Origin: a virus | IMG/VR virus record: IMGVR_UViG_3300024312_000003 | Coordinates: 1-64,000 of that record | Direction: 5' to 3' (one strand) | DNA: 64,000 nucleotides | In this document: positions 1 to 64,000 of the stretch, piece after piece | Numbering within the stretch: the stretch's first letter is position 1 | How the letters are laid out: each line of letters starts with the position of its first letter | The notes under the pieces: generated by a model | Database searches by the model: none | The model's input: the letters and a program-made list of their open reading frames with translations, nothing else | Told to the model about the DNA's origin: nothing | Program-made: the position numbers and the translations under genes

Positions 1-303
1 ATCATTCCAAACGGCATAAGACTGAGCGTTGATTATTTCGACGTACAGTTTCTTAAGGTCCCCTAAGGCTCTGTAGATAATCGGATGGATAACTTCTATC
101 TTGATATCGATGTATGAGAATCGATAGTTTCTTTTCTCATCACCCATTCTACCGAAAATTTCAGTAGAAAACAATCCCTCTGGATGAAAGTCAGAAGTAC
201 TACCATCAAAGAAGTCTAATACTTTAACAGGCTTTAGTCCTGTTAATAATTGGTCATTCAGACGCAATAGTGTTACGTTGAAGGGTACTGATGTTTTATT
301 CAT
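1..303 (-). CDS. rpoC: Virion RNA polymerase beta-prime subunit, N-terminal part (phiKZ gp180-like); 5' portion only, runs off the window; not in the ORF track
   Basis: My translation of the minus strand from ATG at 303 is open for 101 codons: MNKTSVPFNVTLL...HPEGLFSTEIFGRMGDEKRNYRFSYIDIKIEVIHPIIY. This matches the RpoC pattern GLF.E.IFG...R..HI.L..PV.H. It is divergent from the gp181-like gene. Confidence 0.85.
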   Translation of the reverse strand, partial: MNKTSVPFNVTLLRLNDQLLTGLKPVKVLDFFDGSTSDFHPEGLFSTEIFGRMGDEKRNYRFSYIDIKIEVIHPIIYRALGDLKKLYVEIINAQSYAVWND

Positions 304-382
304 TTTTCATTAACCTTCCATTAGGTACTACACTGAATTTGTTTCAGATATAAAAATACCTTATGAAAAATAGAGGTTTAAC

Positions 383-3300
383 ATGGCAAGTAAAATCAAT
401 TATCAGAGCAAGGGTGATTTCAACCCAAGCACTGATCTAGATTTACCAGATTTTGAATTTGATGTTGAGAAACCTAAGAGCAACGGTGAAGTAGTCACTG
501 GTTTAGGTAAAACTGTAGCTAGAAGTGCGGGTAATGCTATATTTAGCACCAACACTCTAGAACAAATAATCAGACGAGCATTGCCGAAGTCGTATGGCGA
601 AACTTTAGACTATATGTCTGAAGCTTCAAGCAATATCAAGTCGCTATACAATACCGCAGTCAAAGAACTGCGTCCGGCAAACTCACAATTAAAGCAATCG
701 ATCAGAACAATACTCCCCAATTTAAAGGATAAGGTTCCAGGATCAATTGCAGATAGACTTAAAGAGTATTCAAAAGTCGATTCAACTTATTCTTCGGAAC
801 TATCTCCAGAGCAACAGCGCGAGCAAGCACTGATGATAGAGCTTGGCAACATGTTTCAAAGCCAAGCAGAACAAAATCACGAAGGACAAGTTAGAGAAGA
901 TCAAAGAGAACAACTCAGACAAGCTCTCGACCAAGTTAGACATAAGGATAATCTTGGTCAATTAAATGCAATCAGAGTTGGTATTGGTAGATTAACAAGT
1001 TATCAAGACAATGTTCTTGCTAATTACCAAAAGAAGTCTCTGGAACTTCAATACAGACAATACTACGCAACAGCTGAAATACTAAAGACTCTAAAACAGA
1101 CTCAAGTAGAAAACAAAGCTGCTTACGAAGGTATCATTACAAATACTTCTTTACCTGAATTCGTAAAGTTAAGCGCCAGTAAGCGATTCAAAGAAATGGC
1201 CAGAAACCGTTTCATGGAAGCTGGTCAAGATGCCTTATTTGGAAGAACGGATTATATTCGTAAATACATGACGAATATAACAAATTCTCTAAAAGAAAAA
1301 ATAAAACAATATGCCGAAGCCGGCAACGACATGACAGACATGCTTTCCATGGGGACCGACATGGCATCCATGGGTTCTGACATGGGTATGGATTTTAAAG
1401 ACATACTGGCAGAACAAGTCGGCGGATTCATGGGTAATGAATATGTTAATTCAAAAATCCCAGGTATAAGAAAATTAGCAAATAAAAATAAGAGAATAGT
1501 TAGGTTTGGCAACAAGCTGGCTTACGGTATAAATAATGCTCCTCACTTAATTAAAAATAGTCTAAACGACTATGATAAGTTTAAGTGGATGTCTGATGAT
1601 CTTAGAAACTTCCTATTGGAGACAATGCCTAATATTGAAGGCGGTGTCAACATGGATGTGGATAAGGCAACGTCAATGATGGATGTTGGATACACCAGCA
1701 AGGGCGTCAATAAGTCATTAACAGAAGTAATTCCTGGTCTGCTTTCCAGAATACATAGAGAGATGTATATTCTCAGAACTGGCAATGAGAATGTCGGTCT
1801 CTTAGCTTATGATTTTGAGAAAAATAAATTTGCTGATTCTAAACAATTAGCAAAAGACATTCGCAGATCAATGGTTTCTTCAGATGAGCGCAAAACAATA
1901 TCTGATAAAACAAATAAATTAGTTAGATTCTTAGGAAAAGCCGGTGGTGGTAATTTATCTGATAGTCAAAAGAAATTATTGTCGGATAAATTAATAGAAA
2001 TGAGCTTCCGCAGAAGAGATACTGACTTCAGTGCACTAGGAATGAAGTCAAGTACTTGGGGCGGCGGAGAGGATGCTAAACAACTTAACAATTTGTTTAG
2101 GAATCTGTTTGGATACGACGGTGTTGATGAGATGAATAATCCCATCTTCAAGAATAAAGATATTCAAGCAAAAGCTCAAAACATGATCACTCAGTCAATC
2201 CAAGACTTGACTGGACACCTTAGAGATCCTAGAGCTAGAATTCAGAACATGGTTAATCTAGGCCAGTACGATGTTCTGAGAGAAGCTGGTTTGTTAAATG
2301 ACGCTAATGAACTTGATAGAAATGCTCTTTATCAAGAAATGCTTGGAGAATACGAAACCGTTCAAACTCCAACTGGTGAACGTCGTCGTAGAAGAAGACT
2401 GAATATCAAAAATGATAACAGACAGTTCACAACCTACAACCAATCAATTGGTTCTCAAGCTAACTCAACAGAGTCTGAAAGTGTAAGTGTCAATAGAGGA
2501 ATGGAAGAGTTGACCGAATCCATAAAGTCAACAAGCATTGTTCCTCAAGCCAATCAAATGGCTGCCTCTTTATTGAGAATAGAGCAAGCTATCAATGAGA
2601 GCATATTGATTCAAGCTAGTAAATTAAGCGATAAAGAATTAGACGGGCTGTCTGCTGAGAGTCGTAAACGAAAAGGCTGGTGGAATAAGACTTTAGGGGA
2701 AGCTACTAAAGATACATTTTCTGGAGTCTTTAATTTTGGTGGTAGTTTATTTAAACACGCTAAAACAGTTAGTAAGCGGTTAGAAACCATTTTAGGTAGA
2801 TCCGCTTCTGCCGGATTCAATGTCGGTAAGAAGACATTCCAAATGGGTGCAGGTATACTCGATAAGTTCTTAGGTGATGTTTATGTTGGTGATGAGAAAT
2901 CTCCAAGACTCACTAAAGCAGCTTTAAAAGCAGGCGAGTACATTGATCAAAAGACAGGTAAAATCATAAAGTCCTTTAAAGACATTACTGGTACTGTTAT
3001 TGATAAGACTGGTTCTGTTTTGCTTGATGCATCTGAAATTGAGAACTCATTTGTAAAAGGCAATAAATTAAGAGCCTTAGGAAGTTTAGTTGGTAATGTC
3101 GGTAAGTTTGCTTTTGGTGAACTTGGATCAAGTTTAGGAAGAGCCGCCAAGATTGGATCAATTGCATTTTCTAAATTTAAATCAGGTTCGGCATCAATTG
3201 CTAAGATGATCATTCCTGTTAAGGATATTTATCTTAAAGGTGAAATCGATAAGGACCCGATACTGTTTAGATGGAAGATGATAAAAGGTTATTACTTTTC

Positions 3301-6300
3301 CAAAAAGACAGGTAAAGTAATACGACATCAAAATGACATAGATGGCCCAGTCATCGAAATGAAGGATGGAGTAGAAACAGTCGTTCTCACTGAAGAGATG
3401 ATCAATCAAGGACTTGTTGACTCCATGGGTAAAGAGATTAGATCTCTTTACATGAATGCCGTTGGTAGACTTGCTAAAATGGGTTTTGCGGCTGGTAAAA
3501 CAATCTTGAGTAAAGCTGTTAAACTCGCAAAGGGAATTGGTGAAAACCTGACAGCTGGAGCTAGTTCTTTATTAAAAGGACTTGGTAGTATATTTGGCGG
3601 ATTTACTTTCATGGGAAAGAAAAACTATGAAGTAAATAAATCAGCTCTTGATGTCCAAAAAGCAATACTCAAACTCTTGCAAGAAAGATTACCAGGTAGA
3701 AAGAAAGTATTTGGAGATCTTGACGGAGATGGTATCCGTGAAGGAAGTTACGAAGATCTTCAAAGAAAGAAATCCAAAGCACAGCAAGCCAAAGAATCCC
3801 TTTCTTCAAAAATGGGATCCGCATCAGGTCTTAACATAGCCGGTATGTTTGGTGGATTAACTGGAGCATTTAGCGGCATAAAGAACATGTTCTCAAAATC
3901 ACCAAAAGAAAAAGAATCAGACGATTCATTAGGCGTTGGTGATATTGCTGCTGGAGTTGCTGGTGGTTCAGTAGGCGGTGGTATTCTTGGTAAGTTTCGA
4001 GGGAAACTGGCTTCTGGAGCTAAGTTACTTGGTAAGGGTGCTTTAGGAATTGGCAGGCTAGGACTATCAGCATTGGGTATGACTGGAGGTGCTGGACTTA
4101 GTGCTGTTACTGCTGGTGCTGGTTTACTAGCGCGTGGTGGGGCTGCTGCACTGGGTTTGATTAGCTGGCCAGTTGCGCTGACTGCTCTTGGTCTTACTGC
4201 AGCCTACTATGGCTATAAGCAGTATAAGAAAAAGAGAATAGACACACTGTCTGCTGTTAGATTTGCACAATACGGTTTTGATGCTTCTGAAGAAGAAGCT
4301 TTGCAGGCTGTCTTTGGTTTAGAAGATGGATTGCAAAAGCATGTAGAGATTAATGCTGGTAAAGGAAAAATCAACGAAGATAAAGTTGATTTTGAAGAAT
4401 TGATTTCTGCCTTTGGTGTTAGTCTGGATGATAAGAAAGCATACTCTAAGTGGAAGGCTTGGTACGAAGCAAGATTCAAACCGGTTTTCTTAGGCCACAT
4501 GGCTGTTTTAAGAACTAGTTATCCTGGAGTCGATATTGATTCTGTGGATTCAAAATTAGATTCGCAGAGTAAGCTTAAATATCTAGACGCAACACAACTT
4601 CTTGGTGTGGATTATGGATTTGTCGTGTCTCCATTTGCTGGAGCCAGGGTCCTCAAGATATCTGTTCAAGGAGTAAAGGGTGCGATAGAAATAGCCAGGG
4701 CAAAACTGCAAAAAGAAATAAAAGACAAAGCGGACTATAAGCCTGGTTTATTAGAAACGAAAGCTAGAGAACTCACAGCAGGTGCCCTTAGTGCAGTTGG
4801 CATGAAGAGTGCAGCCGATAAAATAATGGAGCCTTTATTAAAGAAAGATAAAGATGATTCTGTTGTTAAGGCCGTTAAGCAAAGTATCGAAGCTTCGTCC
4901 AGTGTTAGTGCCAACTATATACAAATAACCAAAGATAGACTAAGTGCCTTACAAGCTATCAGGTTTAAGCTCTACGGTTTGACCGAGATGAAGAGAGAGC
5001 AAGTTAAAGCACTCATGGATCTGGAAGTATCCGTATTTCCTCTGATTAGTTTTAACGATAAGAGTGCCGAGTTTACCGGAAACGGAGTTCAAGTACTTGA
5101 TGCTGTTAAATCCAACTTCGGTATATCTGGATATTCTAGCCCTAGAGGCTACAAGTGGATGAGTTGGTTCCGAAAGAGATTCCTGCCTGTCTACTTGAAT
5201 TATCTGCAAGCCATGAAGCTGGCTACTGGTAAGACCACTCAAGGTGACGGTGAAGCGATAATTAAACCGGACCAACAAATAAGCGTGGCTAACGCCATGA
5301 AGTCCAGCGTCAGTCCAGACGGTGTAAGTGTTTGGGAAGTGCTGGATTCTCCGTGGGAAGATTTGATTGTAAATACCAGTCCGGAGAGCGTTGATCTTAA
5401 CATGAAAGCCTTGGTGGAAGTAAGCAAGGCCCAGGTGTTAGGTCAAGTTTCCAAAACAGCAAACGAGCAAGAAAAGAAGATAGCTGCTTATAAAGCAGCC
5501 AATCCTCCAAAACCAACAGGTAACATTGTTAAAGACACTTACAACAGTGCAGTTAACAGATTTACAAATAACACCCCATATAAGTCAATTGATTCAAGTG
5601 GTAGAGGTGTTAATGCTGTTGGAGATTTTGGCTCAGGAGTTACTATTCAGCATCCCGGAAAGGGAACCGGTGGTGATATAAATAAGATATCAATGCCTGC
5701 TGGTAGCGGTTACGATAACCTGAAGAATACAATTGCTGAAGTGGCTAAGATGGTTGGTGTGGACAATAATCTATTGACCGCGATGACTGCAATTGAGTCC
5801 GGTTTTAAGATAGACGCTAGACCGATTGATAAATCTGGCAGGTTGCTATCAAGCGCCGTTGGTTTACTTCAGATCATCGATGGTACTTGGAATAAGTTGA
5901 TCGAAAAGTATGGTGCTAAGTACGGTATTGCTCCAGGTACTCCAAAAACAGATCCTAGAGCAAACTTACTACTTGGGGCCGAGTACATTCGTGAAAATGT
6001 TGAGTTCCTAAAAGGCAAAGTAGGAAGAGCTTTAACCAATACTGATGTTTATCTTGCTCACTTCTTGGGCCCGGGTGGTGCTGCTAAATTTCTTAAAGCA
6101 GATCCGTCAGCAGTGGCTTCTCAGATACTTCCAGATGCCGCTAAATCAAATCCTTCAGTTTTCTTTGATAAAGAAACCGGAAGACCATTTACGGTAAGTG
6201 AGATATATTCCACATTCACCAATAAACTCAGCAATAGACTCTCTAAGCTGGGAATAAGTGTTCAAACTCAGACTGCTTCTTTGAAAGCGCCTAATTCAGG

Positions 6301-6742
6301 ATTGTCTGAAGTTAAACAAACTGTTGTTGGTGAAATAGCTATTCCGACTCCAAAGGTCGCTGCAGTAGCGGCCGTTAATCCGGTTGTTAGTGGATATGGT
6401 TCTAACGTAGCTTCGGTTCAAAATCAAACCAAACCTACAGTGCCTTCTGTCAATCAGTCTTTCGCTGGTTTTGACAGATCACCATCGCCTTCTTCACGAG
6501 AGATAGAGCAGCAAGTCATTGCAAATAAATCTATCATGAATGACAGAATGGATAGAGTCAGTAAGACTCTTGAATCGTCTCTTGCTGTACAAACAGAAAT
6601 AAGAGATGCCGTGCTTAAGATTCTTCCACAAATCCTTATGAGAGATAAGAGCACATCTCAATCAGTTTCAAATAATGCTTCTCCAACAACTACTACAAAA
6701 GAAGCAACGAAACCTATTGTTAGCATGAGAAGATCAAACTAA
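383..6742 (+). CDS. Large tail (tape-measure-like) protein with C-terminal lytic transglycosylase domain (phiKZ gp181-like)
   Basis: 2119 aa. SLT motifs AIESGF (catalytic Glu near 5795), SAVGLLQIIDGTW and YLAHFLGPGGA. Gly/Ala-rich hydrophobic middle with internal repeats. GAGG RBS upstream. Confidence 0.9.
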   Translation: MASKINYQSKGDFNPSTDLDLPDFEFDVEKPKSNGEVVTGLGKTVARSAGNAIFSTNTLEQIIRRALPKSYGETLDYMSEASSNIKSLYNTAVKELRPANSQLKQSIRTILPNLKDKVPGSIADRLKEYSKVDSTYSSELSPEQQREQALMIELGNMFQSQAEQNHEGQVREDQREQLRQALDQVRHKDNLGQLNAIRVGIGRLTSYQDNVLANYQKKSLELQYRQYYATAEILKTLKQTQVENKAAYEGIITNTSLPEFVKLSASKRFKEMARNRFMEAGQDALFGRTDYIRKYMTNITNSLKEKIKQYAEAGNDMTDMLSMGTDMASMGSDMGMDFKDILAEQVGGFMGNEYVNSKIPGIRKLANKNKRIVRFGNKLAYGINNAPHLIKNSLNDYDKFKWMSDDLRNFLLETMPNIEGGVNMDVDKATSMMDVGYTSKGVNKSLTEVIPGLLSRIHREMYILRTGNENVGLLAYDFEKNKFADSKQLAKDIRRSMVSSDERKTISDKTNKLVRFLGKAGGGNLSDSQKKLLSDKLIEMSFRRRDTDFSALGMKSSTWGGGEDAKQLNNLFRNLFGYDGVDEMNNPIFKNKDIQAKAQNMITQSIQDLTGHLRDPRARIQNMVNLGQYDVLREAGLLNDANELDRNALYQEMLGEYETVQTPTGERRRRRRLNIKNDNRQFTTYNQSIGSQANSTESESVSVNRGMEELTESIKSTSIVPQANQMAASLLRIEQAINESILIQASKLSDKELDGLSAESRKRKGWWNKTLGEATKDTFSGVFNFGGSLFKHAKTVSKRLETILGRSASAGFNVGKKTFQMGAGILDKFLGDVYVGDEKSPRLTKAALKAGEYIDQKTGKIIKSFKDITGTVIDKTGSVLLDASEIENSFVKGNKLRALGSLVGNVGKFAFGELGSSLGRAAKIGSIAFSKFKSGSASIAKMIIPVKDIYLKGEIDKDPILFRWKMIKGYYFSKKTGKVIRHQNDIDGPVIEMKDGVETVVLTEEMINQGLVDSMGKEIRSLYMNAVGRLAKMGFAAGKTILSKAVKLAKGIGENLTAGASSLLKGLGSIFGGFTFMGKKNYEVNKSALDVQKAILKLLQERLPGRKKVFGDLDGDGIREGSYEDLQRKKSKAQQAKESLSSKMGSASGLNIAGMFGGLTGAFSGIKNMFSKSPKEKESDDSLGVGDIAAGVAGGSVGGGILGKFRGKLASGAKLLGKGALGIGRLGLSALGMTGGAGLSAVTAGAGLLARGGAAALGLISWPVALTALGLTAAYYGYKQYKKKRIDTLSAVRFAQYGFDASEEEALQAVFGLEDGLQKHVEINAGKGKINEDKVDFEELISAFGVSLDDKKAYSKWKAWYEARFKPVFLGHMAVLRTSYPGVDIDSVDSKLDSQSKLKYLDATQLLGVDYGFVVSPFAGARVLKISVQGVKGAIEIARAKLQKEIKDKADYKPGLLETKARELTAGALSAVGMKSAADKIMEPLLKKDKDDSVVKAVKQSIEASSSVSANYIQITKDRLSALQAIRFKLYGLTEMKREQVKALMDLEVSVFPLISFNDKSAEFTGNGVQVLDAVKSNFGISGYSSPRGYKWMSWFRKRFLPVYLNYLQAMKLATGKTTQGDGEAIIKPDQQISVANAMKSSVSPDGVSVWEVLDSPWEDLIVNTSPESVDLNMKALVEVSKAQVLGQVSKTANEQEKKIAAYKAANPPKPTGNIVKDTYNSAVNRFTNNTPYKSIDSSGRGVNAVGDFGSGVTIQHPGKGTGGDINKISMPAGSGYDNLKNTIAEVAKMVGVDNNLLTAMTAIESGFKIDARPIDKSGRLLSSAVGLLQIIDGTWNKLIEKYGAKYGIAPGTPKTDPRANLLLGAEYIRENVEFLKGKVGRALTNTDVYLAHFLGPGGAAKFLKADPSAVASQILPDAAKSNPSVFFDKETGRPFTVSEIYSTFTNKLSNRLSKLGISVQTQTASLKAPNSGLSEVKQTVVGEIAIPTPKVAAVAAVNPVVSGYGSNVASVQNQTKPTVPSVNQSFAGFDRSPSPSSREIEQQVIANKSIMNDRMDRVSKTLESSLAVQTEIRDAVLKILPQILMRDKSTSQSVSNNASPTTTTKEATKPIVSMRRSN

Positions 6743-6745
6743 AAA

Positions 6746-6770
6746 ATGCGGGGAGGTTATCCTCCCTGCA
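6746..6770. terminator. Intrinsic terminator-like hairpin
   Basis: ATGCGGGAGG-TTAT-CCTCCCTGCAT directly after the stop codon, with an A-run before and TTTAT after. Confidence 0.7.
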
Positions 6771-6791
6771 TTTATCTTGCAAGGAAATAAA

Positions 6792-8732
6792 ATGGCTATC
6801 GATACTCAACTTCAGAGTAGAAAAATAAGAGACAGAGATTGGGTAAGACAATCTTTTTTAGTAGGTAGCGTAAACAATGACGGAGTCGCCACCTCTAATT
6901 TACAAGACATAGATAAGAAGAATAGATTTTTCAGCACTGCTTCTTTTAAATTTGTAGACACAACGCCTGGCGGTAATTTAGCAATAAATCCACCACCACA
7001 ATACTGTCGCAATGCCGACATAAAAAAGAAATCCATACTTGTTACCGCAAAGCCTCTAGGAAGGTACTATAGCGAGGCTATAGACGACAATAGTCGATTG
7101 ATAAGTATGCGTATGGGAGTGGCTGATTTTAATTCACTGACGACGTTTTGGACAGGTTTCTATAATTCAGAAATGGGAACCTTAGCAAGAACGGGGCGTC
7201 CTCGCGGTTTTGCTTTTACTGTTGGTCAAGCAATTGGTTTTATTGTACCGATGTTAAGTCTTCCATTATTAGCTTTGAATTTAGCTGGTAATATTTATCG
7301 TTTCTTAACTAGTTCGCCTTCTTCAAGATTTTATTATCACAGACCAACCATGCATTTGTATTGGACTGCTGTTAATACAATCTTAAATAACATTGCTGTT
7401 AATAAGGGTGTTATACCTCGAGTATTTGATGACGAGGCTAAAAAGAAGCTGGATAACACGTATTTGTTTAGTAAAGCAGATTATGAAAGATTTGCAAAAC
7501 AAATGCCTGATTTGTTTCTAGATTCAGGCGGTATCTCAGCGTACGCAATAGCTACAAAAGCAATGCGCAATTCTCTTAGAGTCCAGCAAAAGTTCAAAAG
7601 AATGATTGAGGATCAAGGAGAGTCGGTTAACATGGTGGAGCTGCTTGATAAAATAGAGAAAGAAGGTATTCAGCTCGACAATACAAAGTACATGGGTAAC
7701 TATAAAGATTTCATTGATCGATGGATGAAGAGTGAATCAAGAGTAAGTAGTGATCCCAAAATTGATGATAAAAGACAAGGTCAGCCAATAACTGAAGAAG
7801 AAGCACCGTCTTGGAAAGATTATCTAGACGCTGCCTTGAGTGACGGTGCTGAATTTGCAACTTTCCGAGTCGACGCTGATGGATCTATAAGCGAGTCTTT
7901 TAGTAATCAAACTGGACAGCCTGAGATTGCTGGTAAATTCAACAGCACGTCATCTAGCAGTAGAATGACTACTTTTTCTTTGTCGGGTGGTAATTTAGGA
8001 GATGGTCCTATAGCTAGTATAGCTGAAACCGTGATGGGTGCCACTAAAGACTTCATTGCTGGTCTAGCTGATGGGGTTTCAGCATCAGGTCTTGCAAGCT
8101 TAGCGGGTGGGGCTTTTGTAGACATCCCCAATGTTTGGACTGGGTCAACAGCTCAATTACCTAGAATGAATTACACGATGTCGCTGACATCGCCTTACGG
8201 TAATAAGTTGTCTCAATTATTTAACATATACTTACCACTATCAATGATATTGGCTGCAGCACTACCATTATCAACTGGTAGATCTTCATATACCAGTCCT
8301 TTCTTAATTGAGCTTTATGACAGAGGTAGAGCACAAACAAGACTAGGTATAGTCGACTCTCTATCCATAACGAGAGGTACCGCTAACCTCCCATTTGATA
8401 ACAGCGGTAATGCCATGGCAATCGATGTATCGTTTTCAGTGATCGATTTATCGACAGTTGTACACATGCCAATTACAAGAGGATTTACTTTAACAAGTCC
8501 TATTGAGAGCATTTTTGCTGACGATACTTCATTTACTGATTACATGGCTATTTTAGGTGGATTAAGTATTCAGGAACAAATATACGCCACTGATAGATTT
8601 AAGATAGCGTTGACAAAGCAACTGGCTTCTATGAGAACATGGACTTCTGTTGCCAATGCAACCATCTGGCTTAATACCACAGTACCTGGTAAATTACTAA
8701 GCACCTTTTACGCAGGTCTTAATAATAGATGA
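6792..8732 (+). CDS. Virion structural protein (phiKZ gp182-like, baseplate-associated)
   Basis: 646 aa from the ATG behind an AAGGA RBS (the track's TTG at 6777 is probably too long). Lies directly after the gp181-like gene, as in phiKZ-like phages. Confidence 0.65.
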   Translation: MAIDTQLQSRKIRDRDWVRQSFLVGSVNNDGVATSNLQDIDKKNRFFSTASFKFVDTTPGGNLAINPPPQYCRNADIKKKSILVTAKPLGRYYSEAIDDNSRLISMRMGVADFNSLTTFWTGFYNSEMGTLARTGRPRGFAFTVGQAIGFIVPMLSLPLLALNLAGNIYRFLTSSPSSRFYYHRPTMHLYWTAVNTILNNIAVNKGVIPRVFDDEAKKKLDNTYLFSKADYERFAKQMPDLFLDSGGISAYAIATKAMRNSLRVQQKFKRMIEDQGESVNMVELLDKIEKEGIQLDNTKYMGNYKDFIDRWMKSESRVSSDPKIDDKRQGQPITEEEAPSWKDYLDAALSDGAEFATFRVDADGSISESFSNQTGQPEIAGKFNSTSSSSRMTTFSLSGGNLGDGPIASIAETVMGATKDFIAGLADGVSASGLASLAGGAFVDIPNVWTGSTAQLPRMNYTMSLTSPYGNKLSQLFNIYLPLSMILAAALPLSTGRSSYTSPFLIELYDRGRAQTRLGIVDSLSITRGTANLPFDNSGNAMAIDVSFSVIDLSTVVHMPITRGFTLTSPIESIFADDTSFTDYMAILGGLSIQEQIYATDRFKIALTKQLASMRTWTSVANATIWLNTTVPGKLLSTFYAGLNNR

Positions 8733-8733
8733 C

Positions 8734-8765
8734 GGCATAAAGAGGGGAATTCCCCTCTTTATGCC
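8734..8765. repeat. 32-bp perfect palindrome, copy 1 (bidirectional terminator-like)
   Basis: GGCATAAAGAGGGGAATTCCCCTCTTTATGCC fills the gap between convergent stop codons. Confidence 0.95.
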
Positions 8766-9893
8766 TTAAAGATTGTTTGCGAGATTGACAAGAAGTTTCT
8801 CACCTATTTTTGCAAGCAATCTCGGATCTGCTGTTTTCTTCTTAACTGGAGGATTATAGGCATTAGCCATTCTGGCTCTTATCCCTACAGCTGGGAAAAA
8901 CCTAGCGATTTCAGCTTCTACAGTCGTTTGATTTCCGTAATGTAGAATGAGTGCGTAGTTTTTTCTTCTATCAAAATCAGATTCGGACTTTATACCGCGA
9001 AGAATAATGTCTTTAAAAGCCTGACTGCTTTTCTGCAATTTTACAATCGACATTCCTGTTATTTCATTACCTGGAACGTATCCGTTTTTATGCACATGCA
9101 CGTCCCAGTTTGAATTTGCAGCAGACAATATTCCTAAGACTGCATGATAGTCTACATTCTGATCAAAAATATCAGTTAACTTCTTATAACCAAACGCACC
9201 TGCTAAATCTTGAGCAAAGTTAGGATATATGAAATCTAGTGATTTACCTAATTGCCCGTTAGCAAATGTAGATAATGAAGTTAGATCACTATTTTTGATC
9301 ATGTCTGGGAATGAATTTTTGAGAACTCTATTTAGAATTCTGCCAGACATTCCGTTTGTCAATTGTGGTAGTAAACCATTGAGTCCTAGAGAATATGCTT
9401 CTCTAGCTATACCGCTTACAAGACCAGCAACGGCGTCCTCATCGACAATTTCGTAAAGAGGAGATTTAACGTAATCGTTAACGAATTTACCAACTGCATT
9501 TAATCCAGGTATATCAGCGTCTTTAACATACTGGACAATGCCGTTTATCTTAACTCCAACTTCACCAAAATCCTCAAAGCTAGATATTACCTTTTCTTTT
9601 GCATCTTTGCTAAGATCTCTGAAAGAACTGGTAATGCTTTTAGAAGAAGTGACAAGTCTTAAAGCAAGAGCGTCTTTATCGACAGTAACTCCAGTCTTTG
9701 TTACAGACAAGAGCTTTCCAACTTCAGCATTTTGAATACCAGACAATAACGTTTTAACGTCAAGTCCTGCTTTACTACTGATTTCTTGAATACTGGTTAT
9801 TACTTTTTTACTGTCGACTTTATAGATGTCAGCCGCAGCTAACTGATCTCTTGGACCAGTGCTAAATATTGGTTGTACTAAAGGTTGTGACAT
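8766..9893 (-). CDS. Hypothetical protein, probably virion-associated
   Basis: 375-aa ORF with ATG at 9893; no catalytic motif recognised. Confidence 0.7.
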   Translation of the reverse strand: MSQPLVQPIFSTGPRDQLAAADIYKVDSKKVITSIQEISSKAGLDVKTLLSGIQNAEVGKLLSVTKTGVTVDKDALALRLVTSSKSITSSFRDLSKDAKEKVISSFEDFGEVGVKINGIVQYVKDADIPGLNAVGKFVNDYVKSPLYEIVDEDAVAGLVSGIAREAYSLGLNGLLPQLTNGMSGRILNRVLKNSFPDMIKNSDLTSLSTFANGQLGKSLDFIYPNFAQDLAGAFGYKKLTDIFDQNVDYHAVLGILSAANSNWDVHVHKNGYVPGNEITGMSIVKLQKSSQAFKDIILRGIKSESDFDRRKNYALILHYGNQTTVEAEIARFFPAVGIRARMANAYNPPVKKKTADPRLLAKIGEKLLVNLANNL

Positions 9894-9914
9894 TTTTAGT
9901 CCCGATTAACTTTA

Positions 9915-10088
9915 CTACATCATATCGTTCGAATCCGGATTAAGAACTTTATGCAGTATAATCAGAAACATTAAACAAACATCAGCAATTATTTTAACCA
10001 AGAACAAACTACCAATAATAGTAATAATCGAAATCCCAATTGCTAAATTGATACATGCTCTCAGAATATCAGTTATCAGATTAAACAA
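9915..10088 (-). CDS. Small membrane protein (57 aa), not in the ORF track
   Basis: TTG start overlapping the upstream stop, with a purine-rich RBS (AAGGTAGGGA). Translation: MFNLITDILRACINLAIGISIITIIGSLFLVKIIADVCLMFLIILHKVLNPDSNDMM, with two hydrophobic segments. Confidence 0.55.
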   Translation of the reverse strand: MFNLITDILRACINLAIGISIITIIGSLFLVKIIADVCLMFLIILHKVLNPDSNDMM

Positions 10089-10491
10089 TCTTTATCCCTA
10101 CCTTATTTAGAAAATCAGCAACAACAACAGATATCCTTAAGGAAATACTTTTGGAAGTATTGATTGGTTTTAATTCCTCTTCCACCTTGCTTAACAAGAG
10201 TGAGACATCTGTATTTGTGTAGTTTATCTTTCTTCTGTACTTCTTACGAAACTCATCGTCGCTACCGTAGGATAGGTTATCACCATTAATAACCAACCAC
10301 ATACCTGGTTCTATCGTTATTTTCTCTTTATTGAAAAAGAATTTAATTAGATTCTGCTCAACCCCATAGAAGATATAAGGTCTTTCAACGTTTGTGTTGT
10401 TTTTTAGAAAATCTAATACTTGTTCAGGATTTGATCCCGTCGAATCAAATTTAACTGCCAAGACTTGTACTGGTATTGTTTCGAATTGCAT
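10081..10491 (-). CDS. Hypothetical protein resembling the widespread phage K.PV.IEA.../PGDW family
   Basis: FETIPVQVLAVKF...EPGMWLV...DDEFRKKY pattern; start trimmed to the ATG at 10491. Confidence 0.5.
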   Translation of the reverse strand: MQFETIPVQVLAVKFDSTGSNPEQVLDFLKNNTNVERPYIFYGVEQNLIKFFFNKEKITIEPGMWLVINGDNLSYGSDDEFRKKYRRKINYTNTDVSLLLSKVEEELKPINTSKSISLRISVVVADFLNKVGIKIV

Positions 10492-10531
10492 TTTAGTATT
10501 TATAATCAAAAAAAAAAAATAATAAAGAAAA

Positions 10532-10563
10532 ATATAGGACTGTGAGAAATCACAGTCCTATAT
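10532..10563 (-). terminator. Terminator hairpin followed by a T12 tract on the minus strand
   Basis: ATATAGGACTGTGA-GAAA-TCACAGTCCTATAT, 14-bp stem; A12 at 10508-10519. Confidence 0.8.
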
Positions 10564-11101
10564 ATCTCATTTTGCATTCATTCCAATAAGACGGAGTCGT
10601 CTTTGTTTTTAAACATTTTCTTATATCTTCCAGTCCTTCTACTAACCAGTCACAATCCTTAACAGGAATGATGTGGTTTTTAGACTCACCAGTTTTCTTA
10701 TCTTGGTATTCGATAACGTAATGATGAGTAAAAGGTAAATCTGATAGACATAGCAATTCTCTCAGCTTTTTATTCTGTAGAATTTTTTGACAATTCGCAT
10801 AAAGGATATCTTCCTTAAAGAAAGGTATCTCGTGCTTTTGAAATGTCTTTCCAAGCTGCTTGGCTTTATAACCGTGCAGCTGTCTAAGATGTTCTATTCC
10901 GTCTTGGATGTGTCCGTACGGGGCTCCGGATTTTAAATAATACCAGAACCCCTCCATAGATTGAAATGGTCCGAAGTAGGGATGCGTGAATGGTGATTTG
11001 TCAAAGTGCGACAACATTCGACCCAACTCAGTCTTTCCCTTACTGTAAACATTAATATGGTTTATACCATCCCTGTCTACAGTTATTTCGGAATCAACCA
11101 T
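10550..11101 (-). CDS. NADAR/YbiA-fold protein (T4 gp30.3-like)
   Basis: LSHF..SPF....FQSMEGFWYYLK...LRQLHGYKAKQLGK...QKILQNKKLRELL fits the NADAR pattern. The likely start is the ATG at 11101, overlapping the upstream stop; the track's extension to 11320 lies inside the neighbouring gene. Confidence 0.65.
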   Translation of the reverse strand: MVDSEITVDRDGINHINVYSKGKTELGRMLSHFDKSPFTHPYFGPFQSMEGFWYYLKSGAPYGHIQDGIEHLRQLHGYKAKQLGKTFQKHEIPFFKEDILYANCQKILQNKKLRELLCLSDLPFTHHYVIEYQDKKTGESKNHIIPVKDCDWLVEGLEDIRKCLKTKTTPSYWNECKMRYIGL

Positions 11102-11741
11102 AGTGGACACCAACAGTTGTGCTGGTTGATTCATTAGCCGCCGGGCTGTCGCTGAACGTCTCGACTGGACTAGTCGTTTTATCAATATCAACTTGTTCCA
11201 AGATGATTTGATTAATCTTAGGTTGTTCAACCTCAGGTTTCTGTTCGTTGTTTTCTTTAGTAGAGTAATCCGTGGTAATTGGATTGAGATATTTCTTCTC
11301 AGCCTTTTCAATCTCATCAATGATCGGGAAGGCTTTTGGTTCTTGATATGCTGTATTGACGTCTACCAAGTGAGATACTTCTACAATTTTGTTATTCTCG
11401 AACTGAGCAACGATGATGATGCGGAAGCGTTTTACTTTCAAAAACATCATTGCTTTAACAAAGACTTTCCAAGTCATTGTTTTTCTTAGGAATTCTTTAT
11501 TTAGATTACCGCGTATGCTGGCAATGTCTCTTGGATTGTTTCGATGAATTGCTTCACGTAGAGCATAATCTTTGATATAAGTATACCAAAGCTCATGTCC
11601 CATACCCATTGACAATACTAGCTCTTTGAATAAAGTAGTCAGAACTGTCGGAATGGAGCTAGACTTACCAACACCGCGATCTGGATTATGCAGTAGATCA
11701 CGAAGGGTTTGTTGTTGGAATTTCTTCTTTGCTCGAAACAT
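11094..11741 (-). CDS. Conserved phiKZ-like hypothetical protein
   Basis: 215 aa with RGNLNKEFLRKTMTWKVFVKAMMFL, a motif I recall from phiKZ-like core genes. Confidence 0.6.
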   Translation of the reverse strand: MFRAKKKFQQQTLRDLLHNPDRGVGKSSSIPTVLTTLFKELVLSMGMGHELWYTYIKDYALREAIHRNNPRDIASIRGNLNKEFLRKTMTWKVFVKAMMFLKVKRFRIIIVAQFENNKIVEVSHLVDVNTAYQEPKAFPIIDEIEKAEKKYLNPITTDYSTKENNEQKPEVEQPKINQIILEQVDIDKTTSPVETFSDSPAANESTSTTVGVHYG

Positions 11742-11775
11742 TTTAGCTTCCTTAATAAGACGACTAAAGAGTTTA

Positions 11776-12354
11776 TTACTGATTTGTCGAACAATAAACT
11801 ATTCCTCTAACTATGCTTGTTAGAGAAATAATCACTGGAGATAGCGTTCGTAGATTGTGTTCTTCAACTCCATATTCTACATCGTTATAGTTAGCTATAC
11901 ACTCTGTGAAATTTTCAATCGATTTTACAAGTTCCGGTAGTTTACTACTTGGAATATATCTGCCAGAACCATCGATAAATAGTAAATCGAGATATTGATT
12001 TTCTATTTTAACATTATACCTTATTGCATCGTAGGTGGTATATTCAATAATCGAACTTGTTATTGCGTTTAGTTTGCTAATTAGCTCTGTAAAGTTATTT
12101 GAAAAAGTTAGAACCATCAAGATGGATCCTTTCTTAGGATCGTAGTTTTTCAGATCTACACTTGATAGCGATTCTACAGCTTTTACCAAATCTTCTTTCT
12201 TTTGATAATTAGTATATTCGATTGGTGAGCTTTGCGATTCTACATATACACCACTTTCTCTGTAAGGAGTTGGAAGTATAAGATTCGTCACAAAATTGAA
12301 AAATGATTGTTTAAAAATTGCGATCATTTTTGCTAAATTAAAGGTTGTACTCAT
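11776..12354 (-). CDS. Hypothetical protein
   Basis: 192-aa ORF with ATG at 12354. Confidence 0.65.
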   Translation of the reverse strand: MSTTFNLAKMIAIFKQSFFNFVTNLILPTPYRESGVYVESQSSPIEYTNYQKKEDLVKAVESLSSVDLKNYDPKKGSILMVLTFSNNFTELISKLNAITSSIIEYTTYDAIRYNVKIENQYLDLLFIDGSGRYIPSSKLPELVKSIENFTECIANYNDVEYGVEEHNLRTLSPVIISLTSIVRGIVYCSTNQ

Positions 12355-12402
12355 GTTTTATACATTTAATGTGAATGTCGATCATGTGCTACATACTACA
12401 TG

Positions 12403-12420
12403 AGTGATATGTAACTATAT
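12403..12420 (-). promoter_or_regulatory. Putative early (virion-RNAP) promoter motif
   Basis: Minus strand reads ATATAGTTACATATCACT, similar to the phiKZ early consensus TATATTAC. TACATATCACT recurs exactly at 63855-63865. Confidence 0.4.
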
Positions 12421-12450
12421 ACTTTTGTATTATAAGAATTGGAAAAAATC

Positions 12451-12927
12451 ATGTCTGTTAATAACGAAATCGCCAATATGGAAGTATTAGACGATGATCA
12501 AGCGCTAGCTTTTACACAGAAAGCTAGAAGAAAGATTGTTAGTAAAATATTGGAAAAGGGAGAAATCCCTGAAGATAAAGGAGAACAAATAATGTTACTT
12601 CAAGCTCTAGACGGAATGGATAGAGCTGCTCTAGGTAATAAGAGAATTAAAGCGGATGAGAAGGCCAGCGATGCTCTTGGTGATTCGTCTGCTCTCATAG
12701 CGCAAATGCTCACTCAAATGGCAGGTAATGTTAAACTTGCTAAGTCTGAAGATATAGTTGATGTGGAAGCAAAAGACATAACTGCTCCTGCTTTACCAGA
12801 TACAATACCTGATCCGATACTGGTGCCTGGAGAAACAACCATAGGCGCTCCACAATTAGATTATGATTCATTCATGAACAGCATGAACGGTAGAGAAATT
12901 CCACAACTCACCGATGACGATCAATAA
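12451..12927 (+). CDS. Hypothetical protein
   Basis: 158 aa from the ATG at 12451, with GGA upstream; helical, acidic. Confidence 0.7.
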   Translation: MSVNNEIANMEVLDDDQALAFTQKARRKIVSKILEKGEIPEDKGEQIMLLQALDGMDRAALGNKRIKADEKASDALGDSSALIAQMLTQMAGNVKLAKSEDIVDVEAKDITAPALPDTIPDPILVPGETTIGAPQLDYDSFMNSMNGREIPQLTDDDQ

Positions 12928-12959
12928 GGCATAAAGAGGGGAATTCCCCTCTTTATGCT
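12928..12959. repeat. 32-bp palindrome, copy 2 (31/32 match)
   Basis: GGCATAAAGAGGGGAATTCCCCTCTTTATGCT; its arm supplies the TAA stop of the minus-strand gene ending at 12953. Confidence 0.95.
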
Positions 12960-13684
12960 GTTGCTTTTTTAAAAGCATTCAACATCTTTTTACTTATGCT
13001 GAATACGGAGGTGTCTATTATTTTTAGACCAATTAATGGAGCGATGCTAAGCTCCATTGTTTTAAATGGATTCAGGTTATCCCTTTTGAATTCAGCTATT
13101 TTTTCTTCGCTTGGCTCGCAATCATAATAGAGAGATGGAGCTATAAAAATGACCGCAGGGATCGGCTTTGATACAAGATTATTTTGTTGAATATGCAGCC
13201 AGTCTGCAAAGTCATACTTAATGATCATGCAATAATTTTTCTTTATGAATTCTGGAGTTAAATCATCATTACTCATGCTGATTAATTCAACATCAGAACA
13301 ACCGTGATTTAATTGAAATATGACATCTCGCATTTCTTCAATTTCGTCAGGTTCTAATTCATAAGGAAATATATTCACAGTCAATGGATGACCTAGATTC
13401 TGACCACCTTTCATGTTTTCAATCACAGCTTCTTTTACAGTGGTGTGAATGATTTCAAATGTTTCAGTTATTAAACTAAAGGGAAGAATGTCTGCTGTTC
13501 TCTTTGAATAAAGTTCTTTAAATTCAGAAGCACTTATTCCTGGGAATTTATCGATGAATCTTTTATGATAATCAGAGTTAAGAACATCGACCGCTTTATC
13601 AGCGTCTAAACTTGCGAGCAAACCCATTCTTGTATCTAAAAGACTATCTAGGTCTATGTAGATTTTTGTGTTTTGCTCACTCAT
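12953..13684 (-). CDS. Hypothetical protein, possible HAD-like fold
   Basis: 243 aa; N-terminal IYIDLDSLLDT resembles HAD motif I. Confidence 0.55.
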   Translation of the reverse strand: MSEQNTKIYIDLDSLLDTRMGLLASLDADKAVDVLNSDYHKRFIDKFPGISASEFKELYSKRTADILPFSLITETFEIIHTTVKEAVIENMKGGQNLGHPLTVNIFPYELEPDEIEEMRDVIFQLNHGCSDVELISMSNDDLTPEFIKKNYCMIIKYDFADWLHIQQNNLVSKPIPAVIFIAPSLYYDCEPSEEKIAEFKRDNLNPFKTMELSIAPLIGLKIIDTSVFSISKKMLNAFKKATA

Positions 13685-13685
13685 G

Positions 13686-14150
13686 TTATTTCTTTTCCAT
13701 GCTTTCCAATATATCTTTGTAAAAGATAATCAGGAGAACAAAAGTAACCAGCCATTTATTTCTTTTAAGAGCATCTTCAACTTCTCTCTGGCTTGGTAGT
13801 CTGTCGTTTATTTCTTTAGGAATGAGAGACTGCGTTTGCTCTTCCTCAGAAACAGTCATTGAATGACAGAGAATATCAATCATTGCATCTTGATCAAAAT
13901 TACCACTGTTGAACAATGTCTGAAATCTAATGGTGGTGTTAAGAATGTAATCTCTATTAACCGCAGCGCTGAACACAGAATCAACAGTTGTACGAAGACC
14001 GATTGCGCTTGGGATCAGATAAAGATTTAAACCACAAGCACTGTTTAAAAGAAAGGCTTGTACTTTATTTCTCACATCACCAATGTAAGTTTCAATGGTT
14101 GATTTGTGTGCTGAAACAATGCAGTCTCTTAGAAAATCATTAAGTTCCAT
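13686..14150 (-). CDS. Hypothetical protein
   Basis: 154-aa ORF, tightly packed in the operon. Confidence 0.7.
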   Translation of the reverse strand: MELNDFLRDCIVSAHKSTIETYIGDVRNKVQAFLLNSACGLNLYLIPSAIGLRTTVDSVFSAAVNRDYILNTTIRFQTLFNSGNFDQDAMIDILCHSMTVSEEEQTQSLIPKEINDRLPSQREVEDALKRNKWLVTFVLLIIFYKDILESMEKK

Positions 14151-14160
14151 TATTGTTTCC

Positions 14161-14847
14161 TTAATTATTAAGTAGTGTGTTTCTTAAATGCATTGCTGTA
14201 AGATACGAACTAAGTGTAGTGGTAGCTTTGACTTTGGTGCCCAGTTTATCCAAATAACTCAAACTAACACCGCCGGTTTTATTGATAGAGTCATTCATCG
14301 CATTAAAACCATTCAAATCACCACCGCGATACTTTATCAATTCAGTGATTGTGTCGTCTAGTTGCAATGCTGCTAGAATCTGAAGTTCTGGATAGGATAT
14401 CTTACTTCCTTTAGACGAACCTGTGGGTTGACCAGTCATGTGATCAATTGAACGATTATCTTCTGGAATACTGATCTTTTTAATCAGGAGCTGTGCTTGT
14501 CTACGAAGCGGTAGATCTACTACTAAATATTTTTTAGTAGTTAGGAATCTACCATTGCCTTTAGGATCTTCCATCCATATCTTCTCAAAGAACTCATGGC
14601 CTAGTTCCTCAGCAATTTTCAAATTGTTATCTATTGAGATTTTTTTATCTGATAGATTAGGAACAATTATGGCTAATCTACTTTTGCCAGTAGCAATATC
14701 TTGCATCAATTGATCGAAGGCAATATCGTCAAGAGACTCAAATAGATTTTTATAAATCTTTGTATTTTCACTACCTGGTAGTAATTTTTCAATATGGTCG
14801 ATTATGAACTTTTCGACTATTTTTCTATTGGACATATTCATCACCAT
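14161..14847 (-). CDS. rpoB: Virion RNA polymerase beta subunit, C-terminal part (phiKZ gp149-like)
   Basis: SIDHMTGQPTGSSKGSKISYPELQILAA...ELIKYRGGD parallels the RpoB C-terminal TQQPLGGK...GEMEVWAL...EMLTVKSDD. Confidence 0.8.
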   Translation of the reverse strand: MVMNMSNRKIVEKFIIDHIEKLLPGSENTKIYKNLFESLDDIAFDQLMQDIATGKSRLAIIVPNLSDKKISIDNNLKIAEELGHEFFEKIWMEDPKGNGRFLTTKKYLVVDLPLRRQAQLLIKKISIPEDNRSIDHMTGQPTGSSKGSKISYPELQILAALQLDDTITELIKYRGGDLNGFNAMNDSINKTGGVSLSYLDKLGTKVKATTTLSSYLTAMHLRNTLLNN

Positions 14848-14872
14848 TGATTTTAAGACATAACATTAACAT

Positions 14873-15304
14873 TCATGTCTTTGGAATGAATAGATAGTTT
14901 TTAACGTTTCTTTTCTTTAGCTCACTTAACATGTGTTGTGTACCTGGACTTACACCATCCCAAATAAGAAATGCTAAATTGACAACTTTAGACATCTCTG
15001 TATTTCTTATACTTCCGGCTGATTTACCATAGTAATCCCAAAAAGCCCGATAGTAGAAACAAGGTAAATTGTGTTTCTTACAAAACTCAATTATTAAAGT
15101 ATCTACTCCCGGTGCTTTTCCAGACACAAAACAAAAATCTCGACCTTTTAGATATCTCAAAACACCCAACATCTTCTTCTCGAAGTAATCCCAATCATTA
15201 TAGGATCTACTACCAGCAACAAGAACTCGATATTGAAAACTATCTATTAATCGGTCTTCTATGTTAACGCCTTCTCGTTTTCTTTCTGGCGGCGGCCCTT
15301 GCAT
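14873..15304 (-). CDS. YspA-related SLOG family (DUF2493-like) protein
   Basis: VLVAGSRSYND...VSGKAPGVDT...YGKSAGSIRN.EM...WDGVSPGTQHM. The start is uncertain; the ATG at 15304 was chosen. Confidence 0.8.
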   Translation of the reverse strand: MQGPPPERKREGVNIEDRLIDSFQYRVLVAGSRSYNDWDYFEKKMLGVLRYLKGRDFCFVSGKAPGVDTLIIEFCKKHNLPCFYYRAFWDYYGKSAGSIRNTEMSKVVNLAFLIWDGVSPGTQHMLSELKKRNVKNYLFIPKT

Positions 15305-15503
15305 TCTGTTTGTGTGATGATTTTGCTTTGCGTGCATACTTACTAGGCTTATCTTCAAAGTCACCAGACTGACAAGGAGATTCAGGATCCGGCAAATCTT
15401 CAATTTCCAAGTCGGATTCATCCTGTTTAATGTGTGATTGTGCTTGTCCTGTATTCATAGCTACCGCAGCCATTGTTGCTAGTCTTAGAAGTTCAGATCG
15501 CAT
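15264..15503 (-). CDS. Small protein with acidic middle and basic C-terminus
   Basis: 79 aa ending ARAAARKKTRRR. Confidence 0.55.
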   Translation of the reverse strand: MRSELLRLATMAAVAMNTGQAQSHIKQDESDLEIEDLPDPESPCQSGDFEDKPSKYARKAKSSHKQNARAAARKKTRRR

Positions 15504-15532
15504 TTTACTTGTGATCGGTTAAAAGTATGTAA

Positions 15533-15563
15533 AATAAAAGAGGGGAATTCCCCCTCTTTTATT
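15533..15563. repeat. Variant of the 32-bp palindrome (terminator-like)
   Basis: AATAAAAGAGGGG-AATTC-CCCCTCTTTTATT between co-oriented minus-strand genes. Confidence 0.85.
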
Positions 15564-15879
15564 ACGTCTTGAATTTAGGCAAATCAAATTCAACAATACT
15601 AGGAATGACGCTTTCTTTCAAAAGCTTCTCCCATGTACGGTTATCGCCACCATCCACAATACAAAACCTCTCAAAGGGAGCGGCTTTTGGAGCATCCGCT
15701 AGTGTCAGTCTGAGCGCTCTATTTACAAGAAAACGCTTATGACCACTCTCGACATTATGGACATTTGGATCTAGAAGCTTTTGCCATCTTTTTGGTTCAG
15801 AGTGACCAGCTTCAGCCATTAGCTTGTCAACGACGGCTATTGGATCTATTGATTCTTCTACGTTTGATAATTCATTCAT
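15562..15879 (-). CDS. Hypothetical protein
   Basis: 105-aa ORF directly downstream of uvsX. Confidence 0.7.
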   Translation of the reverse strand: MNELSNVEESIDPIAVVDKLMAEAGHSEPKRWQKLLDPNVHNVESGHKRFLVNRALRLTLADAPKAAPFERFCIVDGGDNRTWEKLLKESVIPSIVEFDLPKFKT

Positions 15880-15880
15880 T

Positions 15881-17359
15881 TTATTCGACGATTACTACGC
15901 CAGTTGTTTCTGTTGAAATTTGTCCTACAGTCAATGGTTTGATTGTAGGTGATTTAATTTTTGATCTTTGTTCTTCGGTGAACCAATATGGAATATATTG
16001 ACCAACACGCATTTTAAGAAGATCCATGGTACTCAAAAACGGAGTGTTGTTAGTACCTTCAAGAGCCCACCAACCTCTAGTGTTGAGAAGAATCTTCCAA
16101 TCATAACCTAGAGCTATCAGATCATCGTAGAGTTGCTTAGGTGTGCACATCAGTTCTTCAGGAATATGGTGCCATAGATCATTAATCTGACACATTTCTG
16201 AAGTGATGTTCAGAGCCCTTCGCAATTCTGGGTGAGCATCAATTTTTCGACGAACAGTTGTTCTAGACAGCTTGATATCTGGCAAAAGAGATAGGTAATA
16301 GTTTTGAAGAGTACCTTCAATGCCGTACCTGTCTGTTGACTTGATATAGTGAAACTCAGTCAAGCTTGGAAGTACCCCGTCTTGCTGTGAAACAATTAGT
16401 TTCATAGCCATGCCCGAAGGACCAGACTTACTTCTGAGTTGACGAATTGTCACTTCGTTTAGATCTGTGTCACCTTTGAGATCGTCGTCAGAATCTCGAG
16501 GATATTCTGGCGCTTTGGTGGTATCGTTACGAAGAGGAGCAGCGTTATAGCAAAGCCAACAATTGTTCATCACAAAAGTGAACTTTTCCGGAACACCTTT
16601 GAGCTTAACACCTTGAGGAATGTGTTGTAGTTTCTTAGGAGCAGGTGCTCTAGGATCCATATTGAACTCAGACCCGATGTGTGCAGTCATCAGTGTGTAT
16701 GAGTATGTACCGCCAGATAGCGCAGGGATCTCCATCAAGAATCGATTCTTTTGAAGACCTTGACGCATTGATACTGTGTTAGCACCAGATTCACCAAGAC
16801 TGTTTTCGTCCTGCATCTTAATGACGTCTTGAGTGACGAATTCACTAAGTGAATCGATCTCAGAGAAAGACGGCATTGTAATTTCTAGATTACCGGTCTT
16901 TTCACGATTCCAAAAAGGAGTCTTAACGGTGTACTTAACCGCGTTCTTCTTTTTGTCATTCATGAATTCTTTTAGAATATCAAAGTATTGATCACCTTGA
17001 TAAACTGTCTTATCAGTAATGGTCCACCGACCTGATTCCAGAATATCTTCACCACCGAATTCTTCAATATTGGCAATCATCCTCTTGAGATGCCATTCAT
17101 GGATGTTAATCTCGGTGTCGTAGGTATTACCCATTGATCCAACGATTCTCGACATGGCGGTAAACGACATGTAGTGCATTACGGTGGATTTAAAGTTATT
17201 ACCAATACCAACCACACCAGTTAGAAAACCAAGACCACCATTGAGAATACTCTCCCCGTGTCGTCCAGTCACATATGTACCTGTCGGAATATCGAGACAG
17301 GCGCCTACGTTAATCATCACCTTTATTGGTGGGGCTGCTTTAAAAGGATTAATTAGCAT
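15881..17359 (-). CDS. uvsX: UvsX/RecA-like recombinase (phiKZ gp152-like)
   Basis: Variant Walker A GVVGIGNNFKST, YDTE motif, IDSLSEF Walker B; 492 aa. Confidence 0.85.
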   Translation of the reverse strand: MLINPFKAAPPIKVMINVGACLDIPTGTYVTGRHGESILNGGLGFLTGVVGIGNNFKSTVMHYMSFTAMSRIVGSMGNTYDTEINIHEWHLKRMIANIEEFGGEDILESGRWTITDKTVYQGDQYFDILKEFMNDKKKNAVKYTVKTPFWNREKTGNLEITMPSFSEIDSLSEFVTQDVIKMQDENSLGESGANTVSMRQGLQKNRFLMEIPALSGGTYSYTLMTAHIGSEFNMDPRAPAPKKLQHIPQGVKLKGVPEKFTFVMNNCWLCYNAAPLRNDTTKAPEYPRDSDDDLKGDTDLNEVTIRQLRSKSGPSGMAMKLIVSQQDGVLPSLTEFHYIKSTDRYGIEGTLQNYYLSLLPDIKLSRTTVRRKIDAHPELRRALNITSEMCQINDLWHHIPEELMCTPKQLYDDLIALGYDWKILLNTRGWWALEGTNNTPFLSTMDLLKMRVGQYIPYWFTEEQRSKIKSPTIKPLTVGQISTETTGVVIVE

Positions 17360-17466
17360 TCTTTCCTCTTTATGAGTAAAGTGAGTGTTCGTATCAATAT
17401 ATAGAAATATCTAGTAATTTTGTGACATATCTACTCTACACCTATCGCTTAGAATAGGAACATCAC

Positions 17467-18315
17467 ATGAAACACATATCCGTTAATATTCAAAAGACTG
17501 CTCAAGAAGAGCTTTTTACTGCTTGCAATAAGATTGCTTTAGAGTCCTATACCGAAGGTATAGGTATGGAATTTTTTACTGAGAACTTTCAGATAGTAGC
17601 GACAAACATTGAAAAGGTGTTTGACAACAGCTTCGATTTGATAAAAAACTTGTCAGTAACTAAGTTTCTTAAAAACTATACATTTGAATCACAAGTAAGT
17701 AAGATAAATTACGCAGCTATTGATCAGATAAAAATCACAATACCTGAAGGATTTACTGGCAATGCTAAAGAGTATTGTCAAGAATTAATAAAACAAGTAA
17801 GTCACGTATCCACTATCACAACCCAGGTAATACTGCCTTTTAATCAATACATCAGCTCTCTTATATCTGATAAGGATTTTGCAAAGGCATATAAGTCTAA
17901 ACCAGTGTACCTGCATGACAGAGATGCCAAAAGAGAAGAGATGAATAAAACCATTTCTAAGTATTTTGGACACGGTACTCTGTCTTCTGGTAAATTGTCA
18001 CAGCACTATCATTCAGGTGTCGAAGTTGCTGAAACAGACATACTGGTTGGTGAACTCAGCGATTCATTAGGCACTACCGACGTTGTTTCTATTCGTAAGA
18101 TGGTTACTGATTCTGTGGATCTAATTAACGCACTTCAAGATCTTGTATCTAAGAATCAAATAACAAATCTATCTGATTCACAGAAGAGACTTCTTGCTGA
18201 AATGTGCACAACGATTGCTAGGGAAATTGAATTCTATGCAATAACTAGATATCGTGCTGATTCCTTCATCAATACTTTTGCAAAAACAAAAGAAGCTGTA
18301 AAGAAGATTCTTTAA
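17467..18315 (+). CDS. Virion (head) protein (phiKZ gp153-like position)
   Basis: 282 aa; the N-terminus carries A-L-E and G-M-E, matching the S/A/G-X-E prohead-protease motif. Confidence 0.55.
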   Translation: MKHISVNIQKTAQEELFTACNKIALESYTEGIGMEFFTENFQIVATNIEKVFDNSFDLIKNLSVTKFLKNYTFESQVSKINYAAIDQIKITIPEGFTGNAKEYCQELIKQVSHVSTITTQVILPFNQYISSLISDKDFAKAYKSKPVYLHDRDAKREEMNKTISKYFGHGTLSSGKLSQHYHSGVEVAETDILVGELSDSLGTTDVVSIRKMVTDSVDLINALQDLVSKNQITNLSDSQKRLLAEMCTTIAREIEFYAITRYRADSFINTFAKTKEAVKKIL

Positions 18316-18318
18316 GGA

Positions 18319-18360
18319 CATAAATCCCATTTCGCCTTTTGAGCGAAATGGGATTTTATG
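18319..18360. terminator. Bidirectional terminator hairpin
   Basis: AAATCCCATTTCGC / GCGAAATGGGATTT arms between convergent genes. Confidence 0.85.
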
Positions 18361-18364
18361 CAGT

Positions 18365-18757
18365 TCATGCAAAAATTGTTTTATTTGACAGCAACTTCTG
18401 AATGTCTTCAAGCATTTGCTCGTAAGTAGAATACTTGAGACAATTCGGAACAATATCAACAAGACTTTTGGCCAGCGTTTGTTCACAACCTTTCCCATCA
18501 ATACCGCAGATGATGTTTTCAGCGCCTTTGTTTCGCCAAATCACCTTACTAATGTGCACTGGGAACATGATGGCATTATCATCACTGCTCAATTCCATCA
18601 GTTCATTTAATTTCTTTATGGATTCCCTACGGAGTACTTCGTGGTTGACCACCATTCCGTATATTGAAGCCAAAAGAATAAGTCTTTTAGTACGATCGGG
18701 TAAATATGTTTTTAATTTTTCCGATGCCGCATTTTTAAATCTTTCGGTTAGATTCAT
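18365..18757 (-). CDS. Hypothetical protein
   Basis: 130 aa from ATG 18757 (MNLTERF), preceded by GGAAAG. Confidence 0.65.
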   Translation of the reverse strand: MNLTERFKNAASEKLKTYLPDRTKRLILLASIYGMVVNHEVLRRESIKKLNELMELSSDDNAIMFPVHISKVIWRNKGAENIICGIDGKGCEQTLAKSLVDIVPNCLKYSTYEQMLEDIQKLLSNKTIFA

Positions 18758-18813
18758 TTTTCTTTCCGGGATCCTGATTTTTGGCGGAAACAAGATCCCG
18801 CCCAAAAAGATTG

Positions 18814-20346
18814 TTACTTGAAAAAGATGACTCTGGTATTAGAGTCAATCCCAGACCATATCCCAACATCATCACCAGCTTTGATGATTGTTGCGTATCT
18901 AAAGAGATTTTCACCAGCAGACCATGAAACAAAGTAAACCTTTGGATTCTTTGATTCGATTTTCTTAAGAGAATTTCTCTCTAGTGTATCGATGCCGATA
19001 GATAGAGTTATCTCTACATCAGCAGTTCCTCGTTCATTTTTGAACTTACCTTTGACCTTGATTGAAGAACAACCAACTCCAATGCTGGATAGTAATTTTG
19101 TTTCCACTAAAGGTTGAGCTTCTGTGGAATTTTTCTTACCTTGTTTGGTTTGTTGTTCGTATAGCGAATCGGTTATATCGGTCAAAACTATATCGTTTCG
19201 CTCGGTTATAAACGAATCCAATATTTGTCCAAGATCTTCTAAGGACTGATAAGTTCTCTCAGAGAGACGAGGAGGATTTTGTTCCTCAGTTATTGTTGAA
19301 TCGCCTAATGTTTTCAAATCTTTTTTGAAACCAACAGGTGGTTCTATCAGAAGCTCTCCATAGATATTTAGCTTATCATAGATGTTTGCTGAAAAAACCT
19401 TATCTAGGTTAATCACATACATCATGTCCAAGCCATAAATGATTCGACTTTGGAAGTTTCTAATCATTTCAATAACTGGGTCTGGATGAGCTATTTTAAT
19501 AACAGAACCAGTTCTATCACTCATCCGGTTTCCATTCAGATGATTATCCTTACCGTGGTTACCCGTGTAGTAAACACCCGGAGTAATTGTTTCTTGTCGC
19601 GTATTGAAGTAACAATACTTGTTTAAGAAGAAAGGATGTTTTTCATTCACAGACTTCCAGTAACCGTCCGGATCTTTTAGGTCACAAGAGTGATAATCTA
19701 GACTTCTAAGAGCTGTGAATCTACCTATTGTGGCGAGACTATCTGCTCTCTCATTTCCCGTATCACCGTCGTGTCCTTTAACCCATACCATTTTAACAGG
19801 TATGTCCATTGAATCTAATATCTTCTTAGATTCAAGGATTTCTTTCCAGACATCAGTGCTTGCGACTGGATTACCGTCTTTTTTAATCCAGTTTTGACTT
19901 GACCAGATCCTCATCCATTCATTAAATCCTCTGACAGTTAATTCACTATCACTGTTAATGATTGCAAAATCTGGCTTATGTTCTTGAATTATTTTTAGAG
20001 AACGATTCAGAGCCTCGGCTTCCGCTTTATTATTACTGACGTCGTTGATGATTTTAACACCATCTATGACTGTCCCGACTGTTCCGAAAGCATCGATATA
20101 TTTGGTAATCGTTACTGGAAACTTTTGTGTTTCCAAAACAATGGTGTTTTTATCTTGAAAATCAGAAGATTTTACATCAATCAAATCTTCTTTATTAACA
20201 TATCCAACAGAACTAGCAGAAATAGAGCCAAGTCCAATTCCTTTAGTCGGTTCTTTGCATTCAAAGAAATATCCATGAATACCATATCCGGCCTTACCTG
20301 GGTTAGGTTTGACACCACCATCTGCGTAAAGAACTATTCCGTTCAT
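18814..20346 (-). CDS. rnhA: Ribonuclease HI with C-terminal extension (phiKZ gp155-like)
   Basis: LYADGGVKPNPG, SNNKAE, INSDSE, WVKGHDGDTGNERADSLA catalytic motifs. Confidence 0.92.
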   Translation of the reverse strand: MNGIVLYADGGVKPNPGKAGYGIHGYFFECKEPTKGIGLGSISASSVGYVNKEDLIDVKSSDFQDKNTIVLETQKFPVTITKYIDAFGTVGTVIDGVKIINDVSNNKAEAEALNRSLKIIQEHKPDFAIINSDSELTVRGFNEWMRIWSSQNWIKKDGNPVASTDVWKEILESKKILDSMDIPVKMVWVKGHDGDTGNERADSLATIGRFTALRSLDYHSCDLKDPDGYWKSVNEKHPFFLNKYCYFNTRQETITPGVYYTGNHGKDNHLNGNRMSDRTGSVIKIAHPDPVIEMIRNFQSRIIYGLDMMYVINLDKVFSANIYDKLNIYGELLIEPPVGFKKDLKTLGDSTITEEQNPPRLSERTYQSLEDLGQILDSFITERNDIVLTDITDSLYEQQTKQGKKNSTEAQPLVETKLLSSIGVGCSSIKVKGKFKNERGTADVEITLSIGIDTLERNSLKKIESKNPKVYFVSWSAGENLFRYATIIKAGDDVGIWSGIDSNTRVIFFK

Positions 20347-20393
20347 GCAAATCTCTTAATAAGTTTAATCACAATAATTACAGAGTTAGTAAA

Positions 20394-20849
20394 TTAGTTC
20401 TTACAGCTCTTAAGATGGTCGACCATTGATTGGTTATACTTCTTCAGAACAAGAAGATACTGCTGTCTTGTTTTCTTAATGTGATCTAGTAGTTTTTTAA
20501 TTATTTCTTGATCATTAAGATTCATTATTTCTGAAGAATCAATGATGATTTCTGGCGGAATTTCCGGTTTCTGGAACTTACGACAACCAACAAATATCTT
20601 AGCTATCTTATCTTCAGTTTTTGTTTTGTTCTCATTTTTATTTTCTATCGGTTTTTCTTCAGAATGTTTTATTACAGGTGGTGTTTTTACAACACTCTCA
20701 TCTTTAACATCTGTTTTAAGAACTATTATTTCCTTCAATGGTTGCGTCTGGCCATTGAAGGAAATGGTGCTATTTATAGCACATCCTGGCAATGTTAAAA
20801 AAGTCAAGAAAGATATGACGTACTTTAACAAACCGTATTTATTGATCAT
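20394..20849 (-). CDS. Lipoprotein, possible o-spanin-like
   Basis: Signal peptide with lipobox LTLPG-C; Pro-rich GCRKFQKPEIPP segment followed by a helix. Confidence 0.55.
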   Translation of the reverse strand: MINKYGLLKYVISFLTFLTLPGCAINSTISFNGQTQPLKEIIVLKTDVKDESVVKTPPVIKHSEEKPIENKNENKTKTEDKIAKIFVGCRKFQKPEIPPEIIIDSSEIMNLNDQEIIKKLLDHIKKTRQQYLLVLKKYNQSMVDHLKSCKN

Positions 20850-21123
20850 TATAGATATCCTCTAATTCTTTACCAACCCAATGGTCCTTTTTGTCTTGTT
20901 TTTGTTCTATAACTGGTGTGTTCTTTTTACTGACTTCCTCAGAAATTCTAAATAGCTTAGATAGAACTAAATAATTCAATATCAAAGAGAACAGAAGAAC
21001 AACGATTACGGAGGTGGTAAATTTATTATCCTTTACAATTGTCTTGAAAGGCTTACCACCAAAAAACATTTCACTTATAAAAGGCCATAACCAGAATAAA
21101 CCTTTTATTAAATCCACTAACAT
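20839..21123 (-). CDS. Small membrane protein
   Basis: 94 aa from ATG 21123 (AAGGA RBS); TM segment SVIVVLLFSLILNYLVL; overlaps the lipoprotein start by 11 nt. Confidence 0.65.
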   Translation of the reverse strand: MLVDLIKGLFWLWPFISEMFFGGKPFKTIVKDNKFTTSVIVVLLFSLILNYLVLSKLFRISEEVSKKNTPVIEQKQDKKDHWVGKELEDIYNDQ

Positions 21124-21225
21124 TTTGCTATCCTTAATTTTGTGTACATATCCCGCGATTATATCTTTTATAATTAGAATTGTCAACTATTAATTTAACG
21201 TCAATGCGACGGTAGAGAGATTACC

Positions 21226-22545
21226 ATGCATTCATCTAAAAGCTTCTGCAATATTTCTGCTTTTTTATCAAACACCCCTGGAGTTGTATCCGGTTTTGGT
21301 GAATTGAGTCAAAACAGCTATACCTTTAGTCGCGAAATTGGAATTCATCAAAAGAATTCTGTTCCAGGCTTTACCATTCTCAATCTAAAGACTGTAAATG
21401 ATGCAGGAACTAGAATTGAAATGGATCAAATTCTGATTGATCAAGCAATATTTTTATCTAAAGCCATATACGATTATATCGGAGGGCTGGTAGGTGAAGT
21501 ATTTGCTGATCAGGTTTTGCAAAACCTGCAACCTCTTTTGACTGCTCAAGGTATTGATTCAGTCATAGTTGGTCCTGTTTCTGAAAGAAACGGCAGATGG
21601 TTTCCAGACTGGATAAAATGGGTAAGTGATACTTATCCCCATACAAACGATAACACCATTTGGTTTAGTGATTCGTCTTTAACATCACAGTATTCGGAAT
21701 ACGATATAGTCGTTGTTCCATCTATAACGCCAATTGATAGTTTCTTTTTGGCCTACAGCACTGTAAACACCAACATTGCTAATCTGGATTTTTCAGACAT
21801 TCAGACAGCTATTCAAGTTGCTAGAGGCATATATCCATTTACCTACCAAGACACAACGTACTATGATTACGTTAATCCTCTTAATGTAAATCAAAAGATA
21901 CCATGCCCTTGGAGTGTCATTATCTATGGCCCGGCTGGTAATAACATCGATGCAAAGAAAGAAGCTATTGCTTCATACATCCTAGCTAACTCGACAAGAG
22001 ATAGAACTGATTGGGTTAAAATCTTCCCCGATATATTCAGACGAACCGAGTTCATCCTTGCTCCACACTGGCATAAGTACGCCATTCCAAACAGAGCAAT
22101 AGATGAAGGTGTGTATTCCCCTATAGCTCAAGTTAACCAGATTGGTTCCTTCTTAAAACTGGTGGTGCCGAGTTATACTCAAACTCATATCGATGATAAC
22201 AGCTGTGTGTTTGGCCATAGTTTTAACTCGCTGGCAATAAGTTCAATCGGTAGCATTGAAAATAGAGATTCTAAATTCAAACTAACTGATTTTTATCCAG
22301 ACTACATAGACGTACCATCCACCAGTGTTGATTTTAGCAGAATGGATCCTGCTACTCAACAATTTAGCACGCATCTTAACACCATGCTTTCAATTGCTGA
22401 AGACATGACGCAGTTTAGCGATGTTCCTGCTGGATACACAAAACTCATTAGAGATAATGTCTTGTTCGTTGTTCGCAATATGAATAACGTACAGTTCTTG
22501 GTTGCCTCTAAAGCATCTGTTAATTCTCTGATGGGAATTGTTTAA
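21226..22545 (+). CDS. Virion structural protein (phiKZ gp157-like position)
   Basis: 439-aa ORF; assignment from gene order only. Confidence 0.55.
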   Translation: MHSSKSFCNISAFLSNTPGVVSGFGELSQNSYTFSREIGIHQKNSVPGFTILNLKTVNDAGTRIEMDQILIDQAIFLSKAIYDYIGGLVGEVFADQVLQNLQPLLTAQGIDSVIVGPVSERNGRWFPDWIKWVSDTYPHTNDNTIWFSDSSLTSQYSEYDIVVVPSITPIDSFFLAYSTVNTNIANLDFSDIQTAIQVARGIYPFTYQDTTYYDYVNPLNVNQKIPCPWSVIIYGPAGNNIDAKKEAIASYILANSTRDRTDWVKIFPDIFRRTEFILAPHWHKYAIPNRAIDEGVYSPIAQVNQIGSFLKLVVPSYTQTHIDDNSCVFGHSFNSLAISSIGSIENRDSKFKLTDFYPDYIDVPSTSVDFSRMDPATQQFSTHLNTMLSIAEDMTQFSDVPAGYTKLIRDNVLFVVRNMNNVQFLVASKASVNSLMGIV

Positions 22546-22559
22546 TTTAGGAGCAATTA

Positions 22560-23180
22560 ATGAATTTGATTCCACCAATCGGTGCCACTGGTGTTTATCA
22601 GCTATTGGCTCCTTTTAGTTCACAACTTGTAAGTGGTGCAATTTATGAATGCATGGCTGTTAGAACTCTAACAGACATCATCACTCTTGGATTAGACCCA
22701 TTTACTGAGTATTACGAACCTAATGGAATATCTGAGACGATTTATAAAAATCATCTGGCAGCAAAGGGATGCATCGTCTCACTGAGATCTTCTTCTGGCA
22801 AGTGGGTTTACGTTCCTTCGCACTATATACAAAGCTATCCTAATATAGGTGGCATTAGATATACCGGATTGATATTGTCCGCAAACATAGGTCCTGTACC
22901 GGATAGTCTTGCACTGGGTCCTGTTCGTCAGAAAATAACAGACGTTATCAGTGAATATTTGGGAGTATCCACTTCTGTTAATGTGGTAGCAATAACAGAT
23001 ACAAAACTCATAGCTCAAGACATAGCTACTTCAATAGAAGCAAATAGACAAGCCAACATTGCAAATGTCAGAACAGACTACTCCAGATACTTAGAAGAGA
23101 AAAATAAAGCAGACGCATTACAAGTAAAGTTAACTCAACTTGAAAACTATATAGCCGCTAACATCCCACCTACACCTTGA
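22560..23180 (+). CDS. Hypothetical, probable virion protein
   Basis: 206 aa, GGAG RBS, C-terminal coiled coil. Confidence 0.65.
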   Translation: MNLIPPIGATGVYQLLAPFSSQLVSGAIYECMAVRTLTDIITLGLDPFTEYYEPNGISETIYKNHLAAKGCIVSLRSSSGKWVYVPSHYIQSYPNIGGIRYTGLILSANIGPVPDSLALGPVRQKITDVISEYLGVSTSVNVVAITDTKLIAQDIATSIEANRQANIANVRTDYSRYLEEKNKADALQVKLTQLENYIAANIPPTP

Positions 23181-23193
23181 ATATACGATAATC

Positions 23194-23523
23194 ATGAGTA
23201 GTACTAATAAAGATAAATGGAAACATTTGATTTTCGTATCGGATGAAAAGGCAAGTGTTAGATATGTGGCGGATATAGTTAAGAATATCAACTCACAGTT
23301 AACTCGTGGAATGTTTAAAGAGTTATCGGATGAAATGATTGAAGTCTCTAAACTTAATCTTCGTGAAGTCTCGGTACCATGTATTGTTGCAGTTCTAAGA
23401 TCGACATATGCTTTTAGATCAAAGATACCTGGTTGGTTTGATTTAATATTGAGTGTTGAAGATAGTTTCTTAGAATCAAATAAGAATCCGGACAAATTGT
23501 TGCGAGGATTACTTAACCCATAA
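23194..23523 (+). CDS. Hypothetical protein
   Basis: 109-aa ORF ending at the palindrome. Confidence 0.65.
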   Translation: MSSTNKDKWKHLIFVSDEKASVRYVADIVKNINSQLTRGMFKELSDEMIEVSKLNLREVSVPCIVAVLRSTYAFRSKIPGWFDLILSVEDSFLESNKNPDKLLRGLLNP

Positions 23524-23555
23524 GGCATAAAGAGGGGAATTCCCCTCTTTATGCC
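23524..23555. repeat. 32-bp perfect palindrome, exact copy
   Basis: Identical to 8734-8765; between convergent genes. Confidence 0.95.
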
Positions 23556-23556
23556 G

Positions 23557-24555
23557 TTACACATTAGGTGCCTCAATATTCGAGCTAGATATCAATTTAC
23601 CAACAGTGGCAGTACCTGCCACTTGAAGAGTCCCATCAATATCAATCTCATCCGCATCGATTTGACTACCACTAATCGGACCTCTTCCAGATCCACCTGA
23701 AGATATAGACCTGAGTCCAGAAGTAGTTGTAAGTAAATCCACTTTTAGATTTTGATTAATTGTGCAATTACCAGTAGTTGTTGTTTCCGGTACAGTATTC
23801 AAGGTTGTATCTGCCTTTGTGGTTATGTCGGTGGTTATGACATTAACACTATTGCCGGCTATGATGTCTATTTTATTTCCAGCCTTTATTTCGATGTTAT
23901 TGGGAGCGTAAACTCTTATATCTTTACGATCTATATCGACATGCGATTCGTCCGCATTCTTAAGTTCAATTCTAACGTTGGTAGAATCCAAGCTGATAAA
24001 ATTACCTATGTCATCTTGGAATATGAAATTACCATCTTTGGTATTTATCTGAAACGTATATGCGAATGGTTCACCGTCAGATTTCGAGGTATAAAGAGTT
24101 ATAAGTTTTTTGTGCGTAGATATTTCAAAGAAGTAAGTATTACTTGCTGTACCTGTTTCAGATTCTTTTTGAGTATTGCTGAAAGCAAATATAACGGTCT
24201 CTAATTTACGAAGTTTCATGTCGTATTCTAGAGTGGTCCAATAATACCTATCTGTTTCACCATAGCGATAGATTACAACCTTTTCACCACGTCTTACATC
24301 CGGCGGGGTAACTCTATTGCTAATTCCAACAGGCAACCACGTCGCTCTAATTGAGGCAGTCACATCTATGCTGGTGGCGTATGTTGAACCATCTTTAGAT
24401 TTACCACCCGTCTCCAATATGGAAACATTATCAGATATCTCACCATCTAAGAATGGAAGGTCTTCAATCGGTGTTACTTCTATGTCTTTACTGGTAAGTG
24501 GTTTATTAGCGGCAACTATGCCTAAACCGTATATGTGTAATTTGGTTATTTCCAT
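23557..24555 (-). CDS. Baseplate central spike-like protein (phiKZ gp164-like)
   Basis: OB-fold-like N-terminus (PPDVRRGEKVVIY), then short beta-repeat segments (IEIKAGNKIDIIAG), as in gp5/VgrG-type spikes. Confidence 0.6.
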   Translation of the reverse strand: MEITKLHIYGLGIVAANKPLTSKDIEVTPIEDLPFLDGEISDNVSILETGGKSKDGSTYATSIDVTASIRATWLPVGISNRVTPPDVRRGEKVVIYRYGETDRYYWTTLEYDMKLRKLETVIFAFSNTQKESETGTASNTYFFEISTHKKLITLYTSKSDGEPFAYTFQINTKDGNFIFQDDIGNFISLDSTNVRIELKNADESHVDIDRKDIRVYAPNNIEIKAGNKIDIIAGNSVNVITTDITTKADTTLNTVPETTTTGNCTINQNLKVDLLTTTSGLRSISSGGSGRGPISGSQIDADEIDIDGTLQVAGTATVGKLISSSNIEAPNV

Positions 24556-24624
24556 TTTAAACCTTGTATTTTTTCATAGGGAAAACTTATCATCTGATAA
24601 GGTTAGTTTGGAAGAAATATACTC

Positions 24625-27114
24625 ATGAAACTAAACTACATAGAGCTATTCAAATACAAAAGAATGGCTTTGAATAACATTACGTTGATTCGCATAACTC
24701 CAGAAACAAAGGTACAAACAATTCTGGGAACAAACGGAAGCGGTAAATCTTCTCTGCTATCAGAGATGACTCCTCTTCCTTCTAGTAAAGATAATTTTCA
24801 TAAAGACGGATACAAGAAAATTAGCTATACCCATAACGGTAAAGAATATTTTCTATCCAGCGTATTTCATCCGGCTCAAAGACATTCTTTTAAAATCGGA
24901 CAAGACGGTGAAGAACTTAATCCAGGTGGAACCGTTACTGTTCAGAAAGAATTGGTATTTCAACACTTCGGTATCAAGCAGCATCATCACGACTTGATAA
25001 CGGGTGTTGAAAAATTCACAACCATGTCTCCAATCCGAAGAAGAGAATGGTTGACTGAGCTTTGTGATGAAAATTACGATTATGCTCTAGTCGTCTATTC
25101 GAGAGCAAGAGAAAAGCAAAGAGATATATCTGGAGCTTTAAAGCTTGCTAAGAAAAGACTCGTGTCTGAGCAAACTAAACTAATCCACGAAGAAGACATC
25201 AAACGTCTTAAAGATCAGATATCTGCTCTTGCACTGGACATTGATAAAATTTATCAAATAAGGAACGATAATCCTAAAACAGTACAGGATGTTCTTGATG
25301 ATAAACAATCTATCGAAAATCTTATACAATCGTATTCAAAAGAAGCTTTTAAGATTCTCGCCGTTATCGGTAAGAAAGCAAACTTCATATCTTCCGAATA
25401 CGATGAGTGTATAACGATTAAGAGAGAAGAAATTGCTCAGATTCAAACTAAGATCACTATAAGTAATCAAGAGTATCAAGATCTTAGCGAATACATGGCG
25501 CAGTTCAAGACGGAGGGTGGTTCTGATGGATCTGATCTAGATGAAAATATGAGAAGGCATCTAGAACGCCGTAAAACACTCTCTAGCGCGATTAAAACAC
25601 AAGTTCCAATACTCGATGCCAATACTGCAATTTTTGCTTTAGAGAGCATTTATGAAGATTTGATGAGTATCTTAGTTAATCTTCCGATAAACGAAGAGGA
25701 TTACTATACTCAATCAAAAATAGATTCTTATAAACAATCTATAAATTCTGACAAAGAAAAACTATTCGACTATGAGAATAGAATCAATCGCCTTGCTCAT
25801 GAAAAAGAACACTATGACGCTTTAGAAAATAGCGATAGTGTTGATTGTCCTAAATGCAGTCATAAATGGGTAGTCGGATACAGTAAGAAGAAACATGATG
25901 AATTAAAAAACATCATAATTAAAGGAACTGAAGCAATCCAGGCTCTTAAGAAAAGAATCGAAGAGAATAATCAAAAATTACAAGAGCAAGAAGATTACTT
26001 CGATAATTTCTCCAAGGTTTTTAATTCTTTCAGGTCTGCTCCTGTTTTGAAACCACTATGGGAAGAGCTAATAAATTCAGACATCTTAAAGAAATCACCG
26101 TTCAACGCTATTCGAATGATTGAGCTTTATAAATCAGACGTTAGTAGAACTGTAGAGATTGAAACAATCAATAAGGATGTTGAGCGATTAGGTCATCTTA
26201 TTGAAATTAGGAATAAGGCCAATTCAGAAGACTCCATTAAGGCTAAGACTAGAATTGATCATGTTGAGAAATATCTGGGTGAATTAAACAGACAGCTTCA
26301 TAAGGCAAAGAATGAACTGAGTGAATTGATTGATTACCGAAACGGCATTGTCGAATTAGAAAAAATTCAAGATCAATTATTGAAACTCTCTAAAGAACAT
26401 TCGAATAGCTCGCTCGAAGCTCTGGAAGTTTTGAGAAACGAAATAGCTACAGAGTGCCTTAAGAAATTACAAATTGAACTAGCTCAGAAGAATGCGATCT
26501 TGACTGACGCAATGATGCAAAATAACATCATTGCTGACATAGAACGAAACATCAAGTTTTATGAAGAGCAACTAAGTATCGCGGATGCTGTCGTTGAGGC
26601 ACTGTCTCCAACCGAAGGATTGATAGCGGAAGGATTATTGGGGTTTATAAAGTCTTATGTTTCTAAAATGAACATTTTGATATCCAGAATATGGACTTAC
26701 AGAATGGAAGTTCAAGATTGTAAAGACGCTGATTCTGAATCTGCCGAACTAGACTACAAATTTCCAGTAATCATTCAATCGGATGATAATAGGATTCCGG
26801 ATGTATCTAAATGCAGTACCGGTCAAAGAGAAATCATCGATCTTTCATTTAAGATTGTTGCGATGAATTATCTTGGTATGTCTAATTTTCCTTTGGTTTT
26901 AGATGAGTTGGGTTCAGCAATGGATCCAGAACATCGCTTCCAAGTCGTGCATCTTATAAACTTCCTGATTGAGCAGTGTTCTTTTAGCCAGTTGTTTATT
27001 GTAAGTCACGATTATGCTCAGTATGGATCTTTGGGCAATATGCAAACTTGTGTTATCTGTCCAAACAACATCGTTGTGCCTGATAAATATAACGAACACG
27101 TTGTTATTAGCTGA
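24625..27114 (+). CDS. sbcC: SbcC/Rad50-like ATPase (phiKZ gp165-like); strand corrected to +
   Basis: ATGAAACTAAAC reads on + at 24625. Walker A GTNGSGKSS, CPKC hook, signature STGQRE, Walker B LVLDELG, H-loop IVSH. Confidence 0.93.
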   Translation: MKLNYIELFKYKRMALNNITLIRITPETKVQTILGTNGSGKSSLLSEMTPLPSSKDNFHKDGYKKISYTHNGKEYFLSSVFHPAQRHSFKIGQDGEELNPGGTVTVQKELVFQHFGIKQHHHDLITGVEKFTTMSPIRRREWLTELCDENYDYALVVYSRAREKQRDISGALKLAKKRLVSEQTKLIHEEDIKRLKDQISALALDIDKIYQIRNDNPKTVQDVLDDKQSIENLIQSYSKEAFKILAVIGKKANFISSEYDECITIKREEIAQIQTKITISNQEYQDLSEYMAQFKTEGGSDGSDLDENMRRHLERRKTLSSAIKTQVPILDANTAIFALESIYEDLMSILVNLPINEEDYYTQSKIDSYKQSINSDKEKLFDYENRINRLAHEKEHYDALENSDSVDCPKCSHKWVVGYSKKKHDELKNIIIKGTEAIQALKKRIEENNQKLQEQEDYFDNFSKVFNSFRSAPVLKPLWEELINSDILKKSPFNAIRMIELYKSDVSRTVEIETINKDVERLGHLIEIRNKANSEDSIKAKTRIDHVEKYLGELNRQLHKAKNELSELIDYRNGIVELEKIQDQLLKLSKEHSNSSLEALEVLRNEIATECLKKLQIELAQKNAILTDAMMQNNIIADIERNIKFYEEQLSIADAVVEALSPTEGLIAEGLLGFIKSYVSKMNILISRIWTYRMEVQDCKDADSESAELDYKFPVIIQSDDNRIPDVSKCSTGQREIIDLSFKIVAMNYLGMSNFPLVLDELGSAMDPEHRFQVVHLINFLIEQCSFSQLFIVSHDYAQYGSLGNMQTCVICPNNIVVPDKYNEHVVIS

Positions 27115-27115
27115 T

Positions 27116-27151
27116 ACGGCATAAAGAGGGGAATTCCCCTCTTTATGCCGT
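27116..27151. repeat. 32-bp perfect palindrome, exact copy extended to 36 bp
   Basis: AC-GGCATAAAGAGGGGAATTCCCCTCTTTATGCC-GT between convergent genes. Confidence 0.95.
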
Positions 27152-27699
27152 TATATGACTTGATTAAATCCGTCTAACTGAGTGTTAGTTAAAAGATTCA
27201 ATCTGTTTGCATAAGTTATGGTAACAGGAACAGCTACAGAGTCTATCCAGATTAAAGATTCTGGATCGGCTTCTAAGAGTAGTGATGTGGTCGTCAGAGA
27301 ATTCAGTGCGGTGTTCTTAATGTCTTCTGCTGCCAGAGGATAACTTAAACTCAAATTAATCTGATTAAGTATTTCATGAATTGTGAAATCACCATCATTA
27401 TCGACGTATATGGTCAAAGGAGTAGTTACTCCTTGAAAATGAGTCTTTAACTCTCTGCGACGATACATCAGTGCGTTACTTAGTTTTTGATAGTAACGAT
27501 CATCGTAGTCTGTATCTGTGTCGAATTTAATCAGCGTATTTGGGTCATCCAGTATTTCTGGACGAGTGTCTAGTCGCTGAGGGCTACTGTATCTTACTTT
27601 AGATAAAGGTATTCTTATTCCTTCTGATTCGAATATCAAATCAGTTAGAAGTTCTAATCTACTTTTACCAAGGTCTTCATTGTCAATAACGACTGTCAT
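27151..27699 (-). CDS. Tail/baseplate protein resembling the N-terminal domain of the phiKZ gp131 family
   Basis: YRR...TIHEILNQIN...LLLEADPESLIWI pattern, recalled from gp131-type proteins. Confidence 0.5.
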   Translation of the reverse strand: MTVVIDNEDLGKSRLELLTDLIFESEGIRIPLSKVRYSSPQRLDTRPEILDDPNTLIKFDTDTDYDDRYYQKLSNALMYRRRELKTHFQGVTTPLTIYVDNDGDFTIHEILNQINLSLSYPLAAEDIKNTALNSLTTTSLLLEADPESLIWIDSVAVPVTITYANRLNLLTNTQLDGFNQVI

Positions 27700-27700
27700 A

Positions 27701-28957
27701 TTAGTTTCCAGTTAAGGTTCTTAAAGACAAACCAATTTTCAAATAATGTCCTCGTCCGTACTCATATGGATCTTTCGGATCTTTTACATTATTGATATTA
27801 TTTAAATTGGATGTATCAAATGTTTGGAACATGTAATTATCCATTTGATCGTTGACAACATTCAATGACCAAAATGGTTTTTCTTCAGTTACCCAATATT
27901 CACTAACTCTACCATAGCCAGTAAACAATGGATAAACCGGTTTGTTGTAAGATATAAATGTTCCAGGAATTTTACTAGTGGGTAATTCTTCTCTTTCGAC
28001 AAATATATCTAAAGAATTTATAGCCACTAAAAATGATTGAGATAAAGTGGCGTATTTTCTCAACACAACGTCACTGGTCAACTGAGGGTAATTAACAAGA
28101 TCTGGATTATTTTCATCAAGATCGAGTCCTAGTGACGATAAGTCTATATATTTCTTAGATTCAAAATATCTTTCAAGAATCGGATAATTCTGGAATTCAA
28201 TAGCCACTATTGAATCTGATATTCTGTAGAATGTTTTTCTATCTAGAATATGCAAATAACCACCCAACACTATTCCCAGCGTCTTACCGTTTAGATTTAA
28301 ACCTGTGTCAATATACATCACTTTACTTAAAGGGACGTCGGGATATCTTCTATGAATCATTGAGTCCGTTATAGGAATCAAATCTAATTCAGCAACATTG
28401 TTAAAACTATGTATGCCGACATTTGTTTGACCGCACAATCTTCTACTCTTTGCGCCATCTACAACTAATAACTTACTGCCGTCGGTATCTGTCAAATGAA
28501 ACATTCCATTAACGGATACCAAGCAACGTGACTGCATCCTATGGTAGTCTGTATCTTGTTTAGTTAGCGCTAACCAATCTCTATCAGGATAAGGGGTTGG
28601 TGAATTAAGTATACCGTTTTGGTCAACTGGTGTTATTTTGTAACCAGATCTAACAGCATCTCTATATTTAACATATTTGTTTTCTATGGTGTACTTGCCT
28701 TGAACAGTGGGTAATGTTGTGTTTCCATTACTAACTAAAAACTGACTCAAAGTGTCATTCAGCACACTGGCTCTTGCTTTTATTTTTTCAAGATCAAGAG
28801 TTAAAAAAACATTTTGATTGAAAGTAGATTTTAGAGTCAAGTATACCGACTCGTAAGTCGAATATATTGAAACCATAGGAACATTAGAGATTTGTATTTC
28901 CTGCCATCTCTTAACGCCAACTTTCGGTAAACCTATGGCAGATATTAATTCGTACAT
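27701..28957 (-). CDS. Virion structural protein (phiKZ gp130-like)
   Basis: 418 aa with LVSVNGMFH and GIVLGGYLH motifs; lies next to the gp131-like gene. Confidence 0.55.
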   Translation of the reverse strand: MYELISAIGLPKVGVKRWQEIQISNVPMVSIYSTYESVYLTLKSTFNQNVFLTLDLEKIKARASVLNDTLSQFLVSNGNTTLPTVQGKYTIENKYVKYRDAVRSGYKITPVDQNGILNSPTPYPDRDWLALTKQDTDYHRMQSRCLVSVNGMFHLTDTDGSKLLVVDGAKSRRLCGQTNVGIHSFNNVAELDLIPITDSMIHRRYPDVPLSKVMYIDTGLNLNGKTLGIVLGGYLHILDRKTFYRISDSIVAIEFQNYPILERYFESKKYIDLSSLGLDLDENNPDLVNYPQLTSDVVLRKYATLSQSFLVAINSLDIFVEREELPTSKIPGTFISYNKPVYPLFTGYGRVSEYWVTEEKPFWSLNVVNDQMDNYMFQTFDTSNLNNINNVKDPKDPYEYGRGHYLKIGLSLRTLTGN

Positions 28958-29055
28958 GTTTTACCTTTTTAATAAAATTGCGGGCTTAACGCTTCAAATA
29001 ATGTGATCTATCAACAAGCAATTTCATCGATTGCTAACTATAACGGCATTCAAAA

Positions 29056-30708
29056 ATGAGCACTACATACGATTTTGATCCGACAGGAACTAACCTGGCA
29101 AACAGAGTGGTCGGTGAACAACACGTCGTCAACTCTTTAGACTTCAGAGAATACAATTTTGTAATACCTAAACTGGCTCCCTTCTTTGGAGAAAACGCAG
29201 TCATCAGCTTTACTGATGTCAATGGCGTTACCAGAGTATTGAATGAAGGTGTCGATTTTGTATTCTCGCATCAATTTATTCAAGCTTCTAAAGCTACTGC
29301 TAAGCCAGTCTTTGGATCGATAACTTTTTTAAATAACGCAACCACTGGTGTTGTTAATATTACCTACAATACAATTGGTGGTATTTGGACAATCAGTGAA
29401 ACCGAAATAGCCACAATCATTGCTGAGGCTCTTTATAATCCGAGAGTGACCAGTTGGGAACAAGTTGTTGAATTACCAATCATGTTCCCAGTGATTGATC
29501 ATGAATGGAATACAACCGATCTAATTGGTGCTTCGGATGTGGTCGCTTCTATAGAGGCCGTCAGAGATGCAGTTCTCGCATCTTCAGGCTCTCCTAACAG
29601 CGGGCACTTTACCGACACCAATAACCCACACCAGACAACCAAGGCTCAAGTCGGTTTAGGTAATGTTCAAAACTATCCAATAGCAACCAGCACTGAAGCT
29701 CTGGCTGGTTCATCAAATGCAACATACATGACTCCAGCTCTTGTTAAGCTGGCGATCGACTCTGCATCAAACATACCTCTGCAACAACACATTCAGAACA
29801 CCAACAATCCTCACGCCACCACTAAGGCGCAGGTTGGTCTAGGTAATGTTGATAATTATGCTACCGCAACTGTAGCTCAGGCTCAAGCAGGTACTGCTAC
29901 GAATTTATTTGTTACTCCAGCCGGTGTTAAAGCTGTTTCGGATATAGTTCAGCAACTATTACAACAGCACGTAGATGATCAAAATAATCCGCACGCCACT
30001 ACGAAAGATCAAATAGGTTTCGTAAATCTCAGAGACTATCCGATTGCGACTCAAGCGGAAGCTGAGGCAGGATTATCTTCTGAAAGATATATGTCTCCTT
30101 TGAGAACACGACAAGCAATAGATGCATTGGCCGTTACTCCTCTGAGTAGTCACGTTAATAACATTGCTAACCCACACCAAACTAATAAAGCTCAAGTGGG
30201 ATTAGGTAATGTTCCGAATTATGGCGCAGCAAGTGATACCGAAGCTATTGCTTTGGCCGCTACAGATAAATTAATCACTCCAATTACTCTTGGAGCTGCT
30301 TTATCTAAGTATAATTTTGGCTTTCCAGGTTTGACCGCCACAACCATAGCGCCGGTACTTCCAGCAGCATATAGCGGGCTCAGACTTGCCAGAATAGACA
30401 ACACCACAATCGATTTACAGACCACCCACGCGTCGCTGGCATACATGGCTTGCCCAAGTAACATAAACGATGACGCTGCTCAATCTGATTTCTTATATCG
30501 ATATACCGATCCCTTGAATCCAAATGGATCCCGCGCTCAAAATGGTCGCTATCTGAAAATGCCCCCTGCCGGGTACTTCCAAAGACCATACGATGCCGCT
30601 ATCTCCGGGGCTAATCCTTATAAACTTCAAGAAAACCAATACGCATATGCGACAGGTTCTGAAAATGGACCTAAGTCATATCCAGTTTATGTTTGGATAT
30701 GGTACTAA
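29056..30708 (+). CDS. Tail fibre with four H-x5-NPH-x-T-x-K-x-Q repeats and a degenerate collar-like C-terminus
   Basis: Repeats NPHQTTKAQVGLGNV, NPHATTKAQVGLGNV, NPHATTKDQIGFVNL and NPHQTNKAQVGLGNV; N-terminus YDFDPTG. Confidence 0.8.
   Translation: MSTTYDFDPTGTNLANRVVGEQHVVNSLDFREYNFVIPKLAPFFGENAVISFTDVNGVTRVLNEGVDFVFSHQFIQASKATAKPVFGSITFLNNATTGVVNITYNTIGGIWTISETEIATIIAEALYNPRVTSWEQVVELPIMFPVIDHEWNTTDLIGASDVVASIEAVRDAVLASSGSPNSGHFTDTNNPHQTTKAQVGLGNVQNYPIATSTEALAGSSNATYMTPALVKLAIDSASNIPLQQHIQNTNNPHATTKAQVGLGNVDNYATATVAQAQAGTATNLFVTPAGVKAVSDIVQQLLQQHVDDQNNPHATTKDQIGFVNLRDYPIATQAEAEAGLSSERYMSPLRTRQAIDALAVTPLSSHVNNIANPHQTNKAQVGLGNVPNYGAASDTEAIALAATDKLITPITLGAALSKYNFGFPGLTATTIAPVLPAAYSGLRLARIDNTTIDLQTTHASLAYMACPSNINDDAAQSDFLYRYTDPLNPNGSRAQNGRYLKMPPAGYFQRPYDAAISGANPYKLQENQYAYATGSENGPKSYPVYVWIWY
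29833..29864 (+). repeat. 32-nt exact repeat shared by two tail-fibre genes (second copy 31399-31430)
   Basis: GTTGGTCTAGGTAATGTTGATAATTATGCTAC at both positions. Confidence 0.9.
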
Positions 30709-30741
30709 AAACAAAACAGACCTGCTGCATAGGAGAATTAA

Positions 30742-32163
30742 ATGCCTTTAACACCAGTAAGATACGAATTAGATATAACCGGAGTTAATCCGAATAATAA
30801 AGTAACAGCAGAACCACATACTCTTAGCAATAGAAATGTGCGAGCCATCGCTTTAGAGTTCGGTTTATTCTTTGCTGACTCAGTTCAGATTAAAGATGTC
30901 GCAACTGATACTTATTTAAATAACACTCAATTTCAATCAGTTGAATTTCAAGTATTTCCATCAGCAAGATATGGTAAGAACATTTGTGGTGTAATCATCA
31001 TAACTGATCCTGCTGTTTCTCAGAATGTGGAAGTCACCTATCAAGTTCTAGGTGGTGAGTATACTTCTAATTCTAGCACCATAGTTAACATGCTTCAGAA
31101 TCTAGATTTAGATTCGAGACCTGTTAATTGGCCCTTGATCCTACACAAACCTTCCGGATTTAATCCGGCTCCACACTACCACGACATTGGTGATGTTTAT
31201 GGTTTTGAGTACATAACTCACGCTCTCGAAAGATTGAGAACGGCAATTCTGATAGGCGACGAAGCAGCCCATGACGAGTTGAGAAGATACATAGACCAAT
31301 GGGGTCAGACTCTAAACGGAATGATAAATTCCAGCGGTCAAAACATATCTGGACACACTACGGATACAAACAATCCTCATAACACAACTAAAGGACAAGT
31401 TGGTCTAGGTAATGTTGATAATTATGCTACAGCTAGCACAACAGAAGCACAAGCAGGTACGGCGAACAATAAGTTCATGACTCCTTCATTGGTTAAGCAG
31501 GCAATCGATCAATTTGCTGCTCCTCTTAACCACACTCATACTTTTGCTTCCTTGACTTCGAAACCAACAACACTTGCTGGTTATGGAGTTAATTTTGTTG
31601 ATGTTACTGGAGCCATAACGACTGGAACAAATGTTAAGGTCAATGCCGCTGGAGGTAATTATTCTCAACTCAATTCTACGGAAGTTAGCTTCGTAGGAGC
31701 GAACACTTATAAGCAAGGTGGAATAAGCTGCACTACGAATATTGGCTTGAACAATGGTGGTACAATTGAGTATCAGGCAGCCAATCACTCCTTCTTAGGT
31801 AATGTGGGTTCTACTGGAGATATAACCTATTACGCCTCTGACGAGCGTTTAAAGCAGAACATAACTCCAATAACTGATGGTTTGAGTAAGCTTATTAAAA
31901 TAGGAGCTTATCGATACAATTGGGATGTTGAGAAGTGCTCCGAACTAGGCTTTACTCCCGAGAGATATCAAGAACACGGATTGATTGCTCAAAAAGTAAA
32001 TGAGGTGTACCCAGAAGCAGTGGGTCCTACTTCTTTCAGTCCTGAATATTTAACTGTTAAACATCACCGCATGGTTCCTCTGTTAATATCTAGCGTTATA
32101 GAACTTAACGATAGACTTAAGAAAGCAGAAGAACAAATAAAGATTCTTTTGGAGAATAAGTAA
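30742..32163 (+). CDS. Tail fibre with C-terminal intramolecular chaperone (peptidase S74-like)
   Basis: YYASDERLKQNI...YRYNW...GLIAQKV..VYPEAV...VPLLISSVIEL; N-terminus paralogous to the preceding gene. Confidence 0.85.
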   Translation: MPLTPVRYELDITGVNPNNKVTAEPHTLSNRNVRAIALEFGLFFADSVQIKDVATDTYLNNTQFQSVEFQVFPSARYGKNICGVIIITDPAVSQNVEVTYQVLGGEYTSNSSTIVNMLQNLDLDSRPVNWPLILHKPSGFNPAPHYHDIGDVYGFEYITHALERLRTAILIGDEAAHDELRRYIDQWGQTLNGMINSSGQNISGHTTDTNNPHNTTKGQVGLGNVDNYATASTTEAQAGTANNKFMTPSLVKQAIDQFAAPLNHTHTFASLTSKPTTLAGYGVNFVDVTGAITTGTNVKVNAAGGNYSQLNSTEVSFVGANTYKQGGISCTTNIGLNNGGTIEYQAANHSFLGNVGSTGDITYYASDERLKQNITPITDGLSKLIKIGAYRYNWDVEKCSELGFTPERYQEHGLIAQKVNEVYPEAVGPTSFSPEYLTVKHHRMVPLLISSVIELNDRLKKAEEQIKILLENK

Positions 32164-33188
32164 TGGCTACTGCAACTGCAACTATTTCAGTGGCGGTTAT
32201 AAAGCAGCCGCAATACTTAGGCTCCGGTACGGTTGCTGCTAATAGAGTAAGCATGGGTGATTTAAAGAATGTTTACGGCGGCAATACAAATCCAAAGATT
32301 TCAGAATACTACTCTGGAGGTAATTTTGTCTCTAAACCACCTCCAGTTAGTGCTTCTCAAAATGGAGTGATTCCAGAAAATGGTGATATAAGTTTGGGTA
32401 AGTTTCTGGGAACAACAAACGAATATCTTAATACCATTGAATATCCAATCATCAGTAGAGCCGGTAATTGGAGATTGTATTTACCTAAACTACCATCTGG
32501 TTGGCCTTCTGCCAAACTAGCAGGAAGATTGATAGGTGGCGGAGGTGGCGGAGGTGGCGGTTGGGGTAACGGAGCACCAAATCACGTAACTCCAGCCGCT
32601 GCCGGTGGTGGTGGTGGCAGTGGTATTGATATAGACTTAACTACTTTAAACACTAATTTTAATACCAACCAAATGACTAAGGTTGATCAAATAGCTGCTT
32701 CTGAAGCTAGTTATTTTGACTTAGTTATAGGTGGTGGTGGCGGTAGAAGCTGGAGTACTGGAGACTGGAATAACGGAGGAGATACTTCGCAACATCCGGG
32801 CGGTGCTGGCGGATATAGTTATTTAAACCTATACAACAGAAGTACTGGACAATCCTCTAATATTGCGACTTCTCCCGGCGGTAACGGTGGTGAAGGAGGT
32901 ACTTATGGATGGTCTAATGCCGGATATACTGAAGGTGGATGGCCTAATGGTGGGCGAGGTGGTGCCGGTAGAGGCGCTTGGTTCACTGGTGGTAATGGCG
33001 GCGGTAACAGTTTAGGCGCTGGTGGTAATGGCGGTTACGCTGATGGATGGGGCTCAGACGCTGTCAATCCGGGAACTGGAGGCGGTGGCGGTGGAGCCAG
33101 AGCTGTCAGTTCGGATTATGGCGATGGCGCGCCAGGAGGCAATGGTGCTGCTGGTTATGGAAGAATAATACTACAGAAGGGTACATAA
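32163..33188 (+). CDS. Glycine-rich adhesin-like tail-tip protein (gp38-like architecture)
   Basis: N-terminal ISEYYSGG...GDISLGKFLG motif and many poly-Gly runs with Trp/Tyr; TAATG coupling to the fibre gene. Confidence 0.7.
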   Translation: MATATATISVAVIKQPQYLGSGTVAANRVSMGDLKNVYGGNTNPKISEYYSGGNFVSKPPPVSASQNGVIPENGDISLGKFLGTTNEYLNTIEYPIISRAGNWRLYLPKLPSGWPSAKLAGRLIGGGGGGGGGWGNGAPNHVTPAAAGGGGGSGIDIDLTTLNTNFNTNQMTKVDQIAASEASYFDLVIGGGGGRSWSTGDWNNGGDTSQHPGGAGGYSYLNLYNRSTGQSSNIATSPGGNGGEGGTYGWSNAGYTEGGWPNGGRGGAGRGAWFTGGNGGGNSLGAGGNGGYADGWGSDAVNPGTGGGGGGARAVSSDYGDGAPGGNGAAGYGRIILQKGT

Positions 33189-33424
33189 TGGCACTATCCA
33201 TAGCTCAAGACTATCTTGGTGTGATATTCGTTAAAGACGTGCAAGTCGATTTCACAGCTGTGCGAATAACATCCAGCATAGGACTAGTAACCGCATCCAT
33301 ATCTCCAGCATTACCAAATGGACTATCTTTAAGTGTTGTCTCTGGTAATGTAAAAATAACAGGTAAGCCAACTGTTGATGTTAACATGGCGGATTATGTT
33401 ATTACAGTTAATGACCAGTCATAA
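33188..33424 (+). CDS. Small Ig-like (He_PIG-type) domain protein
   Basis: 78 aa from ATG 33188 (TAATG overlap); LPNGLSL...ITGKPT...YVITVND. Confidence 0.65.
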   Translation: MALSIAQDYLGVIFVKDVQVDFTAVRITSSIGLVTASISPALPNGLSLSVVSGNVKITGKPTVDVNMADYVITVNDQS

Positions 33425-33425
33425 C

Positions 33426-33457
33426 AGCATAAAGAGGGGAATTCCCCTCTTTATGCC
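33426..33457. repeat. 32-bp palindrome (31/32 match)
   Basis: AGCATAAAGAGGGGAATTCCCCTCTTTATGCC between convergent genes. Confidence 0.95.
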
Positions 33458-33462
33458 TTGTG

Positions 33463-34059
33463 TTATTTTAGGGATTGATTATAAACCCTAAATACTTCTT
33501 TGTATATGTTTCCAATTTTCTGTCTCTCATCTTCTAATTGAGTACTTCCCTCAATTAGTTCAATGTATTTAAATGGAATTTTTGGAATGTCTTGATTTAG
33601 ATTATCTTGTATTTCTAAATCTATTTTTATCCATGTTTCTCCATTAAGTTTATTAGTGCTCGTATCTATTTCAAATTTAAACTTAACGCCTTGTTCATTT
33701 TCAACAGGTATGAAGTATCTTCTCTTTAACAGACCATCAGGACAAATGGTCTTGAACATCTGAAATATATCGTTCGTAACAGGTAGTGAAGCTTCATTAC
33801 GTCCAGTTTGTTCTTTTGTTTTAATTGTTTGGACGTAAGTTACAACTCCATCTTTATTGATGGTTTTTCTGCAACGAACAGATCCAAGCATTACATCTTT
33901 ATTCTTAGAAGGAATACCCCATTGTTCTTGATCTTCCCAACCTTGTGACAAATTAATTATCTCGTCTAGATTTTCCACACGAGCGTAGTATTCTAATTCT
34001 ATTTCTTTTCTGGAATTTCCATCGGAAATATCTTCCATCGATATTTTTAAATGTTTCAT
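33463..34059 (-). CDS. CYTH-like (triphosphate tunnel metalloenzyme) protein
   Basis: EIELE, RCRK...QTIK, KRRY, FEID and IDLEI motifs; start trimmed to MKHLKISMED. Confidence 0.7.
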   Translation of the reverse strand: MKHLKISMEDISDGNSRKEIELEYYARVENLDEIINLSQGWEDQEQWGIPSKNKDVMLGSVRCRKTINKDGVVTYVQTIKTKEQTGRNEASLPVTNDIFQMFKTICPDGLLKRRYFIPVENEQGVKFKFEIDTSTNKLNGETWIKIDLEIQDNLNQDIPKIPFKYIELIEGSTQLEDERQKIGNIYKEVFRVYNQSLK

Positions 34060-34099
34060 TATTTCTAAAGAAAATGATTGATCTATACAATAATGAAAC

Positions 34100-34133
34100 G
34101 GCATAAAAAAGAGATGGAGTTACCCATCTCTTT
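34100..34133. terminator. Terminator hairpin with GGCATAAA shell
   Basis: GGCATAAA then AAAGAGATGG / CCATCTCTTT arms. Confidence 0.75.
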
Positions 34134-34139
34134 CAAGAT

Positions 34140-34433
34140 TCAGCTGAGTATGAATTTAGTCAAATCAACGAATGAGCTTAGAAAAGAACCCAGTAGACTT
34201 TCATTGAAAGGTTTACCTTGAACAACAACAGTGTAGCTCATTGATAAAACAATAACAGTAAAAGAAAATACCAGAGAACCAACTAGAGATTTAATAACCC
34301 AATGCTTTAGCTCTCGATTATCTCTATTTTGTTCGTACTCTTCTCTATGTTTAAAAATATTCCACGGATAGGGTTGTCCGTGTGTTTTGGGCACTTCTTG
34401 CCCTTGATTATCTTTATTTAGTTCTTGAGTCAT
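34140..34433 (-). CDS. Membrane protein, holin/antiholin candidate
   Basis: 97 aa, one clear TM (SLVGSLVFSFTVIVLSMSYTVVV) plus an amphipathic C-terminus; lies next to the spanin-like genes. Confidence 0.45.
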   Translation of the reverse strand: MTQELNKDNQGQEVPKTHGQPYPWNIFKHREEYEQNRDNRELKHWVIKSLVGSLVFSFTVIVLSMSYTVVVQGKPFNESLLGSFLSSFVDLTKFILS

Positions 34434-34448
34434 ACTGCACCCCTATCG

Positions 34449-34781
34449 TTACTTAGGTAATGCCTTATCTGATTCTTCTGCAGCTTTTTCTTGGTTAAGC
34501 TTCCACTGTCGAATATTAGAAAAACGGACATTACATAAGATTATTGATTTCTGATGTTCTGTCAATGATGCAAACAGTATTCTTTCTTTTTCAGAAGGAA
34601 GAGAATCTAGATACGTGTCTATATCTGGAGGAGTTGGTAACTCACAGCCTTTGAGCATTTCTTCAGGAGGAGCAATAACTGTTGTCTTATGTTGAACAAC
34701 GGTTATTACTTTATCCTCTCCTCTATTGATGATGCCGGTGAGGATACCTAAAGCAGCAATTACAGCTAAGAGGATTTCCAT
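34449..34781 (-). CDS. o-spanin-like protein lacking the lipobox Cys
   Basis: Signal-like MEILLAVIAALGILTG-I; APPEEMLKGCELPTPP is typical of Rz1-like proteins. Confidence 0.5.
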   Translation of the reverse strand: MEILLAVIAALGILTGIINRGEDKVITVVQHKTTVIAPPEEMLKGCELPTPPDIDTYLDSLPSEKERILFASLTEHQKSIILCNVRFSNIRQWKLNQEKAAEESDKALPK

Positions 34782-34790
34782 GATTTTAAC

Positions 34791-35243
34791 TCACTTACAT
34801 CTTTCGTGTTGTGGATTTTGCTTGCAATAGAAAAGCCAAGCTCCCTTTATGCGTTCCGAACTTATTTCACGTTCCATTGCAATTTTATTCGCATCGGTCT
34901 TTGGAAGAGCATCGTACTTCTTAATGATTGCTGTAATCTTTCTGTCAATGTCTCTCTCAATACCGCTCAGAATCTCATTTTTTTCCTGTAGATCTCGAGA
35001 CAATTGTTTAATTGTCTCTTCACTTACTTTTTGAATGCGATTCTTAGATTCAATATCTTTTTCAAGATTAGCTTTAGCAATCAACAAAGAATTATTTTCA
35101 ATGCTTAGATTGGTTAGAGCGGATTGTTGTTGCTTATACAGAAAAGCGAAAGTTACACCAACTATCAAAGCTATCAAAGTTATGATAAGCATCAATCTGT
35201 TAAGAACATTACTCATAAATGAATCACTGTTGGGTTTTTCCAT
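34791..35243 (-). CDS. i-spanin-like protein
   Basis: N-terminal TM, long coiled coil, two C-terminal Cys. Confidence 0.65.
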   Translation of the reverse strand: MEKPNSDSFMSNVLNRLMLIITLIALIVGVTFAFLYKQQQSALTNLSIENNSLLIAKANLEKDIESKNRIQKVSEETIKQLSRDLQEKNEILSGIERDIDRKITAIIKKYDALPKTDANKIAMEREISSERIKGAWLFYCKQNPQHERCK

Positions 35244-35833
35244 TTTAACATTTCCTTATCAAAGTTCTCTTTGAGTTTACGATATTTCCAATAAGCTATA
35301 GCTATAGCGTCTATTGAATGTTCGTCCAATTTATCTAAACTTACTTCTCCAACGTAGTTGAGATTATTAAGTTTTAAGATGGCTTCTTGAACTTGCTCTT
35401 TTTTGGCATTACCTTTTGCACCAGTTGCAATTTTAGCAGTAGGTGGATCGACCAATTCAAGAGACAATAATCTAGAATATTCAAAACAAGCATATCTGAT
35501 TGCACAAACCACCTCAGTTAATGCAGCGAAAGCGCTTGGTCTTCTTGAATTATAAAAAGGAGACTCACAAACAATTGATATTGGATTTACATCACAGAGT
35601 ATCGAAATGATGTTTTGTTTATGAGCTTCTATTCTTGCAAATTTATCGCCAAATATTGAGGCGATTTCTTTAGACATTCCTAGTTTAGAACCTATATATG
35701 TCTTCGATGTTGTTTCTATTATTTCGAATGTGGTGACGTCTATATGCATGACACATAGACCCAGGGTTTCGGACCCTGGGTCTATGCCTATGATGCTACC
35801 AACATTACCAGCTTGAGCTGGTAACAAATTCAT
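35213..35833 (-). CDS. ruvC: RuvC-like Holliday junction resolvase
   Basis: IIGIDPG, VCESPF, AKKEQV and SIDAIAIA give the D-E-D-D catalytic pattern. Confidence 0.88.
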   Translation of the reverse strand: MNLLPAQAGNVGSIIGIDPGSETLGLCVMHIDVTTFEIIETTSKTYIGSKLGMSKEIASIFGDKFARIEAHKQNIISILCDVNPISIVCESPFYNSRRPSAFAALTEVVCAIRYACFEYSRLLSLELVDPPTAKIATGAKGNAKKEQVQEAILKLNNLNYVGEVSLDKLDEHSIDAIAIAYWKYRKLKENFDKEMLKWKNPTVIHL

Positions 35834-35835
35834 AC

Positions 35836-36681
35836 TTAACCAACAAACGACCAAAGTGGCTCTGTTGCACCAACATCCAAAGCAACAGAAGTACCATTGT
35901 TCGCAGCCGAAGCAGGAATAAGGGTTGAAACAAAAGATGCAATTTGAGTTGCTATTGTTTCGTTAAAGTTAAACGTACCACCGTTAGAAGCATTGACCGT
36001 TATAACACGATCAATACTATAGCATAGTCCGATCTCAGAGATGATCGCATACCCTTCATCATTATAGATGATTTGTGCAACATTCTTAAATTCAGCAATA
36101 TCGTCAGCTGTCAAGCTTAGATTAAGTCTTGCAGCAACAGTGGTGTAATCACCATCGACAGTATTGGTGCCGTTGTTATTAATTGCTGGAGGAGTGGGAT
36201 TTAGATTCGATGCAGTGGGAACAAACGAGCTGGATGTTTCTTGTCCGTTTTGAATGTTCTTCTCTTCCATGGTTACGGTTAGATTGGTTTTATCTATCCG
36301 ACGACCATAATACGCAATATAGGAAGTACCGTTATGCGTTTCTGTTCTTCTGAGACAATACTTAGCTCTTTGAACTGGAGACAAGTCGTTGTTGGTTTCT
36401 CTTAGAACAAAGGGAAGTTGATTATACAGGCTTGCATCAGTACCCCGATGCACTACTGGTTCAGGTTTAGCAATACCATTAGCCCCAACCGAGAATGAGT
36501 GACCGCCATTACCAATCACATAACATGCAATCGAAGGGAATTCACCGGCTGAAGGTAACGTGCTCGCTAAGATGCTGAGTTTTTCATTTACTCGTGTAAA
36601 TTCCTTGTATTCCGGATCTACTTTGAGAGAGAGGCAAGTTTGAATATAACTGCCGTATATCGATCTTGTGTTATTGTCCAC
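35836..36681 (-). CDS. Virion structural protein (phiKZ gp139-like)
   Basis: 281 aa, GTG start; IGNGGH and IISEIGLC motifs; assignment partly from gene order. Confidence 0.55.
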   Translation of the reverse strand: MDNNTRSIYGSYIQTCLSLKVDPEYKEFTRVNEKLSILASTLPSAGEFPSIACYVIGNGGHSFSVGANGIAKPEPVVHRGTDASLYNQLPFVLRETNNDLSPVQRAKYCLRRTETHNGTSYIAYYGRRIDKTNLTVTMEEKNIQNGQETSSSFVPTASNLNPTPPAINNNGTNTVDGDYTTVAARLNLSLTADDIAEFKNVAQIIYNDEGYAIISEIGLCYSIDRVITVNASNGGTFNFNETIATQIASFVSTLIPASAANNGTSVALDVGATEPLWSFVG

Positions 36682-36730
36682 GTTTTTTCCTTACAAAGAT
36701 AATCAAAATATTTAAAATCAAAGTAAAAAA

Positions 36731-38923
36731 TCAATAATTCCATATATCTTTTAACATAGACTTATTCTGATCAGTCATGCTTAGATAAAGGTCAACTCCT
36801 GGCACAGGTTCTATTTGAACATCGCCAGTATTTATGACAGGATTTACAGATCTTACATCGAGGGATAGTGCTTGTCGATAAATGTATGCGGTTATAGAAT
36901 CAGAAACCAAAGGCTCTGATGTTAACTCATAGTTTATCGTCTTATTAACGCGTATACCAACATTCATGTCAAATTCTTTCGAACCAAGCTCGAAAGATTG
37001 TTTATCGTTGATTGTGGTTTTAGTATTTTCCACATCTAAGACATTGACAATTTTATTTTGCTGATCCATTGTTTGTTCAAAGTTATCTAACCTGAGAACA
37101 TTACAAGGAGCATCCATTATTGGTGTTGCATTGACAATAACAGAATACTGAGTTGAATAACTGCCTAACTGTTCCATGAGTTTTATCATGGCTGCTTGAA
37201 TCTGTCTTAATCCAATCTCATCTTCTAAAGAACCACCTATTGCTTTCTTTAGTATTTCTTTATACAGATTCTCTAAGTCGCCATTGCTGTAGCTAGAAAT
37301 ATCTATATTCTGCTGAGAGAACCATTGCGCGTATGTTTGCCCAGCTGTGCCTAATTGGATAACTGAGTTACTCCAGCACCTAGACATCATTGCTATTTTT
37401 TGTCCTCTGGCTTCTGACTTCTGCTCAGCAACTACCATGTAGTATTGTTTAAGAGCTGCTTTGTGTAACTTCACACACCATCTTCTAAAAGCAAGTGTCG
37501 TGACGTATTGTTCGTTAGGCGGTAATTCCGATAATAGAGATTGTGCAAAATCAGAACTAACTCTTTTACTATCCACAACAGACATTAAATCAGAGACTCC
37601 GGGTCTTGGTAGTCTGAGTACTCTTTTTGCAATGATTTTCGGCAGATGTGTTAGTTCTATACCTATTGTTTTGTAATAGGCATATATGAATAATTCTAAC
37701 GCTCTATTTGCTCTGATGGTTAGTACTTCAGCAGTGGATGGCATTTCAATAGGTAAAAAAGTCCTATACAAACCAGTACCGCTTAAATGGAACCATTGAT
37801 TCAACAATGTGTCTGCAAGAGTATAGTGTTCACTTCCAGCATAATCAATCATTGTAGATTCTACTAACTTAGTCCTAAGACTGTTAGATAGTGAATTCTG
37901 CATTGTCTTAATTATCTTTGGCTCATACTCTTCTCTGTACTTAATGTTATCTCTTGCCAAGCTGTCTTCTTTATTAAGTACTTCTTCAAGAGTAAACAAA
38001 TTCTTAGAATCAAAATTGTTTCTTGTATTCAGAGGATTCTTTCTGAACTTAACAATTGGTCTAAGTTGAGTAGGTTGATCTGTTAAATCGTGCTTCATCT
38101 TGTATTCTGCCAGAGGAATGCCTCTTACAGTTAACAAGTTATCCATCAACCAATGAAACACAGCGTTCTTACCATTATTTCTAGCAATGTAAGCTATATT
38201 TCTATAAAGAAACAACTGCTGTTTTCTACTCATATACGGAATATACCCATCAAGCATTCCGTGACTGGCTAAATATTGTTTGAGGTGGTAAGAGTGTACT
38301 TCGTTCGTTTTACAAGCTTTTAAACGAAAATTAATGATTGCTGGTACTAAATTCAAAAACAAATTACCCAGCATTGTAGCTGTGTATAAATTGTCTGACA
38401 GCTTGAATTGTATGTTATCCCATCTACCAAGATAATCATATATCCAATTTTGAATCTTACCAATTAGAGAATATTCGTGTTCTTCAATTAGATTTGGTGG
38501 ATACGAAAGTATTGTTCCAGGCCGAGATTCTATGGCGTATCCTATGTCGCAAGGATAAAGAATGCCTAAAATCAATCTTTCCTGGTCAGGATATCGACTT
38601 ATGAGTTCTTTATAGTTTCTAGTTCCATATTGATAAGCAGAGGCCGTACCAGTATGGATCTGTAAATTAGCTTTAGAGAAAGTAATTGTCTCTAAGGTGT
38701 CCAAAGAAACAACAGTCATCGGAGTGTCTTCAGAATGATATTCCCCTGAAACATTTAGGTAATACCTCCATGTGGTGGGACTATATTCATCAACAACTTG
38801 ATCACCGTATTTCTCTATCAGTTGTTTATTTAAAGCTATAGCAGTATCGTGGCTCTTTATAACTATCGAAGAAGCCAGCTGTATTATGCTATCAGTGTAA
38901 ATTTGATAATAGTTGTTTTTCAT
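36731..38923 (-). CDS. Virion structural protein (phiKZ gp128-like)
   Basis: 730 aa from ATG 38923 (GGAG RBS); TWRYYLNVSGEYH motif; head-to-head with portal. Confidence 0.65.
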   Translation of the reverse strand: MKNNYYQIYTDSIIQLASSIVIKSHDTAIALNKQLIEKYGDQVVDEYSPTTWRYYLNVSGEYHSEDTPMTVVSLDTLETITFSKANLQIHTGTASAYQYGTRNYKELISRYPDQERLILGILYPCDIGYAIESRPGTILSYPPNLIEEHEYSLIGKIQNWIYDYLGRWDNIQFKLSDNLYTATMLGNLFLNLVPAIINFRLKACKTNEVHSYHLKQYLASHGMLDGYIPYMSRKQQLFLYRNIAYIARNNGKNAVFHWLMDNLLTVRGIPLAEYKMKHDLTDQPTQLRPIVKFRKNPLNTRNNFDSKNLFTLEEVLNKEDSLARDNIKYREEYEPKIIKTMQNSLSNSLRTKLVESTMIDYAGSEHYTLADTLLNQWFHLSGTGLYRTFLPIEMPSTAEVLTIRANRALELFIYAYYKTIGIELTHLPKIIAKRVLRLPRPGVSDLMSVVDSKRVSSDFAQSLLSELPPNEQYVTTLAFRRWCVKLHKAALKQYYMVVAEQKSEARGQKIAMMSRCWSNSVIQLGTAGQTYAQWFSQQNIDISSYSNGDLENLYKEILKKAIGGSLEDEIGLRQIQAAMIKLMEQLGSYSTQYSVIVNATPIMDAPCNVLRLDNFEQTMDQQNKIVNVLDVENTKTTINDKQSFELGSKEFDMNVGIRVNKTINYELTSEPLVSDSITAYIYRQALSLDVRSVNPVINTGDVQIEPVPGVDLYLSMTDQNKSMLKDIWNY

Positions 38924-38955
38924 CTCGATTATACTCCAAAGGAGTTTTTTCAATC

Positions 38956-41793
38956 ATGAGTAAAGATAAAGTAATCAGTCTTTCTTCTTCAGCTGGTGCT
39001 AATTCGTACCCGGCTTTGAATGTATTGACAAACAATCATGAACTTGCTGCTTTGGTTAGTAAATTGGTGGAACCAGTTAGAAAACCAACAAGAGACAGAC
39101 AAGGTAATGTCATTGGTAACGGTACCAGTGGTGCTGAGTTGCAAAAGATATCTTTGGATAAAGCCAGAGATATAACTGATGCACAATCGATCATTCAACT
39201 CCTACCAGATATGGAGTTGTCGATTCAGATCTTAATCAGCTCAATCATGTCACCAAAAGACATGATGACTGGTGAGCTAACTTTCTCTGGTCCTGAATCC
39301 ATATTGACAACTAAGTCATCATCAGCCATAACAAATTTGATCAGACAACATTTTGATCAGTCCTATAAAATAAAGCAACAGCTACCTAACATACTAAAGA
39401 ACGTCTTGTTTGAAAGAGGTTCGCACGTATTGACCGTTATTCCTGAAAACAGTGTGGATGAATTGATTAATAGAAATCAAACCATCACCATGGAAGACTT
39501 GAATCAAACTAGAATTTATGATTCAAATGGAATTGTCAATAATTTAGGAATCTTAGGTAAAAGAGAAGTAGATTCTAGTTCTCAAAAATTTATCGGGATT
39601 GCTAATGAAAATTTTAGCGATATAAATCCATCTTCCGGTTCCGGCGAATTTTTAGTAATGGAAGACAGTAGTGAAAAGATAGAAATCAGATCTTGCCTAA
39701 TTACTGATAACATCAATATTCTTCGTTTACCATTTATTGCTGACAAACTAAGAAGTCAGAAGATAAATAGATACGCAAAGAATGCCGGTTTGGAAAATAT
39801 CAGCACCAGTACATTAGAAGTTGGTAGGTTGGTAAAAAGTAAAGATAACAAAGATAATCCTTTTAAGGATTTGACCGCAGGCAAGATTCAATCTATTCTC
39901 TATAAACAAAGTCCAAATAGATTTACCCCGATCATTCGATTAAAGGGAGATTCTGAACTTAAGAGAAGATCGATTGGTGCTCCATTGGTGATGGAGCTTC
40001 CTTCTGAATCTGTTATTCCTGTTTTTACTCCAGGTAATAAAAACAGACACGTTGGTTATTTTGTTCTTATTGATAACAACGGAAATCCCGTTTGTAAAGA
40101 TAACACAATCGATTATTACAAACAACTTGAAGACCGTTTTAGTGGCAGTACAACTACGTCAGGTAATAATCAAGCCAGTAAAATAATTGAAATGGTCAAG
40201 AGAGGAATGGGGGCTACAACAGGAACCCACATGAATCGAGACCACGTTGATGCCATGGCTAAAGTCTTTGAAGACATGATCGAAAAAGATCTTATAGCAA
40301 GACTTAAGAACGGTATATATACCAACGGTGTAGAAATAGGTAGTAATGCTGAAGTTGCACGCATTATGATGTCTAGAGTTCTGGCAGGTCAAAATACTCA
40401 ATTATTGTTCATTCCATCAGAGATGATGACGTACTTTGCTTTGAAGTATGATGAGAACGGTATGGGTAAGAGCATGCTCGACGACATGAAGATTTTAAAT
40501 AGTCTTCGAGTTGTTCTGATGTTCTCGAATATCATGGCCAGTATTAGAAACTCTATCGGCAAGACCAACGTTAACATCAAATTAGACGAAGACGATCCTG
40601 ATCCGCAAAAAACCGTAGACATGATGATGGATGCGGTAATGAAATCTAGATCTAATTCGTTCCCAGTTGGTAGTAGTAATCCGGCAGACATAGTCAATTA
40701 TCTGCAAAGAGCAGGTATAAGTTTTACATATGAAGGTCATCCAGGTTGGCCAGATGTCAAGGCAGACATAACTGAGGCTGGTTTGTCATCAATTAAACCC
40801 GATAATGAACTTGATGAGATGCTTAGAAATAGAAGCATCCAGGCAACGGGTGTTACTCCGGAAATGGTTGATGCTGGCAGCGGTGCTGAATTTGCAACGA
40901 GCGTTGCAAATAATCATATTCTTCTGTCTAGACGAGTTCTTCAGATTCAGGAAATGATTGAGCCTGAGTTAAGTTCTCATGCTAGGAAGATATTCTACGC
41001 CACTCCTTCGCTTGTTGAGGAAGCTAAAAATATCATCAAAGAAGATTTTGCTAACAACGTTTCAAAACTTTCTGAAGACGAGAAGAAAATTTTCGAAGGA
41101 CCCGAAGCTAAAGATCAATTAATTGATTTGATGTTAGATCAATTCATCAATGGAATTGAGCTGAAGTTCCCAAGACCGAACTCTGTAACGATGGAGAATC
41201 AAAAAGATTCTTTAGAGCAATACGTTGATTTGCTTGATAAGGCTTTGGAGTTTGTTATTTCTCCAGAATTTATGAATCAAGATATGATTGGAGATACATC
41301 CACATCAATTGATTCGATTAAGAATTCTGTAAAAGCCTATATGGTTAGAAAGTACATGATTGAAAATGGCATTCTTCCAGAACTAGGTGAACTAACAGCA
41401 CTGGACGAATTCGGTAAACCAAAATCAGACATCTGGCAAGAACAAGAGGATCACTATAGAACTCTTGTTAATAATTTGCAAGATTTCTTAAAGAAAAGAG
41501 TCCCAGATAAAACGACCTCTGATTCTGAACTAGAAGCTAATGGCATACAGTTATCTGGATCTTCTGGAGGTGGTTCGGATTGGAATTCTTCATCATCTAA
41601 TGACAATTCTGATAATGGATCGTCAGGCGGGAATGATTTTGGAATTGACAGTGGTATGGATGAATTAACTTCAGACCAACCTGTAAGTGATGATTCCACA
41701 GTCACTCCTGAAGCTGATTCCGATAGTGAAGCTAAGTCTTCGGCTGATGGTGATCAATCTAATAATCCCAGTCAGGACGAAACTGCATCTTAA
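38956..41793 (+). CDS. Portal protein (phiKZ gp129-like); strand corrected to +
   Basis: ATGAGTAAAGAT reads on + at 38956. IIQLLPDMELSIQILISSIMSP and IDEDDPDP-like motifs; acidic disordered C-terminal tail. Confidence 0.75.
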   Translation: MSKDKVISLSSSAGANSYPALNVLTNNHELAALVSKLVEPVRKPTRDRQGNVIGNGTSGAELQKISLDKARDITDAQSIIQLLPDMELSIQILISSIMSPKDMMTGELTFSGPESILTTKSSSAITNLIRQHFDQSYKIKQQLPNILKNVLFERGSHVLTVIPENSVDELINRNQTITMEDLNQTRIYDSNGIVNNLGILGKREVDSSSQKFIGIANENFSDINPSSGSGEFLVMEDSSEKIEIRSCLITDNINILRLPFIADKLRSQKINRYAKNAGLENISTSTLEVGRLVKSKDNKDNPFKDLTAGKIQSILYKQSPNRFTPIIRLKGDSELKRRSIGAPLVMELPSESVIPVFTPGNKNRHVGYFVLIDNNGNPVCKDNTIDYYKQLEDRFSGSTTTSGNNQASKIIEMVKRGMGATTGTHMNRDHVDAMAKVFEDMIEKDLIARLKNGIYTNGVEIGSNAEVARIMMSRVLAGQNTQLLFIPSEMMTYFALKYDENGMGKSMLDDMKILNSLRVVLMFSNIMASIRNSIGKTNVNIKLDEDDPDPQKTVDMMMDAVMKSRSNSFPVGSSNPADIVNYLQRAGISFTYEGHPGWPDVKADITEAGLSSIKPDNELDEMLRNRSIQATGVTPEMVDAGSGAEFATSVANNHILLSRRVLQIQEMIEPELSSHARKIFYATPSLVEEAKNIIKEDFANNVSKLSEDEKKIFEGPEAKDQLIDLMLDQFINGIELKFPRPNSVTMENQKDSLEQYVDLLDKALEFVISPEFMNQDMIGDTSTSIDSIKNSVKAYMVRKYMIENGILPELGELTALDEFGKPKSDIWQEQEDHYRTLVNNLQDFLKKRVPDKTTSDSELEANGIQLSGSSGGGSDWNSSSSNDNSDNGSSGGNDFGIDSGMDELTSDQPVSDDSTVTPEADSDSEAKSSADGDQSNNPSQDETAS

Positions 41794-41811
41794 ACAAAAA
41801 AAAATAAGTAA

Positions 41812-41855
41812 GACATATACAGGATAGACCTTAGTGGTCTATCCTGTAATATGCC
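41812..41855. terminator. Bidirectional terminator hairpin
   Basis: TACAGGATAGACC-TTAGT-GGTCTATCCTGTA with an outer CATA/TATG shell; A9 at 41796-41804. Confidence 0.85.
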
Positions 41856-41863
41856 GTTGTTGA

Positions 41864-43957
41864 TTAAGATTCCAGTCGAGCAATGATCAGGTCTTTATTC
41901 AAAGCCCCAACCACAATTTCGATCTTAACCTTATCGCGAGTCACAATGTAATTTGCTTTATTCAGCTCCACATGCTGGGCGTTATTCTTAAGAATATCAC
42001 TAGCAATAGAATACAGTGCAGGAGTCAACTCAGGAGTCAACATCGAGACTTTGTTCGGGAAAGAAATGTTCAAATCACAAGCATTCAGATTGATGTGCGT
42101 CAGAGATACAGAGTGAGTCAAGCTCACAATGCAATCTGCTTTCAGCAAATCCAAATCTTCTTTACCAGTGATGTTCGCGATGATTTGATAAAGTTCAGCC
42201 CGATCAGAAAGACTAATGGTCTTAGTGATGATGTCGTCTTCAGAGAACTTCAGAGTTTCAGCAATTCGATGACCGTGTCGTTTACGCAATTCGGCATCAA
42301 GCACCATGGCGTCATCAACAAAGTCATCAATCTTAAGAGTCAGCATCATTTCTGTACTAAGGAAATGATTGACTGCTTCCGTCAACTTAGTGTTAACGAT
42401 GTTGTAGATTTGACTGAAATCCTTACTATCATGCATCTTAAGAACGTCCACCGCTTTCTCAAACGTTGTGGCGTTTGCAATAGCGTTGACGAACTCACCA
42501 TACTTCTTCGCAAGTTCAATTGAACCTTCAGTATCGCAAGCGCCGTTCTCATCAAAGTATTGTGCTGCGATTGGTGTGTGAATTTGGAAAGTAGTCATTG
42601 CTGCAGAGTCAATATCGTCGAGCTTGCCAGCAAAAATACTTTCGATTCGAGATTCATAAATAGAACTATCTTCACTCACCGTAACCGGAATGCTATCTGA
42701 GAATGACAGTTTAAACTTAGTCAGTTCTGGCTCCGGCATGTTCACGATCTTCTCCTTTTCAACTTCACTCTTATTACTTGGAATGAAACGACTGGTATTT
42801 CGATGTGTTCGACCAATCGCGTGCTTGTCTGGGTCCACAGTATCTCCTTCTCTGATCTTCTTTAGAACAACAATCACGTTATTCTCATCATCAACTTTCA
42901 TGTATGGACGATGAGTTTTAGGGTTGTATGCTGGAATATATGGTTGCTTATCGGTGGGTTTCCATTTAAGCTCGCCAAATTCATACAGCTTATTTTTATC
43001 GATCACACTTGTCTTGGTAATCTCACTGGCAACAGGTTGTTGGACCTGTTGATTTTGAGAAGACATTGGTTGCTGATTAAAGTTATGATCGGGTAGATCA
43101 ACAGCACTTACCGAGGAACTGGCAACTCCAACGATCGCATCCGAATTAAACGACTTATTCGATTGCCTCCAACCACCAGATTGCGCCGGTTGCTGAACTT
43201 GATCATTGGTAGGCAGACTCCAACGAGACGGTTTATCGGTGGTTGCGTTATTGCTAAACCGATTAGGGATCGTCTGTTGCTGCGATTGAGTCTGACGAGG
43301 AGGATGGTCCCAGCGAGTGTTAACAGGCGAATCCATGGTCTTTTGAGGCTGCGAGAAAGGGCTATTCTGCTGCATCGCATTCCATCGTGCCGGTTGGGTT
43401 TGTTGCATACCCATGCCTTGCATTCCACCCATCATCATGCCGCCACCCATTGACATAGTGCCTCTGGATTGGTTCTGGGCATTCTGAATCTGTTGTTGCA
43501 GATACGACATTGATCCAGCTGCTTTATTCGCTTCCTGAATCTGTTGTGGATTCAAGTATTGACCAAGAGCCTGATAGTTAAAAAGAGCAGCCGAAGCAAA
43601 CCCTTGACAACATGTCGCTACTGCTTGACCAATCGCACTATTAACAGCAGTACCACCCTGCATTACTAGCAAAGTAGCTACATCACCAATCATCTGTACC
43701 AATTCGGCAAATTGTTGATTGTTGAAATGATTCTGCCCAAACATGTTGTACATGAACATTCTCAGAGGATTCTTACCGGCGTTAGCCTGAATCTCCGAGA
43801 TGGCACAAGTTGTAATGTACGGAAGGTATTCAGCCATACCAGGATGAAGACCAACTTGCGGGAGAAAGTGTGGATTACCCGATACAACTTGAATTGGTTG
43901 CATCATCATCCGAGTTGGATCTACGGGTAGTTGCATTTGGTTTGTCTGAAAATTCAT
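41864..43957 (-). CDS. Conserved phiKZ-like protein (gp124-like position) with a Q/M/G-rich low-complexity region
   Basis: 697 aa from ATG 43957 (AAGGA RBS). Confidence 0.7.
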   Translation of the reverse strand: MNFQTNQMQLPVDPTRMMMQPIQVVSGNPHFLPQVGLHPGMAEYLPYITTCAISEIQANAGKNPLRMFMYNMFGQNHFNNQQFAELVQMIGDVATLLVMQGGTAVNSAIGQAVATCCQGFASAALFNYQALGQYLNPQQIQEANKAAGSMSYLQQQIQNAQNQSRGTMSMGGGMMMGGMQGMGMQQTQPARWNAMQQNSPFSQPQKTMDSPVNTRWDHPPRQTQSQQQTIPNRFSNNATTDKPSRWSLPTNDQVQQPAQSGGWRQSNKSFNSDAIVGVASSSVSAVDLPDHNFNQQPMSSQNQQVQQPVASEITKTSVIDKNKLYEFGELKWKPTDKQPYIPAYNPKTHRPYMKVDDENNVIVVLKKIREGDTVDPDKHAIGRTHRNTSRFIPSNKSEVEKEKIVNMPEPELTKFKLSFSDSIPVTVSEDSSIYESRIESIFAGKLDDIDSAAMTTFQIHTPIAAQYFDENGACDTEGSIELAKKYGEFVNAIANATTFEKAVDVLKMHDSKDFSQIYNIVNTKLTEAVNHFLSTEMMLTLKIDDFVDDAMVLDAELRKRHGHRIAETLKFSEDDIITKTISLSDRAELYQIIANITGKEDLDLLKADCIVSLTHSVSLTHINLNACDLNISFPNKVSMLTPELTPALYSIASDILKNNAQHVELNKANYIVTRDKVKIEIVVGALNKDLIIARLES

Positions 43958-43981
43958 TGTGTTTCCTTTAATAGCCAAATC

Positions 43982-45619
43982 TTAAGAATCTAGATTCTTT
44001 TGAATGGCGTCCAGCATATCTTTAGTCTTAGGATTGCGAACAATAACACCCTTCTCATCTGTCATGCAGTGGAAGTTAATGCGTTCTCGTCCAGTCGGGC
44101 CACTCTTAGGCATACCGCTATATGCTGCTACTTCAGCAATAGAAACATGCAGTGCTTTACTTGGGTCTTGGATGGCTGCTCGATCATTATTCTTGCCTCG
44201 TCCTCTTCCAGAAGAATTAGACTGGGGAACAAGTGTAGAAGTTATCTTAAAGGTTTTGTTATCACCAGAATAACTGCTACTTGATACGACGCCTGAATCT
44301 TTAATCAGACTGTAAATCAAACCAGTTTTCAAATACTTACCGATGATGTTATCACATTCCTTATCAGTCAATCCCTTCTTCGCTGCAGACTTAAGTTTGT
44401 AGTGAATAAGGAAGAACGATTTAATGATGGAATAAGTGACGTGATACAGAACGTTTAGCTCTTTATCATACATCGTGTTGATCTTCGTTCGATAGTTCAA
44501 CAACCAATCGTTAAAATTATTGATGATGAATGCCAGGAACTCATAGAAGTCGTTTACAACGATTCCGATCTCACGCATTCTCTCAATCATGATTGGATCA
44601 ATGTATTCATCGAGAGATTCGATGTGATTCTTCATGTCGTCATAGATTCTACCATGATTGGTATCTCCAGAGAACAACATCAGACCCATCATCAACATCC
44701 AGTGCCTTGGATCATCTATGTAGCGAGCACTAATTTGCTGCGGGAAATGATCCGCGACATAATAGAACCCAGCAATAAGAGATCTTACGGTATCTGTGTA
44801 TTTGGTACGAGGAATGACAATGGCAAGATTAGTCGGGGTGTAGAGTGATCTATTGAAATTCTTAGTCGGCTTAATACCGCTACTATTACAGACAACCCAA
44901 TCTTCTTCCGGCCATTCGTTGTAATTGATGTTTTCAACTACAATCGGTTCACAATCAGCGAACTTTTTAAATGTTTCTTTCAGCCCGTATTTACAAAAGA
45001 GGTAATGAACCGCTGTCGTACATGCCGGAACCGCTGGTCGATTTTTTCTGTTGTTAGAATGGTAAATCTGACCATGCACAACAGGCACAATTTCACGCCT
45101 CTCTGGCGTCATATACTCGTAAGTCAATCTCTCGAATGTGAGCTTATCGCGCAACAACCGTGCAAAGATATTTGTTTCTCCAATCGAAATGACTCGATCA
45201 GAGATGACTGGAGATATGTTGAATCGACTGCCGCTGATAACAATGCTACCAGCGTCTGAAACAAATGGCAAATAAACGTATCTTGTTTGAAGTGGTTTTC
45301 CCTGAAATTCAAAGAAAAACTTCATCAAATACAAATCTGACCTGGCTGTCTCGAACGTGCTTCGAGTTTGTTTTTTAAGACCTCTTCGGGTGTTTCTTTT
45401 TCTAACTGCTTCAGCGTACTCTTCTCTAGGCGTACATCGTTCGCAACGAACATAACGCACTCCTTCAGGAAAGTCCTTAGAAGCAATTCTGAAGACATCA
45501 TCAATGTATTTTTCAACATGCTTTAGATGCTTCGTTGCTAATCCATTTGCCAAATCTGGATTAAGCTTAGGAGTATCTTGATCAATTAGGCGAGCCAGTT
45601 CTGGATCGAAGGAAGCCAA
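43982..45619 (-). CDS. rpoB: Non-virion RNA polymerase beta subunit, N-terminal part (phiKZ gp123-like)
   Basis: 545 aa, TTG start with AAGGAG RBS; YVYLPFV...G...ISGSRFNISPV.SDRV and C-terminal HVSIAEV...GRERIN motifs. Confidence 0.8.
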   Translation of the reverse strand: MASFDPELARLIDQDTPKLNPDLANGLATKHLKHVEKYIDDVFRIASKDFPEGVRYVRCERCTPREEYAEAVRKRNTRRGLKKQTRSTFETARSDLYLMKFFFEFQGKPLQTRYVYLPFVSDAGSIVISGSRFNISPVISDRVISIGETNIFARLLRDKLTFERLTYEYMTPERREIVPVVHGQIYHSNNRKNRPAVPACTTAVHYLFCKYGLKETFKKFADCEPIVVENINYNEWPEEDWVVCNSSGIKPTKNFNRSLYTPTNLAIVIPRTKYTDTVRSLIAGFYYVADHFPQQISARYIDDPRHWMLMMGLMLFSGDTNHGRIYDDMKNHIESLDEYIDPIMIERMREIGIVVNDFYEFLAFIINNFNDWLLNYRTKINTMYDKELNVLYHVTYSIIKSFFLIHYKLKSAAKKGLTDKECDNIIGKYLKTGLIYSLIKDSGVVSSSSYSGDNKTFKITSTLVPQSNSSGRGRGKNNDRAAIQDPSKALHVSIAEVAAYSGMPKSGPTGRERINFHCMTDEKGVIVRNPKTKDMLDAIQKNLDS

Positions 45620-45646
45620 CTTGATCTCCTTTGTTAGTGGCTTTAT

Positions 45647-46777
45647 TTATTTTGTTTCCTTACTAAACAAGGAAACAATACCGATGATTCCCAAGATAAT
45701 TGCTGGTACTGACTTAATGAGTTCTGCTGCATTCTTGCGCTCCTGAGACGCGGCTTCATACCGATCTTTTACTCTCATTGTCTCTCGTTCCTGTGCTTCT
45801 CTTTCAAGCTGCATTTTCATTTGATGCATCTTGTTTGCGAAGTCATTAGCCTGTATCTCCATTTGTCTTTCTAAGTTATCTCTTTCCATTGTTGCTTTTT
45901 CCAATGAATTTTCAGATAACTTAAGATCCGCTTCAATCTTAGTGATCTTAGCTTGAAATTCGTTACACTTTAGCTGATCTTCATCTTGCCTGGTGTATCT
46001 AGCTTCATGATAGGCTTTATGGAGCTTAAAATACGGAGGTTCCTGGTCTAGTTCATAACGTTCCGCAAAACGACCAGATTCATCGAGTCTGCCGTTTTGT
46101 GGTTTGTTAGTCCATACATAGATTCCGTCGGTTCGAGTGCTGTCAATTACTGGATCTATCTTTACCACATCGTCACCGATGCGGAGCCATCTAGTTCCAA
46201 TTTTTCCAAAATTATCTACAATATTGATGGAGTAGATAAAATTTCCACCAGTATTGTCAATCACCTCTGATTTTTGTCGATCTAGAAACTTATGTAACTC
46301 TGCTTCTCGACTATATGGGTGAAAGGGTATCGATCTGTGTCCTTTAGTGGATAGCACAAGATCTAAATCAGTTATATAAACCAGTCCTCCAGACTCTACT
46401 AAGTCATTCTCAAATATAACATATTCAAACTGATACTTACCTCTATTTAAATAGCCGGGTTTCTCATGAATGTTATATTCTTTAATTAGATTTAATTCTG
46501 GAGAATTATCGCAAATATGCGAATTTACAAACTCGATTAAGTTTTCTCGAGTCGGATGTGTGAACACATATTCAATTTGAACAACGAATGCATTGTTTGG
46601 CTCCGGTTTAGGAAGGATGTCAAATTTAATTCCATCTCTAGATGCTACTCCGATTGTTTTACATGTACCGTTTCGATATTTAACATGTCGAGATACGGGT
46701 GGTTCAATACGGCTAGAATGGAAATCAACTCCTCCGTTGGTCCATCGCTGAATGCTATTTGCCTGCTTATGTAGCAT
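45647..46777 (-). CDS. Conserved phiKZ-like protein (gp122-like) with coiled coil and C-terminal hydrophobic anchor
   Basis: 376 aa ending in a coiled coil followed by VPAIILGIIGIVSLF. Confidence 0.65.
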   Translation of the reverse strand: MLHKQANSIQRWTNGGVDFHSSRIEPPVSRHVKYRNGTCKTIGVASRDGIKFDILPKPEPNNAFVVQIEYVFTHPTRENLIEFVNSHICDNSPELNLIKEYNIHEKPGYLNRGKYQFEYVIFENDLVESGGLVYITDLDLVLSTKGHRSIPFHPYSREAELHKFLDRQKSEVIDNTGGNFIYSINIVDNFGKIGTRWLRIGDDVVKIDPVIDSTRTDGIYVWTNKPQNGRLDESGRFAERYELDQEPPYFKLHKAYHEARYTRQDEDQLKCNEFQAKITKIEADLKLSENSLEKATMERDNLERQMEIQANDFANKMHQMKMQLEREAQERETMRVKDRYEAASQERKNAAELIKSVPAIILGIIGIVSLFSKETK

Positions 46778-46832
46778 AACGACCTTCCAAGGATGATTCT
46801 AGTTCTGCTGGATATATTTCCAGCTCACGATA

Positions 46833-46840
46833 GTAATATG
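46833..46840 (-). promoter_or_regulatory. Putative early promoter
   Basis: CATATTAC (7/8 match to phiKZ early TATATTAC), about 56 nt upstream of the operon containing the nvRNAP subunit. Confidence 0.45.
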
Positions 46841-46865
46841 TGTCTGTTTATCTTTTCATTTTTAG

Positions 46866-46899
46866 GGCATAAACAGGGAGGCTTAGCCTCCCTGTTTAT
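46866..46899 (-). terminator. Terminator after the major capsid gene
   Basis: ATAAACAGGGAGGC-TTA-GCCTCCCTGTTTAT with a GGCATAAA shell. Confidence 0.85.
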
Positions 46900-46938
46900 T
46901 ATCTCAATAATGGACAGTTACCCATCCATTACTTTTGA

Positions 46939-49119
46939 TTACTTCTCGTCAGTCCAGACAGCGATCTTGTTAGCGACCACTTCGCTCAGGTTGCTGACTT
47001 CCACAACACCCAGAACCGGCAGGTTCGTGACGTGCAGGAACGAAGCTTGAGCAGTCAGTTCCTTAGAAGTCTGACCGTTACGGCTGATCGGCAGCACGAT
47101 GGTCATTTCAGGCTTGAAGGCCATGTTGCCGAAGTGCAGCGGGTTAGGCGTACCGCTGGTAGCGGTGCCGAAATCACCGAAGGTCACGAAGATCTTACCC
47201 TTGACGCGTTCGTCCAGAGTGGTGACGATCTTGCAGTTGAAGCCTTCACCCAGAGTGCGGATGTCGCCAACAACTTGCAGGTAACCAGCGGTCACCGGAT
47301 CGGTAGCCAGGATGACGGTAGGCTTGGCAGCTTCACCACCATTGATGGCATCGGCAGCAGCCTTGTAACCCGAGTCACGATACAGGTTGTAAGCGATGTC
47401 ACGAGCAGCGTTCACCAGAACAGCTTGAATGTCAGCAGCACGTTCATGCGACTTCGTCGAGTCGATGATTGCGCCAACGCCATTCACACCGAAGTCCAGA
47501 GGCTTCTTGATGAAAGCAGGCGTAACCAGATAACGACCAACACCCAGAACTTCCACGCGATCGAACGCATTGCTCTTTTCCAGAACGGTCTTTTCCAGAA
47601 CGTCAGCAGCGCGCAGCAGCTCGGTCACGGCAGCGTTGCTGGTTTGCACGCGAGTAGCGGTAACCAGAGCGCGCAGATCTGAAGGATCCGTGCTATCACC
47701 ATTGCCCAGAGGACGAGGGATAGAGATAGGAGCCAGCAGAGGAACGAAGTAGCTTTGCTGATAAGTGATGGTGTCCAGCAGCTTACCGCGTTGACGACGG
47801 TTCAGGTTCGAACGACGACCCTTCAGCTCGTAACCAATCAGAGTAGCGCCTGCGAAGGCAGCGACCACAGCAGCCACAGCGCCGTCAGTAGGGGCGTACT
47901 TGGTACCGTTAGCGTCGGTAACCGACACGACTTCCACAGCGCCAGCGTTCAGAGAAGTGGTCGAGTCTTGCAGGTTAACACTACCAGTCACGCTCACCGA
48001 CAGAGCAACGTTCCAGTTACCAGAAGCCACAACTGCCAGAGCTTGCAGAGCGGTGCCGTCGTAACGCTTGGTGTCAGGCTTAATCAGCAGTGAGCTGTTT
48101 TCGAAGAACAGCTGCATCGTGCGAACAGCACCTTGTTGCGAAGGATTGAACACCGAGGTGAACAGTCCAGAGGTCGACAGACGAATCACGTCGTCGTCGG
48201 TAGTGCCTGCACCACCAGGAGCGCGCAGGATCAGGGCTTCAAGCGACAGAGCCGGATCGACTGAGTCGGTTTGATCCATCAGACCAGCAGCAACGAGAGT
48301 GTCGGTTTGCGAAATACCCAGCAGGCTGAACTTCTTACCGAAAGCCAGAGCCGAAGTAGTAACGTTTTCACCACCAACGCTAACAGTACGGGTAGCCAGA
48401 ACGCTGGTGTCAACGAAGTTGGCGGCCGATGCAGCGCGGTAGACGGGCACGATGTCGGTGCTATCGTTACGCAGGATCGAAGAGTCACGCACAGCGTGAA
48501 TGATGTTGCGACGGTTGAAGCTATCAACGGCACCCGATACTTGACGACGGAAATCATCAACCACGGTAACCAGCTCAACAGCGACACGATAGCCGAAGTT
48601 GTCAGGAGTAACCACCACGGTCGGGAACAGAGTTTCGCCGAATTCGTCTTGCTTAGCAGCCATCATGTTGTAAGCAACAGAGTAGATGGCGGCGTTGCGG
48701 TTGTCACGCTCGTCGTAAGCTTCAGTAGCAACCGACAGACGATCGACGCTTTCCATAGCAGGAACAACACGGTGATCTTCAGTCGAAGCAGGAGTTTGAT
48801 GCTTTTGCGAGAAGTAAGCCAGGGGGTCAGCAGACACCACAGCAGCAACGCGCATTGCTTCGATCTGAGCCACAGTCAGGCTTTCCAGACCAATTTCCAT
48901 GGCCGATTGCTTAACAGCACGTTCCAGAGTTTCAATGCTGGATTCAACGTTCTGAGTCGAAACAGAGTCAATCGACTCCATCGAAATAAACGACTTAGCG
49001 GTGTTCTTGCTAACGAAAGTGCTACCACCTTGTGCCAGGGCGACTTCCTGCAGTTTGGCAACCAGATGACCGATGGTCGAATTCTGAGTAGCCTTGGTCT
49101 TGTAAATAGATTTGCTCAT
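46939..49119 (-). CDS. Major capsid protein (phiKZ gp120-like)
   Basis: 726 aa; propeptide with several S/A/G-X-E sites (SME, AME, GLE, ATE) before AYDER; QDEFGETLFPT motif; strong codon bias. Confidence 0.88.
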   Translation of the reverse strand: MSKSIYKTKATQNSTIGHLVAKLQEVALAQGGSTFVSKNTAKSFISMESIDSVSTQNVESSIETLERAVKQSAMEIGLESLTVAQIEAMRVAAVVSADPLAYFSQKHQTPASTEDHRVVPAMESVDRLSVATEAYDERDNRNAAIYSVAYNMMAAKQDEFGETLFPTVVVTPDNFGYRVAVELVTVVDDFRRQVSGAVDSFNRRNIIHAVRDSSILRNDSTDIVPVYRAASAANFVDTSVLATRTVSVGGENVTTSALAFGKKFSLLGISQTDTLVAAGLMDQTDSVDPALSLEALILRAPGGAGTTDDDVIRLSTSGLFTSVFNPSQQGAVRTMQLFFENSSLLIKPDTKRYDGTALQALAVVASGNWNVALSVSVTGSVNLQDSTTSLNAGAVEVVSVTDANGTKYAPTDGAVAAVVAAFAGATLIGYELKGRRSNLNRRQRGKLLDTITYQQSYFVPLLAPISIPRPLGNGDSTDPSDLRALVTATRVQTSNAAVTELLRAADVLEKTVLEKSNAFDRVEVLGVGRYLVTPAFIKKPLDFGVNGVGAIIDSTKSHERAADIQAVLVNAARDIAYNLYRDSGYKAAADAINGGEAAKPTVILATDPVTAGYLQVVGDIRTLGEGFNCKIVTTLDERVKGKIFVTFGDFGTATSGTPNPLHFGNMAFKPEMTIVLPISRNGQTSKELTAQASFLHVTNLPVLGVVEVSNLSEVVANKIAVWTDEK

Positions 49120-49171
49120 TTTTATATCCTATTCATGCATGAATATTGAGAAAGGGTACGTCTTTTGAATT

Positions 49172-49759
49172 TTAATCAACAGACATCAACGACTCCAAAT
49201 ACAGAGTCATAGCTGGATGACTAGCAACACTCGTTGATGATTCGTACACATACAATTGCTTGATAATGTCACGAATCAACTCAGAACGTAAACTATGCAT
49301 TTTCTCGGGAGAGAAACCTTGGTCATTTATCACAATACCGATTGCTCGATCTTGCAAGTCAATTAACTCATAACTCTTTTCAGAATCAGAGCTTATACCA
49401 AGTTTAGCAACAACACTGCCTTGAGCGTTGGTCTTGCTGAATAGTCTGTCTCTAATCAAATCTAATACGCCTTCAGTGTGACTGATGGCAGTAATTTGAT
49501 TCAATAGATAAGACTGATCTTCTGGTGTAGCGCGCACACTCCACTCATAAAAGATATTGGAAAAAATCTTACTATTTTTATTTTTGAAGATTTTTAATTC
49601 GAATTCATCAGAGGCAAGAGCTGATATTCCTGCCAAATCAGACGCAGAAAGCGTTGATTTTATTTTAGAAAATTGGAGTAAGTCTGATGCATTCAGACCG
49701 TTTAAGCGCAATGCACTTATAACCCAATGCGGTATTAGATATATCTTGGTGCTGAACAT
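49172..49759 (-). CDS. Hypothetical protein (phiKZ gp119-like position)
   Basis: 195 aa between the capsid gene and dnaB. Confidence 0.6.
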   Translation of the reverse strand: MFSTKIYLIPHWVISALRLNGLNASDLLQFSKIKSTLSASDLAGISALASDEFELKIFKNKNSKIFSNIFYEWSVRATPEDQSYLLNQITAISHTEGVLDLIRDRLFSKTNAQGSVVAKLGISSDSEKSYELIDLQDRAIGIVINDQGFSPEKMHSLRSELIRDIIKQLYVYESSTSVASHPAMTLYLESLMSVD

Positions 49760-49880
49760 ATTCTTTATCTGTTTAGATGGAAACTTGAGATCATCATCTA
49801 CACAATTGGTTATTTTTTCCTATATTTCTCTTTTCTATGTCGAGTTAAATCTCAGAAAAATTTAAAATAGAAGAAAGAAA

Positions 49881-51431
49881 ATGGATAATAAACTGATCTT
49901 GATCCAGGCTATTACTCTTCTAGCTAGAGAAAGTCAATTGGAAGATGGTGGTGTAGATTCGTCCGCTATCATTCGACCTATTGCTGAAAGTGTTCAATTA
50001 CCAGACATCAGCATTGGTCTTGTGGATTCCGAAAGAGAAATACTCATCGGACTAAAAAAGATTTGCATTGACATGTGTGATGCACCTGTCAAGAAATTTG
50101 AAGTACTAGATATTCTTCAAAAAGTACAATACATTTGTAGAAATGAAGAATCACTATATAAGACTCTACATAGTGGTATTTCTACAGAATTAGAACAAAA
50201 TAAACTTAAGAAGGTCTGCGCTTCAATTCGTCGTTCAATTAAGAAACACGAAGATGAGAAGAAGATTTCTGAAATTCTTCAAAAGGCAGCAACTGACGTT
50301 AAATTCAACAGAGACAAAATCACAGACATTCACGCATTTGTTGCAGAAATGTATACAAAGCTAGATCCTTTTAGGACTGGTAAAGATGATGTTGATCCAG
50401 CGATTGTTGGTTGTGTTGATTTCAGTGATAAAGAATCTCTTGAAAAAGAATTTGAACTTGGTAAAGAGCTAAACGATGATCGAGGTATCCTTAAGACCGG
50501 ATGGCAGGGTATTAATCGTCTTACTCAAGGTGGATTGAGAAGAGGTGAGTCGATTGTTGCGCTTGGTTTACAACATAATTTTAAAACAGGCTTTACTCTA
50601 TCTTTATTTAAACACATCGCTCTTTATAACAAACCATTTATGCTTGATGAGAAGAAGAAGCCCATGCTTCTACATATCTCATTTGAAAACTCTTTGAGTC
50701 TTAACATGCCGTTCTTGTATAAGAACATCTATGAAAATAAGACTCTGCAACAAGCGGATATAGCTAGTAAAACTTCCGAAGAAATGGCAGCTTATGTCAT
50801 TGAGGAATTGAAGGTTAACGGATATGAAATCAGATTCATTCACGTTAATCCTTCCTTGTGGACATATCTGGATATTCAAAACTACGTGACGTCTCTTGAA
50901 GCTGAAGGTTATGAAATTCATCTGTTGATGACTGACTACCTGAATATGATTCCAAAAACTGGTTGCGATAACACTGGTCCTCAAGGAAGTAACATTCGGG
51001 ATTTGTTTAGAAGAATGCGTAACTTTTGTGCTGCAAGAAAGACAACCTTTGTTACCCCTCACCAGCTTTCCACTGAAGCAAAGATGCTTATCAGAAATGG
51101 ACTAGAGGATACCTTTGTTAAAGAAGTTGCTAATAAAGGTTACTATGATAGTTGTAGAACGATTGACCAGGAAGTAGATCTGGAAATCTATTTCCACATT
51201 GTTAAGGTCGATGGTAAGTCATATTTGACAGTGCAGCGCGGTAAACATCGTTTGATCCATCAGACGAAGCCAGAATATCTTTATTGTGTTCTTCCATTTG
51301 AAGACATTGGCGATATTCGAGATGACGTTAATGGACCGGATACAACCCGTAAAAAGCCAGGTCATGGTCCTATGGGATCTACAACCTCTGTTCCTTTTTG
51401 GGATTTTAGTGGTGAAAACTCACCTACTTAA
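49881..51431 (+). CDS. dnaB: DnaB-like replicative helicase (phiKZ gp118-like)
   Basis: GWQGINRLTQGGLRRGE, variant Walker A ALGLQHNFKTG, LMTDYLNMI, HQLS and KHR motifs. Confidence 0.88.
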   Translation: MDNKLILIQAITLLARESQLEDGGVDSSAIIRPIAESVQLPDISIGLVDSEREILIGLKKICIDMCDAPVKKFEVLDILQKVQYICRNEESLYKTLHSGISTELEQNKLKKVCASIRRSIKKHEDEKKISEILQKAATDVKFNRDKITDIHAFVAEMYTKLDPFRTGKDDVDPAIVGCVDFSDKESLEKEFELGKELNDDRGILKTGWQGINRLTQGGLRRGESIVALGLQHNFKTGFTLSLFKHIALYNKPFMLDEKKKPMLLHISFENSLSLNMPFLYKNIYENKTLQQADIASKTSEEMAAYVIEELKVNGYEIRFIHVNPSLWTYLDIQNYVTSLEAEGYEIHLLMTDYLNMIPKTGCDNTGPQGSNIRDLFRRMRNFCAARKTTFVTPHQLSTEAKMLIRNGLEDTFVKEVANKGYYDSCRTIDQEVDLEIYFHIVKVDGKSYLTVQRGKHRLIHQTKPEYLYCVLPFEDIGDIRDDVNGPDTTRKKPGHGPMGSTTSVPFWDFSGENSPT

Positions 51432-51432
51432 A

Positions 51433-51909
51433 ATGAAAAAACTACTTAATAAACTAGTCACTAAGTTTTTTAAATGGATCGAATATGAAGGCATCATCGG
51501 TCCCCCTGGACCTCCCGGACCACAAGGATTGCGTGGTTTAGATGCCAAAGTACCAGATATCAACAAACATCCCGGATATACAACCATGTGTCCTTTTAAC
51601 ACTAAGGGGGATGGTTTGGGAATTGAAACAATTAACATAGATTGTAACTTCACTTCCTATTGCTTCAATCTGGAGAAGAATAAGGAATATATTCTTTCCT
51701 TTATTAATTACCCGCAAGAGCAATTTGCAGTAACTAAAATAAAATTACTGTTCATCAAATGTAAAGGCGGGTATATCAAGTTTGGTGACAATATTGTTTT
51801 TAATTCACCTTCTGAAATGCCGATATTTAAAGAAGGTTCAACTGTTGTTTTGGAAGTTATGACAATGGACGGTGTTACGTGGTATGCTAAAACAATTCAT
51901 GGATATTGA
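51433..51909 (+). CDS. Small protein with a short collagen-like segment
   Basis: 158 aa from ATG 51433; GIIGPPGPPGPQGLRGLD, then a beta-rich C-terminal domain. Confidence 0.7.
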   Translation: MKKLLNKLVTKFFKWIEYEGIIGPPGPPGPQGLRGLDAKVPDINKHPGYTTMCPFNTKGDGLGIETINIDCNFTSYCFNLEKNKEYILSFINYPQEQFAVTKIKLLFIKCKGGYIKFGDNIVFNSPSEMPIFKEGSTVVLEVMTMDGVTWYAKTIHGY

Positions 51910-51943
51910 TGTTGATCCTATGAAATAAATAGGAGAATCTTCC

Positions 51944-52684
51944 ATGTCTAAGAAACAATTAGAAGACCACATATTGACTTACCCAGATTCAAAGTCAAAA
52001 GAACTCACGGTATTTACAAGAGATGAAATCGGTGAACTCTACCACATCTCTAAAGATACTACTATCAGAGAATTTACACCAAGATTCTCTAAAAGACAAA
52101 TGAGTACTGAAGACATAACCATATCTAGAGTTGTTAGTTGCCCAACAATTTATGGTTGTATACTTGCATATTCATCTATGCATGCCGATTATACGAATCT
52201 AATCACTAAAATAAATGACAAAGATTCAACGTGGAAAGGTGGGTATGTCATTTATAGATTGGATTACGAGTTTGGATTGAGTCCGAGTTCTAAATTGGTT
52301 CCTGATGTAAATTATACCGATGAAAAATGGTTAGTTGCTTACAATGAATTAACCAAAGGATACAGACCGACTAAGGTAGGTAAGATCTTTGCACAACAAA
52401 TTACATATAAGCCAACTGATGACAAATTACCAACCATAGAAAGCATTTTGTTTATTGAGGTCAATGATTCTAAAGGTATTCAGTTAAGTAAGAATATAAA
52501 ACTGGATAAAGGCTACTGGATTATTGAATTGCCAATATGGGATCATCAATCGTGGAAAAATCTATCTTTTAAGAACGATAATAACATTGTTGTTAAGCAG
52601 ATAAACAGAGATGAATGGTTGTCTAATAAAGATGTCGTAGCAAGCATGCTTTCCGCAGAAGCTCCATCTTATTTTAATTGGTAG
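51944..52684 (+). CDS. Hypothetical, probable virion protein
   Basis: 246 aa, AGGAG RBS. Confidence 0.65.
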   Translation: MSKKQLEDHILTYPDSKSKELTVFTRDEIGELYHISKDTTIREFTPRFSKRQMSTEDITISRVVSCPTIYGCILAYSSMHADYTNLITKINDKDSTWKGGYVIYRLDYEFGLSPSSKLVPDVNYTDEKWLVAYNELTKGYRPTKVGKIFAQQITYKPTDDKLPTIESILFIEVNDSKGIQLSKNIKLDKGYWIIELPIWDHQSWKNLSFKNDNNIVVKQINRDEWLSNKDVVASMLSAEAPSYFNW

Positions 52685-52718
52685 GGCATAAAGAGGGGAT
52701 TTCCCCTCTTTATGCCCT
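52683..52718. repeat. 32-bp palindrome (31/32 match, loop ATTT), arms extended to 16 bp
   Basis: AGGGCATAAAGAGGGG-ATTT-CCCCTCTTTATGCCCT between convergent genes. Confidence 0.95.
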
Positions 52719-55294
52719 TATGCTAAACTTCTATAGGTCAAAGCATTTCCTTGTTGAATCCAATATGTTCCATCAAATTTAAATTTGATGGAACCAACCC
52801 CTGAATTTAAACCAGCAGGATCATCATCTTTCTTAAAGATACTATTCCAAATTATTGTTCTTGCGGTGGCTGATTGCCTTATTGTGAATGTTAACTCATC
52901 ACCAGTTTTAGCATATAACGGTGCATTTATTGTAACATCGGCATCCGGGACAAGAACTGTCACATTATCACCAACTAGAACATTATGCGTTACAGAGGTA
53001 GCTCTGTAGTTTCTGTTTTTATAAGATAATCCTTCGACATTCTTTACTCTAACTATAGGTAAAGATGAAGCGTTTGCTTCTATCGGATTATCTACTTGTG
53101 CAAAATCGCAATCACTTACATTTAAATACGTTGCTCTCGGAGGACTATTACTAGCAGCTCCAATCCCAATCACACCTGTTGCACCTGCTGCTTTTCTAAC
53201 AGTTAAATTTTGTACAAAAAGAGTATTGTTAGCAAGTGATATACTACCAGGTGTGGTGACTGTAGCTCCATTTAAAATGAAGTTATTACCGTCTAGGTCC
53301 TTTAAAGTAATTGTGGTCGAATTTACAATTTGACCGATGCTGTAGAAACCATTAGCAGAACCAACACTGAGCACATTACCAGTTATCGATACAAAATCTC
53401 CCTGCTTCCATCCTAAATAAGCACACTCAATTGCTGCAGCAGAAGCAGAAGCAGAAATATTAGAGATCGTTTTAGTCTGCCAAACATTACCGGAGAATGA
53501 GAACCTAACCGCAAAAGCGTTAGTTGCTAATTCTTCAATTAATCCACTTATTGTTGTGTTTTCAGAATTATGTAACGTAATAGCTGCCGTAGTAGACGGC
53601 ATGTTGGTGCAGACCATGTGACAATTTATTAAATTGTCTTTCGATTTCTGTATTGTTGATTCATTAGTAACCCAAACACCACCATTCGCAGGTACATTTG
53701 GTAAACTAAAATTGAGTTTATTAGACTGAGTGTCTATTAAGTAAGCGCCTTCAAATCTCTGAGCTGTTCCTGTGGTGTCGTTTATATCTATTCTACCGTT
53801 GACAGTTATATCACTGGTTCCAATAGAATGTAAGCCGTGTGAATTGATACCGCTGTGAGATAGTTCTAGATGAAGAATACACCCTGTTCCAGAGCCACCA
53901 GTCGGTGAGTTAGGAGTGCTAGGTAAGACACTATATTTACCTCTTGATATCGGCCTTACAGCTTGCACAGCTCCATTGCCGTCAACTTGAGTTACTCTAT
54001 ATACAGCAGGTTCATCAAAAGTACCACCAGCTATAGTTAAATCTTCTCCAACTTTATAACCTGTACCAGCGGAACATCTTATAAGTTTACCAGACGTCCA
54101 AGCAGTAAAAGTAGATCCGTCTAAACCTACATTGCTTCTGAAAGCATTGTCAGATAATTGTAACGTATCTGTTGCCGGGCTTCTAACTTGATAGAAGCCC
54201 ACTAAATTCTGCATACCGTCAGAGGGAATATCAATAAATGACACAACCTCACCGGTTACTAATCCATGTCCCGCAAGACTTACTTGAACTGGATTGGCTG
54301 CAGTGACTGCAGTTGGAGTTCCGATTATTACTCCAGGAACAGCGGAATAAACGCCCTTACCATCGAAACCAGTTTCAATGTTGACATGGGCAGTTATATC
54401 TCTTAAATCATTTACCACACGGTTGTCCGGGGTGGCGTGATTCATGAACGATATTGCACCATTTCTTAGTATTCCAGCTTTTCCAATGATGTGAACTTTA
54501 CCACCATAAACCTTACCAGTCTTGGTATATCCTAATGCTGAGAATGGTTTTGCGGCTGGAGTGTATGCTTTATATCCATTACCTCTGGTAGATATAACTG
54601 TAACGTTTTCTACACTAAAATTCTTCAGACTCTGGTCATCACAATACACACTGGCAGTAACTTGATCATCTCCAGTTGCAACGCCGTCGTCTCCAGATTC
54701 CACATACCCATTGGTTACACGAATATCTTCTCCGTAAAGTATGTGTAGTCCATCTTGAAATACTCTGGTTGCACCTAGTATTTTAAAGTTATTGATGTTT
54801 ATTCTTTTACCGCTGATTCTAGTTGTCCAGTTGAGTGACCATAATCCAGCAATCATAGTTACGTTGTCGATATCGAGATCTTCTGCATTCATGTAATCCA
54901 TGACTGCTAAATAATTCTTGTTATTTGAATCAAGAATTATATTTCTCAAACCCATCTTCCTGGCAGATCCATACCAGCTACCGTTTTTAAGTATCCATTT
55001 AGCTTTTATACACGCTACCTTGTTACTGGTAAACATGCTTTCAGAATAACTCAGATTTGTTACTTTTTTAAGAGTAGAACCATTACCATCCACTATTACA
55101 AACTCTGGATGATTGATACCATCGACGTTATATTCGTGTTCTTTTCTCAATAATGCTGTTAAAGGTCTTCCTAAAGCCAAGGCGTCGGAACTTGTATCGT
55201 TTAAAAATTCCTCAATCCTAGCCGTGTCATTGTATCCAGTACCGGGAGGTCCGATTCTGATGTCTTTTAGTTGATTTAAACTAATTAATGGCAT
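52718..55294 (-). CDS. Beta-helix polysaccharide depolymerase / tailspike-like protein (GH28-like motifs)
   Basis: FQDGLHI...DIRVTNGYVESGDDGVA resembles GH28 NTDG...GDD; Asn/Ile-rich beta-helix coils; inserted FCCH-like modules. Confidence 0.7.
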   Translation of the reverse strand: MPLISLNQLKDIRIGPPGTGYNDTARIEEFLNDTSSDALALGRPLTALLRKEHEYNVDGINHPEFVIVDGNGSTLKKVTNLSYSESMFTSNKVACIKAKWILKNGSWYGSARKMGLRNIILDSNNKNYLAVMDYMNAEDLDIDNVTMIAGLWSLNWTTRISGKRININNFKILGATRVFQDGLHILYGEDIRVTNGYVESGDDGVATGDDQVTASVYCDDQSLKNFSVENVTVISTRGNGYKAYTPAAKPFSALGYTKTGKVYGGKVHIIGKAGILRNGAISFMNHATPDNRVVNDLRDITAHVNIETGFDGKGVYSAVPGVIIGTPTAVTAANPVQVSLAGHGLVTGEVVSFIDIPSDGMQNLVGFYQVRSPATDTLQLSDNAFRSNVGLDGSTFTAWTSGKLIRCSAGTGYKVGEDLTIAGGTFDEPAVYRVTQVDGNGAVQAVRPISRGKYSVLPSTPNSPTGGSGTGCILHLELSHSGINSHGLHSIGTSDITVNGRIDINDTTGTAQRFEGAYLIDTQSNKLNFSLPNVPANGGVWVTNESTIQKSKDNLINCHMVCTNMPSTTAAITLHNSENTTISGLIEELATNAFAVRFSFSGNVWQTKTISNISASASAAAIECAYLGWKQGDFVSITGNVLSVGSANGFYSIGQIVNSTTITLKDLDGNNFILNGATVTTPGSISLANNTLFVQNLTVRKAAGATGVIGIGAASNSPPRATYLNVSDCDFAQVDNPIEANASSLPIVRVKNVEGLSYKNRNYRATSVTHNVLVGDNVTVLVPDADVTINAPLYAKTGDELTFTIRQSATARTIIWNSIFKKDDDPAGLNSGVGSIKFKFDGTYWIQQGNALTYRSLA

Positions 55295-55396
55295 TTTATT
55301 CTCCGAGAATTGAGAGCTAGTACGTTTTAGTACTACAATCTTCCCTGGTGTGTATTTAATTACAAACTTATGATATTGCCTAGCTCATACAGTACG

Positions 55397-55433
55397 GCAT
55401 AAAAACGAAAGGATTAACCTTTCGTTTTTATGC
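55397..55433. terminator. Terminator hairpin with GCATAA/TTATGC shell
   Basis: GCATAAAAACGAAAGG-ATTAA-CCTTTCGTTTTTATGC, 16-bp perfect arms. Confidence 0.85.
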
Positions 55434-55455
55434 ATTTAACGTGATGTGTTAAATA

Positions 55456-56058
55456 TTAATTCCAAGTTAGAAATTGAATATACTCGCCAACAGCATGATC
55501 TTTTACTTGGTTTAGAAGAATACTTAAATCCATTCCTTGTTTAAGATATTCGCCTTCTTTGGTATACAATTTATAAGCTGTAAAACTTGGATAAATGTAT
55601 ATCTTTAATAAATAAGCTACCTCACCATATATTTCCAAAGTTCTATTAAATATATTGAGCCTGGATATGTCCGGTTGATTGGTGAACTTTACAGATACCG
55701 ATTTATCGTAGAAAATCTTAAATAGGATTTTAAGATAATTATTGATGACTGAATTAGAAATCAATTCATGATAAACTTCAGTTCTACCTGTTACTTCGTT
55801 GGTTCTGTATGGATATGTGTATCTTTGATTTGTAAGTATGATCGCTAGTATTTTTGCAATCGTGCTTGGAACCCTAACACTATTCCAGTAAAAGTTATCA
55901 TAATGTTTTCTATTAATCGGAGTTTCATTAAATAGCATATTGTAATTCTCATGTATGCTAATTATATCAACACTAAACTTTTGTTTAATTTCTTCAGAGT
56001 GTAATAGTAGAAATGTATTTTCTGAAGTTTTTAAAATACTTGACAGTGTACCATCCAT
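55456..56058 (-). CDS. Hypothetical protein
   Basis: 200-aa ORF, very AT-rich. Confidence 0.65.
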   Translation of the reverse strand: MDGTLSSILKTSENTFLLLHSEEIKQKFSVDIISIHENYNMLFNETPINRKHYDNFYWNSVRVPSTIAKILAIILTNQRYTYPYRTNEVTGRTEVYHELISNSVINNYLKILFKIFYDKSVSVKFTNQPDISRLNIFNRTLEIYGEVAYLLKIYIYPSFTAYKLYTKEGEYLKQGMDLSILLNQVKDHAVGEYIQFLTWN

Positions 56059-56098
56059 GATTTTACCTTTTTAAGCAAAAAAAAAATAACATAGAGCT

Positions 56099-56130
56099 TT
56101 TAGAGAGTAGGCATTAGCCTACTCTCTAAA
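56099..56130 (-). terminator. Terminator hairpin
   Basis: TTTAGAGAGTAGGC-ATTA-GCCTACTCTCTAAA; A10 at 56077-56086. Confidence 0.85.
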
Positions 56131-56133
56131 GTA

Positions 56134-56736
56134 TCAAGGACGTGAATTTGCTTGGAACTCACGCAACTCAGCTGTACGAACATCTTCCAAATACTGATGA
56201 TACTTGGAGATGAAGCCGCGACTCACCAGTTTGCCGTACAAAACATCGTGCCCGTGATATTCGTGATTTTTGGTGCCGGTACTTTCATTTGGATTGTAAT
56301 CCATGTCATTACCGGCATGCCGCATGATCAGGCTCCAAATTTGCTCACCAGTCAGTTGTTCAGCCAATCGCATGCGTTGCATGGTGAAAGGGTAAACGGG
56401 TGCCATACACAAAACCTCAGTGTCGGTGAGGTAATTGTAGATCACCGGGGTCGGAATTTCAGCTCGTGATACCATTTCGTATCGAACAACAAAACCAACG
56501 ACTGGACTGGAATTGTTATTACCAAAAGCAATAACTGGCCGCCCAATCATCATCTCCATCTCAATGTTTTGATGACGAATTTTATTTTCTTCCGCCGCTT
56601 TCTCAATTTGTAGAGCTTTCCTGGTCATGATTGAATTGCTCAATCGAGCCATCTTCTTCGGGAAGAAAGCATACAGCATTTCAATCAGCAGTCCGTTTTG
56701 ACCACTGGCTTCTTTGATGATTTGTTCATTTGTCAT
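56134..56736 (-). CDS. Hypothetical protein
   Basis: 200 aa, AAGGA RBS. Confidence 0.7.
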   Translation of the reverse strand: MTNEQIIKEASGQNGLLIEMLYAFFPKKMARLSNSIMTRKALQIEKAAEENKIRHQNIEMEMMIGRPVIAFGNNNSSPVVGFVVRYEMVSRAEIPTPVIYNYLTDTEVLCMAPVYPFTMQRMRLAEQLTGEQIWSLIMRHAGNDMDYNPNESTGTKNHEYHGHDVLYGKLVSRGFISKYHQYLEDVRTAELREFQANSRP

Positions 56737-56784
56737 GTTGTTTCCTTGTGTATTCTTAAGATTGTGCTTGCTTGTAAAAAACTA

Positions 56785-57066
56785 TCAGTGAAGAATTATT
56801 TTTGGGGGAGCTTTCCGATTGTGGAAAACCTGCATAGAGCCGTCTGAAAATACCAACACTGCAGTCGGACTGGTCATTGTATTCAAGATATTGGTAAATT
56901 GCTCTTTATATTCCCATTTCAAAATCTTGACAAAATCACAATTAATAGCGTTTCCAGAGACCATGTGTTCGACGTATTGTTCCTCAGTCAAATCACACTT
57001 GTAAATCGCGACGTCGTCTGGACGGTTGAACGTTGGTTCTTTATCAACAGTGATGGTAATTGCCAT
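56785..57066 (-). CDS. Hypothetical protein
   Basis: 93 aa in a tightly packed operon. Confidence 0.65.
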   Translation of the reverse strand: MAITITVDKEPTFNRPDDVAIYKCDLTEEQYVEHMVSGNAINCDFVKILKWEYKEQFTNILNTMTSPTAVLVFSDGSMQVFHNRKAPPKIILH

Positions 57067-57068
57067 AC

Positions 57069-57329
57069 TTAACTCACTAAATGCTGAATGTTGATTATTT
57101 CGTAATTATTCTTCTGGCATTGAAAGTTCTTCAATTCAATACCTTTTAGCGACTCAATTGTCTTTTGCGCTATTTCAATTGTGGTGAAGAATACTCCTTC
57201 AATTGTGGAGCCAATATCAGATTTACTCACCTTTCTAAAACAAGCTTCTGTCTTGTTATTAGAATTCATGATTAAACCAGCATAGACGAGGAATTCATCC
57301 TCGTCTTTTATGCCGATAAAATAAATCAT
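57069..57329 (-). CDS. Hypothetical protein
   Basis: 86 aa, ATGA overlap with the upstream gene. Confidence 0.6.
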   Translation of the reverse strand: MIYFIGIKDEDEFLVYAGLIMNSNNKTEACFRKVSKSDIGSTIEGVFFTTIEIAQKTIESLKGIELKNFQCQKNNYEIINIQHLVS

Positions 57330-57592
57330 AGATGGTATTTAGGGTGAGCCAGCGCTCGTCCGACCCAAATCTCATCGGCTTCACCAACGCCGACTCCCAG
57401 ACCTTTGGATTCACCAAATACCTGGACACCTTCGGCGGTTTGCGTGAAATAACCAGCCCCAGTAATTGTTCCAGGAATGAAACAGTGTTTGATTGCATCG
57501 TGAGGAACCACTTCTGGAATCAAAATGGCACCATCAACGATGACTGTGCCTGCGATGATTTCGCCAGTCACGTATTTTCCTTTTTCGTACAT
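57326..57592 (-). CDS. Small conserved phage hypothetical protein
   Basis: 88 aa from ATG 57592 (AAGGAG RBS); H...GAGYF...FGESKGLG...D pattern. Confidence 0.7.
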   Translation of the reverse strand: MYEKGKYVTGEIIAGTVIVDGAILIPEVVPHDAIKHCFIPGTITGAGYFTQTAEGVQVFGESKGLGVGVGEADEIWVGRALAHPKYHL

Positions 57593-57593
57593 T

Positions 57594-58121
57594 TTATTCT
57601 CCTTGATAAACAATGAATGATTGATTTTTTGCTTTGGAGATTTCTTTCCAAAGCATTTCAGGAACAGTGATGTCGTTGAAAGCAGGAATGAATGAAGGCA
57701 TGAAACCGCTTGACTTGTTAACAAGGGTCGACTTCAGAATCCACCTCTTAGAAGAATCAACTCCAGGCATTTGAGAAGGATACCACCAATCCATGATTGA
57801 CGGATTGATATTACTCTCATCAATGAACTTTTGCCGTATGACTCCAAATGAAATCATATCCTGACATGACTTGATCATCATCTCAAACAACATCTCTTGC
57901 ATGCTGTCTTTCTGAATTTTCAACCATCCGTTGAAAACAAAGTAAACGCTTGCTTTGAGGTTATCGAACAAAAGCTCATCCAAAGGCTTGTTGTCAAGTT
58001 CCTTTTGTGCGTTGATTTCAATCTCACATTTCAACAGTGAGACCCCAACTTTATTCATGACTTCGTTACCAAGCATTTTTTCAAATGCATTGTCGAAGTT
58101 CTCGCAAGTGTAAATGCTCAT
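57594..58121 (-). CDS. Hypothetical protein
   Basis: 175 aa from ATG 58121 (ATGA overlap). Confidence 0.65.
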   Translation of the reverse strand: MSIYTCENFDNAFEKMLGNEVMNKVGVSLLKCEIEINAQKELDNKPLDELLFDNLKASVYFVFNGWLKIQKDSMQEMLFEMMIKSCQDMISFGVIRQKFIDESNINPSIMDWWYPSQMPGVDSSKRWILKSTLVNKSSGFMPSFIPAFNDITVPEMLWKEISKAKNQSFIVYQGE

Positions 58122-58636
58122 TTGATTTTCATTGCGTGAATATCCCAACGATGATCGTAGAGGTCGTTGAGAAATTGTTGATGTGGCAACCAAGCTTCGT
58201 ACAACTTCTCATCCAAATTCACATTCGGATCATAATGACACTTACCGCCTTCGACAGGGATGAGTTGTTGACAGACATATGGACGTTCATCGAAACGCAA
58301 TGAACACCCAGTTTCTGTCAAATTGACACATTGACCAAAGTTATCCCCTCTGGATGTTTTGGTGCTCCATTGCTTACTGATTGATGTCGTCGGTTGCAAA
58401 ACCAAAAACGAGTAATCGGGAGCTACGAGAGTATCGCTATCAGGGTAGATATCGATCTGATTGATGACAACCAAACCATCATCCATCATCTTATCGATGA
58501 TTTCAAACTGATTAGTTTGCCCTTTGAGAATTTGGTTTGGCATGAATGAGCCGGGACTGCTCTTGCAGCACTGACCTCCGCAAGGTGTGCAGATGTCTTT
58601 GTTCTCGTTTTGAATTGGAATGACTTTTTGATTCAT
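58118..58636 (-). CDS. CxxCxxCC (YkgJ/UPF0153) putative Fe-S/Zn-binding protein
   Basis: CTPCGGQCC...CVNLTETGC...ERPYVC. Confidence 0.8.
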   Translation of the reverse strand: MNQKVIPIQNENKDICTPCGGQCCKSSPGSFMPNQILKGQTNQFEIIDKMMDDGLVVINQIDIYPDSDTLVAPDYSFLVLQPTTSISKQWSTKTSRGDNFGQCVNLTETGCSLRFDERPYVCQQLIPVEGGKCHYDPNVNLDEKLYEAWLPHQQFLNDLYDHRWDIHAMKIK

Positions 58637-58895
58637 GACTTGGACCTTTTCGCCTTACACTAGCGTACTTTTTCCATTCTCCAGAATACATCATTTTTTC
58701 ACACAGACCCTTAGCGGCTGAGAGCTTATGCCTCGGCATGTAAGTGGTTTGGTCTGTTATGATTTCTAGTTGGTTGACTAGATAGATGTTGTATCCTTTA
58801 TTTTGTTTGTAGTTTGGATCGATTAGGAACATCCACTCCTTATCCAGGAGCAGATATTCCCAGCCATACTTATCGACTTGCCAATAACCAAACAT
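58512..58895 (-). CDS. Hypothetical protein with a long 3' overlap
   Basis: 127 aa; the last 125 nt overlap the CxxCxxCC gene. Confidence 0.55.
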   Translation of the reverse strand: MFGYWQVDKYGWEYLLLDKEWMFLIDPNYKQNKGYNIYLVNQLEIITDQTTYMPRHKLSAAKGLCEKMMYSGEWKKYASVRRKGPSHESKSHSNSKREQRHLHTLRRSVLQEQSRLIHAKPNSQRAN

Positions 58896-58897
58896 TT

Positions 58898-59533
58898 TTA
58901 TTTTGTCTTAACTTTTGCAATAGAAGTATAGACACCTTCTTTAGCCTTTTGCATCTCTGGATTTTCCAGAGATTTCTCATAGTAGTGTTTGTTTACCAAC
59001 CAAATGGACTCACCTGTTGGGAATTTCACTTTTCGCAACATAGTAAGTTTATGACGATATTTACAGTCATATTGGTAATATTGCTCCAACAAGACACTAC
59101 CATCGTCAAATACTTCAGATTCACCATTCAGACGAGTACGCCAATGTCCTGAATTTGTTTTTTGTTCGATATTGAACAAAGCCAATTCTTCAGAAATAGG
59201 AATGAATTGAAGTACAATGGTGAAACCAAATCTGTTGATGTGTTCCAAATCATAATCTGGACGAATTTTCAGAAGTTCCAAATTCAAGGCAATCATTTCT
59301 TGATAGATGTCTCGAACCCTGGACGTTGAAATGCTGTATTGTTCAGCCAAGTCTTTGACTTTTGCATTGTGATTATAGATTTTATCCATGATCACTTTGT
59401 TTCTTGCAGGAATTCGATTGATCTTTTCGAACAATCGGATATAGGCTTCATGTTGCCAAATTTGTCTGTTGTGGTAATCGATTTCCTCAACAGCTGCGGA
59501 ATTAGTGTTAACAAATCGGACAGAGTTAGTCAT
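58898..59533 (-). CDS. Protein with a sigma-70 region 4-like HTH
   Basis: INRIPARNKVIMDKIY...VKDLAEQYSISTSRVRDIYQEMI fits L..L..RE..V..L.Y....T..EIA..LGIS..RVRQI. Confidence 0.6.
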   Translation of the reverse strand: MTNSVRFVNTNSAAVEEIDYHNRQIWQHEAYIRLFEKINRIPARNKVIMDKIYNHNAKVKDLAEQYSISTSRVRDIYQEMIALNLELLKIRPDYDLEHINRFGFTIVLQFIPISEELALFNIEQKTNSGHWRTRLNGESEVFDDGSVLLEQYYQYDCKYRHKLTMLRKVKFPTGESIWLVNKHYYEKSLENPEMQKAKEGVYTSIAKVKTK

Positions 59534-59535
59534 GA

Positions 59536-60393
59536 TTATTTCTTTCTGTACTTTTCAATAGGTTGAGCATTTGCATAAATGTCTTTTAGGATGGCTGCGC
59601 CTTCATCAATTCTAACAGACATTCCGCTGGCAAATTTATGACCACCACCGTTAATAGTTTTATGTTTAACGGCGTGATTAGAAACATCAAAGCTGTTGCT
59701 TCTAAGAGAAAAGACCATATGTCCTTCGCTTGTTACGAAGTACATGGCTGCGAAATCAATCGCGTAATCCGTGTATAGTTTCTCTCCGACTTCAGAGAAA
59801 AGTCCAGTCACGTTAACAACCGCACACAAAGCACCATCCCATTCGCCAACTACTGCTTTTGAAACAAACGAATCGACTACCGCAGATTCGTATTTCATCA
59901 AGTAAGGCGCTTCTGTCAATAGTTCACTGGTATCGTGAAGATGTTTCTCATATTCGCGAAAATCTTTAATTCCTTTTAGAACTGAAGTTACTTTTCTAGT
60001 ATCTTCAATTTTGAATTTCCACAAATCTCGATCCTGAATGATTTTTATCAGCTCAGGCGGTTGTTGGTCTTTGTGAAAATATTCCCAAGCCAACATGGCT
60101 CCAGATTTATCCATGTCGAATTGTGCAAAAGGTAACCCGCTTAGCTGATCCATTGCTGTTTTATGATGATCCAAAACAATCAAAGAATTCGATCGATCAT
60201 TTAGAGAAATCAGAGTTTCTTTTGGATATGAAAAATCCAGAATGAAAATGTTTGACCCAGACTCGATTTCCGGCAATGGTTTGTTGTAATTGACAGGAAT
60301 ATAAATTGCATTTTCCCTGAATTTCAGAAACGCAGCCAAAGCCGCTCCGCTACCATCGGTACAGTTTTCATGGAACAAGACGATATTTTTCAT
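59536..60393 (-). CDS. DHH/DHHA1 phosphoesterase (NrnB/oligoribonuclease-like)
   Basis: HENCTDG, ILDF, LDHHKTA, IQDRDLW and GGGHKFASG motifs. Confidence 0.9.
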   Translation of the reverse strand: MKNIVLFHENCTDGSGAALAAFLKFRENAIYIPVNYNKPLPEIESGSNIFILDFSYPKETLISLNDRSNSLIVLDHHKTAMDQLSGLPFAQFDMDKSGAMLAWEYFHKDQQPPELIKIIQDRDLWKFKIEDTRKVTSVLKGIKDFREYEKHLHDTSELLTEAPYLMKYESAVVDSFVSKAVVGEWDGALCAVVNVTGLFSEVGEKLYTDYAIDFAAMYFVTSEGHMVFSLRSNSFDVSNHAVKHKTINGGGHKFASGMSVRIDEGAAILKDIYANAQPIEKYRKK

Positions 60394-60406
60394 GATTTAG
60401 TTTCCT

Positions 60407-61273
60407 TTACTTATAACGTTTGACTTTGTGATCGTTAACGAAATCTTCATCCCAAACACAGAAAGCGCGATGCCGAATGTTGCTATTGGTAATCATACCG
60501 CCAGGATACTCCAGTCCACGATAACCGTATTCTTCCAACATCACGCGAATGCGTTGATAATTGAGTTTTCGATAAGGGAAGTGATGATGCTTCACCACTC
60601 GAAGGAAATCATCAAATTTCTCAATTTGAATAACTTTACGACGTTCATCGTGTACCCAGCTTCGAACCACAGACCCTGTTACTGGATCGCGTCGAGCCAC
60701 CAGTCTCGAATTTTCACGAATGGTGACTTCAATCTTGTCAGCAACACACCCCCAATCAAAGAACATTTTCAAATATTCTTCAGGAGTGGTACGGTCGAGC
60801 ATCAACATCGAGTCGTTGAACAATCTTTCAGGGAAATTGAATTCGCTGATGTACCCGACTTGTTTGGGTTTCTCTTTGTGATACGTGTAGTTGCAAGAAA
60901 GTGGTTGAGCTTTATCGAACAATGTGGATCGATCGATCTTAACCTCAATGAAACCTTCCTCAATCTTGTCAAGGAATTGATAGTGATCGAAGCTGGTAGC
61001 TTCTTCAATCTTTTTCTTCAAAACTTCAGTCACGTATCGACCGTACGCGATTTCTTGAGCGTGTTGTTTGGTTGCAGCTCTTCCTTGAAACAAGACCACT
61101 TTGGAGTCACGAGAATATCGCTCATAGTGACCTTTGGTACGATAAGTTTCAGCCACATTCTTCTTGGTGGTCAGATAAATACCTTGACCAACCAAACAAC
61201 GTTTGTTTGTTTTGTTGAAGTCGAATTCTTTGATTTTTTCAGCGTCACCGCGATAGAGTGTGATCGTGCTCAT
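60407..61273 (-). CDS. ADP-ribosyltransferase-fold (ART-PolyVal/PARP-like) protein
   Basis: LYRG...EFDF...GQGIYLT...VAETY at the N-terminus and GYRGLEY...AFCVWD at the C-terminus, with a long insertion between. Confidence 0.6.
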   Translation of the reverse strand: MSTITLYRGDAEKIKEFDFNKTNKRCLVGQGIYLTTKKNVAETYRTKGHYERYSRDSKVVLFQGRAATKQHAQEIAYGRYVTEVLKKKIEEATSFDHYQFLDKIEEGFIEVKIDRSTLFDKAQPLSCNYTYHKEKPKQVGYISEFNFPERLFNDSMLMLDRTTPEEYLKMFFDWGCVADKIEVTIRENSRLVARRDPVTGSVVRSWVHDERRKVIQIEKFDDFLRVVKHHHFPYRKLNYQRIRVMLEEYGYRGLEYPGGMITNSNIRHRAFCVWDEDFVNDHKVKRYK

Positions 61274-61661
61274 GATTCAAAATGTTTTCTAAATATTGTT
61301 TCGAATTCAATACAATCGATTCAGTACTTGATTGCTTAAATCCATTTATAAGAATATCCCAATGTTCTTGAAGATGCTCTTCAAGTTCTGTGGATTTATT
61401 CCTTTTATTTATTCTATTTATGTATTCTTCTTTTAAAGATATGTCTGGATAAATTATTTTGTATTTAATTTGTCGTTTATTTAATTCTTGTCTTAGAATA
61501 CCCCACATTGGTAAAAGTGGAATTTTACCACAGTTTTCATTTTCTAGAGCAAGATTTACAATTTCATCGACTCCCAAATACGGAATGTCAAGATCAATAA
61601 ACCTTGAATTCTTCCTACTTAGAGTAGTTTTACCTGTAGCGTGAAAGCAACAATAAATCAT
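61245..61661 (-). CDS. Small P-loop kinase-like protein
   Basis: FHATGKTT, FIDLD and IIYPD.SLKEEYINR..KR pattern of phage nucleotide-kinase-like proteins. Confidence 0.6.
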   Translation of the reverse strand: MIYCCFHATGKTTLSRKNSRFIDLDIPYLGVDEIVNLALENENCGKIPLLPMWGILRQELNKRQIKYKIIYPDISLKEEYINRINKRNKSTELEEHLQEHWDILINGFKQSSTESIVLNSKQYLENILNHEHDHTLSR

Positions 61662-61706
61662 AAGGGTCCTAATTATTAAGAACTCAATTAAAAAATCTTA
61701 ATAATT

Positions 61707-61736
61707 AGGACAGAGATACAATTGTATCTCTGTCCT
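61707..61736. repeat. 30-bp perfect palindrome centred on AATT (terminator-like)
   Basis: AGGACAGAGATACAATTGTATCTCTGTCCT. Confidence 0.85.
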
Positions 61737-61742
61737 GTTTAG

Positions 61743-62057
61743 TTACTTCTTACCGAAATGTCGTTGGACAAAGCCTTCACGATTGATGATCGTGAAACCC
61801 ATCTGCTTGAGTTCAGCAAAGCGTTTGAGAACCATCTGCGGAGACTTGTAAGGCTCTCCCGTCTTCTTGTTCAACAAACCACTCCATTGGACCTTGTAGC
61901 CGTCTTTGAGATGGTTATAATCTGGTCGACGAGAATCGACTTTCTTGAAGGCCGCAGGAAGCTTATCAGGATTCCATTTCTCATTGACTGCCACAATGAA
62001 GCAGTTCGAGCCATGGATCGAGAAAGAGATGTAAATTTTGGTCAGTTTCTTTGTCAT
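61743..62057 (-). CDS. Hypothetical protein
   Basis: 104 aa, basic. Confidence 0.7.
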   Translation of the reverse strand: MTKKLTKIYISFSIHGSNCFIVAVNEKWNPDKLPAAFKKVDSRRPDYNHLKDGYKVQWSGLLNKKTGEPYKSPQMVLKRFAELKQMGFTIINREGFVQRHFGKK

Positions 62058-62063
62058 GTTGTT

Positions 62064-63527
62064 TTATCCGTTACTAGATGCTAGTGGTTCATCGGGAGCT
62101 GGTGGATTAAAGGGAGACGCGTTAATTCTGCTATTTCTTTGAGTTTGAGAAAGATCAAAATCCCAGTTCAAATCTTTATTTGTTTGAAAGGGAATATTTC
62201 GATGTCCTACCTCATTACTGATAGACCCATGAATTCCGTGTTGAAACATCTTTACTGAGTCACGCACAATTTCGGCTGCTGACGGCCATCCGGTTGGATA
62301 ATGAATATCCTCTGCGTGTGGATGTTCAAGACGTACCGGAGCAATATTGCTCCTGTCGTTAGGATTATGATTCTTCAAACTTTCAGAATCTTTGATGATT
62401 GCCTCATCTGATCGATGCTCTGTATCGAAAAGATAATTCTTAGTCTTGAATTTAAGAGTATCAGTCTCAATTTCAAATCCAGAATCACCTAGGGTGATTT
62501 TCAATTCAGAAAAATCACCTCTTGTAATTTGAGTAGTTTCAGAGTAGGCAAATTCAAATTCGTTAATTTTTTTAGTTCTCTTAAAGATAGTGTAATAACT
62601 ATAATCCCCATTAATCCTTAGGAAATAGGTTTCTTCCTTTTCGTCAAAGCAATTAATGCACGAATATTGATCACCAAATGTGCCGTTTGTTTTAAGCTCA
62701 TAAAACACTTCATTGGAAATTGCTTCAATCGAATTCACAATACTTTCGTTATGAATGTTAGATTCAGTAACGTAAGCTTTCAACAAATCGTAAGTGATCT
62801 TAATTTGTTGAGTCATGATGGCGAGTTGAATTATTTCTTTTGTGGTCATTCCTCGTTTGTAATTATCTTTGAAATATTCAATCACTTCAGGGAATTTCAA
62901 AGATTCGAAGAATTTAGAGTATCGAATTCGACCCGGACGACCTTTCAAGTATTCGTTTACCCGACTGTAATCGTTGGCGCAAATGATTGTCAGCTTCTTA
63001 CCACCACCACACGAACCATCAAGAATGCTCAAAATACCATTTTGAGCAGACGTCTCTTCGTTGAGTTCAGGATTGTAATAATGCTTGTCAAATTCATCAA
63101 ACATCACAACGATGTTTTGCTTGATCTTTGCAAAAAGATTTGCAAGCATATTCAGAGGAATTGCGTGATCAACAATCACCACTGGATAATCCATACCGAG
63201 TGCTGTTTTTGCGATCACCTGCAGCGTGGTTGTTTTACCAGTACCTTTGAGACCGTAGAGGCCAATACCCATGCAGGTGTCTTGGGTTTCAAAAGTCTTG
63301 AGGTATCGAGCTGTGTCTTTGTGGACACTTCCGTAAATCTTGGGAGGTGGGTTTGGAAATTCAGAAAGTTCCAGATAGAGATTTTTCTCCTCACCATCAA
63401 ATCGGATTCGATAAATTCCAGTTGGAATTGCATCATGAATGTTTCCAGGAACCATCGTCATGGCGTCGACGCGGCCATCCGGATGAACATTAAAGGCGAA
63501 CTTACGAAGATTTTGAGTAGAAGTCAT
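62064..63527 (-). CDS. AAA+ ATPase with a divergent C-terminal domain
   Basis: Walker A GLKGTGKTT, Walker B MFDEFDK, LSILDG, arginine finger RPGRIRY. Confidence 0.88.
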   Translation of the reverse strand: MTSTQNLRKFAFNVHPDGRVDAMTMVPGNIHDAIPTGIYRIRFDGEEKNLYLELSEFPNPPPKIYGSVHKDTARYLKTFETQDTCMGIGLYGLKGTGKTTTLQVIAKTALGMDYPVVIVDHAIPLNMLANLFAKIKQNIVVMFDEFDKHYYNPELNEETSAQNGILSILDGSCGGGKKLTIICANDYSRVNEYLKGRPGRIRYSKFFESLKFPEVIEYFKDNYKRGMTTKEIIQLAIMTQQIKITYDLLKAYVTESNIHNESIVNSIEAISNEVFYELKTNGTFGDQYSCINCFDEKEETYFLRINGDYSYYTIFKRTKKINEFEFAYSETTQITRGDFSELKITLGDSGFEIETDTLKFKTKNYLFDTEHRSDEAIIKDSESLKNHNPNDRSNIAPVRLEHPHAEDIHYPTGWPSAAEIVRDSVKMFQHGIHGSISNEVGHRNIPFQTNKDLNWDFDLSQTQRNSRINASPFNPPAPDEPLASSNG

Positions 63528-63542
63528 TTTTGATCAGTTGAT

Positions 63543-63812
63543 TTATTCAGAAATGTACTTGGTGATGATTTCTTCAAGAGTGTGACTGCGAAGCAAACCT
63601 TCGATTTGACCGACGGCTACGAGCACATCACCCGCGTCCAGATCAGTAGGCGCATCAATTGCCAGACGCTCTTCCCCGTCTTCGTATTTGATTTTTACAA
63701 TTGTGAAAGAGCCGGGATCCCAGTCTAGAAATGTTGAAAACAGTTTATTCAAAAAACTGATGTCAAAAGCAGTGACTGCGCTTGCTTGGATTGGAATGAA
63801 TTTGAGTTCCAT
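63543..63812 (-). CDS. Hypothetical protein
   Basis: 89-aa ORF. Confidence 0.65.
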   Translation of the reverse strand: MELKFIPIQASAVTAFDISFLNKLFSTFLDWDPGSFTIVKIKYEDGEERLAIDAPTDLDAGDVLVAVGQIEGLLRSHTLEEIITKYISE

Positions 63813-63840
63813 GATTTACCCAAAATAAAAAGAATGTTTT

Positions 63841-63882
63841 ACCTATTACACTTCAGTGATATGTATCTGAAGTGTAATAGGT
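63841..63882. promoter_or_regulatory. 16-bp inverted repeat enclosing an early-promoter-like motif
   Basis: ACCTATTACACTTCAG-TGATATGTAT-CTGAAGTGTAATAGGT. Confidence 0.55.
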
Positions 63883-63892
63883 TTTATGTTGT

Positions 63893-64000
63893 TTAGATCA
63901 CGATGTCTTCAGCAAGAACAGGCGCTGGAAAATACTCCATGTAGTTCTTGCCGAGTTTCTCCCAGACCATGTTGATCTTCATCTCCAACTCTTCGATTGT
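63893..64000 (-). CDS. 3' end of a hypothetical protein (partial)
   Basis: Open frame TIEELEMKINMVWEKLGKNYMEYFPAPVLAEDIVI* running off the window edge. Confidence 0.6.
   Translation of the reverse strand, partial: TIEELEMKINMVWEKLGKNYMEYFPAPVLAEDIVI

Follow-up and report, generated by a model that had tools for sequence, protein, structure and literature searches.

Gene Junctions and Palindromes of the Window

The stretch of viral DNA analysed here (the window, 64,000 nt) holds, among other genes, a homologue of phiKZ gp182, an SbcC-like gene, a baseplate-like gene and a major capsid gene. One palindrome recurs behind several of its genes. A search of the window recovered three exact copies of the 32-mer GGCATAAAGAGGGGAATTCCCCTCTTTATGCC, three copies with one mismatch and a variant with a 13-bp stem (Table 1), all of which had been listed by the first-pass annotation; the count of 32-mer matches at up to three mismatches is six, compared with a mean and a maximum of 0 in 100 shuffles. 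On ORF-level gene calls, with the junction ORFs backed by PHROG matches or by the relative G002, the palindrome occupies six of the eight convergent junctions, as had been claimed, and the remaining two hold other hairpins (18322-18356 and 41818-41848). A gene caller with a strand-switch penalty was set aside because it lost the real gene 23557-24555. It was also right that an arm supplies a stop codon: that of the minus-strand gene 12953-13684 lies inside the right arm of the palindrome (TTA at 12953-12955, read as TAA on the minus strand). The plus-side gene at the 33426 junction is either 32163-33188 or the unsupported ORF 33047-33424.

Table 1. Palindrome copies, gene junctions and related hairpins in the 64,000-nt window.
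Feature	Position	Strand	Remarks
phiKZ gp182 homologue	6777..8732	+	stop 1 nt ahead of the 8734 copy
Palindrome, exact	8734..8765	both	takes 32 of 33 gap bases; gp182-like gene (+) against a minus-strand gene
Junction at 8734	6777-8732(+) / 8766-9893(-)		gap 33
Palindrome, one mismatch (last base)	12928..12959	both	flagged on both strands by terminator scan
Junction at 12928	12439-12927(+) / 12953-13684(-)		gap 25
Variant copy, stem AATAAAAGAGGGG, loop AATTC	15533..15563	-	between two minus-strand genes
Other bidirectional hairpin	18322..18356	both	different core, same CATAAA/TTTATG flanks
Palindrome, exact	23524..23555	both	convergent junction beside baseplate-like gene
Junction at 23524	23194-23523(+) / baseplate-like 23557-24555(-)		gap 33
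SbcC-like gene	24625..27114	+	ends 3 nt ahead of the copy at 27118
Palindrome, exact	27116..27151 (32-mer 27118-27149)	both	after SbcC-like gene; pairing reaches 16 bp, ACGGCATAAAGAGGGG...CCCCTCTTTATGCCGT
Junction at 27118	24625-27114(+) / 27151-27699(-)		gap 36
Palindrome, one mismatch (first base)	33426..33457	both	5 nt from stop of minus gene 33463-34104
Other convergent-junction hairpin	41818..41848	both	followed by ATATGCCGT
Hairpin GCATAAACAGGGAGGC...	46869..46899	-	downstream of major capsid gene
Palindrome, one mismatch (loop ATTT)	52683..52718 (32-mer 52685-52716)	both	16-bp stem
Junction at 52685	51944-52684(+) / 52718-55294(-)		gap 33
Hairpin GCATAAAAACGAAAGG...TTTTTATGC	55397..55433	-	between minus-strand genes

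The repeat is not confined to the 44 kb over which it had first been noticed. In the full record of 180,490 bp the 32-mer is matched ten times with no more than three mismatches, and the core 13 times with no more than two, besides a variant at 151288 whose stem changes are compensatory. All 14 lie between genes, in a genome of approximately 92% coding sequence; seven lie at convergent junctions and seven between same-strand genes directly behind stop codons, according to junction classes (greedy ORF list with PHROG and G002 support) that are approximate outside the window. The DNA beyond the palindrome is unrelated from copy to copy. Copies are also present in independent metagenome contigs of approximately 99% identity and in contigs from four further sequencing runs of four studies, and thus an assembly artefact is ruled out. 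No Rfam family was matched in the window. The EcoRI site at the centre of the palindrome was considered as a special feature and rejected, with 104 occurrences of GAATTC against approximately 60 expected.

The window belongs to an uncultured phiKZ-like jumbo phage. phiKZ matches were obtained for 48 of 242 ORFs, and the PHROG matches include a phiKZ-type capsid and a piece of the RNAP beta subunit. A 12-kb megablast against cultured phages gave no match and single-protein locus searches in IMG/VR with SbcC and capsid gave no relative, whereas an alignment-based search did find relatives, the best match being 53% identical. A capsid of 85% identity (P0002) is encoded on a 37,978-bp contig, and the nearest near-complete relative is G002.

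A Hairpin Family with a Conserved 3′ Element

Each copy has a perfect stem of 12–16 bp and a 4-nt loop, and its RNA folds at -27 to -33 kcal/mol with z of -5.8 to -7.6. The folds are alike in strength on both strands, as in the copy at 8734..8765 (-31.6 and -27.3 kcal/mol, z -5.8 and -7.3). The loop variants ATTT, AGAT (twice) and AACT (contig G001) break the palindrome and leave the hairpin intact.

In all, 46 hairpins share the layout (G)CATAAA, G-rich arm, loop, C-rich arm and TTTATG(CYGT), and the palindrome is one allele of this family. The genome (G000) contains 82 perfect hairpins with a stem of at least 10 bp, and TTAT is found in an arm or flank of 46 of them, TTATG in 34 and TTATGYYGT in 16, compared with 11% (TTAT) and 1.6% (TTATG) of random 20-mers. 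TTTATG stands on both sides of all 13 core copies, and sites of the form TATGCYGT lie behind a hairpin in 18 of 21 cases, compared with 51 of 300 random sites. Of the 46 family members, 43 lead with the G-rich arm, while in phiKZ the C-rich arm is first in 81 of 137. The other hairpins of the window had been described as having different stems. Their cores do differ, but four of the five (18322, 41818, 46869 and 55397, not 56099) share flanks of the form CATA(A)A...T(T)TATG and are therefore assigned to the same family as the palindrome.

Position and flanks are also kept in the relative G002, where hairpins flanked by CATAA...TTATG occupy nine of 11 matching junctions and the best 60-nt window reaches fold energies of -22 to -40 kcal/mol in each of the 11, the random-site figures (51/300) being the only control for these energies. 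The cores at these junctions are unique and the GAGGGG core is found in none of the 11. Hairpins with one and the same core number 14 here, 28 in phiKZ and at most two in the nearest relative. What is conserved is thus position and flanks, and the shared core is an amplification specific to this lineage.

A Candidate Two-Way Terminator

Terminators of this general form are known from two jumbo phages. For phiKZ, the published account (Putzeys et al. 2024, PMC10914365) describes the motif BCCYCCCCHWWDGGGRRGGBYTTATKYYGT, in which YTTATKYYGT comes after a stem-loop. The motif stands at 61 mapped terminators, and six bidirectional regions lie between convergent genes (PMC10914365). The account of 201phi2-1 maps termination to 132 sites, of which 15 are bidirectional, and gives a motif A (n=59) that resembles the phiKZ motif (PMC11512511). 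Both accounts already contain repeated, near-identical terminator cores (PMC10914365; PMC11512511).

The likeness to these elements is extensive. The phiKZ motif, motif A and the palindrome are all G/C-rich hairpins in which C is nearly absent from one arm and G from the other, and the loop measures about 4 nt. The hairpin is followed by TTAT-K-YY-GT, here TTTATGCCGT or TTTATGCTGT, and an upstream CATAA pairs with the tail. As in phiKZ, the genome repeats one core in tens of places, bidirectional sites occur between convergent genes, and the virus, itself phiKZ-like, has a multisubunit RNAP of its own. In the phiKZ sequence itself we find hairpins of the form CATAA-GCCCTCCC-loop-GGGAGGGC-TTATG, of which 28 have one core and 11 one identical 16-mer. 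The near-identity of the copies, which had first been taken as unexpected, is thus a property of phiKZ as well. Recognition by a phage RNAP or termination factor, proposed on the same ground, fares better, since conservation extends beyond shape to part of the sequence: the 3′ TTTATGCYGT matches the phiKZ YTTATKYYGT and is tied to hairpins, which fits the transcription machinery.

There are also clear differences. phiKZ has CCCTCCC...GGGAGGG with the C-rich arm first, whereas here the order is reversed (GAGGGG...CCCCTC), so that the arm order CCYCCCC...GGGRRGG of the phiKZ motif is not found. The copies here are perfect palindromes of 32–36 bp and fewer are identical (13–14 compared with 28). 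Moreover, the phiKZ terminators are mapped RNA ends, while the elements described here are predicted from sequence. By analogy, the element would work like the phiKZ motif, but by its sequence it belongs to a different family. It also resembles bacterial bidirectional intrinsic terminators, in which a single hairpin, set between an A-tract and a T-tract, acts on both strands, but its tail UUUAUGCC is not a U-run, it is repeated genome-wide, and it abuts or overlaps stop codons. That tail has only four U in eight, compared with the canonical criterion of at least five T in eight after the stem, and a generic terminator scan of positions 8001-28000 flagged the 12928 copy and the 15533 variant and left 8734, 23524 and 27118 unflagged (one of four main copies). 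By the E. coli rule the copies would rank as weak terminators, and the terminator reading leans on the analogy with phiKZ.

We therefore regard the 32-mer as a probable transcription terminator of this phiKZ-like jumbo phage, factor-independent and working in both directions (probability of roughly 0.8), and very probably as its standard stop signal and the local version of the conserved terminator already mapped in phiKZ. From the position, the fold, the shared motif and the position and flanks kept in the relative, we infer that RNA ends at these sites, and likewise which polymerase would stop there. RNA of either strand would form the hairpin GAGGGG-AAUU-CCCCUC (G-rich arm, 4-nt loop, C-rich arm), AUAAA:UUUAU pairs would lengthen it, and UUUAUGC(C/U)GU would come next, acting as the clade's conserved terminator tail in place of a long U-run. 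RNA 3′ ends would be expected a few bases past CCCCUCUUUAUG on both strands. At a convergent junction both strands require the tail, which would make the element a perfect palindrome and leave little sequence free to vary.

Such a reading would extend the phiKZ-like terminator grammar (hairpin plus TTATG-YY-GT, no U-run) to a distant, uncultured, low-GC lineage of river and waste water. Position and flanks persist across approximately 50% protein divergence, while the core is free to change and may in some lineages sweep to a single sequence. The contrast between flank and core, together with the reversed arm order, suggests a simple in vitro design for testing termination by the unusual jumbo-phage RNAPs, and the motif could be used by annotators to mark the ends of transcription units in metagenomic jumbo phages.

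Alternative Explanations

An unlikely alternative is a terminator-promoter cassette resembling the PeSLs of T4-type phages, in which TATG would be a late start of the non-virion RNAP and the repeats a seam for gene swaps and inversions. PeSLs are described as repeats of an early promoter and a stem-loop at the boundaries of indels and replacements between related phages (PMC4122927), and the copies share with them the form of short, conserved, terminator-bearing intergenic repeats at such boundaries. The late promoter of phiKZ is indeed TATG, with G as +1 (PMC4666361), and in five same-strand copies the next start codon lies approximately 22–64 nt downstream. Nevertheless, half of the copies lie opposite the end of a convergent gene, so that a promoter there could yield antisense RNA only, and across 130 intergenic regions there is no excess of sense-direction TATG upstream of genes (52 sense against 56 antisense). 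A sigma-70-type early promoter, of the kind that PeSLs pair with the stem-loop, stands beside no copy in a scan of 8001-28000, which places the copies outside the PeSL definition, and variable genes flanked on both sides, the other PeSL feature, were not seen among the four copies comparable between strains.

In favour of such a seam, gene order relative to phiKZ breaks at 8734, 12928, 27118 and approximately 33426. The breaks first suspected behind sbcC and the gp182-like gene are thereby confirmed. Relative to G002, gene order breaks at 27118, 33426 and 52685, with a difference of approximately 17 kb at the 33426 junction and an end of synteny at the 52685 copy. Breaks against G002 thus fall at three of the six copies, but also at one of the two other convergent hairpins, and the suggested enrichment at the 32-mer is not seen; hairpins with other cores (18322, 41818) are equally affected, and 18322 is the left end of a segment inverted in G002. 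Breaks occur at the copies and at other terminators alike, as is explained if breakpoints are tolerated only at the ends of transcription units. A one-gene indel in two 99%-identical strains, in which four copies could be compared, adjoins a copy on one side only and is not flanked by two. Contig joints that might pass for rearrangements (8768>12929, 8769/23553, 12929/23516) were rejected as short-word assembly repeat artefacts; their sides are 30–34 letters long and the contigs break at every copy, so that they speak neither for nor against inversions or circles.

It is quite unlikely that the hairpin is a protection or processing element of RNA 3′ ends, with a nuclease cutting the A/U-rich tail and no polymerase being stopped. 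Position and fold would be the same as for a terminator, the weak U-run would suit a non-terminating hairpin, and mapped phiKZ 3′ ends would look no different; indeed, such ends alone cannot tell termination from processing. The case against it comes from 201phi2-1, for which the published account describes eight terminators validated in vivo, some with the conserved motif, that stop transcription between two reporter genes (PMC11512511), and from the gaps of 25–36 nt at convergent junctions, across which read-through would yield antisense RNA over whole genes.

A perfect 32-bp dyad of nearly invariant sequence is also the classic form of a double-stranded binding site for a dimeric phage protein such as a repressor, a nucleoid or partition protein, or a nuclease. 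We consider this improbable, because the loop variants ruin the centre of the dyad while the stems stay paired, the compensatory variants preserve pairing and not sequence, G002 keeps position and flanks without the core, and a G-first polarity would be meaningless for a symmetric DNA site; the nuclease or DNA-organising protein first suggested as recogniser finds no support. Least probable of all is a small mobile palindrome (MITE- or REP-like) inserting in intergenic DNA, for although the copies are many, near-identical and sharp-ended with unrelated sequence outside, there are no target duplications or terminal repeats beyond the hairpin, the exact 28-mer occurs in only one other IMG/VR contig, the five loci that carry it in metagenomes belong to strains of this phage or are probably missing pieces of it, and the matching junctions of G002 already hold a hairpin, which indicates replaced terminators and not insertions.

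Origin of the Identical Cores

The identical core marks the spread of a single allele in this lineage to at least 13 sites within a family of approximately 46 hairpins. The likeliest route, which we put forward tentatively and at somewhat less than even odds, may be short-patch copying between terminators that share flanks. Homogenisation of the cores is plausible, with indirect support from the unique cores of G002, the identical terminators that stand behind diverged paralogues (only 29–39% identity), and a loop flip between strains.

We also consider, as a doubtful joint proposal, that UAUG(YYGU) is a sequence-specific stop read by the non-virion RNAP and that short-patch copying through the shared flanks of 8–10 bp keeps the cores identical. 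The stop signal would then be read through the beta-lobe pocket in which late promoters have their non-template TATG bound (PMC12809450). If so, a single four-base word, and not a U-run, would mark both the end and the beginning of transcripts in such phages, the arm order specific to each lineage, with G first here and C first in phiKZ, would reflect co-evolution with the non-virion RNAP, the loop flip would be a footprint of copying, and inversions ending at terminators would be a by-product.

The changes listed within the copies among strains of approximately 1–3% divergence are loop indels at 8749/8750, 15550 and 27132, and strains X2 and X3 have one nucleotide less in the loop of the 27118 copy. 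In chloroplast DNA, hairpin loops are known to undergo small inversions. The loop flip resembles them, as a single case and in a phage: at the copy 169187 two strains agree over 90 flanking bases, but the loop reads AGAT in the first and the reverse complement of AGAT in the second. Copying from an oppositely oriented copy could also account for it.

Palindrome copies and the hairpin family

The repeated 32-bp palindrome is present in the window as the first-pass annotation described it, with three exact copies, three copies with one mismatch and a variant copy, and the same 32-mer occurred in none of 100 shuffled sequences. When the convergent junctions of the window (n = 8) were defined by the ORF map, PHROG matches and homology to a relative, six held the palindrome in gaps of 25–36 nt, and at one of them a palindrome arm does supply the stop codon of a minus-strand gene, as had been claimed; the remaining two hold other hairpins. 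The copies are not assembly artefacts, because contigs of about 99% identity from other metagenomes also carry them, and because contigs of four further runs (four studies) end exactly at copies, which is typical of repeats.

The palindrome is a member of a larger hairpin family. In the whole virus record, the core GAGGGG-N4-CCCCTC with CATAAA/TTTATG flanks occurs in 13 copies, with a compensatory variant in addition. Every one of these 14 lies outside genes: convergent junctions hold seven, and the other seven are found between genes of the minus strand. The junction at 33426 is classed as convergent because the greedy ORF list has an ORF of 58 aa there. Perfect hairpins in the record (stem at least 10 bp) number 82, of which 46 have TTAT in the arm or flank, 34 have TTATG and 16 have TTATGYYGT, as compared with 11% (TTAT) and 1.6% (TTATG) in random 20-mers, and the G-rich arm comes first in 43 of the 46. 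A hairpin lies directly 5' of TATGCYGT at 18 of 21 sites, versus 51 of 300 random sites. Hairpin cores intergrade (for example GAGAGG, GGAGGG and GAGGTAGGG), both arms being altered in concert, and of the five other hairpins in which the annotation saw different stems, four share their flanks with the palindrome. Several 6-bp palindromes are missing or almost missing from the record: TACGTA is absent (about 60 expected), as are GAGCTC, CACGTG and AGGCCT (about 23 each) and CCGCGG (9), which looks like restriction-site avoidance or a footprint of base modification.

Coordinates of the features in the virus record and gene order at these positions
Position	Feature	Strand	Versus phiKZ	Versus G002 (nearest near-complete uncultured relative)
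8734	Exact copy		break	
12928	One-mismatch copy		break	
12953-12955	Stop codon in palindrome arm	minus		
15533-15563	Variant copy			
18322	Other hairpin, convergent junction			inversion end
18365-27114	Gene block, 8.8 kb		collinear, 158-171.6 kb	inverted, 98.1-107.4 kb
21158-21186	Sigma-70 consensus	minus		
23524	Exact copy			
27118	Exact copy		break	inversion end
33426	One-mismatch copy		break (approximate)	~17 kb difference
36700			break	
41818	Other hairpin, convergent junction		break	
52685	One-mismatch copy			synteny stops
97837-108564	Three giant tandem paralogues			
139304, 142488, 145910, 147574	Copies or variants			
139983-147675	Five paralogous repeat-bearing genes			
151288	Compensatory variant			
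169181-169208	Copy with loop AGAT			

Probable termination and the terminators of related phages

Each copy is predicted to be a two-way intrinsic terminator (probability about 0.8). Since the tail after the hairpin is poor in U (4 of 8 bases) and a generic terminator scan of 8001–28000 flagged one of four main copies, termination would probably depend on a signal of the clade's own. Late promoters are recognised by the non-virion RNA polymerase through non-template TATG (PMC4666361), via a beta-lobe pocket (PMC12809450), and on a bolder reading the TATG of the tail might be read by this pocket. No sense-strand excess of TATG was found in 130 regions upstream of genes in the record. The phiKZ-like group is thought not to need host RNA polymerase, and for this reason a perfect sigma-70 promoter match (TTGACA, 17 nt, TATAAT; 12/12) at the start of gene 20839–21186, in the divergent region adjoining 21226, is unexpected.

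For phiKZ, the ONT-cappable-seq study gives 133 mapped terminators and six bidirectional terminator regions between convergent genes, and the tails in our record, TTTATGCCGT and TTTATGCTGT, agree with the YTTATKYYGT that comes after a stem-loop at 61 mapped phiKZ terminators (PMC10914365). For 201phi2-1, the published mapping gives 132 termination sites, 15 of them bidirectional, a motif A (n = 59) similar to the phiKZ motif, and better termination in vivo with longer stems (PMC11512511). In the phiKZ sequence itself, one 24-mer has four exact copies, a single copy with one mismatch and four copies with three mismatches, the inner stem CCTCCC is common to 28 hairpins, and one identical 16-mer to 11. 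The phiKZ hairpin flanks, CATAA...TTATG, are the same as in our record, whereas our arm order is the reverse and our copies are perfect palindromes of 32–36 bp. Terminator sameness differs from lineage to lineage, the largest group with an identical inner stem numbering 14 in the record, 28 in phiKZ and 2 in G002. Given the mapping in both phages and the phiKZ repeats, repeated near-identical quasi-palindromic terminators were already known in this group. The annotation was right in its observation and partly in its interpretation, and the element is of a known kind.

Conservation and possible spread of the core

In the G002 windows matching hairpin sites of the record (n = 11), the best 60-nt fold ranges from -22 to -40 kcal/mol, the CATAA...TTATG flanks are found in nine and the GAGGGG core in none; therefore position and flanks are conserved at about 50% protein identity and the core is not. 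Neither G002 nor phiKZ contains a homologue of the three giant paralogues (1219, 1223 and 1095 aa), two of which are followed by copies differing from each other in loop and outer bases only. Plain co-duplication does not account for this identity, because the paralogues are 29–39% identical and their trailing copies nearly the same. Changes listed within copies between strains are loop indels, one outermost base and one reverse-complemented loop; the last, between 169181–169208 and a 99%-identical strain (L079, 2501–2528), is the sole difference over 90 aligned bases. Core and strain data fit selection on pairing with occasional, putative copying between terminators. The five repeat-bearing genes, among which copies or variants are interspersed, all match one short phiKZ stretch (~147.3–147.7 kb).

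Rearrangement breakpoints

Breaks of synteny with phiKZ after the gp182-like gene and sbcC, suggested in the annotation, are real and correspond to 8734 and 27118. The block inverted in G002 is bounded on both sides by convergent-junction hairpins, and its order in phiKZ is that of our record, which places the origin of the inversion in the G002 lineage. G002 breakpoints coincide with three of the six copies and with one of the two other convergent-junction hairpins; copies do therefore lie at breakpoints, but the association is not tied to the palindrome core, and breakpoints are at convergent-junction terminators regardless of core. Selection against broken transcription units predicts such breakpoints, with or without recombination at the repeats. 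Just past the right end of the record, two 99% strains differ by a 0.9-kb gene indel that adjoins one copy and is not bracketed by two. In one contig (L081, 273–1168) an additional ORF, about 300 aa long, separates the stop of the upstream gene from a further palindrome copy; this ORF is missing from the second contig (L082, ~2494–2500). Both contigs run beyond the right end of the record.

The phage and its relatives

The record (180,490 bp, 38.5% G+C, the window being its first 64 kb) has an estimated completeness of about 65% and encodes phiKZ-type proteins, namely gp181 and gp182 homologues, major capsid protein, an RNA polymerase beta-subunit fragment, UvsX, SbcC and DnaB. By capsid, the closest cultured phage has 47% identity and G002 (266,566 bp) 53%. 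A 47,015-bp contig (G001; L007–L009), found in samples with the 99% strains, has no genes in common with the record, matches other parts of phiKZ (12.9–42.8 kb and 179–189 kb) and has the same hairpin grammar (including GCATAAAGAGGGGG-aatt, and GCATAAAAGGGGG-attt twice); it probably represents the missing portion of this phage or of a sister phage. One hairpin, with identical flanks, is present at both ends of G002 (115–150 and 266459–266494), pointing to a terminal repeat or to circular permutation of the assembly.

Follow-up and report, generated by a model that had tools for sequence, protein, structure and literature searches.

A NADAR-SLOG pair and an ART-like cassette in a jumbo phage genome: probably two independent NAD/ADP-ribose modules

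T4 gp30.3 (AdfN), the sole tested member of its clade, acts on guanine-ADP-ribose in DNA and counters DarTG1 (PMC11825919, PMC11125620). The catalytic glutamate of NADARs is E43 in PnNADAR and E36 in T4, and a lysine follows at +7 (T4 K43) (PMC11825919, PMC11125620, PMC11543638). A histidine in the last strand typifies phage NADARs, while YbiA has a glutamate there and BC4488 an aspartate (PMC11125620, PMC11543638). In jumbo phages, Iyer et al. (2021, 2022) catalogued ART, NADAR and YAcAr-SLOG domains, including fusions, and described YAcAr SLOGs fused or linked to NADAR, Macro and Nudix domains, so that the NADAR-SLOG link is already published (PMC7824862, PMC9503650). A related activity is that of the chimallivirus nuclear Macro protein AdfM, which strips DarT-placed ADP-ribose from thymine in DNA and so counters DarTG2 (PMC13309987).

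Among ADP-ribosyltransferase (ART) folds, ART-PolyVal is defined by an H-Y-D active site (PMC5512222), whereas RES (R-Y-N) and Tpt1 (H-H-V) are active without the glutamate (PMC9503650, PMC7955679). ART toxins are found with cognate genes in the RES-Xre/MbcT-MbcA, ParT-ParS and DarT-DarG pairs, the RES-type toxins being NAD+ phosphorylases that degrade NAD+. DarG joins a toxin-binding domain to a Macro eraser, and in the DarT-NADAR (DarTG1) operon the ART and the NADAR are adjacent.

The window analysed here is a 64,000-nucleotide stretch of virus record IMGVR_UViG_3300024312_000003. An earlier note had proposed that a NADAR-like gene, a YspA-type SLOG gene and an ART-fold gene in it form one dispersed toolkit which writes, erases and senses ADP-ribose marks. 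The named genes exist, all on the minus strand (Table 1), and the NADAR, SLOG and ART assignments all held. The single toolkit was not supported, and it is likely that the span instead carries two NAD/ADP-ribose modules that are independent of each other. The note also knew of no such set, which is wrong for jumbo phages in general given the catalogue of Iyer et al.

Table 1. Coordinates of the features discussed, as positions in the window
Feature	Coordinates	Strand	Remarks
NADAR, gp30.3/AdfN-type, 183 aa	10550..11101	-	Predicted catalytic E50, K57; last-strand H126
phiKZ-type RNA polymerase beta-like gene	14161..14847	-	Directly downstream of SLOG
YAcAr (YspA-type) SLOG, PF10686	14873..15304	-	Pfam above gathering cut-off
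DHH/DHHA1 phosphoesterase	59536..60393	-	PHROG 4771 at E 1e-68
Stand-alone ART-fold protein, 288 aa	60407..61273	-	Nearest ART-PolyVal/DUF3990; roughly 190-aa insert in core
P-loop-like ORF (PHROG 4182)	61245..61661	-	On 391-bp insertion (61278-61668) between partner and ART
ART-like partner (P0178), conserved, ~100 aa	61743..62057	-	In no known family

The NADAR gene starts with an ATG at 11101, in an 8-nt overlap with the stop of the gene before it (ATGGTTGA), and a longer TTG-initiated frame reaching up to 11320 was therefore judged spurious. No Pfam model matched the protein at E ≤ 1, including PF08719 and PF08010, and among 56 relatives weak matches to the Pfam NADAR and Phage_30_3 models were seen in three and two. 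It matches PHROG 652 (E 3e-39). A single-sequence search of the PDB gave nothing informative; the two best PDB matches of the 56-homologue profile were 8bau (E 1.8e-4) and YbiA (0.12). The fold is clear from an AF2 model (pLDDT 95.5), for which the three solved NADAR structures are the top three Foldseek matches. In VIA, 8bau, 2b3w and 8bat (Z 11.9, 11.2 and 10.0), which have the YbiA-type alpha+beta fold, were the sole chains with Z ≥ 2 among 999. A search for longer, fused NADAR proteins gave one protein, carrying PF14216, which we take to be DUF4326.

The predicted active site is that of T4 AdfN. E50 pairs with the glutamate of 8bau in the profile alignment and is kept in 55 of the 56 homologues, K57 is present (K or R at this position in 26/56), and H126, in the motif LPF-x-H-Y-Y, is kept in 54/56. 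E50 and K57 correspond to T4 E36 and K43, and H126 to the histidine of the phage NADAR clade. Thus the window protein resembles T4 gp30.3/AdfN, like 8bau, 8bat and 2b3w, in its fold, and T4 gp30.3/AdfN also in a catalytic glutamate in an S-x-E helix, the lysine at +7, the last-strand histidine and its existence as a stand-alone protein of about 160 to 185 aa. It differs from T4 gp30.3/AdfN in obtaining no Pfam Phage_30_3 or NADAR match, and in belonging to a jumbo phage with phiKZ-type RNA polymerase genes, where it is syntenic with a SLOG gene. By analogy with AdfN, an anti-DarT1 role would be a reasonable assignment. If the window NADAR does erase DarT-placed ADP-ribose from DNA, it would resemble AdfM in function, differing in fold (NADAR rather than Macro) and in target base (guanine rather than thymine).

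The SLOG protein scored 33.6 bits against the Pfam YAcAr model (cut-off 28.2), and 35.5 bits in the genome search. Its start is uncertain, since the frame is open to 15421 and is overlapped by a 79-aa ORF in another frame. The neighbouring RNA polymerase beta-like gene marks a conserved core block common to the window and Ralstonia phage RP12, with which the NADAR-SLOG gene order is syntenic. A SLOG gene lies within 10 kb of NADAR in 35 of 80 related viral loci, and the two share a strand in every case. In 26 of these 35 it is 3.0 to 6.3 kb away, upstream of NADAR (4.2 kb in the window). NADAR and SLOG form one fused ORF in five of the 80 loci, the other 30 being same-strand neighbours. YAcAr is carried by 33 of 48 large NADAR-bearing records, and PHROG 11222 covers both domains. 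An evolutionary link between NADAR and SLOG is supported by synteny and by the fusions. As in the jumbo-phage sets of Iyer et al., YAcAr scores above its cut-off and is linked to NADAR on the same strand, with fusions in relatives; in contrast to those sets, the two window genes are ~4 kb apart, with conserved core genes between them, including the RNA polymerase beta-like gene, and a search of 180 kb of the phage record gave no Macro or Nudix.

The ART-like protein was harder to place, and its fold was resolved only by a VIA wide search and by BFVD. Its AF2 model (pLDDT 93.3) has the split beta-sheet of ARTs, with a best Z of 10.3 over 142 aligned residues and a top 50 made up almost entirely of ARTs in the VIA wide search; its BFVD matches are ART-PolyVal or polyvalent proteins (probability 1.0). 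It shares the ART fold with the ART toxin-antitoxin systems, RES among them (Z 8.3 to 8.6), DarT structures scoring just 4.4 to 4.8 in the wide search. Foldseek gave no significant match for the model in the PDB, a single-sequence PDB search was uninformative, and the profile found there just one sub-threshold PARP16 motif match. Scores against ART-PolyVal (PF18760; 17.9 bits, cut-off 31.2) and DUF3990 (PF13151; 21.1 bits, cut-off 32.2, N-terminal 60 residues only) did not reach the cut-offs. DUF3990 weakly matches 52 of 74 family members, none above cut-off. The Pfam RES, ParT and DarT models did not match, and PADLOC gave weak PDC-M13 matches only. Searches for Alt-like and DarT families in the phage's own genome were without a match, as were their controls.

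Four residues, R8, Y33, Y44 and H268, are strictly invariant across the 74 sequences (~30% identity), as are the motifs LYRGD (strand 1) and GxGIYLT (strand 2). A full-length hhalign with ART-PolyVal covers the N-terminal third only, matching the first two strands and the helix after them; R8 pairs with the histidine and Y33 with the tyrosine of true ART-PolyVal proteins. The placing of H268 at the strand-5 acid position comes from chain-range arithmetic and a local hhalign that is weak (E 0.003, probability 10%), in which it aligns with the invariant E169 of ART-PolyVal. E255, kept in 88% of members, sits on the strand before H268 and could be the catalytic acid. Judged from sequence, the active site is probably R-Y-H, without a catalytic acid, which leaves unproven the role of "writer" of marks that the earlier note had given this protein. 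ART-PolyVal (HYD2 clade) and DUF3990 are its nearest neighbours in sequence, features and fold. It differs from both in standing alone rather than within a polyvalent or Rhs protein, in its large core insert and in scores that all lie below the gathering cut-offs, and from ART-PolyVal in having arginine for the strand-1 histidine and, as weakly aligned, histidine for the strand-5 acid.

Neighbourhoods of the ART-like gene were drawn from a metagenome scan; a scan of viral contigs with the ART-like profile gave one locus only. The partner gene is the sole widely conserved neighbour. In 21 loci it is the next gene upstream and has the same orientation; these are the window, RP13, two MAG contigs and 17 other contigs, metagenomic or viral. 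Three ART loci are without it, two of which have another small upstream ORF. At least 160 partner clusters (50% identity) exist, and searches of Pfam, PHROG, PADLOC, the PDB (by profile) and Atlas returned no match. In one relative (P0250; a single 50%-identity cluster) the partner is fused to a Macro domain (E 3.8e-33). The genes that the earlier note had placed beside the ART, a DHH phosphoesterase and a P-loop kinase-like gene, are there, the former as the well-matched enzyme named. The latter is present as an ORF with a sole match to PHROG 4182, for which PHROG gives no function, and is carried on an insertion missing from a 99% identical contig; it is not a coupled partner. As the DHH gene does not recur next to the ART at other loci either, both were rejected as functional ART partners.

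Partner and ART-like gene form an apparently undescribed, compact two-gene module. It is reminiscent of ART toxin-antitoxin pairs, in which a small cognate gene also lies directly upstream. RES has Arg and Tyr with no catalytic acid; the ART-like protein has the same two residues and, with no acid evident, probably lacks one too. The combination of toxin-binding and Macro domains in DarG can be likened to P0250. Unlike in those pairs, neither an HTH nor any other recognised domain is seen in the partner, and the carriers of the putative cassette are jumbo phages of the lytic type.

That all three folds are real, and that of four large phage contigs with the ART three also have NADAR (the window, G040 and, in G049, a 216-kb contig), would fit a single toolkit in which the phage ART writes marks, NADAR erases them and SLOG senses them. 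Such a toolkit is very improbable. The ART-like gene is missing from 47 of the 48 NADAR-bearing large records, RP13 has partner and ART without NADAR, SLOG or Nudix, and in RP12-type phages NADAR and SLOG are present but the ART is not. In none of 26 loci is there a NADAR less than 10 kb from the ART-like gene, and in the window 49 kb separate them, in contrast to the DarT-NADAR operon. Furthermore, the ART-like gene comes with a conserved partner of its own, whose sole fusion to an eraser domain is to Macro and not to NADAR. Of the proposed set, the NADAR-SLOG link therefore stands while the ART falls outside it, because it occurs independently (the outcome which the earlier note itself had named as speaking against a single system) and is paired with another, dedicated partner. 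It is probably independent of NADAR and SLOG, and the two modules unrelated. For neither region did megablast give a match in the phage collection. Co-presence of ART and NADAR is common on large contigs, and about half of jumbo phages have NADAR anyway (PMC9503650).

Two further alternatives concern the modules separately. NADAR and SLOG may act on small molecules rather than DNA, degrading or sequestering immune signals or toxins that are soluble derivatives of ADP-ribose (cADPR variants, ADPr-1''P). The fusions and synteny would suit two proteins that share the work on one ligand, YAcAr SLOGs have relatives among nucleotide-binding and N-glycosidase domains, and Iyer et al. explicitly proposed this for phage NADAR/SLOG/Macro/Nudix sets (PMC9503650). 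We regard it as possible but doubtful, with the DNA activity of T4 AdfN, the function of T4-type NADARs without SLOG and the lack of any Macro or Nudix in 180 kb of the phage record standing against it. Less likely still is that the ART-like protein is a pseudo-ART devoid of catalysis, structural or NAD/ADP-ribose-binding, and the upstream small gene a co-inherited neighbour with no regulatory role. Pseudo-PARPs exist, and one (TASOR, 6tl1) is among the VIA matches; in addition, histidine apparently replaces the canonical strand-5 acid and no Pfam ART model reaches its cut-off. However, the strict invariance of the NAD-pocket residues at such low overall identity speaks for conservation of a ligand or catalytic site, RES and Tpt1 are active without the glutamate, and chance would hardly account for the partner adjacency in 21 loci together with the Macro fusion.

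In the favoured explanation of two independent modules, one would consist of the AdfN-type NADAR and the YAcAr SLOG, in a conserved core block inherited with RP12-like jumbo phages. From the activity of T4 AdfN, NADAR most likely strips ADP-ribose from guanine of phage DNA modified by host DarT1-type toxins. From its fusions and synteny with NADAR, SLOG most likely serves that pathway too, by binding or processing a nucleotide derived from ADP-ribose. The other module, to which nothing ties the first, would be a two-gene cassette in an accessory region, the ~100-aa partner followed by the ART-PolyVal-like protein, split in the window by the insertion with the P-loop-like ORF. The ART-like protein presumably binds NAD+ and may transfer ADP-ribose by a non-canonical route or consume NAD+ as RES toxins do, and the partner would be its dedicated inhibitor or regulator, antitoxin- or immunity-like. 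More tentatively, the cassette may be a new phage-borne ART system whose R-Y-H site, lacking a catalytic acid, acts on NAD+ or a non-canonical acceptor; in it the partner would be a dedicated inhibitor (antitoxin- or immunity-like, sometimes Macro-fused) or a cofactor with which the active site becomes complete, in the way that HPF1 completes that of PARP1.

With its NADAR, this jumbo phage is a candidate for AdfN-type DarTG1 resistance, which would complement the Macro-based resistance that AdfM was recently shown to give chimalliviruses. Linked by conserved synteny and by fusions, NADAR and SLOG are a pair in which the function of phage YAcAr SLOGs could be tackled, and work on the cassette of partner and ART-like gene could bring to light an ART chemistry, or a toxin-antidote logic in phages, that is new.

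The window forms bases 1-64000 of a viral IMG/VR record of 180,490 bp, estimated to be 65% complete. No close DNA-level relative was found among the phages of the collection; at the protein level the Ralstonia jumbo phages RP12, RP31 and FLC come closest among cultured phages (NADAR 46-48% identity). The NADAR, SLOG and ART ORFs are all present where the earlier note had placed them, on the minus strand. These three genes, and a small gene upstream of ART (the partner), occur once each in the 180 kb of the record, in which neither a Macro nor a Nudix domain was found.

Features of the NADAR-SLOG and ART regions (window coordinates)
Feature	Position	Strand or orientation	Basis
NADAR (P0001)	10550-11101	-	PHROG 652, profile, fold
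SLOG (P0002)	14873-15304	-	Pfam YAcAr above cut-off
ART-like protein (P0003)	60407-61273	-	ART fold
Partner (P0178)	61743-62057	same strand as ART, directly upstream	conserved neighbour of ART
P-loop-like ORF, 138 aa	within 61278-61668 insertion		PHROG 4182
DHH/DHHA1 phosphoesterase	59536-60393	directly downstream of ART-like gene	PHROG 4771, E 1e-68

Starting from its ATG at 11101, the NADAR gene shares 8 nt with the end of the gene upstream, stop codon included, and therefore a longer, TTG-initiated ORF is spurious. A Pfam search of P0001 gave no match. The protein matches PHROG 652 (E 3e-39), and the two best PDB matches of a profile built from 56 homologues (A1) were the NADAR structure 8bau (E 1.8e-4) and E. 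coli YbiA (E 0.12). For its AF2 model (pLDDT 95.5) the top three Foldseek matches were YbiA and two NADAR crystal structures, while VIA gave Z values of 11.9, 11.2 and 10.0, the only chains with Z ≥ 2 among 999. E50, conserved in 55/56 homologues, pairs with the ADPr-contacting Glu of 8bau; K57 follows seven residues later and H126 (54/56) lies within a conserved LPF-x-H-Y-Y strand. T4 gp30.3 (AdfN) requires E36 and K43 (PMC11825919), and phage NADARs carry His at a position occupied by Glu in YbiA and by Asp in DarT1-linked NADARs (PMC11125620, PMC11543638). P0001 fits this published signature, with E50/K57 matching E36/K43 of AdfN and H126 the phage-NADAR His. Fold, profile and signature agree, showing that the NADAR assignment was sound. 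AdfN takes guanine-linked ADP-ribose off DNA and defeats DarTG1 (PMC11825919); the anti-DarT1-type function proposed, by analogy, for the NADAR gene is already known for the family. Several phage contigs (L052, L056, L072, L075, L084, L086 and L088) have two NADAR paralogues no more than a few kb apart. At another locus (L123:1081-2031, contig C9 of G049) the NADAR domain makes up residues 130-275 of a 317-aa ORF and is preceded by about 130 N-terminal residues.

P0002 was confirmed as a SLOG protein, matching Pfam YAcAr with 33.6 bits (cut-off 28.2), and with 35.5 bits in a genome-level search. Its predicted start at 15304 is plausible but unproven. The reading frame stays open to 15421, and the start is ambiguous because a 79-aa ORF in another frame (15264-15503), with a C-terminus rich in basic residues, overlaps the possible N-terminal extension. 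This ORF lies just beyond a GC-rich, terminator-like hairpin and T-run that follow the ORF at 15562-15879 (region 15264-15565). Record G010 has two YAcAr SLOG genes in tandem.

Of 80 viral contigs with a gene of the P0001 family, 35 have SLOG no more than 10 kb from NADAR, every time on the same strand. The distance is 3.0-6.3 kb in 26 of these, 1.0 kb in three and 9.6 kb in one; at 3.0-6.3 kb SLOG is nearly always upstream of NADAR, as in the window (4.2 kb). Both domains occur in a single ORF at five loci (L043, L060, L085, L096 and L100), and the two halves of PHROG 11222 match NADAR (N-terminal half) and SLOG (C-terminal half). YAcAr was detected (E ≤ 1e-3) in 33/48 NADAR-bearing records of > 100 kb, over the cut-off in 24 of the 33. 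RP12 and the window share the gene order NADAR, RNAP beta-like gene, SLOG, UvsX. The NADAR-SLOG pair is thus inherited vertically within a conserved core block, a reading that Rosetta-stone fusions support. The association, which linkage, fusions and synteny uphold, is not new: co-occurrence above chance was published earlier, with NADAR in ~48% and SLOG in ~31% of jumbo phages (PMC7824862, PMC9503650). As an AdfN-type NADAR linked to a YAcAr SLOG, the pair is of a known kind.

The earlier note had suggested that ART writes, NADAR erases and SLOG senses ADP-ribose as one system. The three folds and the NADAR-SLOG link stand, but the tie of ART to the other two does not. None of 26 ART-like loci from a metagenome scan has NADAR within 10 kb, and ART occurs in just 1/48 of the NADAR-bearing records of > 100 kb. 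RP13, the only cultured phage with an ART-like homologue, has partner and ART, and NADAR, YAcAr and Nudix were not found in it; RP12-type phages have NADAR and SLOG and lack ART. Against this, NADAR is present, > 50 kb from ART, in three of four large ART-bearing contigs (the window, G040 and a 216-kb G049 contig). This is expected since NADAR is found in about half of jumbo phages, but the sample is small and a loose ART-NADAR association may exist.

The Pfam matches of P0003 are N-terminal and sub-threshold (DUF3990, 21.1 bits; ART-PolyVal, 17.9 bits), and among 74 family members weak matches to DUF3990 (52) and ART-PolyVal (32) never exceed any cut-off. With the AF2 model (pLDDT 93.3), Foldseek found nothing significant in the PDB. 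Nearly all matches of an exhaustive VIA search were ART folds: a domain of a cyanophage A4 pre-ejectosome protein (Z 10.3, 142 residues), then MbcT, tankyrase, RES toxin, ParT and diphtheria toxin (Z 8.6-8.2), with DarT at just Z 4.4-4.8. BFVD gave the RP13 homologue, then ART-PolyVal or polyvalent proteins (probability 1.0), and Atlas agrees; the ART fold is thus borne out.

Invariant in the family are R8 (LYRGD), Y33 (GxGIYLT), Y44, K47, F145, G253, G258, G259, H268 and N280; E255 is present in 88% of members. Against four genuine ART-PolyVal proteins, hhalign aligns R8 to the His of their strand 1 and Y33 to the Tyr of their strand 2, and H268 falls opposite their invariant Glu in a local C-terminal alignment that is weak. 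In the VIA rows for PARP1, TNKS2 and diphtheria toxin, the catalytic Glu lies 16-18 residues before the aligned chain range ends, corresponding to ~268-272 of the model. From these pairings, alignments and ranges, the family probably has an R-Y-H active site, in contrast to the H-Y-D of ART-PolyVal (PMC5512222). The predicted site recalls the R-Y-N of RES toxins, which phosphorolyse NAD+ (PMC9503650).

The P-loop-like ORF lies in a clean 391-bp insertion between the partner and ART genes. This segment is present in contig L006 (88% identity) and absent from L005, whose flanks are 99% identical on both sides, so the P-loop gene is an insertion and not a conserved partner. The DHH/DHHA1 phosphoesterase, a candidate nanoRNase or cyclic-nucleotide phosphodiesterase, has no counterpart adjoining ART at any other ART locus.

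The sole widely conserved neighbour of ART is a ~100-aa protein homologous to P0178, encoded directly upstream on the same strand. An HMM detected it in RP13 (ORF167 with ORF168) and in 17 separate contigs of metagenomic or viral origin, and it is also present in two MAG contigs and the window. The order partner then ART holds in 21/21 partner loci; six further ART loci end at ART and are hence uninformative. At L011:9552-9995 and L012:9690-9998 another ~100-aa upstream ORF, overlapping the ART start, takes the partner's place, which looks like partner swapping. Two tandem, partly overlapping partner copies precede one ART gene at L022:780-1449 and L024:9314-9983. At L027:1220-3438 three consecutive ORFs, the middle one a divergent ART-family member, have a common N-terminal module of ~15 residues (MLDKIRSFN-type), and may form an array of paralogues whose C-terminal domains vary.

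P0178 had no match in Pfam, PHROG, PADLOC, PDB or Atlas. A full-library profile search gave 160 clusters; most are free-standing proteins 95-130 aa long, and none is fused to ART or NADAR. One, P0250, bears a C-terminal Macro domain (E 3.8e-33). The product of RES toxins, ADPr-1''P, is a well-known substrate of Macro domains. DarG combines a binding module with a Macro eraser (PMC13309987). P0250 resembles DarG in this joining of the two. Because the fusion fits that logic, and given the Macro substrate, the partner may inhibit or regulate the ART-like enzyme. The partner and ART-like cassette appears to be a new form of ART-plus-small-partner system, in which the predicted active site is unusual.
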